Origin: Adineta vaga
Lineage: Eukaryota; Animalia; Rotifera
Length of the DNA stretch: 64,000 bases
Reading direction: 5' to 3'
Assembly (NCBI GenBank): GCA_021613535.1
Contig: CP075492.1
Coordinates: 1,240,001-1,304,000, forward strand
The notes under the pieces were generated by a model. The model searched no databases. It had not been told where the DNA came from and saw nothing but the letters and a program-made list of their open reading frames with translations. The position numbers were made by a program, and so were the translations under genes. Below are positions 1-64,000 of this stretch, in pieces. Each line of letters begins with the position of its first letter. The first letter of the stretch is position 1.

Positions 1-284
1 CGCAACAAAATATCGAAACATACCCGGATCCTGCATGAAACGACCGGTTCTTGTCGGATACCGGTACCTCACTATAATTTTATACGATATGAATCAATCT
101 TCAAAAAGATATTTGATGTTGAAAATTTTATTTATATATTTTTAAAATCTAAATTGAACCGATCAAAATTAAAAATCATAGATATTTGGAACAAATTGAA
201 TGATAAGTATCTAAGTAGTTAGTAGTTTTGCTTCATCAAGTTCAATTCTCACAACATCGAAACCTTGTTCAAGTGTAAATAAAA

Positions 285-316
285 TTGAGGGTGTGGGTGA
301 GTGTGGATGAGGGGTG
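285..316. repeat. Telomere-repeat hairpin element, left arm only
   Basis: TTGAGGGTGTGGGTGAGTGTGGATGAGGGGTG. Confidence 0.7.
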
Positions 317-828
317 GCCCATAGGATATCAGAGTAGATTTCATCTAGATAAAGAAATCCAGATGAAAGATATCACAAGATATATTAGAACGAGGTGTCA
401 TACATCTAATATGACAAAGTATTCATCGAAATTAACAAAGAAACAATGAAAAAGAAATACATAACAACATAATACATGATATCCAACAGATTACTATTTC
501 AAACGAGGGTATATGTTGACGTCTTTCTAGACTACAAATACCGCGTGTATCTCAGCATAAAGTGTCGTTCAACACCAACTATATCTTCGATGAAGTCCTT
601 GAAATCGTCTACCTTACTAACATTATTCCCTGTAAAACCGTTTAAATCTCACATAACCATTTATGTAAGTTCTAAGTTTTTTTCTCTTTTTCCCCTTCTA
701 GATTCCGATGAAGTCAAGTTATAACTTGACAGAAACTAGTCAATAAAATACAAAAACAAATTATATTATTTTTTATTTATATATATTTCGAGAGAGTGTA
801 CGGGAGAAAAACAAGATTATATCTTTAA

Positions 829-858
829 AAACAAAGAGTAACCAATTACTCTTTGTTT
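829..858. repeat. Perfect 13-bp inverted repeat with 4-nt loop
   Basis: AAACAAAGAGTAA-ccaa-TTACTCTTTGTTT. Confidence 0.8.
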
Positions 859-1067
859 GATATTTCTGATGGATTTTGTTGAATCAAATTGCGCTAAACT
901 ACCATTGATAATTTCTTCTGTTAATTCACATAATGATATAAGAACTTGAAATCGAGCTCGTGCTGTTGCCTAAAACTCTCGGTTCCTTTCACTATAGTAA
1001 TTATATACATAATCAGTCCATTTTTGACCAATGAAATCTGATGAACAAATGCTTCATATGCAATGAT

Positions 1068-1115
1068 TAGCGTGCGGGTGTGGGTACAGAATGAATGTCA
1101 CACCCACACTCTCTA
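1068..1115. repeat. Telomere-repeat hairpin element (spacer family I, shortened)
   Basis: GCGTGCGGGTGTGGGT-acagaatgaatgtc-ACACCCACACTCTC. Confidence 0.8.
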
Positions 1116-1142
1116 TTTCAGTTTAACCTACATCACTGGGGC

Positions 1143-2170
1143 TTATTTCAGCAGTGCACTAGAAGCAAATAATTGTACGAAACATGTGGGGATTTCTAAA
1201 GCAGTATTATTGAGTGCATTGATCGCAATTGGTTCTCCGAGGCATAATTCTTCCCGTTGATATAAATCGGCGAAATGATTTGTGGTAAGATATCGGAACT
1301 TTGTGCGCATGTTCAGACTTTTCAGAGAACGCGACCACTCTTCGGGCTGGAACGAAGTCAATTGTTCCTCCATTTCGTACTGAAAGTGCTCGATATCCTT
1401 CCAATAGAGCAGTTTGAATAATACGTCTTCGCCAAAATCACTGGTAAAATGACTCGTGTCTCGTCATGTGATGATATGGACATTGAATTCTCAGAGAATG
1501 GAATATTCCGTTCTTGTGCGATGTAATTAGCTACCGCAGCCACATCATCTTTGTGTAAACCGAACGAACGTACAGCGATAGAATCAGTAAGTGTTGACCA
1601 GTTACGTGGTGGACATGGTTCTCGGGTATAAAACATCACTTGCAGTCCTGCATTTATTAGTGGTGCTATATATTGCTGTAAGAAAGCTTCTTCTGTGAAT
1701 GTTGACGAACGTGAGAGCAGTTCGTGCAGGACGGATTGACAACTGATAAGAACAGTCAATATTTCACCTTGTTCGTGCCAATTGAGCAGGTTGTAATACC
1801 ACTTTTGCTGCAGCATCCATGACATCATCTTCGACGACAACAGCAATACCTTGAGCACGAGCTTCAGCTGCTGCACATGGACTAATTTCCACAAGGATAC
1901 CATACTGAGAAACTAATGCGTCCATTAGTGCAAATAGATCTGAACCATCCGCTCCTCCTATCGACACCACTGCTGTAGAGCTGCGTATGTTTGTTAAATC
2001 GTTGCCGTTGTTAGCTTGAAAATTTGGATGTAAAAACCAACGCTGGTATTCTTCGTCAACGCATTGAAGAACTTCACTGGCTTTTCGAATACCCTTATTC
2101 TTGAATAAAGATTGATAATCTTCGTCGTGTAACAAATCAACATTGGTAATAGAAACAGCACTCGGTCCAT
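1143..2170 (-). pseudogene. Frameshifted, 5'-truncated fragment resembling a SAM-dependent methyltransferase
   Basis: Three overlapping ORFs (1764-2135, 1358-1903, 1143-1373) read as one protein across two frameshifts. Motif-like SIGGADGSD, VEIS, EDD, SVLHE. Frame stays open up to the hairpin at 2171. No introns; looks more GC-rich than flanks. Confidence 0.5.
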
Positions 2171-2233
2171 CTTGAGGGTGTGGGTGTGATTGAAGGTAAT
2201 AAGACGATATCTACAGTCTCACGTACAACATCA
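2171..2233. repeat. Telomere-repeat hairpin element (right arm decayed)
   Basis: (CAT)CTTGAGGGTGTGGGTGTGATTG...CTCACGTACAACATCA. Confidence 0.75.
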
Positions 2234-2494
2234 TGTAGGTTCGTTCTAGAGGAAATGAAAAGTCGATATTATATGGTATTTGCACAATGCCATAGTGCGA
2301 TGATTTCATTAGAATTTCAACTAAATTGAAGGTTGAACACTCAAGGGTGAGACAGAGAACTCAATTTTAAGTTAAATCAAAGCATCTAGCTTTATTACAA
2401 TCATTAGCAAACATTGACAATCAAAAATTCAACTTTGTCGCCGTTGCATTTTCCTATTTTTTCCGATTGTAAACTGAGTGATTATAACGGAAAC

Positions 2495-2542
2495 AGGTGG
2501 ATGTAGGTTGCAATGTTTTGATGATTGCCATCCACACCTCTC
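2495..2542. repeat. Degenerate telomere-repeat hairpin element
   Basis: AGGTGGATGTAGGTTGCAAT...ATTGCCATCCACACCTCTC. Confidence 0.5.
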
Positions 2543-2599
2543 GCAGTTAAATGATAGTTGTTGACAAGTGTTCGAATGAGAGCAAATCAAAGAATTTAT

Positions 2600-5500
2600 T
2601 TAAACATGATAACGTTGTGGAGCTATTTTAATAAGTTCATCGGATATATTAGCAATTTTCAGGTCAGCTAATGTATTCACGATCGATTGAGAAATTGGAA
2701 AACCCCAGAATTTGAAAAGTGGTACGACATTCTGTTGAACCTGCCGAGAAAAGGTTTCAATCCAATAGTCAATTTTTTCTTGATTATTAAATAGATTCGG
2801 TTTTGTTCTTTCATAATGAAGAAAGACGGATTGATAGCTCTCCCAGCCAAATTCACGCGCTAATTGAGTATAGATACGAAGAGCAATATACGGATCCTCT
2901 TTCCAATGAGTAAAATTTGCTCCGTTTTCAATATATTGACGCGTACTTGATATTGCATCTTTATTCCATTCATGAATTCCTGGTCGAACGCGACATACAG
3001 TATCCAATGCATGTAAAGTGAAGATATTCGCGGTCACTTCTACAGTACCGTCAAATGCTAGAGAATAAACAATTGAAAGAAAGGAATATAAAATAAGTAA
3101 TAAATTCTTTACTCCACCAGCCCCGTTGCAAGTTATGACCAACTTCGTGAAAAATTCCCCACCATCCATTCTTCTTGAGAATATCCGTGTTAAGAATGAA
3201 CAGGTCTGATTTTGAATCAGTTATATCCATATGAGTGACTATTGGGTAACCGGAATCTAAAATAGTCATCGTCCCAATGATTTCAAAACTCGACTATAAT
3301 TGAATATAGTTACGCATGTAACCATGTGAAGGTTGTATATCGGGAACGATTCGTTCTCGACGGGCTGGCTTTGTTCCACGTAGATTATGGCTAGCCAATA
3401 TCACCGAGTCCCAGAATTCAAGTGCATCATCTAATTGAGTGCTTGTCAAATGTAATACACTTTTCGACGGTGATTAAAGACCATATAACGACTAGCAATA
3501 TCTGCCCAAGTTCCTTGAGCATGACGTTGTTGATAGTCCCAATTAGCTGCTCGTTTTGGATCAGTCAGATCATAAGTTGGTGTCAGGATAACGTGATGTA
3601 AAGAAACAGTAATTGAACATCCAGATGCTTCTGGACTTTCAAGAAACAGAAGACCACCATACAGTGAACTCATTTGAATACTATTCGATCTCAATAATTT
3701 ACTTAGAGAAATGCGAGGTGGTCGGCGTAGTTCTTGTAAATTCTGCAGCAGTCGAAAAAAGAGAGTAGAAGATCAGTGTCAAACGGTAAACTTACGGTGA
3801 GATCATCGGTATGACAACCGATTCGAGCTGACCATCCAAAGGCACAAACCTGTTCCGATACGTTGATTTCGATAGAAGTATTAGCAGCGACATAGTATCC
3901 TAAAAGAGATTCGTATTTAGACAAAGTGCACTATGAAAAAGGAAAGCGGTGATATATTGATTCAATTTTTTTATAAACAATAAACCTCAGCAAATACGAA
4001 CTTACCAGTAGAGTGCCATTCACTTGCATTCGATTGAATACGATAAGTAATATTTGTTTCCATACGAGGGGTTTGTTTAAAAACACCAAGAAAACCACTG
4101 ACATCTAAATATAAAACATAATTTCAGTTGAAGACTGTTCATCTGTCGCAGACAACAGCAGTCTTGCAGAAAGAACTTTGTCATGACCTAATACAGCGAT
4201 TATCTCTCTATATTTTTTAGACATTCTATGTTGTATTTCCTATCATTTTAAGAAAGAATTTGACAGAATAGTGTTTCTCTTTTTAAAACTTTGCGGTTTC
4301 TTAAATCTAGTACTCCTACCTAGACGAAATCCGGCAATACCATCAGAATATAAGTTTCCACCGTTACCAATACTTGATTTGAGGAAACACTTGTGATTTA
4401 CTCGATTCCAAGTGAAGGCATTACATCTGCTATCGTTACAGCATTTAGCATAACACTCTACATAAGTTGTTTCTGTTACTGGTGTATCAATATCTTTTCC
4501 CGAATAGTCCCAATCTTCTTTTATGATGAAGTCAGGACACATATCTAAATAGGATCAAACAAAAACAATAACTTAGATTCTTAATGGGATGTAGTCAACT
4601 ATGAATACTTCAAAGTAATATATGGGTGAATGCGTTACCTAGGGATTGTCTGAACAGGACTAGTCTCCAACGCTGAGTTGCTGAATCATTATTCGACCAA
4701 ATTTGAACATTAGTTTCATCGGATGTTGCACTACCTTTGGTATCTAGTACTTTACCAGAGATTGCATGGATCAACTTATATACTCCATGCCCAAGTGATT
4801 TAAGATGCCACTTTTGTGCATTTGATTTATTGTCTGTCCAGATTTGAACATTGGTACCATCCGAAGTGTGGCTTTCAAACACATCCAGTGCTTTTTTACT
4901 GAATGGATCAATCAGCATGACGGTATCGTCTTCATTCGCATTGATGACCCAAAGTTGATTTTTGCCTTTGTGGTTTCTAAATATCTGAACATTAGCGCCA
5001 TTATGTGTCGCTTCATCATAAATATCCAAACACTTGTTCGAGGCAGCATGAATTAATTGATAGGTGTCACCAAAGAGAATATCATCATCGCCTATATAAA
5101 GAAGTTCTATTTTAATAACAATAATATAATCAAATGAAAACGTCATTAATCTATCTCATTATATCATGAATATGTCTATAAAAGTTAATTCGTGCAAAAC
5201 ATTACTATATTTCTGTTCTGATGTCGCAGAATTTTATTTTTTTTATTAATTAAAAAAGAGATTTTCGCTGAAATTTTGAAGAACAAACTCAGTACCTTTA
5301 GAATTGATATGAAATTTTTGTACTCGATGATTTCCCAGATTGGCAACATAGATATTACCGTGTCGGTCAAACGACAAACCGATAGGTGCATGAAGTTGGT
5401 TTGATCGATCTCCTCCACCATTTCCACCAACAACGATATTTCCCTCTTTGGCTCCTTTCATCCAACGCATGATTCGATTATTTCCATTGTCAGCCACATA

Positions 5501-6645
5501 AACAGTACCCGATTGATCGACAACGACTCCTTCAACCCATGACAATTGTGCAAGTCCATTTCCTCCTCCCTGACCACCAGCTACGACAATGCCTTCTTTG
5601 GCATCTTTCATCCATTTCATCACACGATTATTTCCCGAATCAGACACATATACTGAATGATCTCCATCGACGAATACGTATCTCGGAGAAGAGAGTTGAT
5701 CAAGATGATTTCCTTTTCCATTTCCACCTGCAACGACTGTTCCTTGAGATTCTCCGCTTTCATATCGTCGTACTTCAGCGTTTACATCATCAGTGACATA
5801 GAGAAATCCACTATCGTCCATTGTCAAACCCCAACAATTAATATTCGAGATGATTACTTCTCCATTTGTTCCGTTGCGACGAGGCCATCGAACAATTCTT
5901 GTATTACTTCTATCGCAAATGATAAGACTATCTTTCTCCTTGTCGACAATCACATCTCTTGGATTAGACAACTGATGGTATCCACTTCCGTGTCCATTTC
6001 CACCAGCAACTACTTGTCCAGTAGTCGTACCGAGTTTCCATTCCGTAATACGATGATTCGACCATTCAGCAACATAGATAGCTCCATCACCATCATCATC
6101 AACATAAATACCTAATGGTTGATTAAGTTGATGGTTTCCATTCCCTGCTCCATTTCCTCCCGCCACAATGATACCATTTTGTTTCCATTTAGTATTAAGA
6201 TTAATGGCAATCGAATTTCCACGTAATGGAATGGCTGAAATAGAGAATCGAATGAAGAAGATCAAAAGATGATGAGAGTATAGACGTATGTCAAGTAAAA
6301 ACAATTATTTAATTCATATTTCTCTTTGCACTTGATTTTTCTGTATATTTTCTAAGTACAGAAATATATTCTTTTTCCCTTTGAGTGTTACTTACTTTTA
6401 TTACCAACGGGAATATTTTCTTCTAAAATAGTAATTCTTTTCTGTAGATCCCTGTATTTTCGATCGTTTTCAGATAATCTATTATTGAGACTTGCAATAG
6501 TCACTGTCAGATTCTGTACTTTATCTTCAAGTGTCTTGTGATTTTGACAGCATTTATCAGTGGCATCGTCGGAGAATGTTGATGTTGACGATTCTCCAGA
6601 CCAAATGAGAATCAATAAACCGAACTGCACCAAAGTCGAAAACAT
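2600..6645 (-). CDS. Secreted multidomain protein: signal peptide/coiled coil, NHL beta-propeller, ricin B lectin, PAN/apple, M60-like (TCAF-type) zinc metallopeptidase; one frameshift near 3473
   Basis: Nine exons joined in frame by GT-AG introns (approx 6645-6396, 6235-5296, 5091-4639, 4544-4320, 4105-4006, 3900-3796, 3743-3315, 3257-3113, 3058-2600). GIFHEVGHNL plus EVTANIF gluzincin motifs, QxW repeats, NHL repeats, CYAKCCNDSRCNAFTW PAN motif. Confidence 0.8.
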
Positions 6646-7098
6646 TTATTCTAAACGATTCGTTAAAATTGGGTTAAGCATTTTTTTTGTTTAAATAGAA
6701 GATAAGTGAGAAAAATACAAATATTCCCATTAATCTCATATTTTATTTCAAAATAGATAAGAACTCCGAATATGGAATGGGATCAACTGCGTGCAATGAA
6801 TAATGATAAGTTGAAATGTTTTGACAAAAAAGATCCCATCAGATAGAATGACGAATGAGAGATAAATATTTGGGAGTTTATCCCATCGTATTCGTTCTAT
6901 GAAGCGAACAAACATTCATATGACAATTTTTTATGATGAAACATTTGCACTAATTTAAATATTCTTCGAAAATAATCTATACCTCTCTTGTATTTATTGA
7001 TTAATCTACAGATTTTTCGTGATTTCTCATCAAATCATCTTTAAAAAAAACCGGTAACCATAGGGTTAAGTGTGATAAAAGAAAAGTAAACAACTGCA

Positions 7099-8709
7099 TT
7101 ATTGCGCAGTCTTTTTAAGAATTTCTTCCTCGTTACTCGTTCCGATTTCTCGAACACAACGTTCGCATCTACAGACAAATCCATAAGTTATTTGAAAAAG
7201 TTGTTGACGTTCGATGAACGGACGATCAGGATCAATATAGCTGATAAAAACTTGCTGATTTTTTTCAATTCCTTCTTTTCGAGCAACAATCACTTGATGA
7301 GCATTCCTGCTCGTAATATAAATAACATTAGAAACACATGAATGATTGAAGAAACTACTGAAAGGAAATAGTTTTCCATTTGCTGGCTTCATTGGAGCTT
7401 TATATTCTCCAAAGACGTTAGGTAATAATTTGTTTCGAAGCGTATAATAGATCCAAAAATCGAACTTATCTATATCACGATATGGACACAAACCCAATAT
7501 TTTGAGCAAGTCTAAGTACATGAAATATGATTGATAAATATCCCATGGTACCACTTCTTTCACACCTTTTGCAAGATATTTTACAGCATTTATTTCAAGA
7601 GGATGTTGTTTGTTTTGAACGGCAATTGCCAATAATCGTAATACAAACAAATGAATTAAACTGCTACATGAAATTCCTCTAGCAACAAACTCTACGATAT
7701 GAGAAATATCACGACCACAAAGAGTTTTATGGTAAGTTTCCATCGCAGATTGAAGACAATCGACACTACAAAAGCGTTCTCCACATTCTCTGCATGTCGT
7801 CTTGTGTATTTCATTTGACTTGTTTGTCGAAGTTGATAAAATACTGTTGCAATAATTGCATTTAGGACCATATAATCCATTGTTTACAAAAATTCCCGTC
7901 TCGTCTAGAATTCGTTCTTTTGATTTGATTGTCTTCCGTGCTATAATACCCAATTGAGGTCTACCCGTTTTAGAAATTGATGCAGAAGATACAAGTTCGG
8001 AATTATAAAGTGCTGGATTGTCAGGCCTAAAAAAATTTAAGTGATTGTTTTGAAAGTACAAGAAAACTTACATTTGAACTATCATCAATTTCGGTGCAAA
8101 TGATTCCAATGCGTTATTCAATTTCTTCATTTCGGTTTCTATATCATTTGCTGAATTGAAGGGTTCAAAATCATCCCATGGATATGTCACTATACGCATG
8201 GTACCTAAGTTCGAAATGGTATCAATTGAAACTCCCGACGGAATATTTGTCTTATTTAATGTATTGACTTTCTGATTTATCTTGTCATGGAAAATAGCTT
8301 GTTTTTTTAGTACCGTTTTATGCACTTCATTGGAAAGTAAATGAGAATTGGCTAATAGTCGATTAATATACTGTAATGCCATTTGAAACGTGTTCAAGGC
8401 TTCAGTAGCAAGAAGACAGGTATATAATACATCAAGTTTTAGAAACACGCAATCATTCCGATCTTCTCGAGATAATGTTTTCTTTGCAAGTTTATCATCT
8501 AAAATTTGAAGTCCACGAGCTGCATCAGTAAATGCTAATTCTGGATATCCAAGCTTTAAATGAGTGTTTGATCGATGATTCCATATTCGAGCATCAAATG
8601 GATCTAAAGTAAGTGCTTGAGTATACAACGCACGTGCTGCAAGATATTCCTCATTATCAAATAATTGCCGAGCACTATCAATCAGCTTTTCAACATCTTG
8701 CGACGCCAT
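7099..8709 (-). CDS. TPR + SET/MYND (SMYD-like) lysine methyltransferase
   Basis: N-terminal TPR; CNYC..CRECGERFCSVDC..YHKTLC MYND finger; FFNHSC, ISY and CRCERC post-SET; one short intron at about 8027-8070. Confidence 0.85.
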
Positions 8710-9431
8710 GTCAAGATTATTCTTATGTTCTTTGACGACAATCTAAACTTTGAATTGAAAATTTAAAGTATGAAAATATCTATCTGTTTAAAAAAAATTA
8801 ATACTGTCACATTAAAAGTATATCTCTAACTAACTAATGAAAATTTTCAAATGTATCATTCTCCAACAATGCACGTATATTTTAAATACAGTCTGTGTTT
8901 GAAAGAATTGAATAATAAATCAAATAAACATACAGAGTACAAAAGCAGAAAAGGACAAAACTTTTGCTGCGCGTTTCGTTAACAAACTGAATGCAGAAAA
9001 AATATTGAAAAACACCAAGACTGAGTGCTGGATGTTTTCTTCTTCATCTCACCATGTTTACCTAACACTTATATGCTGTATTGCCGAAAAGAAGAAAAGA
9101 AAAACACAGCTGTAGCAAAGAGGTGTCTTTGTTTTCTTTTAAGTTAAAATATTTTATTTCATGATTTCTTCAGAGAGAGAGAGTAAAGTACATAATTTCA
9201 GAACCGTCAAGATAGAAGAGCGATGGAGATTAGTTTAGTGCGTGGGCTACATGAATTCTGTTGGAGACATAATATTTAGATAATTATATGTAAATTAACA
9301 TGAGGCAATAGGTAGTGACTATTGGTTTCTTTCGGCTACTGGCAAAGCTTCTCATACAAGAGAGAATGTTTTATGTCGAAGGGCGTTTTAGGTATATCTT
9401 TCGAAACAAGAGTTTTGTTTATAACTCTAAT

Positions 9432-9484
9432 CTTAGGGATGAGAATGAAGGTGCCACTAATTGAACCCTTCGTCACATCCTCAA
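9432..9484. repeat. Degenerate telomere-repeat hairpin element
   Basis: CTTAGGGATGAGAATGAAGGT...ACCCTTCGTCACATCCTCAA. Confidence 0.6.
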
Positions 9485-10163
9485 CAAAATTTCTTCATTC
9501 AAATTATCTAATAGAGAAAATACATGTGGTCAAATAAAATTGTTTTTTTTCTCAATTTTCATTAAATGAATTTCCTAATTTACGACGATTATCAATAAAA
9601 AATTTAGATCAATGGTCATATTTTACTGAACAAATCTTAAATAAATAAACACATTTAACAACAAAATGATTTTCAGGATGAAGATTATTTTCCATTAATA
9701 GAAAATTTATAATCTTATTTTCATATCCACATTATTAGAAAGTAAATTAAAAACAACAATATATTTAATTTTAAATCCAAAATGTAAAATTTAATCAAAT
9801 AAAAATAAATTTTCCAAATATTCAATTATTATAACATTTGATGAACCATTATCATTTTCTTCTCAATTAGAAAATCATATTTCTGCAATGAATTATATAA
9901 AACAACTTAAAACAATTATTAAATAACGATGAATTATCTGATTATTTTAATGTCAAAATTAAAGAATTAATTATAAAAGGAAATGTATTTTCGGATTATT
10001 TATTAATGAACTTATCAAATTTATCTGTTCATTGTATAAATATTTTTAATCAAGATATTCAATTTTGGATTGAAGAAAATCTTCAAGAATTTAATGGAAC
10101 ATTTTTATTAAATAAATATGATAATACTTCACATTTTTGGATGGATAGATATATTAACAAGTA
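9485..10163 (+). pseudogene. Decayed fragment of a leucine-rich (F-box/LRR-like) protein
   Basis: Translates to FSLNEFPNLRRLSIKNLDQW... with multiple stops; begins right after the hairpin. Confidence 0.4.
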
Positions 10164-10351
10164 AAGGTCACGTGCCGACCCACTTTTAGCTCTCGACTAT
10201 GTGGAGGACCGGTATTTTTAGTTTGTCCCAAGAGTGCTACGATTTGATCTGGCTACTTAATATACGAGAAAACAACTCACATTTTATTATTGAAACATGT
10301 ATTAACCTTCGTAAGCTAAATATTAACTTTTCTTTATCGTGAAATCAATTT

Positions 10352-10397
10352 CATCCAACACCCAACTCTATACCCCCGCACCCACAATTTCACTCAA
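10352..10397. repeat. Right arm of a degenerate telomere-repeat element
   Basis: CATCCAACACCC...ATACCCCCGCACCCAC...CACTCAA. Confidence 0.45.
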
Positions 10398-10729
10398 CAT
10401 TCTGGTTGATATTGCGTCACGATGATTTCTGACTATAACGTTCACTGATGTTTTTTTCACCTTTGACCTTGACACAAACAAACTATTTTTTTTCTCATAT
10501 GACCTTCCTTACAGTCGAGGAAATAAGACATAGGAGACAATCTGTATATTTTCTCTATCTATAATAATAATTATTTATTTGATTTTGAAGAATCAAAAAA
10601 GAATATATTTAATGATTTGAGAGTATGGATGAGATTTGTTCTTACTGTATCTTCACCTACAATCTCAATTCTATTCATTAATTTTCATTAAAATAAAAAG
10701 TAAAATTTGAAAAAATTAAAAAAATAATT

Positions 10730-12268
10730 TTATAGTTTTTCAGTTTCAGTATGAATAAATCCATTGTTATATTGTTTTAAAGATTGATGATTTCTATTAT
10801 TTGCCATTTCAAGTACTAATGCTCGATATTTGTCATCTTTTCGTTGCATTTGTTTACGATATTTATATGGAACAGAAAAGAACCAAATGATAATAATAAT
10901 ATGTAAAACAATAAAAATACTAATTAAAAAATAAAAAGCTCCATGATCTAAATATGCAAGTGACATATCACCTGTAACACGATAATCTAATGTACGTTTC
11001 CATGCAAGTAAACTAATAATTCCATGCCAAAAAGCATGAAGAACAAGATTACATATACATAATATTGCATATTTATCTAATGATGTTAAATAAGAAATAG
11101 TTGGCTTAAAAGAAAGAAAATATTTATTGATGAAATAGTTTTGATAAAGAAATTTACAAGTGATCGATTAACTGTCCATCGAAATGTAACTGATGTTAAA
11201 AGAAGTGTACATGAAACTTGAAGTCGATTAATTGCTACTCTAAAAAAGAGAAAATAATTTTCAGTTTTCTTTACAAAATCAAATCATTTAATTTACTGCA
11301 TTGGCATTCCAAATGTACAAAAAGATATAGAAGTGATTAATAAAATAAGAAAATATCCATTCCAATAGAAATATTCCGATCGACGTGCTATATGAAAAAA
11401 GATAAATCATATGATTTAATAAAAAGAATAAGATAACAATACCAGCATGACATGTAACAGTTAAAACTGAACGTTTTGGTTCTTCTTTATTTAATTGATA
11501 TTTGATATCTTGTTCATCATCATCATTATTATTATTATCGGTAAGAAAAAGAAAATCTTTAATAAATCTTTGTTCAGAATCTACATGTTCATATAAAAAC
11601 CATTCTTGTTGATCAACAAATGCTTCACGATTAACTCCACTTAAATTATATGGATCAGTATAAAATAAAACTTTATCATGATATAATGTTGAAGTAATTG
11701 ATATTGATAAATCTTGAATATCACTTGGAAAATGTTGTAATTCTAATTTTTCCCAAAATAAACCTTTAATAATACGATGTTCACAAATATATATTTGATT
11801 ATCATAAAGATTTCTTTTTGCACTATATTTTATTTGTTCTTTTAAATCACCTAAACTATTTTCAATAGAAATTTGTGGATGCCAATGAAATTCAGAATAG
11901 TTTTCAAGTACAATCGATTTTCCATTTAATAAACGATTTTGATCATCAATTGAAATAAAAGACAATAATTCATTCAATGAAATTATCCAACGTGATTCAA
12001 TTGATGCATGAGCTTGATATTTTTCATTTAATGTATCAATTTCACCTTATATACATAAAGTTTAAAAACAATAAGTCTATGAAAGATATTTTGTACAATT
12101 AAATTACCTATTCGAAGAAAAACAAGACGAATATAAACAGGAATAGCTTTATCTGTTTGTATTGATGATGATGAATCTATGTTAATACTTGTTTCTTGAA
12201 CAACTAGAATAAATATAAATAATATTCTTCTCATTTATTATAGAAATATTACTTGTTGATAATGACAT
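10730..12268 (-). CDS. Pentameric ligand-gated ion channel subunit-like protein lacking the Cys-loop cysteines
   Basis: Spliced. IGEIDTLNEKY, WHPQISIEN, LQHFPSDIQDLSI, M2-M3 region SCTLLLTSVTFRWTVNRSL/PTISYLTSLDKY. Confidence 0.75.
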
Positions 12269-13058
12269 GATTTTTTAATTGTAATAAATAGAAATAGAAT
12301 TTAGACTAAACAAATAAAATATACTGATGTATGTTTTTATACAGTGAAAGAAAAGGAAAAAAGAAAAATCTTCCCACTTTATTTTGATTGATAATAAAGT
12401 ATTATATCATTTGTTATTATCTTATTGACGTGAATAATCAAAATATGTTTTTTTTTACGCATTGAATAAATTATCATAAAGATGCACATGTAGATATATA
12501 ATATAAAAGTACCTGTTCTATTTAATTTTTGTTAGTGGTAACAAGATGACATAAATATAATATACTTATGAAAGTATGTCGATGAAAAATTTATCGATTT
12601 ATCTTCATTCGAGAGGATAGAAAATCACTATATATATATATCTTGAAATAAACATAAAATTAATTATTTAAATTTTCCACGTATTTTGATTTATGATTAC
12701 TAAAATTATACGTGACAATTCATAATATCTTGGAAAATTTTCTCATTCATCAATAATTGAACATCTTAATCAGATATTTCGATCGTATATTTTAAATATT
12801 TTAAAAAACTTACTAACAATATCGATAAATCTTCTTTAATTCTTTAAATTTGATTAGTTTCAATAGAAATATATTCTTAAAGAAAATATTTAAGGATAAA
12901 AATTTGCATTGCCTTCCTTCTCTCCCACTAGATCGTTATCGACAGCTAGAAACATCATCACAGACATCCTCAACGATCATGTGGTCGTAAAAGGTAATGA
13001 TGACAATAATAATGAACATCAATATGCCGATGTACAAAGTCCATATGGTTACTTTTGA

Positions 13059-13100
13059 TTGATAGGTGTGAGTCTCTTGTATTCACACCCACACCCTCAC
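13059..13100. repeat. Telomere-repeat hairpin element
   Basis: TTGATAGGTGTGAGT-ctcttgt-ATTCACACCCACACCCTCAC. Confidence 0.75.
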
Positions 13101-13575
13101 GGATTTATCAGTAATCTCAGTGGTTCAACAATTCTTGGTAATGATTACGTATTTAAAAGTTTCTTAAATTATAAATTTTTTTAATCGTTTTATTCTCTAA
13201 CAAAAAAGGAAATTTTCTTTTCCATATTTTTGTGTCATGATATTTTTATTATTTTAAAAGTTTTTCGGCGATAACTCTAATCTATGTGCATAGACAACAA
13301 TCATATCAATTTACTATTTAATTCACATGTTTATTGACAAAAACAGAAAAGATGTCGTTGAAGAAATATAAATACATTATGCAAAAATAGAAGTTTTTCA
13401 ATATTTAGACATTCGAATCTAGTCATATAATAAACGAGAATATTGAGTTTCTATTAATTAATAAATATTTAGAAAATTTTTACGATTCATTACAGAAATC
13501 AGATATAATTGTACATGAGATATAAAAGTACGAGACATTATTCAAATTTCATTTTTGTTTTTCAAAAACAAAGTC

Positions 13576-16018
13576 ATGAAATTGACAACTATCAGTTTTT
13601 TGGTGCTGTTTGTTATCAGGTAAGTAATGAGTATATTCTGATTTTGTTCAATCTTCTAATATTATCTCATTTTCTCTATTTCAGCTTAACAGGTATTAAT
13701 TCGTTTTTTATTTAATACATCAATCTAATTATTTATTAAATAGGAAATGTTCATAGTCAAACATGTCATGGCACGATTCAATATGGTCATTGTTCATCAA
13801 ATAATGGTTGCGGATGTTTACACTTTTCATATGCTGATGATGTTGGTATTTGTGCTGTTCTTGGATTAAATTGTACACGATTGAGTCCATGTCAATGGCC
13901 ATATGATACTTGTGAAAGAGCTGATCATGTATGTGTTCGTCATCCTCAATGCAATTCATCTCCTCTTTGTTATCCATTACAAATGGTTGACCAACAATTA
14001 TGTCCAACATTATCTAGTCAGCAAAAATGTATTGTATTCGTTTACACTTTTAACTTTTCTCTTCTATTTTTATAGCATCTATGCCACCACCACCACCAAC
14101 AACAACAACAACATTACCCACATCTAATTACATAACTTCATACTATTCCAATGTATTGACTAATTATAGCCAAACATTTCCTTATATATCTAAGTACTAT
14201 CACACAATTCAAATTCTGGTTAATACATCAGGATATTACAATTTTACAAGCTTAAGTCATCTGTCCACTTTTGCTTATTTATATCGAAACTATTTCAATC
14301 CAAATAATGCATCATTAAATTTCCTTGCACAGGCTGATTTTAATTATCAAACAAATCAGTTCGAATTGAAAGCTTTTCTGCAAACTGGCATTTCGTATAT
14401 TTTAATTTTTACAACAAATACTGGAATTACAACAGGATCTTTCACAATTGTTGCATATGGATCAGATTATATTCATTTTTTTTCAATGAATAGTACACGA
14501 AATACAACAACAACAACGGATAAGTACATTAAGATATTAGAATTTTCAAAAACAATTTCTGACTCGTATAGGATGGAATTATACTACACCACAAAATTCT
14601 GTAATAGCCAACTATTCAAGTGCATTAACAGTTAATAGTGGAAAATTCTCTCGAGTAGGTAATTATGGATTTACATCTGATTACAATTTCTCGTCAAACT
14701 ATAGTTCTACATCAAATTATTATTATGAAACAATTGAAATAAATGTCTACATATCAGGTTATTATCGTTTGACAAGTTTAAGCGATTTTGATTCTTACGG
14801 TTATTTATATAAATGGAGCTTCGACCCATTAAATCCATCGAGAAACTTACTGGCACAAGATGATGATGGTGGTAATAATAGACAATTTGCTATTTCAATG
14901 TTTCTCGAAGGTGGTGTTTCATATATTTTGGTATTCACAACATATAGTGAGGGTCAACTTGGGTCATATAAAGTTATTGCATCCGGTCCAAGTTATGTAC
15001 GTTTTATTCGAATGAACACTAATTATTCAACTATAACTAGTAAGTAGTAGGATGTAAATGAAATATTTTTAGACTTCTTTTTGTTATTGATATTATTTTC
15101 TTTTAGCATCTACTGTAATTAAACCAGATATAATTATTACAACCTATTCAAATGCATTAACACAAAACAGTACAACATATCCCGGAACATATAAATATTA
15201 TCAAGAAATTCAAATATCTGTTCTGACATCAGGATATTACAATCTGTCAAGTTTAAGTAATATAGATAGTGTTGGATGTCTTTATCGGAATCCTTTTATC
15301 CCATCAAATTTAACTCTAAATCAATTAGTATGCAATGATGATTATAATGGTAGTCAATTTCAAATTACAAAGTTTCTTCAAGTTGGTGTCTTATATACTT
15401 TGGTATTTACGACATTCCACGAGAATAGTACTGGATTTTTTTCAGTTGTGGCTTCTGGTCCAAATTATATTCAATTTGTGTCATTATATCCTTTACAAAC
15501 AACAACCATGAGTAAGTAGAAGAATTCTTTTTATTATATCATCTGTATTGATAAATTTGAAAATATATTTAGTACCAACAAATATGGGTTCGATGTATTC
15601 AAGTGCATTAACAAGAGACAGCGCAAAATATTCTCGCTTTAGGGGTAATGTCTTTACAGCTGATTATAGTGTTACATCCAATTATGGTTCTTCGTCTAAT
15701 TTTTATTATGAAGCAATTCGTTTGAATATAACTAAAACAGGTACTCATACAATTATGAGTCAAAGTTCTATTGATACTTATGGTTTTATTTATCAAACTT
15801 ATTTTGATCCAATTCATCCATCGATTAATATTTTAGCAGAGGATGATGAAAGTGGTGGAAATAATCAATTTAAAATAACAAAAACTCTTCGCGCTGGTTA
15901 TTCATATATATTAGTTGTTACAACATGGGTAGGTGGTGTTACTGGACCATTCTCAATAGTTGTAAATACTCAAAATCCTATTGGCTTTAATCGTCTCGAT
16001 TACACTGACACTGGATAG
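13576..16018 (+). CDS. Secreted protein: Cys-rich N-terminal domain plus four tandem exon-encoded beta domains (DTYGYLY..DD.GG..QF type)
   Basis: MKLTTISFLVLFVI signal peptide, 8-nt microexon 13685-13692, Cys-rich exon 13744-14016, four homologous exons. Confidence 0.8.
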
Positions 16019-16084
16019 TGATAAAAACTACACACTTAAAGACAATTTTTTTCTAATCGCTTGAAGTTTTTTTTTACATTTATA

Positions 16085-16117
16085 TTGAGGGTGAAGTTTA
16101 AATCTTAATCATTCCAG
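16085..16117. repeat. Degenerate telomere-repeat element
   Basis: TTGAGGGTGAAG... just 3' of the gene. Confidence 0.35.
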
Positions 16118-16790
16118 AAATAAAAATAGAAAGCACCTGTTCAACCATAATTGATACTGATCCAACATCGTGTTGATAAATTCGTTCGTACCTTTTCTCT
16201 ATAGAGTGCGCAGTCCCCTTCTACGATCTTCGTATTTATGTTTTAATTGCGATGAATCGTGATCACTAACAAAGAGTGTCGGTGCTCGACGATTTGATAT
16301 TTGTGTGAGATTTTATGCGAATGTTTAGAACTTCATATTGACGAGCAAGAGAAATTTGACGTTTTCGTTCACCAACGGACCACACTGTACTTTAAAAAGA
16401 AACTGTATACGAAGACACTTTCTTTTGCTTTTTTTCTTCACCGAAACGTCAAATATATGGTCTTTCATCTGTATTATCTTCGATATTCGTTAAATCTCTT
16501 ATTGTATACCGTAAATATATAGAGGCAAGAACAAGAAAGAAGAAACTGGAAATTTTGTTCTGTTTCCTTATATGTACTCTCAAGTTGGATAATAGGAAGG
16601 ATCGATAAATCCTTATCTAGTTATATATACTTGAGAAATACTTATTTTCTTTAAACTATAATCTCTTGTAGTCAATTGGTCTTAGTAATACTCTATTGTG
16701 TATATAACTACAAAAGTGATCTGAAGCAGAAAACACATGCATAAGAAAAACTGCATAGAACAAAAATGAATCACAATTGATTGGTATCCA

Positions 16791-18772
16791 TTAATTACTA
16801 ATATATTCAAGTTTGAATACCCATGTCCATTCACTTTCAAGTAAATGAAGTTTGATATTTGAGATATCGATTATAATACCACGAGTTCCGCTAACTACAC
16901 GCCATGAAAGAGAATCACTATTTGAACCTATCAGTGTCACAACTGTATTCGACGAACTTAATGGAGCACCAAGTATAATTTCATTAGTATCCTTTGGCCA
17001 TATGAGAAGAAAAGCATAGACAAATTTACTATCTTTTGATGATGTATACCTCAAATGAGAGAAAATCTTTTAAAATAACATTCATTTTCATTCAAATTAC
17101 CAAACATTCGAATTAATCGTATCATTTTGATATTTCCATGGTTTTGTCGCATAAATTCCTTCACCATTTACTTTCAACCATGAACCCATCTGTCGAAGAC
17201 GTTCTTGAAATATTGGAGGAATTTTTCCATGCATTGTAGGTCCAACATTGATCAAGGCATTACCTCCAGTACTAAATAATGAAAAAAGAATCAACAATAT
17301 TATAAAAATTCTAAAGAAAAACCACCTGATTGTAGTAACAATTTCTTTGAGTAATTCTTCAATTGTTAAATAATCACCAATATTAGCAGTACGACGATAT
17401 CCCCAAGAACTTTTATCAATCTATCCAATTATGATAATAATTCAAATGTAGTGAAATTTGTTTTTATACTGTAAAGCAATTTTCCCATTTGTGTTCCATG
17501 AGTTGTCCCGGATTGTAATTATCTGCACAAGTATAGAAATCACCATGTTTACATGAAGTTTCTCTACCCCATCGATCGTTAGTAATCTAACAAAATCAAC
17601 GGAAGACTTTGATCATTAATCGTAAACAATATACTTACAACAGTATTTTTTACGGGACTATCATTATAAAGCCAAGCCAAAAATTGTGTAGCACTCCAAT
17701 AGGTTGAAGGTGCTTCTGAAATATAATGGATATATATTTGAAGAATAAAGATTTATTAACAAACGCCATTCGCCATCAGACCAAACAATTTCAGGTTTAT
17801 ATGTTTCTATGAGTTCTCTCAGTTCTGGTAATGTTTTCATCTGAAATAATATACTTTTCATTTGATTCTCTTTTATGTATAACAAATATTTACTTGCGGG
17901 AAATATTGAGTAGTGAAATTATTAGATTTATCTTGTAAATATACTGGATGGAACCATTCGAACAAGGAATAATATAAACCAAAGATAAGACTTGTTCGAT
18001 TTCGAATAGCTACAGCTAAATCTCCTAAAAGATACGTTGTGAGCAAAAGAACATATAGAATAAGAAAAAGCTTTCGAACCAATTAAATCTCGTTTTGGAC
18101 CAACATGCATCGAATTCCAATTAAAAGAAAATGTTGATGGCCACATAGTAAAACCTTCATGATGCTATTTGTTAAGAGATAATATGCAAGTTGATATTAC
18201 ATTTTCAAACTAACCTTGCTAGTAAGAACAATGTACCTGAAAAGAATAGGTAATATTTCTATGAAGAAGAAAAAGAATTGAATTTACTTTGCACCTGAAG
18301 CAGCAAATAGATCTGCCCATTCATTTGGATCTAAAATGTAAAGCAATTAGCGTGTTTTTTTAAAAACCTACTCATCAATATTTTCACCATAAAGATCCGC
18401 ACGAAATTGTGGACCAAAATCAGCATAATTCCAATCTGGTGGATAGCTTTTCTTCATATAGTCTACAATATCCTGTTTTGGATTAGTACCTTTCCAATCC
18501 CACCACATCCTAAAAATAGATCAAATAAATGTTTTTGTTCTTTCTGTATATTTCTAATAACTCATAGAATAAACTCACCATTCCGAAGAAATAGATGGGA
18601 CACTGTATAATCCCCAATGAATGAAAATACCTATTTTGCTTTCATCGTACCATGTAGGTAACGGACGTGCATCAAGTGATTCCCAATCAGGAGTATATTG
18701 TTGTTCACTCACTGATAGAAATGAACAAGAGAAAAGAATGATGAATATCAGTTTTGTCATGCAATAATACAT
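16791..18772 (-). CDS. FUCA: Alpha-L-fucosidase (GH29)
   Basis: [66 protein letters not shown]; many short introns. Confidence 0.92.
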
Positions 18773-19109
18773 CTAATATCGATCTAAAACAAAAGGATAG
18801 CTGCATCACAGTTGAATTCAATGTATTTCTATCGTTTTCAAACTCCTAGTTAACAGAACATCGTTTCATTGGTAAAGTATAAGTAACTTTTATCGCTTTT
18901 ATGATGTTTTAATGTATGGAAAGAAAAGAGTTCTTTACTTATCTTTATACTGATTTACAATTTAATAACAGTAGAAAATGTTGATTATCAATTGTAAATT
19001 TCAGAATGACTATTATTACACGAAGAATCATCAATAAATCGACTTTGTATTTTACAATTATTAAAGTAAACGTTCTACAAGAATAAGGAAACTGGTCAAT
19101 TTTTATAAT

Positions 19110-19169
19110 TTGATGGTGGATGAACGTGAGGATGCTTTTCTATCGATTGCCCTCACCCACACCCTCAAG
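19110..19169. repeat. Telomere-repeat hairpin element
   Basis: TTGATGGTGGATGAACGTGAGG...GCCCTCACCCACACCCTCAAG(AT). Confidence 0.75.
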
Positions 19170-20090
19170 ATGGGATTAGAACAGTTATCTGGGTGGGGGC
19201 GGGGGCGTTGATGTCTGGATCCAAGATGCACAATTGCAATGCCTAGGTTGGGTTCTCAAAAAAACTGAATCTGATATGTAAAAAGCGTCAGAAAATAGTG
19301 CTACCCGATTTTTATGATATATTTATCATTGATTTACCTGATGAGGAAAAAGAATGAGAATATTTTTGAAAAACAAATTTGCATTCATTACTCATCAGAT
19401 CATTGCATTGATGCTTTTTTTCCTTTCTGTCATCGAGCAACATGACTCGCACTTACTCAAAACAAGTTATACAAGTATATAAATATCAATGAAACGAAAA
19501 CATCTCATAAGTATACTTCTTTCATCTAAACTTAATTCAATGACGATAAAATCATATCTGGTAGTTTATAATGCAAGGAAATAAAATGTCGATTCAACTG
19601 AAAGAAATGAGTCTCTTGTGGAGTCAATGGTCTACTCCATTTTACAATGGAAGCTCACGATGGTCAACAAATATAAAAACGTCAGCATGCTGATAGTTTA
19701 CATTTCTATGCTGGAACACATCGTAATCTGAACGAAACTGAAAAATAGTTGCGATTTATGGATGAGAACAAACTCAGTTGGTGTAATTAGGCATTAAATG
19801 ATAAACCAGAAAGTACTTTTGTACTGACGATTTTGGTAAATGTTGCTATGTATCGCTTCTTGCTCTTGGAGCTTTATTATAACCTGTAACTTAAAAATGA
19901 ATTCTTGATAGACGTCGAAGTATAGAGTCGTTTTTCATTTCTTCCAACAAACAACCATGTAATTAATGATGAAGAGCAAACCGAATCAAACTTGATTATC
20001 ATCATCTGAAGCTGAAAATCTGCTCCCTTCGCCATTTACTAGTGATCAAACTATATGGGATCTTGTTTCTAACACATCGTCATCTTATCT

Positions 20091-20136
20091 CTAGGGTATG
20101 AGACTGAGAATGACCATGGTCTACACTCACCTTCAG
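20091..20136. repeat. Degenerate telomere-repeat hairpin element
   Basis: CTAGGGTATGAG...ACACTCACCTTCAG. Confidence 0.5.
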
Positions 20137-20443
20137 TTAATATAATATCGTCTATTTACCAAGAAACAATTATTCATATGTACACAATTTGATATTAATG
20201 GAATTTCTTCTCAAATTAAAAGTTTATCGACATTCTTAGAATCGAAAAATAATCTTGAAATCGTAAATTTAAAGAAAAAATTGTATGTTTGTATGACCTT
20301 CAAAGCATCATTCTAACTTAAAGATTATCAAAATTGAGTAATTTGTCACCTATAACTTGTGAACTATTTCTATTCACAATTGTGACTGAACAAAATTAGC
20401 TGTTCAACAGCTGAAGCAACTCGTTTTAAATCGATTCGAACAC

Positions 20444-20478
20444 GGATGTGGATGAGAAAATAACTCTCATTCTCAAGA
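20444..20478. repeat. Degenerate telomere-repeat hairpin element
   Basis: GGATGTGGATGAGA...TCTCATTCTCAAGA. Confidence 0.45.
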
Positions 20479-20589
20479 TCACCAACTGCTTTGAACAATT
20501 CTTTTTTTTTTCTTTCTTTTTCTGTAATATATCTATTATATCTGTTGAGTTTATTAAGCTTTGCTATCTGTCATTCAAATACATAAAAA

Positions 20590-20820
20590 TTATGTACGGT
20601 TAAATAGATTTCGTAGAAATTGTCTGGCAATTTTGCCAGGTTGAAGATTTTCAGTATTGGTTGCAAATGCTACTCCATGTGTTGGTTGAAATTGATTAAC
20701 ATGTCCTTGAACATCATAAAGATGTTGTTGATTGTTACTATGCACAAAACGTTGCAATTCTGCATTAACATTGAGCCAATGCGCAGCAGTTTGTCTTCCC
20801 ATTCCAGTAGGTGCACTCAT
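20590..20820 (-). CDS. Small 76-aa orphan protein
   Basis: AAAAATG start context, coding-like composition, TATATAA about 90 bp upstream on the - strand. Confidence 0.6.
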   Translation of the reverse strand: MSAPTGMGRQTAAHWLNVNAELQRFVHSNNQQHLYDVQGHVNQFQPTHGVAFATNTENLQPGKIARQFLRNLFNRT

Positions 20821-21107
20821 TTTTGTACGTTTGACGAAGAAAAACGATTAGAGAAATGTGTCTATGTGTATGAATGAATGAATGAATGATAAAAAAAACA
20901 TTGGTTATATACAAGAGATACTTGTTTTTAATAATGAGTCATGATAAGCAGTAGACCATAACAGAAAGGACATAACACGCGTGATTTCGTCAATAAAGGA
21001 AGTAATTATGATGCTAGGGAAAAAAACCGTTTTATTTTGTTTGAATGATCTGTGTACAAGGCAAAATAGGGTTTTTAATACAATTTTTTTGTCAAAAGTT
21101 CTAAGTT

Positions 21108-21170
21108 TTGAAGGATGTGTGTGAGTATGATTTTAGAATGAATATTATACACAACCACTCACACCCACAT
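21108..21170. repeat. Telomere-repeat hairpin element (spacer family I, diverged)
   Basis: TTGAAGGATGTGTGTGAGT...agaatgaa...CAACCACTCACACCCACA. Confidence 0.7.
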
Positions 21171-21403
21171 TGACGAGAAGTATTTGTGTACTCTCTCACG
21201 AACGATTATTGTATATTCGTCGTATTTCGTTATATATAACACGATGAGATAGAATCTTCATTCTTTTATCTAAAAATACAATGATATACGATCGTTTACT
21301 ATTATCCTTTGCAACATATACGATCGTATATGATCTTTTACAGCGTCTTATATGACCACTTCGAACTTGTGTAACTCTTCCTTTGAGTTCATGTTGTGAA
21401 TCA

Positions 21404-23839
21404 TTATAATCTCGATAAATATTCATCAACTAGATCATACTGCTGTACTTTTGTATAATCATTTAGTAATTTTACATAAATATTAGCAATTTTAATATTT
21501 TCATCATACAATTTCGATCGTCCTTCACATATTCGAATAGCATTATTCAAATATTCGGAAACCAAATGATATTGTCGTAATTTTACAGAGATATTTGCTA
21601 AGTTTACGTTGATTTTTCCCATTTCATATATTGTATTTTGAACATCAGTATCAGATGATTGAAGTATTTCTTCACATAATTTCATAGCTATTATAAGGTT
21701 TGAATAGGCTAAATTTTCTTGTCGTAATTTTATATAAATGAGAGACAATTTTTCATAAGCAATAATAATATTATTTTTTTTATGATTAATACTACCGACA
21801 CTATCATTTCGATATGGCGTATAATATTTTATTGTATATTCAAGATTGAGTAATTGATAATGAAGTCCTAAATGATAATTATGCTTATATTTTATATAAA
21901 TATTCACTATTTTTTCATAAATATCAATTATTCGTATAAAAGGTATTTTCGATAGTTGTAAATACATATTAATAACATTTTGATAATTGATTAAAGCATC
22001 ATCATAATTATTGATTAAAATAAAAAGATCAGCTAATTCACTAATACGTAAAATAATAATATAATCATAATTTGAATAATATTTTAACATTTCTTGTATA
22101 GTTAATTGTAAATATACTATATTCATTGAAGCATTCTCTTGTATATCATTACTAATATTTCTTTTACAATTATAAATAGTAGACAATAAATTTAATATAT
22201 ATATTTTTTCATAATTTATTATTGCTTTTTCATTTGCTGATTTCATATATGATATAGCTAAATTACAATGTTTTATTGCAAGTTTTTTATTCATAGGACG
22301 TTTTATTTTATAACAAACACCTATGAAACTATGTATATAACCAATATCAATTAAACAATTTAATTCATTATCTTCTATATAATCATTCCAAATTTGTAAA
22401 ACTTGTTTAAGATAAATGAATTAATTCATTGAAGATAAGATTTATTTCGTATTCTGATGCTTTTTGAATCGTTCTTGGTAATCGATTAATTGAATATTTT
22501 AAAATTTTTCTAATTGAAAAATCAATATTATTTTCATAAAGACTATATTCATGAGGAGAATATGCATAATCTAAATCCATTTTAATAAACCAATAATTTT
22601 CATTTTCATCATAATAAATATCTTGTATTTCAAATTTACATCCTATCATAAAAAGAATTTCTAATTCTTCAGAAAAATGACTTAAAGATGAAATATTTGC
22701 AAATGGAGCTGATGCTTGTTGTCGAATATCAAGTTCAAATTCAAATAAAACATTTTGAAATTGATCATCAGATTTTAATAATGGATTAATGAATACAGAT
22801 GCTACATAACGATTGAGACTTGTAGAAACAAAAACTATTATTTATAATACAATGACCAATTTGTAAACTTTTTATTTCATCTATATGTATTGTTTGTCCA
22901 CGATATGATTTTACAATTGGTTGATGTTCGAAATGTATTGATTTAAATAGTTCAAATTCAGTTTTTAATTGTCGATATAAATCTTGAACAAAAAAAGCAA
23001 AAAGAAACATTATTTTAATATTATGTTGACGAAGAGTTTTATTCAATAGACCAAATAAAAACGTTGGACGTGTATATCACCATATTACTTGACTTGATCT
23101 ATAGTTTTGTTCAAATTCTGATATAATACTTAATTCAAATAACTTTCCATCATAATAAACTTTTAAAAATTCAATGAGTTTAAGATAAGTGTCTGTCGGA
23201 TACGATAATGTAACTAATACACGAATAAATCCATACCACCAACTACCACTATAATTATCTGTTGTTCTCTGAATCTTTTCGAATTCACTAAAATCAATTT
23301 GTCTTTCAGATCTTTTATATTCATTAACATCAATAGACAAATCATTCAATAGATAAGATATTTCTTTATTTTCTTCTACGACCTAAATTGATAGTATATA
23401 GAACAGAAACAAAAGATAATCTGTATACTATGCGTAAAAATATATACAAACTGTTATAACATAATTTTGAATAGTTTGAGAAGCATTTCTGATTATTATC
23501 CAATCTATATATGATATAAATTTTCAAAATATATTTCAAATGATGTATTTTAGGGATAAGTTCTTCTGCTAATTCTCTTGTAGAAACTAGAAATGTGGTT
23601 GTATCTTGTATTTGTTTGATATGTTCTAAACAATTTTCGCTTTTTTCGAATACTTTTGTATAATCGACAATTTTTCGTAGATTTTCTATATTAATAACAT
23701 TGTTTCGATTAAATTCTGGATCGAGCCATACGAATTGATGTGATTCAATATTAACTTGTCGATTATTGGTTTTATGACAATATTTTGTACTTAAATCATT
23801 AGAAGAACTATCATTTAATGTTTTATCATATGAATACAT
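21404..23839 (-). pseudogene. ADP-ribosyltransferase + TPR protein, disrupted
   Basis: FVWLD N-domain; W*YTRPTFLFGLLNKTLR with in-frame TGA at 23077; YRGQ; frameshifted NSF(V)STS; PFANISSLSHFSEELEILFMIG; TPRs; at least 3 lesions. Confidence 0.8.
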
Positions 23840-24131
23840 TGAATATATTATTGATTTTGTTGAGTATCGCGTCTACCAAGAATTGGTGAAACGAAAAACT
23901 TTCTTTTACTTCTATTATTTTTTTTTCTTTTGTTATAAATATATTCATAAATAATCAGACAACTTCGCCAAGAATTTTTTTCATCGTTGAAGGTTAAAAA
24001 TAACATAAATTTCTCAAGTATTTTATTTATCGTTATATTCCTTTTCATAACATTTGAATAATTTAAAATAAAACTTTTCGTTCGTCCATACAGAGAAAAA
24101 AAGAAAGAATATAAATTTTATGAACATGTAT

Positions 24132-24276
24132 CTTGAAGGTTAAGGAATCTACCGTGATCATGATCTCATTCTTAATAAGGACTTTTCAGACGGCATCGAT
24201 AGAGTACTTATTCGAAGTGAATCGAATATGTTGAGGAAAAAAAGAATCATGGACGAAGTCCATGAGACACCTTCAA
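24132..24276. repeat. Diverged hairpin element (spacer family III)
   Basis: CTTGAAGGT...AATCATGGACGAAGTCCATGAGACACCTTCAA; inner segment matches 30709-30735. Confidence 0.6.
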
Positions 24277-24570
24277 TTTAAGAAAGTTAATTTAAAACGA
24301 TACTTAAAAAAGATTTTCCTTTCTTTTCTCTCATTCTCTCTCTCTTGATTTTTAAAACATTTCTGATGAAATTTTTTCATACACTTATGTATGTTGTATA
24401 ATTTATGTTTGTTTACATAGCCTCGTTCTTTTTTGACTCGATGCTTACTTTATCGTACTTTGGTTACATTTGAGCAACTGTGTTTTCGCTTTATTTACAT
24501 AACACATTTTGTGATTGACAGGAAATTTTTTTTATAAAAAACGTTGCTTCTCTTCATTTTCTTCATCATT

Positions 24571-25548
24571 ATGTCGTCGATTAGAGAACGTGTGTTTGTC
24601 ACTGGAGCAAGTGGAAATATTGGTAGTGGTGTTGTTCGTGGTCTCGTCAAAAAAGGAATCGATACAACAGCATTTGTACGAGATGAACAGAAAGCTATAA
24701 ATCTATTCAAAGATGAACTTAATACTGGTCATTTGAATATCGTTATTGGTGATTATTCATCTATTGAAGCTTTTACAAAAGGAATTCAAGGACATACCCG
24801 TCTCTTTCTTTTATTTGCTGGTACACATAGTAAACCAACGGAGATGCGTCAAGTAAAAGGAACTTTTGCAAAGATTGCTTTCGAACATAATGTTCGACAA
24901 ATTGTTGATCTTTCTTCAGCTTATGTTAGTAGTTATGGTAAGAAAGGTATCATTGGATATATGCATACAACAGCAGAAGAAAAACTTTGGGAACTTGCCG
25001 ATGAAAAACCTGCAGAACGTTCACTTGTTGTACTTCGTCCTGGAGCATTCATGACGAATCATCTTCGAGGTGATGTTTATCATATAAAACACTCAAACAA
25101 ACTTGTTTCATGTGGAACACCTTCATCAATAGCAACTTGGATTGATACACGAGGTAAATAAAATAGATGATGAAAATTAGTTTTACTATAGTTTTCTTTA
25201 CGATTTTAAGATATATCTGATTGTGCTGTAGCTGTTTTAAGTGAATTAGTTGATAAACATGATCGTAACATTTACGAACTTGGTACCGAAGCTTTGACTC
25301 AAGAACAACGAGCAGCTGTTTTCACAAAGGTTCTTGGTAAAACAATTACATATGAACAAGAATCATTTGAAGATTTCTATAAAAAACTAACTGATTTGGG
25401 CTTGCCTCATTCGGTTGCATATAATTTTGCATTAACTGCGTCAAAAAGTAGTTGTGACGTCACTACTCCTCAAATAGCTTTAATTATTGGCCGACCATTG
25501 CATACACTTGAAGAATGGATCAAAGATAACATTAAAGCATTTCAATAG
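24571..25548 (+). CDS. NmrA-like / atypical SDR NAD(P)-binding protein
   Basis: VFVTGASGNIG, LRPGAFMTN, WIDTRDI across intron 25154-25210. Confidence 0.85.
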
Positions 25549-25645
25549 ATAACACTCTGTCTCTAACATGTAGAATGTCCCCAAAGTCGTTTACATTTAA
25601 ACTATTCCGAATATCTACACCTTTTTATATGACAATATCAATTTT

Positions 25646-25693
25646 TTGAGGGTCGGTGAGGGTATGGGTATATTTTCTTCACTCACACTTTCA
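25646..25693. repeat. Telomere-repeat hairpin element
   Basis: TTGAGGGTCGGTGAGGGTATGGGT...CACTCACACTTTCA. Confidence 0.7.
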
Positions 25694-25755
25694 TCGAATT
25701 TTTCTTTGTTTATCTCAGCAAAGACGGTTGACAGCGCAGTAACAGATATTAAACG

Positions 25756-26528
25756 ATGCTGAATAATCAATATTCGGATAGTTTATCTAATAATCTAATT
25801 ATGTTATCAGAAGATGATCCTCGTATACAATGTAAGTATCTCATATCAATCAAATATATTTAATTCATACGTGACGTTCAGATCTTGGATCAAATCCTCT
25901 ATCAAATTTTCCAATATTGTCGTTCATATTCGTTTCTTTTATCGTTAATAGTCTATTATTCTATTTTCTTTCATCATCTCTAACACCACTTATCAAAACT
26001 TATATTATCTCAACAATTCATTCTATTGCAACGGTGTCTGCCATGATCAGTGAGAACTCGATCAGCATTGATTCATCATAGTATCGTTCTCATATCTTGA
26101 ATTTCAGGTAAAACAAATTATCCAAAACGAACTAAACCTTTCTATGTTTTACATGTTCATATGCTCGCTGAAGAACTTTCAACAATTCCATTGAATCTTA
26201 AGCCAATTTATCATAACTGACGTCGTATACATGATTTTTGTGCTGTTTTATTTGCGATCACATTCATCTTAAGTCGTCTTACTTATGGTACAGTCATAAC
26301 TTCGTATACATTTCGAGCAGTACCACAATTCATTCGAATATCCTCAAAGTTAAGCGATACAACAAGTATTGTATTCGTTATAGCACAAGTTTTATTATTT
26401 ATTCTTATAAGAATACTAAATCTTTATTGGACAATATTAATCGTACGCAAACCATGTACAGTATAGTTCGAAGCAATAAACCATCGGTTACGACTATCAA
26501 TCATAGACTAAGTAAGAAAACTTTCTAA
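25756..26528 (+). pseudogene. TLC (TRAM/LAG1/CLN8) domain membrane protein, decayed
   Basis: One intron (about 25832-25881), then ISTIHSIATVSAM and MLAEELSTIPLNLK (TLC-type ExSTxxLN motif); stops and frameshifts. Confidence 0.55.
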
Positions 26529-26588
26529 ATTATTATTCTGTTTCCTTCAAATCGAACTTTTTTTGTGTAAATACTATTGAAATAAAAG

Positions 26589-27362
26589 CTACACATCGAT
26601 ATTTTTCATAATATAAAATACATAACCATAAGTTTTTGAATATTTTCTATATAAGTCAATTTCAATTTGTTGTTCATGTAAAACATTTTCTGCTTCTTTC
26701 TGTTCATTGTATTTTAATTTCAATTGTTGAATTTGCTTTTCCATGGGTCCATAATATTCATTCCACCAATCTTTTTCTTCCAAAACAAAACTATCAATTA
26801 ATTTATAGCCACATTTCTTTATAATCTCAAAATTTTCTTCTCGAGAATGCATCTCTGGATAGTTTTTCGACCAAAACTCACGGGGCTCGTTTGGTACATC
26901 CGCAGTTAACCAAGATAACTCAGAACAAACAAGATAACCATCCTTTTTCAAGAATTCTTTCCATTCAATAAGACCACGTTCGAAACCAATTAAGTAAATT
27001 GATCCTTCCGACCAGATTACGTCAAAAGAATTTTGAGGAACAAATTTTTCCAAACAAAACATGTCACCAACCAGTGCATTTATACGATCTGATAGAAGTT
27101 CTTCCTTGGCTCGTGTCAATAATGTCTTTATGAATGGTTGATGGTTATCAATTGCAGTTATATGATGCCCTAATTTTGCTAATTCGATCGTAGTCATACC
27201 CGGACCGCAAGCGATATCAAGGATATTTAGTTGTTTATCATGTGATTCAATCGAGCAGAAAGCTTGAAGAGTTGATTGAATACTTCCAGGACCTTCTCTT
27301 GGTAAATCATTGTGAATTTCAAAGAAAATCTTTTGACCAAAATCATCGGGGGGAAGAGACAT
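26589..27362 (-). CDS. Class I SAM-dependent methyltransferase, bacterial-type, intronless
   Basis: LPREGPGS, ILDIACGPG, FDVIWSEGSIY, YGYVFYI. Confidence 0.9.
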   Translation of the reverse strand: MSLPPDDFGQKIFFEIHNDLPREGPGSIQSTLQAFCSIESHDKQLNILDIACGPGMTTIELAKLGHHITAIDNHQPFIKTLLTRAKEELLSDRINALVGDMFCLEKFVPQNSFDVIWSEGSIYLIGFERGLIEWKEFLKKDGYLVCSELSWLTADVPNEPREFWSKNYPEMHSREENFEIIKKCGYKLIDSFVLEEKDWWNEYYGPMEKQIQQLKLKYNEQKEAENVLHEQQIEIDLYRKYSKTYGYVFYIMKNIDV

Positions 27363-27460
27363 TTTCACTTTTGTGTAATAAAAAAAAAAGAAACACTAAA
27401 GAATGGCTTTATCATCTATTCAAAAAGATAAGAAGAGAAAGAAATAAACTAGTAAACATA

Positions 27461-27544
27461 TTAAGAGTATCTTGAGGGTATGGGTGTGGGTAACGATACA
27501 GAATGAATAAACTACAACCACATCACACTCACCTTCACTCTTAA
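27461..27544. repeat. Telomere-repeat hairpin element (spacer family I)
   Basis: TTAAGAGTATCTTGAGGGTATGGGTGTGGGT-aacgatacagaatgaataaactacaacc-ACATCACACTCACCTTCACTCTTAA. Confidence 0.85.
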
Positions 27545-27546
27545 AT

Positions 27547-27753
27547 ATATTGAAAATTCATCATCATCATATTGTTATCTTAGAAGGATTTGATTGTTGA
27601 GTTTTTAAAAATGATCCATCTGTAGTTGATTTAACTTTTCGAGAACATTATCAATCTGAAAAATTACGAAATATTTTCAATCGAATTATTTTTGCAATTT
27701 TTGACGAAGATATATATCGAATATTTCAAGAAGTATTCAGTTCGAAGGAATAA
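27547..27753 (+). pseudogene. C-terminal fragment of a TIGR02452/DUF2263 (microbial-type PARG macrodomain) protein
   Basis: IVILEGFDC*VFKNDPSVV...FNRIIFAIFD..IYRIFQEVF resembles the family motif LVLGAxGCGVFxNDP...FxxxxFAI. Confidence 0.6.
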
Positions 27754-28114
27754 AAACATATTTAAGAATAAATTTTCAATATATTATACTGAATAATAAT
27801 TAATTCATTACATTTTGAGGTACCTCGAAGATTATCTGGAATAAAAAGAAAGGAGTTGTCTGTATTCTTCTCTATGAATATATTAAGAACATTTTTTTTA
27901 TAGATTGATGAATTCAATCCAATGCTTTTTTAATTATTTTCTATTGTTGAAAACAAATATAATAAATAATATATTTTATAATAAAATAGTCATATGTCTA
28001 ACACAAATATATATATATATATAATGAGAGTTGAAGCCATATAATATTACATATTTTCAAGTATAAAATTCAATGAAACGACACTTTCGTACATATAAAG
28101 AATAAGATAAAATT

Positions 28115-29800
28115 ATGCGAGAACATCGTCAATCGTCTAATAGTCAGAAAACTATTAAGACACCGGTAAGCGTAACAGTCGTGTATCTCTTAAACAAGCA
28201 AATCCAACACTACATAAATCGAATGGTACAAAACAGGTAGATATTTTCTTCGTGCTTCTGTAAAAATTATAACTATGCTCTATCATATTTTATATTTAGA
28301 AAATAAAATATATCCGTAATAGTCAAAATATTACTATCTCATCACTCAAATCAAATAATAATCAGATAACAGCTGATGATCAACAAATGCCTAAACAAGA
28401 TGAAGAAGTTATTTTATATTCCGAAATATTAACTTCAACAGATAATCATAATATTCGTCCATCGAAAGTAAGTTTCATTTCTTTATAGATATCAATCTCA
28501 ATCTATTATAACTTCTTATTCTGTAAAAGGTATCAAGCTCTGATAGTTCTATTGATTCCATTAATAGTACCAATCGATTTTCTAATGCATCAAAAATATT
28601 TTTAGTTCCATCTGTTATTAACAAATCACAAGAATTAAGACAAATACCACAACGATGGAATCATTATCCGAAGAGATTCAACATAGTTGGTAAAGATTGG
28701 AAAGAACAAGAAAAACAACGAAAGCATCGTCGCCGTCGTCGTTGTTGTGGATTATACCCTATTTGTTGTTCTCCATGTTGTTGCTGTATCTTTTCAATTC
28801 TAGCACTTGTACTTCTTCTTTCCGCATTAACTGCTTTGCTTATTGCGCTTCTTACAAATAAAGGGAATCACACCGTAACCACTACCAGCACTTTGACAAC
28901 ATCAACAACGACCACTGACACGACAGCTACAACTAGCACATCCTCAACTTCATCAACAAGCAGTTCCACAACATCCAGTACTAGTACTTCGACGACTTCA
29001 AGTACCAGTACGTCTTCAACTTCATCAACAGGTACTTCCACAACATCAACTACGAGCACGTCTGAAACGACAAGTACCAGCGTGACATCGACTACTAGTA
29101 CTGCCACCACAACAACAACTTCATGTAAGTTCAAAACATCATCAACGTATAGTATTCCAAAGAAGATTGGTTTCTATAGAATATACATGTATATCTATTT
29201 TATGAATCAGTATTACATTTATTCGGATTCTTTCATTTCTTCTCATTAATAATCAATGAAAGTTCTGAATGTATAACAAGAACTTATATACAAATTCTTC
29301 TTCTTTTCTTTCTAGCAACTACTCCGACACCTCCTTGTTTACCTGTTAACAAGGGTTCTTCAAGTAATCTTCATAGTGCAACAACTGGACCCACCATCTA
29401 CACCTGTCATGCTTTTCAATGGACTGCACCAAATACGGGTCCGGTTACTCTTGCTTTTGCAATGCGCAATGATCCTTCCTCTTGGTATATTGATGATGTA
29501 TCAGTATATCATGGAGGCACTCAAATGTTACTCAATGGAGATTTAGAGTCAGGCACTCTTGCTCCTGGTTGGATAAGAACTCAAGCAAATAATTATAATT
29601 GTGGACTGTTTCAGGGTCATGTCAGCAGTAACATGCCTCGTACTGGTACTTACAGTATTCGAGATGGAAGTATGGGATGCGGTGATGTGGTCAGTCAAAC
29701 ATTCAGTGCTATAGCTAACAGCCTCTATATCGTCAGTTATTGGTTCAAAACGAATGCACTGGGATCACCATATCAAACTATTGCTGTTACCCTATCGTGA
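28115..29800 (+). CDS. Type II membrane protein with Cys-rich juxtamembrane segment, Ser/Thr mucin stalk and C-terminal CBM-like beta-sandwich
   Basis: Spliced. RRRRRCCGLYPICCSPCCC followed by a TM helix, Thr/Ser run 28870-29123, WYIDDVSV..LLNGDLESG; 5' exons uncertain. Confidence 0.7.
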
Positions 29801-30071
29801 TCTAAATAATTGGTTAATCTTTGACTTTTTAAATACCTATCGCGTATTAAAATCAGCACTCTGGAACACCATGCTCATATCCATCCTACAAGGTGACAAA
29901 TACTTTTATCAAAATAGATTTACCTTTTGTTTTGTCCGAATTATTTTTTAATATACTTTTATTAACAGAATAACTAGTAAAAATAATATGAAGTATTACA
30001 CACAAATTAAATCATTTTCTTGAATATCATTCAGTGTCATTCTGCATGATTTCTGTCATATTCTGAAGATA

Positions 30072-30399
30072 TCACTCAATCGTGTCCGCATATTCCATAT
30101 AAAAATCAGAAACATTAGGATCAATATCGTAAAGGTTAGCCAAGTGAGAATAATTATGGAGAAATTTTTCAACACATGATTTCATGATTATCTTATCACC
30201 ATATCCACAAGCAAATGCATGTAACTCTACTGATGTGAAAGTCTGATAAGCACTGTCGAACCAAGTGTACATCTGCTCAATTGTTTTATGGTTTTCTAAC
30301 TTCTCCACAATTAATTTACATTGTTTTGACAATGAAGATTCGTCTCGTACTATCGTCGAATTATAACATTGAAGATTAAAGTGTAGTGCATCTCCCATC
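30072..30399 (-). pseudogene. Orphan terminal exon of unknown gene; upstream exons not found before the hairpin at 30615
   Basis: 108-aa coding-like frame preceded on the - strand by a pyrimidine tract and AG acceptor. Confidence 0.4.
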
Positions 30400-30614
30400 T
30401 AAAAGAAAGGGGGCGGGGGGGGGGGGAGCAAAGGTGTATTGCAAAACAATTGGTAACTACAGTGTATGACAAAAGTTTACGCAATTTCGATTTTTTCGCA
30501 TATTTTTTTCATTCTTTTTTTCTCTTATAATAAGATGTATTAATTTCATTCAGGTGTTGTTCTAGATAGTATGAAAGACCTACTATATGATTTATTAAAA
30601 GCAGAAGTGACCAT

Positions 30615-30749
30615 CTTGCGTGTGGATGTGGGTGGATAGAGACACTGACTTGCACCCATACATACTGATGACTTTTTTGTTATATCAATCAGAATGCGAA
30701 GAAGACACAATCATGGATGAAGTCCATGACACACCCACACCCACCCTTG
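30615..30749. repeat. Telomere-repeat hairpin element (spacer family III, long)
   Basis: CTTGCGTGTGGATGTGGGTGGATAGAGACACTGAC...CATGACACACCCACACCCACCCTTG; spacer near-identical to 35026-35126. Confidence 0.85.
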
Positions 30750-31645
30750 CATTAAATCTTATTTTTATTGTTTTAACTTCAATAAATGTTATATCTATTA
30801 TGATTACATTTACAAGAAAAAATGTTCGTGAAGATGGTTGTGGTTATTATTTATTATAGCTTCATCAATAACTACATTATTAATTATGATTATATTTACT
30901 TTAAAATTTTGGTTTTTTTCTTTTAATACAAATGTCAATAATAATTAATAAAACATTAATATTATATCAATGTTATTCAATTGATTTTCTTCTTCGAACT
31001 TTTCTTTATACAGATCAATTATTATATTCAAGTGTAGCGATTGAACGATCTATAACAACAATAAAAGGTGTTCATTTTGATAAAAAGAAAATTCGACAAG
31101 TTGTTAAATTTATTATACCAATTATATTTCTTATATCTCTTTTAAGTAATATTCATGATTCTATTTATCGTCGTTTAATTACAGAAGAAAATTATAGTAG
31201 AACAAGAATTTGGTGTATTATTAGTTATCCATCTTATTTACAAATGTATAATTCAATTATTCATATTATTTATTTTTTTATTCTATTTATAATTTATATT
31301 ATTTCATCAATTATTTTAATTACAACTAAATCACGTCAAAAATATACAGTTCAAACAAAAGAAACTTATAAAGAAATTTAAAAAAAACAAATTTTTCAAC
31401 GTAAACATTTATTTTTTCGACCAACTGTTTTAATTTTACTTGCAATACCACGTTCACATCGAAATGTTCATATTCAATTGAAGATGCATGGTTATATTTA
31501 TCAGGATATTTTTTATCTTTAATTCCCTCAATGATAACTTCTTTAATTTTTTGTTACGCCATCGAAATTTTACAAAAAAGAATTTCAGTTAACTATTCGT
31601 CAATATTAAAATCAAATACAAATACGTTTTAGCCGATATTTTTAA
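30750..31645 (+). pseudogene. 7TM domain fragment of an LDLa-EGF-GPCR family gene
   Basis: Homologous to the 7TM part at 52645-53529 (GCGYYLL, VAIER, IHDSIYRRL, PSKFYKKEF); stops and frameshifts; starts at the hairpin edge. Confidence 0.75.
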
Positions 31646-31705
31646 TTTTTATTTCACATAAATGTATGAACTGACAAACGATCAGAGCTCGAAATAAGGC
31701 AATTT

Positions 31706-31772
31706 TTGAGGGTGGGTGTGGGTGTGGGTGTTAGATAGATGTACTATACACACCCACACCCACACGCTCAAG
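31706..31772. repeat. Telomere-repeat hairpin element (spacer family II), best-preserved copy
   Basis: TTGAGGGTGGGTGTGGGTGTGGGTGT-tagatagatgtactat-ACACACCCACACCCACACGCTCAAG. Confidence 0.9.
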
Positions 31773-32398
31773 AACCGCGTATAACCACCAGTATGTATAA
31801 AAAAGTGACGACATGGGTTTTTACATAAAATTAATTGTATTATTTCTGAGAAATTAGACCAGTAATTATAATTAGGTTAAACGAATTAGCTATCGGATTA
31901 AAGCCGCGAGATAATCTCCTCCAGGTAATATCAATTCACTCTTGAATAAAAATTAGACATCTTCAATTAATGTGCTCAACTTTCATTGTGCTCATCGTTC
32001 CGGTTCGCGTTATGATCACACAAATACAACATATCATTTGAATAGTTATATATTAGATTTTTATAAACATGATTCTGAAGCATTATTAATCACAGAAAAT
32101 GGTTTAAGTTCTGGTGATACATATATATATGCTTTTATTAGATTTTCATTTGATACTTTCATCAATGAAAACATCATTATATCGAATAATAGAAGTTTTA
32201 CATACAAACTTTTCAATAAAGTGCAGATAAAACGATTATTTGCACAGCGAATCACGTCCATGTGCTCGTTTTCTTTTCTTAGGCTGAATCGTCGACTATC
32301 ATACATTTCTATCGAGATAAATTACAAAAGAGAAAAGATAATAACATATAGAAAACAGGTATAAACGGTTACAAGTCAATAATATTATTTAGTGTAAA

Positions 32399-33391
32399 AT
32401 GGAGAATAATAAACTTCCAAGAATCGTCTTGGGCTGTGGAACAATGGGTCCTGCAGGTACTAATTGGGCAAGAGTTACTACTGTAGAAGACACGAGAGCG
32501 ATGTACAAAACTTTTCAATCTTATGGTCATACTGAACTTGATACTGCACGAACATATAGCGATGGTAAACAAGAAGCTTTTACACGAGAAACAGGCGTAC
32601 TCAGTGAAAATGCATATATGACTATTGCTACGAAAGTTTATCCAACGGAAGCTGGTATGCATAAACCAGAAAGATTACGGCAGCTATTTGAAACGAGTCT
32701 TCAAGAATTAGGCCAACAATCAGTAGAAATTTTTTATCTTCATGCACCTGATCGTAGTGTTCCATTTGAAGAAACTCTTGAAGAAGTTAATAAATTACAT
32801 AAAGAAGGTAAATTCAAAATATTTGGATTGAGTAATTATGCTGCTTGGGAAGTAGCGAAAATTACTGAAATCTGTATTTCTAAACAATGGATTCGTCCAA
32901 CTGTTTATCAGGGTATGTATAATGCGTTGACACGTGCTTTAGAAGAAGAACTTATACCTTGTTGTCGACATTATGGAATTGATATTCTTGCTTATAACCC
33001 ATTAGCTGGTGGTGTTCTGTCTGGACGATATAAATCAGCATCACAAATTCCAGATGAAGGTCGTTTTGCCGATGTTGAAGGAAATACTTTAGCTAAACTA
33101 TACCGTGATCGATATTTTAAAGATGCTTATTTCGATGCTCTTAATCATATAACACCAGTAATAGAAAAACATGGTCTTACACTTATTGAAACAGCATATC
33201 GATGGCTTTTACATCATTCAAAATTACGTCCTTTTCATGGTGATGGAATTGTTATTGGAGCAAGTAGTATTGAACAACTAGAATCAAATTTAAAAGATTT
33301 ACAAAAAGGTTCACTTCCAGATGAAGTTGTTCAAACATTGAATGAAGCATGGAATATGACTCGTACTATTGCAAAAACCTATTGGAGATAA
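32399..33391 (+). CDS. Aldo-keto reductase, AKR7 (aflatoxin B1 aldehyde reductase-like), intronless
   Basis: ELDTARTY, IATKVYP, FYLHAPD, GLSNYAAWEV, PTVYQGMYN, AYNPLAGG. Confidence 0.92.
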   Translation: MENNKLPRIVLGCGTMGPAGTNWARVTTVEDTRAMYKTFQSYGHTELDTARTYSDGKQEAFTRETGVLSENAYMTIATKVYPTEAGMHKPERLRQLFETSLQELGQQSVEIFYLHAPDRSVPFEETLEEVNKLHKEGKFKIFGLSNYAAWEVAKITEICISKQWIRPTVYQGMYNALTRALEEELIPCCRHYGIDILAYNPLAGGVLSGRYKSASQIPDEGRFADVEGNTLAKLYRDRYFKDAYFDALNHITPVIEKHGLTLIETAYRWLLHHSKLRPFHGDGIVIGASSIEQLESNLKDLQKGSLPDEVVQTLNEAWNMTRTIAKTYWR

Positions 33392-34053
33392 ACAAATAAA
33401 TTCTATATTCTTTTTTTTTCTAATATTCTTTAACAAATGGTTCTATTCGATATATTGTTGTATTATTTTAAAAAAATGCAACATTATTCAAACGTAAAAT
33501 TGATAATACGAAATAAATAATGATCAAAGACTATCATGAAGATGTACAGCTGATATGAATTCGATTCGAAAATCTTTTGTTGATAAAAACGTGTTCTTTT
33601 GAAATTAAAATTCAAAATTTTTTATTTATCTTTGATCATTTTTAAAAAGTATCTCAACTATAGATAAAAGAAGATGAAGAAAATACATTCATATTGAACA
33701 CGTGAACGAAAGGCAAAATGAACGGAAAAGAAAAAAAATACAAAACAAAGAAGAATGTACAAAAGTGATCAGTGATATCGGTTGATTTTTATATTTTGTA
33801 ACATTTTTGTTAATTAAAATCGTACGACATATAGGACAATTATTATCTGAATCAATTAGTCATTGATTTAAACAGACTTCATGAAAGATATGATGACATT
33901 TTGTAAATATACTATCTGTATTCAACAAATAACCTTTACAAATTGCACATTCGTCATAATAATTAGCAAAACTTTGATTTATCATTAAAGGTCACCGCTG
34001 TATTTGATCATGAATCTGCCACCCTAGTGGGGAAAAATTTCATCTATTCAGAA

Positions 34054-34347
34054 CAGAGTTGTCCACCGCGGTAGCGGTAGTTTATTTAGAATGACGGTCG
34101 CGGCGCGGCAGCGGCCGCGGTAGCCTCCGAAAAAACGTTAGCTTGAAAACTCGTGAGTTTACACAAAATCTTCACTAAAAAGTGCTTTAGACTATAAGAT
34201 TTGATTATTTCAATCGTTTAGAGGCGATAAACTCAGTTTAAACCAGTGGCAGATTTGAAAATCCATATATTTTCAAAGTTACCATCGCGGCAGCGGCGCG
34301 GCAGCGGCGCGGCAGCGGTAGATGTTCAGCCGCGATGGACATCTCTG
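34054..34347. mobile_element. hAT-type MITE (294 bp)
   Basis: 18-bp TIRs CAGAGTTGTCCACCGCGG / CCGCGATGGACATCTCTG (2 mismatches); perfect 8-bp TSD ATTCAGAA at 34046-34053 and 34348-34355; internal GCGGC repeats. Confidence 0.9.
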
Positions 34348-34388
34348 ATTCAGAACGATAGAGCATGAAATTCTGAGTGTGTTAGTGA

Positions 34389-34480
34389 TTAATCCAGTCG
34401 TTTGAATTCCATCCAAAAAACCCGATAAACATCCAATATTTTATTGAGTTTTTTGGATAGAATTTAAACGACTGGATTAA
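34389..34480. mobile_element. 92-bp foldback / MITE
   Basis: TTAATCCAGTCGTTT...AAACGACTGGATTAA; arms about 40 bp, near-perfect. Confidence 0.75.
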
Positions 34481-35025
34481 AGGTCGATTACGTTATTTTT
34501 AATAGTTTTTCATAGTCTCCCCTAGCTATACGAAACTTCAATTTATTTTTATTTCAACATGGTTAGATAGAGTGTCGTTTACTCTTTCTATTTATACTAT
34601 TTTGGTTTTTCTTGCAATATCTTCTCGATAAAATAATGCTAGATTAAAAACAGGTACTTTAAAAATTTTTTGAAGGTGTATAACATATTTGATATTTCTT
34701 GCTTTACCCGTCAGATAATTCATAACAGGCAAACAAACATAACTGCTGTTCGTTACAAAACATATCAACAATCCATAGAAAAATAATTAATCATTTTCAT
34801 CGTGTAACGCACATATTTTTCATTTTCTTTCACTGAAAAAATATCGTGTTTTCAAGCCAAAAATGAGATCTTTTGTTGAAATTTAATGTTTTTATCACCC
34901 GCAAACGTTATTCAGAGTTAAAGTGAGATGTATCAGAGAGAAATAAAAATAAAGCTTTCGATATTGCTGAAAAATACATATTATCATTCGTTTCAAACAA
35001 GTTTAATAAATAATGTGAGATCAAA

Positions 35026-35400
35026 TGGGTGGGTGTGGGTGTGGGTGGATAGAGACACTGACTGGCACCCATCCACACTGATGATTTTTTTGTTATATCA
35101 ACCAGAACGCGAAGAAGACATAATCACAACAGAACATATACCAAGGCTACCAAATTAAAATTCATGAAACCAGGATTTGACCAGGAGACCTTAATTAGAA
35201 TTGGGAAACATTTGTTTTGCCTTTTTTTTTGACAAAATTGAAATATTTTTCACATGAGATTAAAATCTTCTACTATGGTAGTATAGTTCTAGCTCATTTT
35301 TCTGAATATAACAATATATGATATAAAAATACGAACAATTATATGTCGTTTTTCATTATCTATTTCGAAATCAATCACATGACACACCCACACCCTCGAG
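35026..35400. repeat. Telomere-repeat hairpin element (family III) with about 245-bp insertion in the spacer
   Basis: TGGGTGGGTGTGGGTGTGGGTGGATAGAGACACTGAC... and CATGACACACCCACACCCTCGAG. Confidence 0.8.
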
Positions 35401-35436
35401 TTAAGTAGTAACTGAATAGAAAGACGGTCTTATTCA

Positions 35437-36654
35437 TTATTCGTCAACAATCTTGAGAAGTAATTTGCCTTGTGCTTTGCCACTCTTCGATTTCTCGTAC
35501 ATTCCATGCAATGCTTCAACACCATCTTTTCGCCAGTCGAATACTGTATCAATTATTGGTTTGACTTTGTTGGTCTCTAAGAATCGTGTTTGAAGTTCAT
35601 CGAGATCTTCATAGCTTTCGCGAAGAGCAAAAAATCTATATACAGGTTTAGTTGAATCAACAATGGATTGAATCTTATGTGACAATATAGTAGAGCCAAG
35701 GGATGCTATATATCCTAATGTAACTTTCATTTCAGGATCGTTTCCAACAAGAGTAATAAATTGACCACCTGGTTTGAGGATCTGTCGAGCTGCTATTTCC
35801 TGCTGTTCACCACCCACACAGTCATACACAATATCAAAATTGTGACCTGAAAAACAATCAGGCTTCAGAGAAAAAAGATGATACAGTGTGTATGTTTATC
35901 ACCTTTCAATTCTTGTCCGAAATCTTTGTTATTGTAATCAATGACGAGGAGGCGTTCTGAATCTACTGTCGTATTGCCATCAGCTTGAATAACTTTATAA
36001 CCTGAAATAGATAATCGAGACTACATGTGTAAAATTGAAAATAGGAATAAACAAACCAAGTTGTCCTAATAAGTCAAAGTTTCTTTGTGAACATGTTGTT
36101 GCGACATGAGCACCTACAGCTTTAGCCAATTGAATAGCATATAAACCAGTAGCTGTACTGCCTCCACATATCATGATTTTACTTTGTGATTCAACTCTGG
36201 GTGAAGCCGTTTTAAATAATGCCTGATAACTAGTCAGGCATGCCAAAGGTATAGCAGCTGCTTGTACCATTGTCAAATTGGCTGGTTTTAAGGCAAAGAG
36301 CGATTCTTTTGCACAAACATATTCAGCATAGCTGCCACCATCTGCACCAAGATTTCCGTAGACTTTATCACCTACGTGTAAACGTTTTACCGATGCACCA
36401 ACAGCAACAACCACTCCAGCAACATCAGTACCAGGTATATGAGGAAATGAAAATCGTTTTATAAATGACAAACTACCTTGCAAAACTTTCCAATCAATTG
36501 GATTGATTGCAGCAGCATAAGTTCGAACAAGAATTTGTTTGCATGAGAGTTCTCGATGAACAGGCACATCTTGACGTAAAGTGATGACATTGCGTGCTTC
36601 ACCATAACTACTTTGCTGAGCAGCTGTCATCATCGTTGGAAAGTCACTTTCCAT
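35437..36654 (-). CDS. MDR-family NADPH:quinone oxidoreductase-like (RTN4IP1-like) protein
   Basis: AAINPIDWK, IPGTDVAGVV, AAAIPLACLTSYQAL, GKAQGKLLL; two introns. Confidence 0.88.
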
Positions 36655-37734
36655 TGTTATCGCTGATGTTTAATCTATTAAAATCTGACTCAGAAAAGTA
36701 TTCTAAGGAGAATCAAGAATTCAATATCTAATTATGTTTACGAACACATCGAAGAAGACGAGCAATGACACTGCAAAATTTTTATGCACACTATTATGAG
36801 CACGTTTTACTGCATAAACATAACGGACCATTCTTTTTTCTGAAGAATCGTTAGAAGAAAAAGCGAGAGAAAAAGGAAGGAAAGAAAAGAAAACGAAAGC
36901 TACGTAGTCTACCACATTAAAACGAGAATCATACTGCATATTATGTTGTCGTCAGTTACACAAAAGAAACTAATAGAAATAAACTTTTAGCTGAATTATC
37001 TCTACATTTGAAAGTTAAAAAAATCCAGTGTTCACAATACAATGATAATCACAGTTCCTGTCCAGTAAGCAGAAACTGAATATCTGAAGATTGTTAATTG
37101 AATCAAAATTCATAAACTACAGCAACTTTCAATTGAGCTATTTATTTCTGAAATTCTCACTATTTGGAACATCTTCGATCAGTTTTCGCCGAAAATGCAA
37201 AGTGCAATTGATAAATCTGAATAGGAGAATTTTGTCAATAAGATGAAAAAGAAAGTTATGGAAAATATTAGTGAATAATTTTCCAACTTCATGAATTACG
37301 TGTACTTTAGAAATATATTTTGATTATTATGAATTTACGTTTTGTGCATGTAGTATTCGTCAAGTACAGTTTATGAGTAAAAAGATAATCGCGATATATT
37401 TGAATAAAGTTCTTATTGAAAAACTATTTTATTAGTAGATATACTCAATAATCGGAAATCTCTTCATGATAAAACACAACAACTGACATGGTATAGTAAT
37501 CATAAATGTCGTCAATAAATCGATAGTATATTGCTCACTATAGTTGATGTAATAAGAGTAAGTGGCATATGATTTATGCATTTATGGTAAAAAATAAACG
37601 GCAAAATAGTATATACGGAGCGAACAAATAAACGAAAAGCTATAAATATAAGAGCAAGATTACCATTTTTATTTATATATTCTTACGATGGTTCGAACTG
37701 GTATGCACTTTTTTTACAAATCGTTACTAAAATA

Positions 37735-37995
37735 ATGAAATATCGTTTGTCTTTAGTTATACTCATATTCTTTCTTATTGCCGTTTGTTTCAATATATGT
37801 TCCGCAGCAACTTGTCACTGTTCCTGTTGTACACATATAATGTCATATTACGATCCCCGATACTGCACATCGCCCTCGTTTTCAGGAGTTCCAGTAGCTA
37901 ACTGTCGACAACGCTGCAATCCAACTGTATGTGAACCAAATTATCCCGGCCGTTGTCCTTCGCCGAATGTTTGGTTGACAAATACGTGCCTCTAA
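37735..37995 (+). CDS. Small secreted cysteine-rich peptide (10 Cys)
   Basis: Signal peptide, CxCxCC motif, TATAAATA at 37641, AATAAA at 38000. Confidence 0.8.
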   Translation: MKYRLSLVILIFFLIAVCFNICSAATCHCSCCTHIMSYYDPRYCTSPSFSGVPVANCRQRCNPTVCEPNYPGRCPSPNVWLTNTCL

Positions 37996-38820
37996 ATTCA
38001 ATAAAAAGTTTTCGTTAATTAAATTGACTGAAAAAATGACAATAAGACATATATAATATACGTATTATATTTGTTTCAAACTTTATGTCTATGTTTTTTT
38101 CATAACACACTTTAAATGAAACATTAAACGAAATTCTAAATTTTATGTTGAGTTTTGTGACAAATAATTTCATATAGAATTGTTATACGTGCACACTCGA
38201 TCATAGAGATTGTTGCATCGGTCCACCGGATACTACAGCTATATGGTCAGAAAAAATAGTAGCTGATTGGGCACGAGTCTATGAAAAAAGTTTACTCTAC
38301 TTCCGTTCAATAAATATTACTAATGAAATAAATTTTCTTTTTGTTAAGTCTAATGCAAAGATTTCAGTAATGAGTGAGATACATTCGATTGTCATTATAT
38401 AATATTACAAACGATAGTTCGTGATAATTTCGATTATGAATTACTATTAAAGCTATATATCAAGTAGAATATATGACTATTGACAAAAGCTACTCGAAAA
38501 AAAACTTTATAAATGTTTACACGTCTTCTTCTTCGCATTTAGACAGTACACTGTTATATAACCAACGTGCACAAAATATTTTTTTATCATCAGTACTTTT
38601 CATTAGGGTGACAAAGTATTTGCAAAGAGAGGAAAGAAAAGTGTCTCGTGTCATTACGATTCATAATAATACTTACAGTAAAAAGAAATGAAAAACGAAT
38701 CATTTTTTTCTCATCACTATACTAAAACATGACTGTACAAACTACTTATACTCTTCTGAGTCTTTTGGCATTTGGTTGTAGTCCTACAATGGTACATACA
38801 TTTCAAGATCGTATGCACAG

Positions 38821-38929
38821 CGAGGGTGTCGATGCCACTGCTCTCGCGATAGACAACACACCAGCAGATGTGGGTGTTGTGGGTAAAGATGCAGAATGAA
38901 CTAACTACAACCACACACATACACCCCAG
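38821..38929. repeat. Telomere-repeat hairpin element (family I, composite)
   Basis: CGAGGGTGT...GTGGGTGTTGTGGGT-aaagatgcagaatgaactaactacaacc-ACACACATACACCCC. Confidence 0.8.
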
Positions 38930-41239
38930 AAATATATTTCAAATATTGGAACTATTTTTATTAGTAGATCAAGTATTTTATTAAAGCAATTTCAAATTTT
39001 AGAAAAATACATGAAATTTGCCTTTTTATGTGGTAAATTTAAATAAATTTCATCTACATTCAGTTATTCCATAAAAAATTTTTGATTAGTAGAATACATG
39101 ACAAATCTCGATCGAAATATTCACTGCCCACTAGTCACCGATGATATAAGGATTAAAACCTTTCTGCCGGATAATACTGACCTCTTCTCGATATATTTTC
39201 CAGTAAAGTATATAATTCTAAGTATTTAAAGAAATATTTATTTTTGAGGGCATGGCGGTCGCCGGTTCGCCGAATAGCTAGATCCGCAGCTGACTAGAAA
39301 CTATTTCTAACGAGTCAAAGTGTATGAACTATGACTGGAATTTTTTCGGCTTTCAGAATATGAGTTTATAATGTTTCTCGCAGATTTTAATTTGAAGTAC
39401 CAAAATCATCTTTGATGAGCCCGAAAAACGTGGTTTGAAAAAATTGCGCGTCACAATTTACAGTAAACATATTTGTGCATTTTATTCTCATGTAAAGAAG
39501 TTCAGCTGGCTCATAGTTAGTGATTATAATGAGTATTTTGCGCTCATTTTAAACATAAACTTAGAAAGGACGAATCTATCTCTATTTAAAATACTGAAGG
39601 AGTTCCTGACATGCCCCAAAAATTATTTTGAATCGTGAATCGACAGAGCTTGGTTCACCCTATAAGTTTTTCTTCGATCGTCCTAAATGTTGCAGTGTCT
39701 TGTTCACAGAAATCAATATCAAAAGTATCTGAGCTTCTACCTGAGTTTACCTATAACCATTTTATCAAGAGTGTTTTCAATGTAAGATTGTTTTCATCAA
39801 AATTTGACTTTTTCTCAAAAACTAGTAAGTTATATCATTCGATAATAGCATATATTCTTGAAATTTCTTTTTACGCATGTGCTTATAAGACTTTTTTGTC
39901 AATATCCGTCGAAAAAGTAATCGATGTGTAAAACAAAATAGATCAGAGTAGCTTTGGGAAAAATCTAGAAATTTTTTTCTGACGGTACGGTACGTTGTTA
40001 ATGAAGGCGGTATACGGTACGAGACGGTATCAATTTTTTTGCAATACCGCCGGTCATTGGTTCCGACTATAGTATTTTCCACGTTCACGTATGTAGAAGC
40101 AGAATTGTTCGCGATCATAACATATACGATTCTCTTTGCGTCGTTCATATATGAGAGGATATTATTTGTAATGATAGTCTTTCTTTCTGTTCTTTTTCCT
40201 TTTTGAATATGAGGCCATGTGTTCACCTTTTTCTAACTCAATTATATGTCATTTTTGATTGTAGAGTCGCTCATATTTATGATTTTGAAAAATTTTGCTT
40301 CATAATTAAAAGCTATTAGATACTTCAAGAATCTTATTTCTACTTCAAATTCATTCGGAATATTTAAAAAAAGTCGGTTTTACAATAACAAGTTGAAATG
40401 ACCAAAATACAAAGTTATGATTAAAGTAACTATCCATCCGAAGATGAAAGGAGAAAGATATTTGACTTAGTGTTTGAATACTCTATTTTTAAAGAAATAT
40501 TCATTACTTTTGAACGTACTAAGTTGTTAATTAATAATGTACAATCTTACGTGACGAAGTAAAAGGAAAGTCACGTCATTTTTATGCTGTATTCTTTCGT
40601 ATACCGCCTGGCAATAAAAAATATTAAGAAAGTTGATAAATAAAAGCAATTATTTCTTTTCTTATCAAGCCGAAGTTCTAATTTGGAATATTCAATGATA
40701 TTTGAGTTTCTTTTTCTTCTATTTCAACGTGAACATCACATGTAAAATCCATGACAAGAAATATTATGTACACATTTTATATTGTCCTATGGATTGATTG
40801 AATATGATTAGAAGATAAATAGCGACATTTATAATCTCAAGACAGAAATGCATGATTAGAAAAAAGCAAAGCCAAAGAACAAATAGTGTAATTACTATTA
40901 TCGTTTTCCTACATCCTCTGTGATAACATCAATCCATCCTTTTTTTCTCAAACCACTATCAAATTAAATTACTATCAATATTGTAATAGACTGTATTTCA
41001 ACAACTTATTCGTATCGATGAACAAAAAAAGTGGTGGGTGAGCGTTTTTTTCTAAAATCAAGAATCTCGAAAGAATATAACAAAATCGTCGATAAATGTG
41101 ATTAATATTCCTTTCATTTTAGGACAATTTTTATTATACTTCGTTTTGAAGAAATTTTCTATTGAAGGCGCAAAATCATTGTACATGTTGATCGAAGTAT
41201 TGACAAACAACTATAGATAATTTCAATACTCTGATTTGA

Positions 41240-43081
41240 ATGATGATCTTTTTATTAGTATTCGAATTCTTCCTTTTATCTCAGCATATTATTGTTGCAA
41301 TACAAAATTCAGCTTTTTGTTATCTAACATATCGACCAACACCTGAACTGCTTGAGTTTGCACAAGAATTTGCTGAAGATGCAATCAAATACGGTGTTGA
41401 AATATTTATTATGATCGACGATAACAAATATAATTTTTCTTCTGCAAATGTTTCATCTAACGTTCGACTATTGCAAATGTCATCAGAGAAATGTCTTCAA
41501 CATAATTATCAAAAAGCAATTAATACGGGAGGTATGATATTGTAGAGAAATTTTTAATGTGAATTGATGTATGATACTTTCTTGTAGGTACTTGGCGATC
41601 TATTACATCATGGGATAAAAGTCTTCTCTATTTTTCTGTACTCAATCAAAATTATTCATTTGTTTGGTTATCTGAAGAAGATGTATTCATTCCACATGTC
41701 GAAGTATTTCGTTCGCTGCATCAACTCTATTCGAATTCTAGTGATTTAATCGTTCCTCATCATACGGTTAATTATCTAGGTTCGGATGGAACATGGTTTT
41801 GGCCAATGGCAACTGGAAAATTTCTTCCACCTTGGTCTGCTTCAATGGTTAATATAGTTGGTTTAAGTCGACGAATGCTTAAAGGAATAGATGATTTTGT
41901 TCAATGGTTAGGTGAAGTTCCATTTCATGAATTCTTTTTCAATACATTAGTACTACACTTAAATTTCACCATTGTTGTACCACTTGAATTGAACACTGTT
42001 GAATATGCAAATGCATACCTTTACGAAGATGTACGAGCACGACCTAACAATTTGTGGCATCCAATTAAAGATCATATCAAAGCAAAAAAATGGAGACAAA
42101 AGTTTGTATGCAAAAATTTATCGTACAAACTTTCATGTCTTTATATTTGTATATGTAGTTTAACTAATGAAAGTTTACAATATAATTATACATTTGAATG
42201 GTCTCATTTACAAAAGTTATGTGATAAAAGTGACACTATAAAAAGTATGGAAGCATATTTCAATGATACACTTCTTCGATTCGAAAAAATTAAAAGACAA
42301 TTATCGATAAATATGCATCATTTATGGCGTAAACGTTTTATTGGTCTGGCACAAAAATGTCAAAAACAAAATGCTTCTCAACAATTGATATCATTTGTAA
42401 GTCAGCTAGCCGACCATGCTTATAAACTACCTGAACGTATGTAATAAAAAAAAATCGAAAGATATCAATTATTTTTTCGGTGTATTTCAGCTCTTCTACC
42501 AAATTTAGTAAATAGAAAAAGTGCGGAACATATCAAATTAGAACGAGAAATTAATGAAACAAAACGAGCTATTTATCAATTTACTACGAATAGCTCAACA
42601 GTAACGGACTTGCGAAGACATGCAGGTGGATTAATTAGAAAACTAAGATGGGAAATCCGACGTGAATATTTTGAAGAAGAAAAACTAAGTAAATTTTTAT
42701 TTTGGGCCCTATCGATGTGTAACTTCTTACTGAACGTTCGTTTCAGGAAATCAGACGACAACAACCACTCTTTCTTCATCTTCAACAACTAATACGAACA
42801 TTTCTCGTCGTTCTTTAACAATCAAACTCATTACTGCTTCTATTCAAGTCAATACTACGACACGAAATAGACAATTTGAGAAAGTTCATACACATGATGA
42901 TTATCAATTATTTGATCGGATTAAAAATAGTACCAAAATATTTGTAGTATTATGTATTTTCTATATATTAATTATATTTTTCAAATGGGAAAGTATTCAA
43001 CGTGATAATTCTATGAAAATTCTGCTTATTTCTTCATTATCATTTGTTGTTGTTATATTATGCTTTACTGTGTTAGTATAA
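41240..43081 (+). CDS. Membrane-anchored putative glycosyltransferase-like protein
   Basis: Five exons; SWDKSLLYF, YSFVWLSEEDVFIP (DxD-like), HEFFFNTL, WHPIKD; hydrophobic N and C termini. Confidence 0.6.
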
Positions 43082-43244
43082 AACCTATATGAAAATTAGT
43101 TAAATCTTTTATTTTTGTTATAGATCAGTTTTAAATAAAAATAGGCCAAATACAGTTGACATATCTCAATATGACCCTCATCATCAAGATGATTCTGCAG
43201 AGATAAATATGAATTTAGTTATCTTTTCTTTGAGAGTGTGCGCA

Positions 43245-45010
43245 CACTGTAAAAAAAGGATCTTCCCACTGATGCACAGGAAGATCCTTTTTTTGGTTTA
43301 GTAGTAAAAAGGTTCCACATAGAACTTTACTGGAGAATTTCAGAACAGAGGTTTCGTAGCAAAGGTTTAGTACAAAACTTTTTTTCCAGCTAACAAAGAA
43401 AGTTTCGTACCATAGGTACCGTACGCAGAACCTTCTGAATCTATCTTAACAAAGGTTTCGTACTAACCCATAGCTACGAAACCTTCTCTCCATTGATATT
43501 CTTTTTGGTTCAGTAAAACACTCTCTTTTAATCATCATCTTACAGGCTCCGTATTCAGTTATTTCAGAACACATACTTCGAAGATTTGTTTCGAAGATCC
43601 TCTCACACTCACAAATACTGTTAAGGGTGGGTGTTGGCCATTCTACTAAATTCATTGACATTGATTCTAAACAGGAAAGAAGATAAGATGTAGTTTATCA
43701 TATATTATCACTTACCTAATTCTATGTCGGTCTATTGTAAACTGATCGTCGGCCGATATGAACAGACATATCTTTCACTGAGTCCTCTCCGTTTGTAAAA
43801 TGAACCTGTGATAGGTGTCAATGGTTTGATAGAGAGTTCGCTGAATCTAACAATCTTTACGATGTCATTGATCGTTTCGTATAATTTACACCGAACCACT
43901 TTAAAGTATAGGAATATATCATATGAAAACTTGAACCGTCGCAAGAAACAATTGATAGTGTGGTAAAAATTCTCCCAAGCCTCTATTTATTCTACGAAAC
44001 TGTGAATCACTTCGTAAAAGCTATACCGAAACAGTTACAACCACACAGAACTCAACATAGTATAGTGTAGAATTCTTCAAACCTTTGGCCAATGTACAAA
44101 ACCAGCGACAGTTTGGCAAAAACTCTCCCAAACCTTGCGCGATGATAGGAAGCCAGTGGTAGTCTCGTAACTTATAAATTTCGCCAAAGCATCAGTGAGT
44201 GTACGAAACTAAATATCGTTCTATGTAATGAAAACGAAAATTTGGGACGAATTACTGAATCCTAGATGGTTTTGTGCTAAAGTACGAATCCATTTTGAAA
44301 CTGGCAGAATTAGGACAGGTTCAGTATAAAACGTACAAAACCAATACTAGCTGCACGAAGCCGAAGAATGTTCGGTATTATGTGTGGGAAACCTTCGTTG
44401 TCCCTACTCAACTGTTAGTGGTTCTGCATAAGTTCTACTTCACATTTGTGGATTTATACGAAACTATGGATCGTTCTTTGTACATAAGCCGAACCGGCAT
44501 AGACACAATCGGGTAATAAAACGTTTCGCATGAACTATACTGAACCTTTCGAAAGGTAAATCATCTACCATTGGTTCATTACGAGATATACAGAACCATG
44601 ACGAGTTTAGCAGTGAATATGCTGCACTTCCAGTAAATTTTCGAAACTTCTAAAGATTCGTGTATGTTATACAAAACTTATAGCCGATCAGTATTGAATA
44701 TACTGAACCTTCAATTGGCATACGAAACTAGGAATCGTTTGTTAGAAAATAGACGAAATCTATTTTCAGGCTGCGAAACCACTGATAGTTCTGTGGACAT
44801 GTTACAGAACTATCAATGGTTTCATGAAGCGCATATAAAATCTTCAGACGATTTTTGTTGTCAACTACCGAGCCTTCTCGACCCTGCTAAACTTAAAATA
44901 GTTCGGCAAATCAATCACGAAACGTTTTTCATTTTTCTGAACTAAAAGTCGTTCGGTGGAAGCATAGAGAATCTTTTAAGTTCGATAAAACACCATTTTT
45001 TTTTACAGTG
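43245..45010. mobile_element. Non-autonomous CACTA/EnSpm(CMC)-like element, about 1.77 kb
   Basis: TIRs CACTGTAAAAAAA / TTTTTTTACAGTG; many internal GTTTCGTA/TACGAAAC motifs in both orientations; no transposase ORF. Confidence 0.75.
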
Positions 45011-46495
45011 TAGTAAAACGAGATAAAGTTCTTCTGATAAAAAAACTATATTATACAGAAATGTCAGGCTTAAGTCGAATAGTTATTGGCATATTTTTTA
45101 TGTTTTGCAACATTTATACTTCAAATCAAATATCAAAATCAAGACAAAAAAAATATAGCTGCTATATCTAACTGACAAACCAATGTATTAATTTTAACAA
45201 GTAAAATTTGAATGGGCAAAGCTCAGAATATAATAGACAATTGACCATTTGCCTCCCCCTGTTTGCACCACTGGTAATGCTAAAATATTTATTTTTTGTT
45301 CTTATTTTGAATATAGTGTGATTATTATTCTTCTTTAATCAACTGAGAAATACTTCTTAACTTCCTACGCCAAACAATACAGACTGTTTCCGGCAGGAAA
45401 CTGATTGAAATCCAGTAGATTTCCTCTTGGAATACTGCTTTCATGTCCAGCTATTTCCAGTGGTGACTACCCTGTTTTTTCTCATTCTTTGTACATTAAA
45501 CGTCGTCAAAATTTAAGTGAAAAAAGAATTTAACCTCAGAATAAATCAGGAAATCTTTGAAATCAGTTTCTGATTTCAGGAGACATCTCGCCAGGAAAAA
45601 GTTCAAAAATCAGGAGGTTTGGTAACCGTGTATCGGATTATCATTAGAACAAAACAAGATGTAGCAGTATATGTTGGGTTAATGTTGCTTATAAAAGCTA
45701 TCCGAAGTTGTGTAATAAATGTACATATGATTTATTGTTTATAGTATATGCATTCCAGATTATTTCATTCAATACTGATAAGTTCATGTTTTCGATCGTT
45801 TTTTTAAACTTATGAATGTGAAATTTATTGAACTTGATCTGTATCATTGTATTTCAATAAAAACTTTATTGATAGAGCAAACTTCAATAATTCTTGCACT
45901 ATAATTACGCACGGATAATATTTTTTTATAACGACCTAGATATACTATAATCATTTATTACATAGTTCTCATTCGTTAATTCGTTCTACATTATATTTCG
46001 GCAGAGGTGCAGAATCTTCCAAAAAATAGAAAATTTCCCCAGCATAATAATTTTCAAAACTTTCCCCTAGTATAACAACTTTTCAAAAATTTCCTTCCCC
46101 GCGCGCGGGCGCACGAGGAAGATTCTGCATCTCTGTATTCTGACCTGTTCGATTTGGTGTTGAGAGCGTTTTATGGTAAGTACATAGTCTAAGTCGTTTT
46201 TTGTAGTAGGAAATGAAAGAAACATGCTCGACAGTAGCCTCTGACCCGCCTTCGCAAGAATATTCAAATACACTAATCTCGGCTCTTTTAAATCTAATGC
46301 GACATTCAATGAAAAATATGTTTTGTTCTTTATTTTCGACAATATCGAAAGTATATCTTTAAGAAAATTAGTCTTATAGGAAGAATTATAGACAAGAACC
46401 AAATCAAACGATGAAGATATAGACGATGAAGTCTTTATCATATTTTGAAGTTTTCCGAGTTCTACCTATAGAAAACAGCAAGAGTTCATATGTTA

Positions 46496-46765
46496 TTATC
46501 TTGAATCAATTCCATTCACAAGATCGTCAAGCTCCTTTTGATCGCTACTCGACAGCTTGTTCCGAAGTTCATCGTACTTAGCTTTAATTCGTTTGACCAG
46601 TAATTTCAGTGAAAATAATTCACGAAAGGGCGTTGATCTATTTCGTAATTCTTCCCACTTTTCTTCCACTTTAGCTTTGACCCAATCCCATAATGGTGTA
46701 AGCCAAGTCCAAATGCTTTTTGCAATACTGCATACCCAATCCCAAGCTGTACTTAAAAAGTCCAT
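46496..46765 (-). CDS. 89-aa Trp-rich amphipathic helical orphan protein
   Basis: MDFLSTAWDWVCSIAKSIWTWLTPLWDWVKAKVEEKW...; upstream TATA-like box at about 46930. Confidence 0.65.
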   Translation of the reverse strand: MDFLSTAWDWVCSIAKSIWTWLTPLWDWVKAKVEEKWEELRNRSTPFRELFSLKLLVKRIKAKYDELRNKLSSSDQKELDDLVNGIDSR

Positions 46766-47996
46766 GTTGAAAACTGTATGTAAGAACGACATATCTAAAA
46801 GAGATAATTCAAAAAAAGTGTGACATTTGAACGTATAATAAATGAGCATCGAAACTGCATAGAAGTTATCGAAAGATGTTGGATATAGTTTAGTTGAATA
46901 GAACAAGTCGGAATCTAATGTTTTCATTTATATATACTATACAATGTAAGAAAGGTCTTCAAAGCTACACATTGATTTCATGCAATTAGATTAGCATGTG
47001 GAAGTCACCTATATTCAATAAGATAAAAGAAATTATGAACCATTTTGTCTAATCATAACTATCTTTATGTTCTAGAAACTTGAATTCTCTGACATTCCGT
47101 CTCCACTACTTACTCCTAACTATTCAAACTTATTGAATGTATTTTCTGAATAGTTTGTCGTATTTATATAAACTTGATATAAATTGTTTTTCGATATGAA
47201 GTTATGCAATCGGTATTATGTGTCATAAGGTTATCAAATGGGTAGAATGGTTTCTTCCCAACGAGAAACTGTTAACACAACTAATGGTATTAATCCAACA
47301 TAATTAATCATTTTTTTTAAAAATGTTATAGTTTTTGCTTTCTTATCTTTTATAAACGAAAGCAGGCGTATAAATCATTCTTTTTCATTCGACAAATTGA
47401 ATTTATTATTCATATGTGCCAAAGAAAATACCGACATTAAGTGGATAATAACAATGACGTTGTCTGAATATTTGTTCTCGAAAATAAATTACATCTTGTT
47501 GATAACGAACGTTATTCATATATTCACGATGGCTAAAACCGCACATGAAGCAAATAACGAGTATATAAAAGCGATAATATACTCAAAAGAATTCATTCAA
47601 TCAACCAGAACAATTACGAAGTGAGTAAGTGAAGAAAAACATCATAGACTTCGATATACTATCATATTAAGTAGTTGTAGCTCAAAAGAAACTATGCTCT
47701 TTGTTTTCTCATTGGCGTGAAAAAGCTCAACTTTTAGAAACTAAAATCCATGCTTTGATCGAAAGATCATCTAATAAAGTTAGGCTAGTTCAATGGAAAA
47801 ACCTTTTTGTGAATAGTTTGTTAAACCACTATTAAAAGAAATTTGTTTCCAAGTGAAGTATAGCAAGATAAAAGAGATCATACTGCATCTATGTTCAAAA
47901 TGTTGTTGTATATTTTTTATAGCTCTCTACTTTGATGAGAGTCTATTAAGTTCCTTATTATTAGAGAAAAAGAAATTATTTTTAATGCTTTAGAAA

Positions 47997-48395
47997 ATGG
48001 CGTCTAATCGCTCTCATACGATTACATCTGAACAAGTACGTGCAAAATATAAGACACTCAAACTGAAATTAAAGTCCCCAATGGAAAATTCAATAGAAAA
48101 TGAACGAGAATCAGAACGGATGCTCAATGATTTACAAAGCCGTGTTAATCGTCGATTCGATACCCTTGTGAAAAAATTCGTTATTGATGACAATGAACAA
48201 ATAAATACCGAATTATTAGATAAATTAAACAAAGTGAAAGATCCAAATACATTCCTAGAAGCAGTATTAACACATCTTTATGGTAAAGCAGTAAAACAAG
48301 AAGAAGATGAAGTTTCTCCGAAGGTTAATGACGAAGAAAAACCTGAAATTGATAAGATGGTTGAACAACTATGTGAAAAACAGAATAAACAATGA
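47997..48395 (+). CDS. 132-aa charged helical / coiled-coil orphan protein
   Basis: AAAATGG start context, AATAAA at 48449, TATATAAAA at 47562 followed by a GTGAGT/GTAAGT donor (5' UTR intron). Confidence 0.65.
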   Translation: MASNRSHTITSEQVRAKYKTLKLKLKSPMENSIENERESERMLNDLQSRVNRRFDTLVKKFVIDDNEQINTELLDKLNKVKDPNTFLEAVLTHLYGKAVKQEEDEVSPKVNDEEKPEIDKMVEQLCEKQNKQ

Positions 48396-48660
48396 AGCAT
48401 TATATATGATTTGAATTAAAAAGCTTTGTTTGTTTCTATCTAATATTCAATAAAGAAAAGAAAAGAATTTCAAAAATTCAGTTGACACGTTGCTTCGGTA
48501 AAGAATTCTAACATATCTGTATTTTTAAAGTCTAGTGCAAAGATATATCTATCTAACTCTGTACATGCATTCATATTCCTTAATGTTTACCCATGGAAAA
48601 AATATTCATGTAGAAATCGTCGTTAAACGCGGTTTTTTCATAATGACCCCTGTTAATTGC

Positions 48661-48953
48661 TTAACTCTTTAAGTATCGCTGACGCATATGTGTGTTCTGA
48701 CGTTTTTTTTTCTAAAACTGAGCAACCTCTGTTGTTCTTCTTTCTTCTTTTCGCTCATATAGTAAACACTTTTTAAAATAAAATGAAACACAGATTATCT
48801 ATCAATTAGAAGAAGTTTCCTGCTGACAAATTTAACTTTTGATCTCATTCAAAATGGCAAATCACAACAATTTTATATGAATGTGTGAAGTGTAATGTTA
48901 GTTTGTGTGTTGATGAATGTTTCAAAAAGTATCAAACTTTATCCCATTTTTAA
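48661..48953 (+). mobile_element. Internally deleted piggyBac remnant
   Basis: TTAA-CTCTTTAAG left end; YECVKCNVSLCVDECFKKYQT matches the piggyBac C-terminal Cys-rich domain (48873-48953). Confidence 0.7.
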
Positions 48954-49562
48954 ATCGATAACAACTCTTTTATGTGTTTTAGAAAGTAAAAGTAGAAATA
49001 AAAATACAAAAAAACTTATTTCTTTTCAGAATTAAATCGGTGTTTCATTTCGTGAAATCCCTATTAAAAACTGCGGTCTGCATATTATAACGAAAAATAT
49101 CACTATATATGAATCAATTTATTTTTAACAGATGCATTGATTAAAACTAAATTTTCCATCATCATACAACATGAAAATAGAAAAAAAAATACGTTGTAAA
49201 AAATACGAATCTATCCATTTGCAACGTAGAATAAATCCTCTTTTCTGTTTTTTGAAGTGTTTCATAAATCAGAAAATGGTTTATTCTTTTCTCAAGTATG
49301 GCAAAAAAGGAGTTTTTTTTATACGTTACAAATTCATAAACCTTTTCTATGTTTATGAGACCATCATAAACGATTTTACCGTTGGTTATTCTCTACTTCT
49401 TTTACAATATAGCAACATGTGATTTCTAAATTAAAATAGAATATTTTTATTAAATACCAACAAACGATAATGTTCAAATTAAATTTTTCAATTTTTATGA
49501 TAATATAGTGTGATTTAAATTAGAAAAAATATAGTTTGGAAAGTTGAAACTACAAAGGACAT

Positions 49563-49618
49563 CTTGAGGATGTGGGTGTTTATGAGGGTCTTTGCCTTCA
49601 ACCATACACCCACACCCT
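49563..49618. repeat. Telomere-repeat hairpin element
   Basis: CTTGAGGATGTGGGTGTTTATGAGGG-tctttg-CCTTCAACCATACACCCACACCCT. Confidence 0.85.
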
Positions 49619-50049
49619 GTTTATCTTTTTCTGAAATAAATTTCTTCAAGAGAATTTTTCTCAAACATTCGATTTGTGTCTTGAAGAATTTTATTTTTCC
49701 TTTTTGTATTCAAAATATTTCTAAAGATCGTTATTTATCAAGATCTTTTCTAATCAATAAAGAAGATAGATATTCGATTTATAAAAACAAAATTCTATTG
49801 TTGAAATTTGTGATTGATAAAAAAAAAGTTATTATTTATTTCTTATTGTTCATGTTAATTTATTCATTGTATTAACAAAACCATACATGTACGTACAATG
49901 ACTAAGGTAGCAAAATAAGAAATCGAAGTTTGTTTCATCACAATTAAAAAACTAGGTATAACGATGATAGATCAAATTCATGTACAAAAAATAGGGGGTG
50001 ATTATCACATAATTCTGTTCATTCGATTTGTATTCATACGGCATTCTAG

Positions 50050-52112
50050 GTCATGTACAACCACGTCATCGACAATGTCGATCTCTCACTAGTCAAGTAA
50101 GTCTTCCCTACCATCGTCTCTTGTTGTTCTCATCCTTTTTCTCAATTCAGCGTACTCATTCAGCACCATGGAAGTCACAATCTATGAATATCATTCATCG
50201 AACCATTGGATCTTCACACAATCCTCGTACTACAGAAAATAATACCGTTGATTGTCATGACAACTTACATTCGGTTAGTTTTTCATGTTTTTTGCATTTC
50301 GGTTGAACAGTATATATTTCTTCGTCTAATAAGATGTTTCGTAATATGAACACATTGAATAATCGAGATAAATCAAGAATATCACCAACCCATTCTGTTA
50401 ATGTTACTAAAATTCATCGACAGCATCATTCTCTTTCTCAAGTAAGAAATTAATAAACTACTGAAAAATTTCTTCTACAAATAATGTTTTATGATAGTCG
50501 AGTCGAAATAGCTCGAAAAGTAATAATTCGAAGAAAAATTCACAGCGACAAAATAATTATTCAGCAAACAATCGATATGATAAAGTAATTTTACAGTAAT
50601 ATGTATTTTTAGAAATGAAACTAACTTCAATCTTAATAATAAACTTTTCCAGCGATGTGCCGATGATAAATTTGATCGTAACAAAGTAAGGCAAATAATT
50701 ATCTTTTGTTTTCTTCTACAAATTCATCTCTTTAATAAAAACAGACAATAGATGCATGGTCGGATGAAAATGGAACTACGAAAAATTCTCATCAAGATTC
50801 AAAAAGAAATAAGAAGAAAAAGTAAATATTTTCTTTCTCATTATTGATTCTATTCAATTCCTAATATTTGATATAGATATGTACGATCATGTATAATAGC
50901 ATCTGTGATTATTGCCTGATTCTTGGTCTAATTATACTTGCAATTCTGCTTGCCATTTTGATCAAAACGAATCCAACAACAATAACACGTAAGACGTAAT
51001 TTGTTTTCTATCTCGACTAAATGTCACCACCTATTTTCTTTTTTGTTATAGTTGATAAATCAGTGGTTAATCCTTGTGAGTATATTTAGAGAAAAAAACA
51101 ACTTCGATTTTATCTTCGATTTAGGTACTAATAGATTATTTTGGAATACAACTGGTATTACGTATGCGGGTAATGGTTCATCAGGTACAGCTTTGAATCA
51201 ATTCTATTCATTAACAGGTTTATTTATGAACTCAACTGATACTCTATATATAACTGATAATGGTAATTATCGTATATTGAAATATTTACCTGGTGCTACT
51301 AGTGGTATTCTTGCAGCTGGTACGAGTACGGATGGAACTGCACTCAATCAATTTGCTACGCTCGGTATACGTTTTAGTTATGTTGATGTAAATCAAAATA
51401 TTTACGTTGGTGATACATACAATCATCGTGTTGTACGTTGGTCAAATGGCGCTTCTAGTGGCGTGATTGTTGCGGGTAATGGAATTAATGGAATCTCATT
51501 AAATCAAATCGCGCGTCCACATGGTGTATGGGTAGATTCGAGTTCAAATGTATTCGTTGTAGACAATACAAATCATCGTGTAACGAAGTGGGCTCCAAGT
51601 GCAACATTAGGTGTTATTGTTGCTGGTGGAAACGGGCAAGGTCAGTTAATCAATAGTTCTAAATTAATAGTTTTTTTTATTCTTTCTATTTTTCATTGAC
51701 AGGAAATTCATCAAATCAATTATCATCGCCTTCTGGTTTGTTCTATGATGAAATAAATCAAGATTTATATATTACTAATTTTCAATCAAATACCGTCATG
51801 AAATGGCATGTTGGTGCTTCAAATGGTCTTGTTGTGGCAGGAATTGCTGGAAGTTCGGGATCATCGTCAACTCTATTGAATTATCCAACAGATTTAAAAT
51901 TAGATCGATGGAATAATATTTATGTAGCCGATCGTTCCAATTCGCGTATTCAGTTGTTTTGCAATGGTAATTTGACAGGCACTACAATTGCGGGAAGTGG
52001 CAGTGGTGGTCACATTCTTAATGGTCCCTACAGTGTGGCATTGGATTCACAGTTAAATTTGTACGTTGCTGAAAGTACTGCTGCGCGTGTTACTAAATTT
52101 TATAAATTGTGA
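50050..52112 (+). CDS. Type II membrane NHL-repeat protein (possible frameshift in TM exon near 50917; start uncertain)
   Basis: Several small 5' exons, a TM exon, NHL repeats 51126-52112 (WNTTGITYAG, NYRILKY, NHRVVRW, NSRIQLF). Confidence 0.7.
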
Positions 52113-52238
52113 AAAACATTGATCATTTTTTTCTATATCCTAATTCCTAATAGAGAAAAAATAAACTAAGTTATTTTAAAAGAAACGAGCACAATGATTT
52201 CATAGTCTCATAAAAAATGAGTTTCCTCACATATATAT

Positions 52239-52287
52239 TTGAGGGGTGAGGGTGATAAACAGAAGAACAGCCCACACTCTCACCCTA
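52239..52287. repeat. Telomere-repeat hairpin element
   Basis: TTGAGGGGTGAGGGTG...CCCACACTCTCACCCTA. Confidence 0.7.
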
Positions 52288-52478
52288 CCAAACCAAACAC
52301 AATCGAACAAAACAAATATTTATTTCAAAAGAAAATCGATGTACTTGTACATCAGCATGGCGCATACATAAAATATGTCGTAGACTTCAAAACATAGTGC
52401 ACTCACGCGAAATCTAGAAATCTAATGTGATCATTGAGATACCACCTAAACAAGATATTATGATCATATCGCAATAAT

Positions 52479-52538
52479 AGGTGTGGGTAAAGATACAAAA
52501 TGAACCAACTACAATCACACCACACCCACACCCTCAAG
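52479..52538. repeat. Telomere-repeat hairpin element (family I)
   Basis: GGTGTGGGT-aaagatacaaaatgaaccaactacaatc-ACACCACACCCACACCCTCAAG. Confidence 0.85.
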
Positions 52539-52644
52539 ATGAAAAAAAAAGTACGACATATGAGTAATGATAATCTATCCATCATTCTTTATCTTTTATT
52601 TGTTTGTGTATACCAAAACAGTTGATTATACAGAATTTTGTTTG

Positions 52645-55600
52645 TCAAAACTCTTTTGAATATGTTGTTGAAGGTAAAACAAAGAGTACAAAACCAAGTA
52701 ATTGTGGTGTATAGGAGAATAGATAAGCAGCGTATAATAAACGTCTTTGCCAGAAGAACATTTCTGTACATGAAAAAGTTAATGAAATAATAATTTGTGG
52801 TAAAGAACTAAAAATAATGATCAACGGAGTAATATATAATTCTTTTTGACTATTGAATTGTTGTTTAAGATGAATAAAGAATTTATCGTAATTATGTTTC
52901 GAACGTACACGACTTCGAGTAGAGAGAAAAACAAGAAATGTAATTGAAATAATTTGAATAAAGAATGGAATCAAATGATGAAAAAGTACATTACCAAAAT
53001 TATATGATAAAAATATTGAAGAAAAATTTCCCACACACATTACATATCCACTAGGATCTTGTATGATCGTATAAAAGATCAATTCATGACAATGCATTAT
53101 AGATACAATAATTAGAGTAATTAAACTTATTCCTAAAGCTAATTTAGGTATTTTTAATCGTTTACTAAAAGGAAAAAGAACTAAACATAATCGATCGAGA
53201 GCAATCCAACTCGTTAACCAATAAGTATAACGAATCGATATTGATAAGATAAAAGAAATTGCTTTACAAGAAATAATACGTAATATTGAATTGAAATAAA
53301 TATCAATCACTTTACATAGTAATGATAAAAGAGAAAATTGATTGAAAATCGATACAATAAGAAGATAATAACCAACATTAAATTTACGTGGAGTCGGCCG
53401 TTTAAATGTAATAAAACTTCCATAATTAGTCCATCCACCTACAAGAAACAATAATAGACTAATAATCAAATAAATCATATGAACATTTCGATTCTCTTGA
53501 ACAATCAATGAATCTATTGTAAAACTCATTTGTCGATTATCAAATTGACAAAATTGTCCTTGATAACATGATGGACAAATACATAGGAATTTATTATTTA
53601 TATCATTTAAACATCGACCATTGGCTAAACATTGAGAACATTTATCATAATAATGATTATAAATAAAACATTCAACTCTTGTGTGTTTATTATTACATAT
53701 ACAAAAATAATTTTCATCATAAAAACATAATAAATGTAAATTCTTTTGACAACGAGAATGATATTTCGATAGATAATAATCTATAGAAGAGAAATATCGT
53801 ATATATCATCTTTTATTGTTCTCAATTAATAATTCAAAGAAAAATATTTCACTTACTTTCATTATTTGAAAATAAAGAATGAACATGTTTACATTGATTA
53901 TATTCTTCAAAAGATATATTTGTTCGAATAAATGTTTGATTTATTTGAATTGTTAATAGATAAATTTGAAAATGATTAAGAAAATAAATTTTTAATAAAA
54001 TTAATTCTGGAATTATTCCATTTTTATGAATATAATGAAAATAAGAAGGTAAAATAGAATAAATATTTTGATTAATAAGTATTAAATCTAAATCAATAAA
54101 ATCTATTTGAAAATATTGAATAACAAGAGCTTGATAAGTAATATTTGTATTCTTTTTAACATTTAAATAAATTGATTGTTCAGAATCTTGACAATTTTTT
54201 CCGTAAAATCCTTCGATACATTGACAATTATATTCATTTGGTTTGGATTGTGAATAACATGTTCCATTATGATGACATGGATTAGTTGAACAAACATCTA
54301 AAATTAAATGACATCGTTGACCAAAATAATTCAATGGACAAATACAATAAGGCCATGAATATCCCGAAATCAAACTTTGTGAATCCGGTTGACATAATGC
54401 AGTTGATGAACAATAATTTTGATGGCAAAGTTGATTAATATTTGTACAATTCAATCCCGAATAGTTACTTTTACAAAGACAAATATATTCTGATGGATTA
54501 TTTTCAATTTGATAACATTCTTGATTTGAATTACATGGTTGATTGATTAAACATGGATTTGATATATTTTCATTTCGATTAAGAAATCGAATAACTTTAG
54601 CTAAACGATAAACAGAAAGATAATCAAAATAAATGAAATATTTCCACACAGCATAACGTCGTGCTTTTTCATTGTTTAATAATTCATAAGCTTCAATACG
54701 AATTGTATAAGGATGTTCAGTAATAATATTTAATCGATTGAAATATCGATTTTGTTTTTTAAGAATAAATTCTTTTGATCGAGAATAATCAAAATAAATC
54801 ATTTTCTTTGTAATTTTATTGATTTCATCGATTGGTCGAAGATGAAATTCTTTTATATCAATAACAAGATGATAATATAGAAGAAGAATCAGATATTTAT
54901 TAGTAATATTCTTTGTAGAATTTGAATAAGTAAAATTAATATGAATATTCAATGTGAGACGATCTGTATGATATTGACATTGATCACCATGATATTGTGG
55001 AGGACAAAAACAAATAAAAGAATTATTAAATAATTTTATAGGAATACCACGATTACATTGATTTAATATTGTATTCAATGGAATTTCTTCAGAATCATTT
55101 GTTTGATTTTTTGTAAGATTTTCTAATCGAACCGATACGAATGGATATTGAAGTAATTCAATTGTTTTTCTTCTCATTTGTATTTCAACTTTTTTCTCTT
55201 CACGATAAGGTCTTTTGAATTGTGATACGACTCGAAATGTACACATATATTCATCTTCACCATAGAGACAATTCAATATACCATCACATCGTCCTTCTGT
55301 ACATGTACCATTCCAACATTGAAAATTCGGTGGATGGATATGAGAACATTGATTAGTTGCATAACATAGTTTACAGAAAGATTCAGTATAGGGACTAATT
55401 GTCAAAGTAGATATATATCCGCGTGAAATAGTTAAACAACTTTTCATAGATAAACATGGAGAATAATATTCAAGTTTAGTTAATAATTGATAACAATGAT
55501 CAAGAATATTCTTTTCATCACATCTATTGAAACAATTCATTTGAATAATTTTTTCCGATGGTAAATTAATGCAATGTTCATTCAGATGAGAAGAAAGAGA

Positions 55601-57733
55601 AATATCATTTGGTAAACATTGAAATTGATCGGTTGAATTGCAAATATTCCAAAGAGAATTTTTTGGATAATTTTTATAGAAATTCTCTTTTAAATTAGAA
55701 ATGTTCTTAAACAATCGAGAATTATGATTAGATAAAGAAATATTCCAAGCAAAAAAATTTTCTTCATCCGAACCATCAGGACAATCCCATTCACCATCGA
55801 ATATCCAATTCAAATCGATACAATGTCCACTATGACATTGAACTTGTTCTTCTGAACATATCCATAATTGACAAAAAATTCGATTTTCATCCGATATTCT
55901 TGAATTATCTTCAAATGTATCACACCAAGAACGAAAGGGAAGAGTTTTATTCGAGAAATCTTTCGTCTGAGTATTATTGTGGATCGTTAAATTCCATGAA
56001 GTTTCAATATATTGACGAATAAATTGACAATCAACTTTGGATTGACTATTACAAATCATTCTTGACAGTGCCATTTGAGTTCCCATAAAAAATTCATCAT
56101 AATTATTTTTACATGAAGTAATTGAATTTCCCAATTCATTCGCATAGAAACAAGTGACTTGTTCGGAAGAACATCGGAAACGATGACGTTGAACATTGGA
56201 ACACGATTGAGTAATTAATTCATTTGATTGTTCTTCATCTCTCTTGAAAAAACAGTTGCTAATACCATCGTGAATTCGATAAGTTGAAAGACATCTTTTT
56301 GAATAAACACAAACATCAATAAAATTATAAGAACGATTATTAAATGTTCGAGAATCGTTATGACAAAATGGATCGTAACCCTTATTTGATAAATTTCTAA
56401 GCGGTATACCAGCTGAACATACGAATCCTTCCGCTAGTTGAAGGCCATGAGAAAAGTCAAACGACCATGGTAATTTATCGAAATGCTTTAAATCTCCACG
56501 ACATTTTATAGTTCCATTTATCCTCCATGATTGTGCTGTATGCGTCAAACCAAATGGCATAACATAATACCCGAAAATATATGGAGCAATAAGACCTCGC
56601 TTAGGATAATAACTGACATTCCATGCCGAGCAAATACTAACGAATAATTCGATACATTGACTTTTGTTTCTTTGACAAGAACAATCTTGTTTCAAACCAA
56701 ACGATATTTGACATATTTTAAGATAATGACAATAATCATCGATGTTTTGTTCGTCAAAAGTTTTATTTTTCGAACATCTTCCATTCTGTAAAGTCCATAA
56801 ATCTTCTTCGTACGCAGTTTCACACCAAAAAAACTGATCGCGTCGATTCATACAATCTGGCAAACCACGAGTACTACTATGAAAAGGCATGCGATCTAAA
56901 ATACATTGTCCATCACCACAAGACCATTGATTTGGATGACATATTCGATCATCACATAGATAATTAGCCGATTGAAAAGCACAATTTGTCTCATTAAATA
57001 AATCTTTTTCATCAGACATATCCATACAATCAAAATCACCATCAAGAAAAAATTCATCTGGAATACACATTCCATTCATACATCGATATTCATCTGATTC
57101 ACATTCATTAAATTCTAATAAATCACAATTTTCTTCATCATATCCATACATACATTGTTGATTACCATCACAAATATCTCTCCAATCAAGACATAACATA
57201 CCAAAATCACATATTAATGTCTTATAACAAACAATATCACCAATATACATAAGTTTTTCAGAGTTTTTATTAAATTTTGCAGATACTACTGTTTCAAATA
57301 CATTACCCAATGGTAATAAATATTCACAATACTTGCCAAAAGATTGTTTATTTGTGCATTCACAAAGATATTCTTCTGTTTCGTTTGATTTATCTTTATA
57401 TTTCAAATAATAGATATATTCTTCGACTTGATCAAGTGAAGATTTCCAATTATGTAAAATTTCATGTACACTGATATTTTCCTTCCATAAAGAGAAAAAT
57501 GAATGACGTTTACCTTCATAACAATGCCATGGTTTATAATCACGTTCTAATTTTATTGGATATAATGGCCGTAGACAATAGAATAGCGTTTCATAATAAA
57601 GACAATCATACGTTTGAATAGATAAACTATCTTTTGTATTATAAAGATAAATGGAATCTTTAATTGAAGAAGCAAATTGTACGAAGAGAATTACCGATGG
57701 TATAGAAAACATAATGGATGATTCTGTCAACAT
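52645..57733 (-). CDS. Large receptor: LDLa repeats + EGF repeats + class A-like 7TM
   Basis: 1294-aa exon with CDG..DC.D.SDE LDLa and EGF motifs, one intron at about 53783-53853, then EGF and 7TM (WIALDR). Confidence 0.85.
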
Positions 57734-57923
57734 TTTTTCTAGAAATGTGAAAATTTTTCTCTTATTCTTTGTGTTAATAGAACATGAGATATTTAATTAA
57801 AAGTTAGGAACAAATACATTATTGATGCCATGCTCTTCTCAATTTCTTTGGAACGTGATTTATGATTTTTTTTTCTCATTGCTATCGGATGACATTAATG
57901 AATTCATCTATTCTCAGTTAAAT

Positions 57924-57992
57924 AAGAGGGTGGGTGTGGGTAAAGATACAGAATGAACCAACTACAATCACACCATATCCACATCCACTCTT
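57924..57992. repeat. Telomere-repeat hairpin element (family I)
   Basis: AAGAGGGTGGGTGTGGGT-aaagatacagaatgaaccaactacaatc-ACACCATATCCACATCCACTCTT. Confidence 0.85.
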
Positions 57993-58790
57993 CTCTGCTA
58001 TCTGCTCGACACTCAATACTCTACTACGAGATATTGTAGTTATTATCAATTGACGATTCCCTAAGCCTGTTTCTGATTTATATATGCACCTGTAACTGAC
58101 GAAGATAATTCTGAATTATGTGAACAAACATAATACGATAATATTCGTACTGAAGCCTTTTGAAATGGATCTTTTGATTTAAAAATAAAGTGTAAAGGAG
58201 ATGTTTCATACTCATCCAATGTTTCACAACTTTACAATATCGATCTATTGATCAAGATAGTGTTATTTCATTCATGAAAAATATCCATGTTTTAATATAA
58301 TTCTATAAGAAAATGATCTATTTTTGTCGAGAAAAATCTTGTTGAGATATTCATAATTTATCATTATTATAATTTGAAAGAAAAGTTTTTTTTTAACTTC
58401 ATGTTTTCCTAAACAATATATTTATCAGCTATATGTTCATTCATTTCCAACTGAGAAAATGAGTTTTATTTTCATAATAACTTCATTAACTTATTTTCTA
58501 AAAAAAGAACTATAATTAAAATGATATAATATATTGAATTTCAATGAGAATCTTCTATTGTGTAGAAGTCTTTCATATACATGTTGACAAGTTTAATTCA
58601 CGAATATATAATTCATCATATTGATAATGACAAGATGTGACGTCAATATTCTATCTAGTTTTTTTTTCTAATCTTAAAAGTCAAAAGGCAATAATTATCT
58701 TTTCATAATAAAAGTAGATAAATTTTAATATCATTTGGAAAAAGAATTTTTCTTAACGTCATACATATCGTCACATTGATTAATATTACA

Positions 58791-59699
58791 ATGTCAACAT
58801 CAATTTTACCTTATATTCAACTTCAAATAATTCGTTATGGAACACCAACACTTCTTATTTTAGGTAATTTTGGTAATATTTGTATTATAATTATATTTCT
58901 TAAACGTCGTCAAAGTTCTTGTGCAATGTATTTATTATTTAATGCAATATTTAATAGTATTTATTTAACATTTAATGTTATTTTATCTTTCTATGGTCTT
59001 TATTATGGAAATCCAACAAGTTCAAATCTTATTCTTTGTAAATTACGTTATTATTTATCACAAACATGGAATCAAACAGCTGTTTGTTTTGCAATATTTT
59101 CATGTATTGATCGTTTTTCTTTAGTTACACGTTATAAATATCTTCAATCAATGAATAAATTATTTATAATTCGATTAATTATTGGAATAACTTGTATTTC
59201 TTGGTATATTATATATATTCCAACATTATTCTTTGTAACAATTGAAAATCGATCATGTATATTAATTGGTACATATAATATTATTTATTTTGTTTATATT
59301 GCAATTTTTCATTCATTAATTCCACCAATGTTAATGATTATATTTGGATTTTTATCTTATCGAAAAATGATTCAATTACATTTACGTGTTCAACCTATGA
59401 TGAATAATAATAATAATACTATTACAATTCAAGATCGAGATCGAGAATTATTTCGTATTGTACTTGCTCAAGCATTTACTTATGTCTTAACAATTTTACC
59501 TTATCCATTTATTATTTTAGTAGTTGCTGTTAGTAATTATATTGGTATAGAGAAAAGTGTACAACGTATACAAATTGAAAACTTTTTGTCGGTTATTGGA
59601 GTAATACTTCTTTATTTAAATTGTTCTACGCCTTTTTATACATATTTTGTAGTTTCAAAAGCATTTCGTAAAGATTTTATCAAGATTTTTATTCGATGA
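58791..59699 (+). CDS. Intronless class A GPCR
   Basis: GNFGN, CKLRYY, SCIDRF, PPMLM, FYTY..VSKAFR. Confidence 0.88.
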   Translation: MSTSILPYIQLQIIRYGTPTLLILGNFGNICIIIIFLKRRQSSCAMYLLFNAIFNSIYLTFNVILSFYGLYYGNPTSSNLILCKLRYYLSQTWNQTAVCFAIFSCIDRFSLVTRYKYLQSMNKLFIIRLIIGITCISWYIIYIPTLFFVTIENRSCILIGTYNIIYFVYIAIFHSLIPPMLMIIFGFLSYRKMIQLHLRVQPMMNNNNNTITIQDRDRELFRIVLAQAFTYVLTILPYPFIILVVAVSNYIGIEKSVQRIQIENFLSVIGVILLYLNCSTPFYTYFVVSKAFRKDFIKIFIR

Positions 59700-60047
59700 A
59701 ACCATCCAAGTTCATAATGTTACATTTTGCTAATGAATAAAATAAGACATGAGATTAAATTATTCTTTAAGAGGATTTTATTTTACGCAGTATAATTTGA
59801 TTCATTATGAAAGTGAAAAATTCTCTCATCTTCAGGATAAATATCATTCGAGGACGTCACATTCAGATTTAAAGTTCAGAAGACATTTGTGTATTAAAAC
59901 AACTTCTTTCTTATTTTGTAAAAGGAAAAAAGTTCAATCTTATACATATATTCTTTGCCTTCACTGTTATTTTCACTCATATTTACATTCTATGAAATAT
60001 ATACATTATATGTGTAGAATTAGGTAAAAACTTATCTTTTGAGACTT

Positions 60048-60124
60048 TTGAGCTAGGGTGTAGGGTGTGGGTGTGGGTGTGTTAGTATTACATCTATCGA
60101 ACACCCACACTCACACCTTCTAAG
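60048..60124. repeat. Telomere-repeat hairpin element (family II, inverted relative to 31706)
   Basis: AGGGTGTAGGGTGTGGGTGTGGGTGTGT-tagtattacatctatcga-ACACCCACACTCACACCTTCTAAG. Confidence 0.9.
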
Positions 60125-60372
60125 TTCTTATTCTTAATGCCAACATCATTCAGTAAATGATAATGATCACGATCTTATTATCATCCAATAAATAAACAAA
60201 AACAATATTAATCGATAGTTTTAAAGATTTGTTAAATATTTATTTAATATCGAAAGCAAACTAAATATGAGATTCACAAGCACATTACATTAAGCAGTGT
60301 GAGATCAAAAACTGATAAGAAAAATTGAGAAACTTGATTGTCAATAGTATACAATGACAATCTGTCTTATTA

Positions 60373-63300
60373 TTATTCAGCATTAAAAGTAGCGGACGCC
60401 CCACCATTTACGATGAGTAAAAATGGTCCTGTAATATTTTTGTAATATGTTGTCACAACCACAATATATGTTCCTGTGAACTGAAGAAAATATCCAAATC
60501 CAAACTGATTATTTGCAGCGCCGTCGTCGTTCTGAAGAATTAAATTTTGAGAAGGAAACAAAGAATCGAAAGTGCCATTGTACAAATATCCATAGGTATC
60601 CATATTACTGTTTGATGCAATATTATAAAGTCCATTTATTGAAATATTGATTTTAATAGCTTGATAATAGTAAGGTGATCCTGAACAAACATCTGCACGA
60701 CAATACATTGAACTAGAATATGTCAAGGCTGATGAATAGGTCGATTCTATTCTTGGAGGACCTAAGCAAAGAAAATAAAAGAACAGAACACAAGGAATTT
60801 GAGCTTTTACTCAATCTTCTGTATTTATGTCTGCATACTTCCATAAACAAGAATTTAAAAAATAAAACTTCTATTTCCAGAATATTATTCTTAGTATTCT
60901 CGCTCAAAACTCACAAGATCATCTGTTATCGTTCCACTAAATTAATCTTACATAAGTCAAGTTCTTACCTGTAATATTTAGTTGATTATAATTAGTTGAT
61001 GCTGGACCAACTACGATGAGTAAAAATGGTCCTATAACACCGCTGTAGTATGTTGTCACAACCACAATATATGTTTCTGTAGACTGGAGAAAGTATGTTA
61101 GTTTGAAGTCAAGACGTCCAGCGCCGTTACTATTCTGAAGAATTAAATTTTGAGAAGGAAACAAAGGATCGAAAGTGCCATTGTACAAATATCCATAGGT
61201 ATCCATATCACTGTTCCATGAAGAAATACTAAAGTTTCCACTTGTTGATGTATTAATTTGAATAGCTTGATAATAATAGACTGATTCTGAACAAACATCT
61301 ACACGGCAATACATTGGACTAGAATATGTCAACGATGATGAATAAATTGATTGTACTATCGGTAGACCTAGTTTGAGAAAGTAAATGTTTTGCTTTCTTG
61401 TTGTAGAATAATCTTTCTATTCTATCAGCCGCGATGTCAACAAACTTTCTACAGCACTTTCGCCTTGAATAAAGAAGAATCTTGCATCAGGAGAAGTAAA
61501 GACAAGGAAGAATTTCGCAATGGGAACTGTAAAAAACCGAGAAGTAGTTCTATCTTATATATGGATGGTGGTATAAATTAGAATGATAAGTGAAAAATGC
61601 GAAGCAGTAGGCTCTCTGTCTCTGTATTTTTCTGACACGTGAGGTTTTCAATTTCGAAGGTTCTGGACCGATATCGGGTACATTCGCTAGTTTACAATAA
61701 TTCCTAAATTATAACTAAAATTTATATACAATAATACGCGTGCGTTTTCGTCCTTTTTTTTCAGAGAAAAACAATTTTCTAATGGAAAACCAGGGCCTTT
61801 GAGACTTCATTGGTCGTAACGAGCACGACAGTCGGATTTAGCAATGTCTAGAGCTGAAATAGATTTTCAAGTGACATATGAGATCTTTCTAATGCTAAAA
61901 AGTTACTGAAGAAAATCATCTTCATAACGATATCGTGGTATCATATATTATCTGCTCTTTGTTTGTTTTTATCGCATCATGCTTTACATGAACATTTAAT
62001 AGCTGATGTACATTAGTGACAGAAAGAAAAAGTGGGTAAATGACTAACAATTTTTTTCATTTATCATTATAGAAAATTTCTACAGATCAAAAGTGAACAT
62101 CAAGACTCAACTCTGTAGTACTTATTCTCATATATATTTATATAACATAAAACTATAAAAAAAAATTGTTTTCCTAAACTGGCGAAACCATTTGTGATAC
62201 TTTCACTATATTAGTTCATCCTATAAACTATGTTGAATGAATACATAATTTGAAGCGTTCTTCTTTAACGATGTTAAAATAAGGAGTTAATGTTACATAG
62301 CTCAATTTCATACCTGTCATATTAAGTTGATTACAACGGAATAGTCCTGGACCATATGCAATAAGTGAAAATGTGCCCTTCTCGAATTGATATACTGTTG
62401 TTACAACCACAATGTATGTCTCTGTAGACTGAAGAAAATATGCGAATCCAAAGTCACCATATTTATCGCTGTCATCATTTTGAAGAATTAAATTTTGAGA
62501 AGGAAACAAAGGATCAAAAGTGCCATTGTACAAATATCCATAGGTATCCATATCACTGTTCCACGAAGAAATACTATAGTTTCCACTTGTTGATGTATTA
62601 ATTTGTATAGCTTGATAATAATAGACTGATCCTGAACAAACATCTGCACGACAATACATTGGACTAGAATATGTCAACGATGATGAATAAATTGATTGTA
62701 CTATCGGTAGACCTAGTTAGAGAAAGTAAATGTGTCGTTAATTCTATCGATAACCTATGTATTTTAATTTGGTTCTATCAAATAATAGAGATGAAAGACA
62801 AAATAGCAATCATTCACTCAATAGTTATTTTTTCTATGTAGTTGAAAGTATTGAATAAATATATAATTTCGAACGTTTTTCTTCAACAATTTCACTTTTT
62901 CATGCAGCGAATTAGCCTTAGATAGCTCAAGTTCTTACCCGTTATATTTAGTTGATTATAACGAATTAGCCCAGGACCATATGCAATAAGTGAAAATGTG
63001 CCTTTCTCAAACTGAGACACGGTTGTTACAACTACAATATATGTTCCTGTGAACTGAAGAAAATATCCAAATCCAAACTGATTATTTGTAGCGCCGTCGT
63101 CGTTCTGAAGAATTAAATTTTGAGAAGGAAACAAAGGATCGAAAGTGCCATTGTACAAATATCCATAGGTATCCATATCATTGTTCCATGAGGAAATACT
63201 ATAATATCCACTTGTCGATGCATTAATCTGAATAGCTTGATAATGATAGACTGATCCTGAACAAACATCTGCACGACAATACATTGAACTAGAATATGTC

Positions 63301-64000
63301 AACGATGATGAATAGGTCGATTGTATTCTTGGAGAACCTAAGCAAAGAAAATAAAAGAACAGAACACAAGGAATATGAGCTTTTACTCAATCTTTTGTAT
63401 TTATCTCTGCATATTTCCATAAACAAGAATTTAAAAAATAAAACTTCTATTTTCAGAATATTATTCTTAGTATTCTCGCTCAAAACTCACAAGATCATCT
63501 GTTATCGTTCCACTAAATTAATCTTACATAAGTCAAGTTCTTACCTGTAATATTTAGTTGATAATAATTAATTAATGCTGGACCAATTCCGAATAGCCAG
63601 TATGCTCCTGACACATATGTTTCATCTGTGGTCACAATGACAATATATGTTTCTGTAGACCGAAAAAAATGACTCAATCCGAATTGCCCTGTTGCAGGAC
63701 CTTCGTTACTCTCAAGAATTAAGTTTTGAGAAGGGAACAAAGGATCGAAAATGGCATTGTACAGATAGCCATATGTGTTCACACTACCACCCGATACAAT
63801 ACTGTAATTTCCACTTGTTGTTACATTGATAAGTAAAGCTTGATAATAATAGAGTGATTCAGAACAAAAAACTTTACGACAGTACGCTGAACTACGTGAA
63901 GTTAGAGCTGATGCGTAGGTTGAATACACTACTGAAGAATTGCCTGTCAAAAATACAATAAATAATGAGAGTTTTAATCTGTATTGGTCTCTTTCTAAAT
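60373..64000 (-). CDS. 3' part of a tandem-domain protein (at least 5 exon-encoded DTYGYLY-type domains), same family as the 13576 gene
   Basis: Exons at about 63546-63943, 62939-63338, 62313-62712, 60969-61368, 60373-60761; duplicated introns. Confidence 0.8.

Follow-up and report, generated by a model that had tools for sequence, protein, structure and literature searches.

Telomere-repeat hairpins of the bdelloid rotifer Adineta vaga share the 3′ tail of Athena/Terminon-type retroelements and may be scars of healed DNA breaks

Bdelloid rotifers survive massive DNA breakage, and to our knowledge their share of foreign genes is the largest among animals. Retroelements of the Athena/Terminon type carry a hammerhead and reverse-complement telomeric repeats at their ends and attach to exposed DNA ends (PMC6431247, PMC8557442, PMC3846280). 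At new deletion breakpoints in A. vaga lines, telomeric repeats and Athena fragments have been observed, and breakpoints of this species reportedly bear signatures of neotelomeres (PMC13564844). Earlier work already covers telomeric repeats at interstitial sites, Athena tails, and neotelomeres at breakpoints. We describe here an inverted, leader-bearing, spacer-sharing unit of which we found no description in the accessible literature, a scope that leaves key Athena/Terminon papers outside, so that an earlier description may exist.

We analyzed a window of 64,000 nt on chromosome 3 (1.24–1.30 Mb) and searched the whole genome (100.8 Mb, 6 contigs). The window holds about 20 clear inverted repeats with terminal arms of the form ATCTTGAGGG(TGTGGG)n, where zero are expected by chance (Table 1). 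The 16-mer GGGTGTGGGTGTGGGT, allowing up to 2 mismatches, has 16 matches in the window and 0 across 100 shuffles, and the 23-mer consensus, allowing up to 6 mismatches, finds 17 arms compared to 0.1 expected. An earlier, sequence-only reading had listed 24 positions. About 20 of these are recognizable as a G-arm, a spacer and a C-arm; the copies at 9432, 16085 and 24132 are very degenerate, the C-rich stretch at 10352 is doubtful, and those at 285 and 2171 are lone arms.

Table 1. Hairpins, single arms and relics in the window (window positions; a dot marks features given without a strand).
Feature	Position	Strand	Adjacent sequence
Single G-arm, partial leader (TTGAGGG...), without C-arm after	282..318	+	
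Short hairpin, spacer family A (ACAGAATGAA-type spacer)	1063..1112	.	
Single arm, full leader (CC, then ATCTTGAGGG)	2169..2260	-	
Degenerate hairpin	2495..2545	.	
Very degenerate, weak hairpin (ATCTTAGGG...CCTCAACAAAAT)	9432..9492	.	
C-rich stretch, doubtful copy	10352..10383	-	Within segment 74% conserved in two paralogs
Hairpin, G-arm short, C-arm good (…CACACCCACACCCTCACGGAT)	13059..13103	.	
Weak relic (ATTGAGGGTGAAG...)	16085..16130	.	
Hairpin, G-arm decayed, C-arm ending CCCTCAAGAT, then GG	19110..19171	.	
Decayed hairpin	20091..20137	.	287-bp gene fragment homologous to L031 starts ~20 bp rightward
Decayed hairpin ending CTCAAGAT	20444..20481	.	L031 homology of 20155-20441 fragment stops at left edge
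Decayed hairpin	21108..21170	.	
Weak relic (ATCTTGAAGG...)	24132..24185	.	
Hairpin, C-arm decayed	25646..25700	.	
Family-A hairpin, full leader	27469..27540	.	Right edge is start of PARG-type gene 3′ fragment (27541-27771)
Family-B relative, 125 bp	30615..30742	.	GPCR-paralog homology begins 5-9 bp beyond
Well-preserved hairpin, fold z -7.3	31706..31774	.	L044 homology (80%) ends exactly at left edge
Family-B hairpin, split by nested ~270-bp dispersed repeat (X module)	35024..35402	.	
Family-A hairpin (earlier listed as 38821)	38866..38930	.	
Hairpin, full leader	49561..49617	.	420-bp dispersed repeat ends 3 bp before
Hairpin, purine-rich spacer (GATAAACAGAAGAAC)	52239..52295	.	
Family-A hairpin, C-arm end CCCTCAAGAT	52479..52540	.	
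Family-A hairpin, 93% identity to 52479 over 54 bp	57924..57995	.	LDLa/EGF gene ~130-190 bp downstream
Well-preserved hairpin, fold z -4.6; spacer similar to the one at 31706	60048..60125	.	

The hairpins are non-coding and 45–130 bp in total length. Their arms range from 12 to >120 bp and are built from hexamer units, with just 2–4 repeats in most. TGAGGG is the outermost unit in nearly all arms, and a conserved leader, ATCTTGA, lies outside this first unit. Copies with unrelated flanks share the termini (C)ATCTTGAGGG...CCCTCAAGAT(G), and a C occupies position −1 at 25/52 arm ends compared to a background of 15%. Across the window and the fetched loci, 41/47 adjacent arm pairs run from G-arm to C-arm, and only 4/47 are in direct orientation. 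Two contigs from RNA runs carry arm sequence, in both cases from other loci. Contigs assembled from sequencing runs break at hairpin arms, and they showed neither a hairpin arising de novo nor an empty allele.

The loops had been described as variable, which is only partly right because they form multicopy families (A, B and C) and share a purine-rich motif. A AAAGAGAAGA-like motif is present in 36/60 spacers compared to 12.7 in shuffles; identical spacers occur at unrelated loci. Family C comprises five near-identical copies (93–98% identity) in which both arm–spacer junctions lie at fixed positions (5/5), a regularity more in keeping with the copying of a finished unit than with separate healing events at two ends. 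Environmental bdelloid-like DNA contains this leader and spacer motif too.

The arm with its outer end, ACCCACACCCACACCCTCAAGAT, is identical to the 3′ terminus that follows hammerhead ribozymes in this genome's Athena/Terminon-type retroelements. In 4/5 genome matches to Hammerhead_1, a C-rich tail follows within ~15–60 nt, closes with a TCAAGAT-like end and gives way to unique DNA. The tail after the L063 hammerhead reads exactly ACCCACACCCACACCCTCAAGAT and is identical to the hairpin C-arm over 23/23 nt; those of L062, L064, L065 and L083 are similar, and L083, an environmental contig, has the same hammerhead-then-tail arrangement. A pattern of hammerhead, spacer and ACACCC yields 61 matches compared to 2 in the control, and an RT-like ORF lies ~3 kb upstream of one hammerhead-bearing 3′ end (L068). 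This match to the tail after Athena/Terminon-like hammerheads suggests that the hairpins arose when broken ends were healed in the manner of retroelements or telomerase, and not as the programmed break/repair sites proposed earlier.

No hammerhead was detected in the window with Rfam, either at the gathering threshold or at E≤10, neither RT nor hammerhead sequence was found inside the hairpins, and the L063 hammerhead region has no match adjoining hairpin arms. Hairpin spacers gave no significant alignment to four Athena-like spacer segments (best score 20, null mean 20), and a CTTTAC-type short resemblance is all that remains between them. Read on the minus strand, the single arm at 2169..2260 is a C-rich tail with the end CCCTCAAGATGG; before this tail come a decayed stretch resembling a hammerhead and a 14-nt spacer. 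The arm is possibly a 5′-truncated Athena-like 3′ end.

Comparison with paralogs gave a clear empty-site test at nine edges belonging to seven hairpins. At all nine, paralog homology ends at or within ~20 bp of the edge without resuming beyond, and at none (0/9) are the flanks contiguous in the paralog. Target-site duplications are likewise lacking in all 13 young copies (8 perfect copies and 5 family-C copies). The segment 27541–27771 matches L043 at 79% from the first base after the hairpin at 27469–27540, with the gene's upstream portion absent at this site. Similarly, 31214–31707 is homologous to L044 (80%) as far as the edge of the next hairpin, whose right-hand flank is unrelated to L044 and matches a different locus, L042. 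The fragment 20155–20441 is boxed by two hairpins, and L031 is uninterrupted on both sides. Beyond these, the AKR paralog L046 breaks off in the middle of the gene, 19 bp away from a hairpin, a hairpin in L041 truncates a 420-bp repeat, and L004 and L052 have 679 bp in common (92%), each hairpin-capped at a different end; here the CC is present in the uninterrupted paralog.

In the window, 5/44 homology end-points fall within 6 bp of a hairpin edge compared to 0.46 expected (P ~1e-4), with two of the five, at 30747 and 49558, ambiguous. The GPCR edge of 30615..30742 is ambiguous because homology may begin there at a natural start of the coding sequence. The hairpins lie at joins between DNA segments of different history, often beside truncated genes. 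Their position, where breakage and rejoining took place, makes them look like scars of repair and not like gene boundaries by design. The paralog comparison is compatible with a hairpin formed at the break or already present before it and cannot date the two events. We note that truncated genes, pseudogene fragments and repeats abut many hairpins.

The distribution of the copies bears on the idea that they partition the chromosome into gene-sized cassettes at regular spacing. Gaps between copies have a CV of 0.94, as for random points (P=0.49), and the genes between hairpins lie on both strands, several of them being fragments, so neither part of this idea is supported. Non-coding gaps are filled only slightly more evenly than at random: on a crude gene map, 18 are occupied compared to 13.5–14.4 (P 0.007–0.03). 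Coding sequence is avoided, with 2–3 copies within our rough coding mask compared to ~11 expected (P ~2e-4); the only intron seen in the window is 56 nt. Hairpin copies number in the thousands genome-wide. The 662 near-perfect arms are concentrated toward chromosome ends, and 77/96 perfect arms lie within 3 Mb of one, a subtelomeric enrichment. Fold z ranges from −7 to −11 for perfect palindromes to about −1.6 for decayed relics, and old copies decay freely, as if neutral, down to half-sites. So wide a range is hard to reconcile with selection on the hairpins as boundaries or insulators.

We hold with moderate confidence that the hairpins are patches at breaks, in which ends capped by an RNA-templated telomere-like tail were joined head to head, recopied as small Athena-dependent elements, or both. 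In this model, in which template RNA, enzyme and joining of the ends are inferred, each arm consists of ...(ACACCC)n-TCAAGAT or, on the opposite strand, ATCTTGAGGG(TGTGGG)n, a telomere-like tail with which the hammerhead-bearing, endonuclease-lacking Penelope-like retroelements of the Athena/Terminon type in this genome also end. A free DNA 3′ end would prime reverse transcription on an RNA carrying this tail, either an Athena-type transcript or possibly telomerase RNA, and one or two bases of microhomology may serve for pairing. Priming would yield the leader ATCTTGAGGG together with a small number of TGTGGG repeats and, in some cases, a short spacer. Head-to-head joining of two such capped ends would then place a G-arm, a spacer and a C-arm between previously non-neighboring DNA. 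Complete hairpins would also be recopied, since families with identical spacers sit at unrelated loci, probably because transcripts of either strand end in the same tail, a SINE-like use of a partner's 3′ tail. The model predicts ...ACCCUCAAGAU in Athena/Terminon transcripts or in telomerase RNA. The leader could also belong to an earlier cap, e.g., one added by telomerase, with Athena attaching later; in that case, tail identity would be no proof that Athena RNA was the template. Only tentatively do we extend the model to a dedicated RT-based pathway in which every free end would receive a tail of leader plus telomere repeats and the capped pieces, gene fragments and incoming foreign DNA among them, would be stitched together.

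Non-autonomous foldback or MITE-like DNA elements, with terminal inverted repeats that are telomere-like by chance or evolved from telomere-like repeats and with duplication-free insertion at the DNA level, offer a possible but rather unlikely alternative. Because they are palindromic and numerous, such elements would break and recombine after insertion, leaving truncated genes and shuffled flanks alongside. Defined termini on copies with unrelated flanks, the fixed arm–spacer junctions exemplified by family C, and arms made of tandem short units of varying length, as in Drosophila foldback elements, all fit this explanation, and the literature mentions DNA elements of foldback-like type in bdelloids (PMC2861651). 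At L002, the genes flanking the hairpin are also neighbors in the paralogous C5 array, and this copy may be a simple insertion. Against it, target-site duplications and clean empty sites were not seen, and a non-exhaustive search found no transposase-bearing relative among the relatives of a 395-bp query around 35024–35402 or of the family-A copy 52474–52542; the longest relative, 35024–35402, contains only the nested unrelated repeat. These same findings agree with the sequence-only reading in setting the hairpins apart from a randomly inserted, ordinary MITE. Gene fragments boxed by hairpins would moreover call for two prior insertions in one gene followed by rearrangements, and the 23-nt identity with the Athena hammerhead tail would go unexplained unless Athena prefers attaching to broken hairpins.

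Less probable still are plain head-to-head fusions of telomerase-healed ends, i.e., interstitial telomeric sequences made with no retroelement, in which the leader would come from telomerase RNA beside the template and the template flank would read ...CCCUCAAGAU. The prevailing arm polarity is as expected for such fusions, as is the nearly constant outermost TGAGGG if copied once from a fixed RNA position; the neotelomere signatures cited above are also in line with them. In environmental contigs, unique DNA passes into the leader and then into long (TGTGGG)n tracts that reach the contig end; hairpins with 40–120 bp arms occur there as well. However, random fusions should leave unique spacers, not a shared motif, multicopy families and fixed junctions, most arms have few repeats, and no telomerase RNA gene was identified, which makes telomerase RNA a putative source of the leader. 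We consider it very improbable that the hairpins are selected functional sites, either boundaries or insulators to which a telomere-binding protein binds, or telomere seeds installed in advance, which on breakage within the spacer would give two fragments that each end in a correctly oriented G-rich strand. G-arm to C-arm would be the only orientation giving both fragments telomerase-ready ends, gap occupancy is somewhat more even than random, and the leader and spacer motif recur in environmental bdelloid-like DNA. Statistically random spacing, decay to barely foldable relics, concentration of arms in subtelomeres rather than genome-wide and the pseudogene fragments abutting many copies all argue against function, as does the lack of positional conservation of hairpins among LDLa/EGF family paralogs.

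If the repair-patch model is correct and the hairpins are healed-end junctions, they would offer an inexpensive record, readable from sequence, of breaking and joining in thousands of past events, by which the hairpin bounding of foreign genes or gene fragments could be compared with that of native genes. From ATCTTGA, the leader lying outside the first TGAGGG unit, part of the RNA template for new chromosome ends can be predicted. Should a dedicated capping pathway exist, the hairpins would be the joins that assembled bdelloid subtelomeres and horizontally acquired genes, and the leader would reveal which RNA template was used, the Athena tail or telomerase RNA.

Several known systems share individual features with these hairpins. 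Both attC and bacterial REP sites are short imperfect palindromes between genes, as the hairpins are. For the hairpins, however, we saw neither a partner integrase or HUH protein nor the structure of a core site, and no cassettes all pointing one way, and the attC-like recombination site proposed earlier finds no support in their architecture, in the genes on both strands between them or in a non-exhaustive Pfam scan of ORFs, which identified no recombinase. The ciliate elements TBE1 and Tel-1 carry inverted terminal telomere repeats flanking a transposase; the hairpins likewise hold telomere repeats in inverted terminal position, but the ciliate repeats are outermost and of opposite polarity. 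SINEs carry the 3′ tail of a partner LINE, and the hairpins resemble them as small non-coding units with a partner retroelement's 3′ tail, which would let the partner RT use the unit. In contrast to SINEs, they show no polymerase III promoter and no tRNA, 7SL or 5S head, are palindromic and apparently integrate at pre-existing DNA ends.

Like foldback elements and MITEs, the hairpins are short, non-coding, dispersed, numerous and gene-adjacent, with inverted arms of tandem short units and variable length; they differ in having arms identical to a retroelement tail, in that the non-exhaustive search found no transposase partner, and in lacking clean empty sites and target-site duplications, which in Drosophila FB are 9 bp. 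Head-to-head telomere fusions, such as human 2q13, place G-strand and then C-strand repeats at an internal join where two separate ends meet. The hairpins share this order and add a conserved non-telomeric leader, a shared spacer motif and multicopy spacer families. In endonuclease-independent insertion of LINE-1, cDNA patches breaks without target-site duplications and with deletions or rearrangements, and in twin priming both DNA ends prime, giving inverted structures. The hairpins resemble these as TSD-less, rearrangement-associated patches of retroelement cDNA, but their template would be a small RNA derived from a Penelope-like element, or just the final 25–60 nt of such an element, and the product is a near-perfect palindrome in thousands of copies.

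Closest are Athena/Terminon elements, which have a 3′-terminal tail of (ACACCC/TCACCC)n, reverse-complement telomeric and here ending TCAAGAT (PMC6431247, PMC8557442). They attach to free DNA ends without target duplication and concentrate in subtelomeres, and the hairpins appear to do the same. The hairpins differ in having neither an RT ORF nor a hammerhead and in being only 45–130 bp long. Whereas published Athena insertions are flanked by direct telomeric repeats, hairpin arm pairs are direct in only 4/47 cases, and the hairpins carry the tail twice, in inverted orientation.

The hairpin repeats described in the sequence-only reading are real. Allowing up to two mismatches, the 16-mer GGGTGTGGGTGTGGGT occurs 16 times in the window and never in shuffled sequence, and a 23-mer consensus with up to six mismatches recovers 17 arms where 0.1 are expected. 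When the listed sites were read, about 20 proved to be clear units of G-arm, spacer and C-arm, four were weak or doubtful, and two were single arms. Each arm consists of a conserved outer leader, ATCTTGAGGG, followed by (TGTGGG)n, and the C-arm, its reverse complement, ends in TCAAGAT. The G-arm precedes the C-arm in 41/47 adjoining arm pairs from the window and the fetched loci. On single-strand folding, young copies are very strong (z of -7 to -11) and old copies hardly fold (z of about -1.6).

The window (G000:C3:1240001-1304000) sits 1.2 Mb from a chromosome end in a genome of 100.8 Mb and six contigs (chromosome-level Adineta vaga assembly, PMC8494291); G+C is about 30% and TGTGGG repeats are present. 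Genome-wide, 662 arms lie within two mismatches of the 23-mer, compared to 2 for a reversed control, and five of these arms are in the window, about 12 times the genome average. The possible subtelomeric enrichment raised by the sequence-only reading was confirmed: 77 of the 96 perfect arms on contigs 1-5 fall within 3 Mb of a chromosome end, compared to 34% expected. As for natural telomere junctions, the first 10 kb of contigs C1, C3 and C5 contain no terminal repeats.

The window was cut into 20-kb pieces for a search of its own genome, and the informative paralogs were then read. A link to breaks in homology held up in these comparisons, which give no order of events in time. In the window, 5/44 homology end-points fall within 6 bp of a hairpin edge, compared to 0.46 expected (P ~1e-4), although two of the five are ambiguous (30747, a possible natural coding start, and 49558, the natural end of another repeat). 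The match between a PARG-type gene end and its paralog at locus L043 begins directly after a hairpin; the upstream coding sequence is present in L043, and the window has an opposite-strand methyltransferase gene there instead. L043 carries its own hairpin about 25 bp past the PARG-type stop codon. Similarity to locus L044 reaches the first base of hairpin 31706, past which the window loses its relation to L044 and is related to a different locus, L042. A longer sequence that continues in locus L031 is represented in the window by an internal piece, which starts about 20 bp past one hairpin and stops exactly at the next.

Other loci of the genome give the same picture. For the aldo/keto reductase paralog L046, the gene breaks off midway, and 19 bp separate the cut from a hairpin with a G-arm of about 125 bp. 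The copy of a 420-bp dispersed repeat in L041 stops short at a hairpin, and unrelated DNA follows. Loci L004 and L052 have 679 bp in common at 92%. In L004 a hairpin closes the shared part where L052 continues, and in L052 a hairpin opens it where L004 continues, matched there by a third locus. No clean insertion was seen among the paralogs read; the hairpin of L002 may be a simple insertion, because its two flanking genes are also neighbors in a paralogous array.

The hairpins are not an ordinary MITE, in agreement with the sequence-only reading. Target-site duplications (TSDs) are absent from 13 copies: eight perfect ones (L001-L008) and five near-identical members of one spacer family (L004, L053-L056), which are 93-98% identical with unrelated flanks. 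The sole flank signal is a C at position -1 in 25/52 arm ends, compared to a background of 15%. No transposase-bearing relative was found among those examined. The longest relative, a 375-bp copy, is long because of a nested, unrelated dispersed repeat of about 270 bp, its only content, and was rejected as an autonomous element. A piggyBac-type transposase ORF at locus L067 was also set aside as a partner, being unrelated to the hairpins. Sequencing runs were searched for empty alleles as Logan contigs, which are broken at the arms, and the apparent "joints" were actually cross-links between repeat copies.

The regular spacing proposed earlier was not recovered: the 23 gaps between window copies have a CV of 0.94, as for random points (P=0.49). 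On a crude coding map of codon-scored ORFs, copies do avoid coding sequence as claimed (2-3 inside, compared to ~11 expected), and 18 non-coding gaps are occupied, compared to 13.5-14.4 expected (P 0.007-0.03). The notion of about one copy per intergenic interval thus survives as a mild excess, but not as a regular array.

Bacterial- or fungal-looking single-exon genes in the window (aldo/keto reductase, methyltransferase, alcohol dehydrogenase, NAD-binding protein) share it with animal-type genes (NHL, SET, LDLa/EGF, rhodopsin-type receptors). Introns are tiny, 56 nt in the one seen, in an RNA contig. A homoeologous region for synteny, sought via the LDLa/EGF gene, yielded no close counterpart (best match 44% identical), and an exact-protein look-up of the aldo/keto reductase in other assemblies returned no record. 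A transcript of this reductase in a run labeled as a different organism differs from the window gene at 13/962 bases, which means that it is expressed in a close relative.

Features of the window and of two further loci (window positions unless a locus is named)
Feature	Coordinates	Observation
Family A hairpins	1063, 27469, 38866, 52479, 57924	at least five window copies sharing spacers
Interval searched against Pfam	1068-2233	no match
Piece continuing in L031	20155-20441	
Hairpin at PARG-type gene	27469-27540	
PARG-type gene end	27541-27771	last ~70 codons; 79% to L043
Similarity to L044	31214-31707	80%
Aldo/keto reductase RNA contig	32296-33434	spans the gene, without either adjoining hairpin
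Palindromic unit	34387-34482	unrelated to telomere-type hairpins; plant microRNA precursor models match both strands, below cut-offs; contig depth spikes; probably another MITE
Longest hairpin relative	35024-35402	375 bp
Dispersed A/T-rich module, ~270 bp	35140-35380	start CAGGGCTGCCAAAT, end AATCAATCACAT; also in L012, L014 and L017, the L017 copy holding a further nested inverted-repeat element
Dispersed repeat, ~2 kb	43242-45300	without hairpins or scored ORFs; 80-91% identical copies on contigs 1, 3, 4, 5, 6; probably a transposable element
Dispersed repeat, 420 bp	49135-49557	at least 7 copies, 78-81% identity; ends 3 bp before hairpin 49561
LDLa/EGF ORF	53849-57733, minus strand	single, 1294 aa, LDL-receptor class A + EGF domains; at least 30 paralogs, mostly subtelomeric, 30-46% identity, several with internal stops
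Five evenly spaced ORFs	60373-63998, minus strand	~117-165 aa, all one strand; exons or genes in tandem
Tandem hammerhead motifs	L063:1500-1760 (G000:C3:19516100-19516380)	two, ~180 bp apart; telomere-like tail after the second only; second core CTAATGA, not CTGATGA
piggyBac-type transposase ORF	L067:144-1529 (G000:C3:19506643-19508028)	intact-looking; DDE_Tnp_1_7, E 1.7e-75; ~8 kb from a hammerhead-bearing retroelement end

The arm resembles the tail of a known retroelement group. The 3′ end of Athena/Terminon elements is a hammerhead ribozyme and, after it, a short reverse-complement telomeric run, (ACACCC)n or (TCACCC)n, that base-pairs with the G-rich ends of chromosomes (PMC6431247, PMC8557442). 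A genome search with Rfam Hammerhead_1 gave five matches slightly below the cut-off, and five hammerhead-bearing ends were read. In 4/5 matches a C-rich tail lies about 15-60 nt downstream, with a TCAAGAT-like end and then unique DNA. The tail at L063, ACCCACACCCACACCCTCAAGAT, is identical to the hairpin C-arm and its outer end. A pattern of hammerhead core, spacer and ACACCC matches the genome 61 times, compared to 2 in the control. An ORF about 3 kb upstream of one hammerhead-bearing end has weak reverse-transcriptase matches, and the Atlas clusters closest to it consist of rotifer RT-domain proteins. Inside the hairpins we found the tail and no hammerhead; the CTGATGA in the 30615 copy was rejected as a ribozyme on its fold. 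Full-text literature searches for the arm sequence returned unrelated matches only.

The loops had been described as variable, and they are not unique. Besides family A, family B has two window copies and at least 12 dispersed loci, and families C and D have five to seven copies each. A purine-rich, AAAGAGAAGA-like motif stands beside the G-arm in 36/60 hairpins, compared to 12.7 +/- 3 in shuffled spacers, and 12/60 come within two mismatches of the 10-mer AAAGAGAAGA itself (2.5 in shuffled spacers). Derivation of the spacers from the Athena segment between cleavage site and tail was not supported by alignment with four Athena-like segments, which was not significant. A short resemblance, with YTTTA often preceding the hairpin C-arm and GCTTTAC directly abutting TCACCC in many Athena-type ends, leaves this origin as a possible lead only.

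One scan of metagenome contigs for leader plus repeats recovered 23 contigs from three related samples (Ga0116226, Ga0116228, Ga0116230), with a bdelloid-like G+C of 0.30-0.40. Several run from unique DNA through the leader into long (TGTGGG)n to the contig end, and several take the form of a hairpin, with the same spacer motif between arms of 40-120 bp. Another, L083, represents a hammerhead-bearing end; the tail of this end, ~75 nt long, terminates in CCCTCAAGAT and is followed by unique DNA. Hairpins and new chromosome ends could be sampled independently in these contigs.

Any explanation has to cover both the shared, defined parts of the hairpins and their position where sequence continuity is broken. 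As leader, repeats and related spacers are defined and shared, the units appear to be templated or copied. Plain telomere-telomere fusion fails on this point, since it is contradicted by the shared spacers. Selection for a function fails as well. The order of G-arm then C-arm would suit telomere seeding, but random spacing and free decay of copies contradict both this role and the boundary role proposed in the sequence-only reading. Chief among the competing readings is a foldback DNA element that lacks TSDs and undergoes breakage and recombination.

We rank end healing first. A free DNA 3′ end would prime on an RNA ending ...(ACACCC)n-UCAAGAU, whose 3′ end would read ...ACCCUCAAGAU, and the product would be leader, repeats and sometimes spacer. 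Two healed ends would then be joined head to head. Finished hairpins may be recopied, because transcripts of both strands would end in the same tail. The template could be either Athena RNA or telomerase RNA, and most copies could have arisen either de novo or by recopying, the latter being favored by the fixed junctions of family C. Athena/Terminon elements are able to use exposed ends or breaks as primers (PMC3846280), and the reported presence of telomeric repeats and Athena fragments where new deletions have arisen in lines of A. vaga (PMC13564844) fits end healing.
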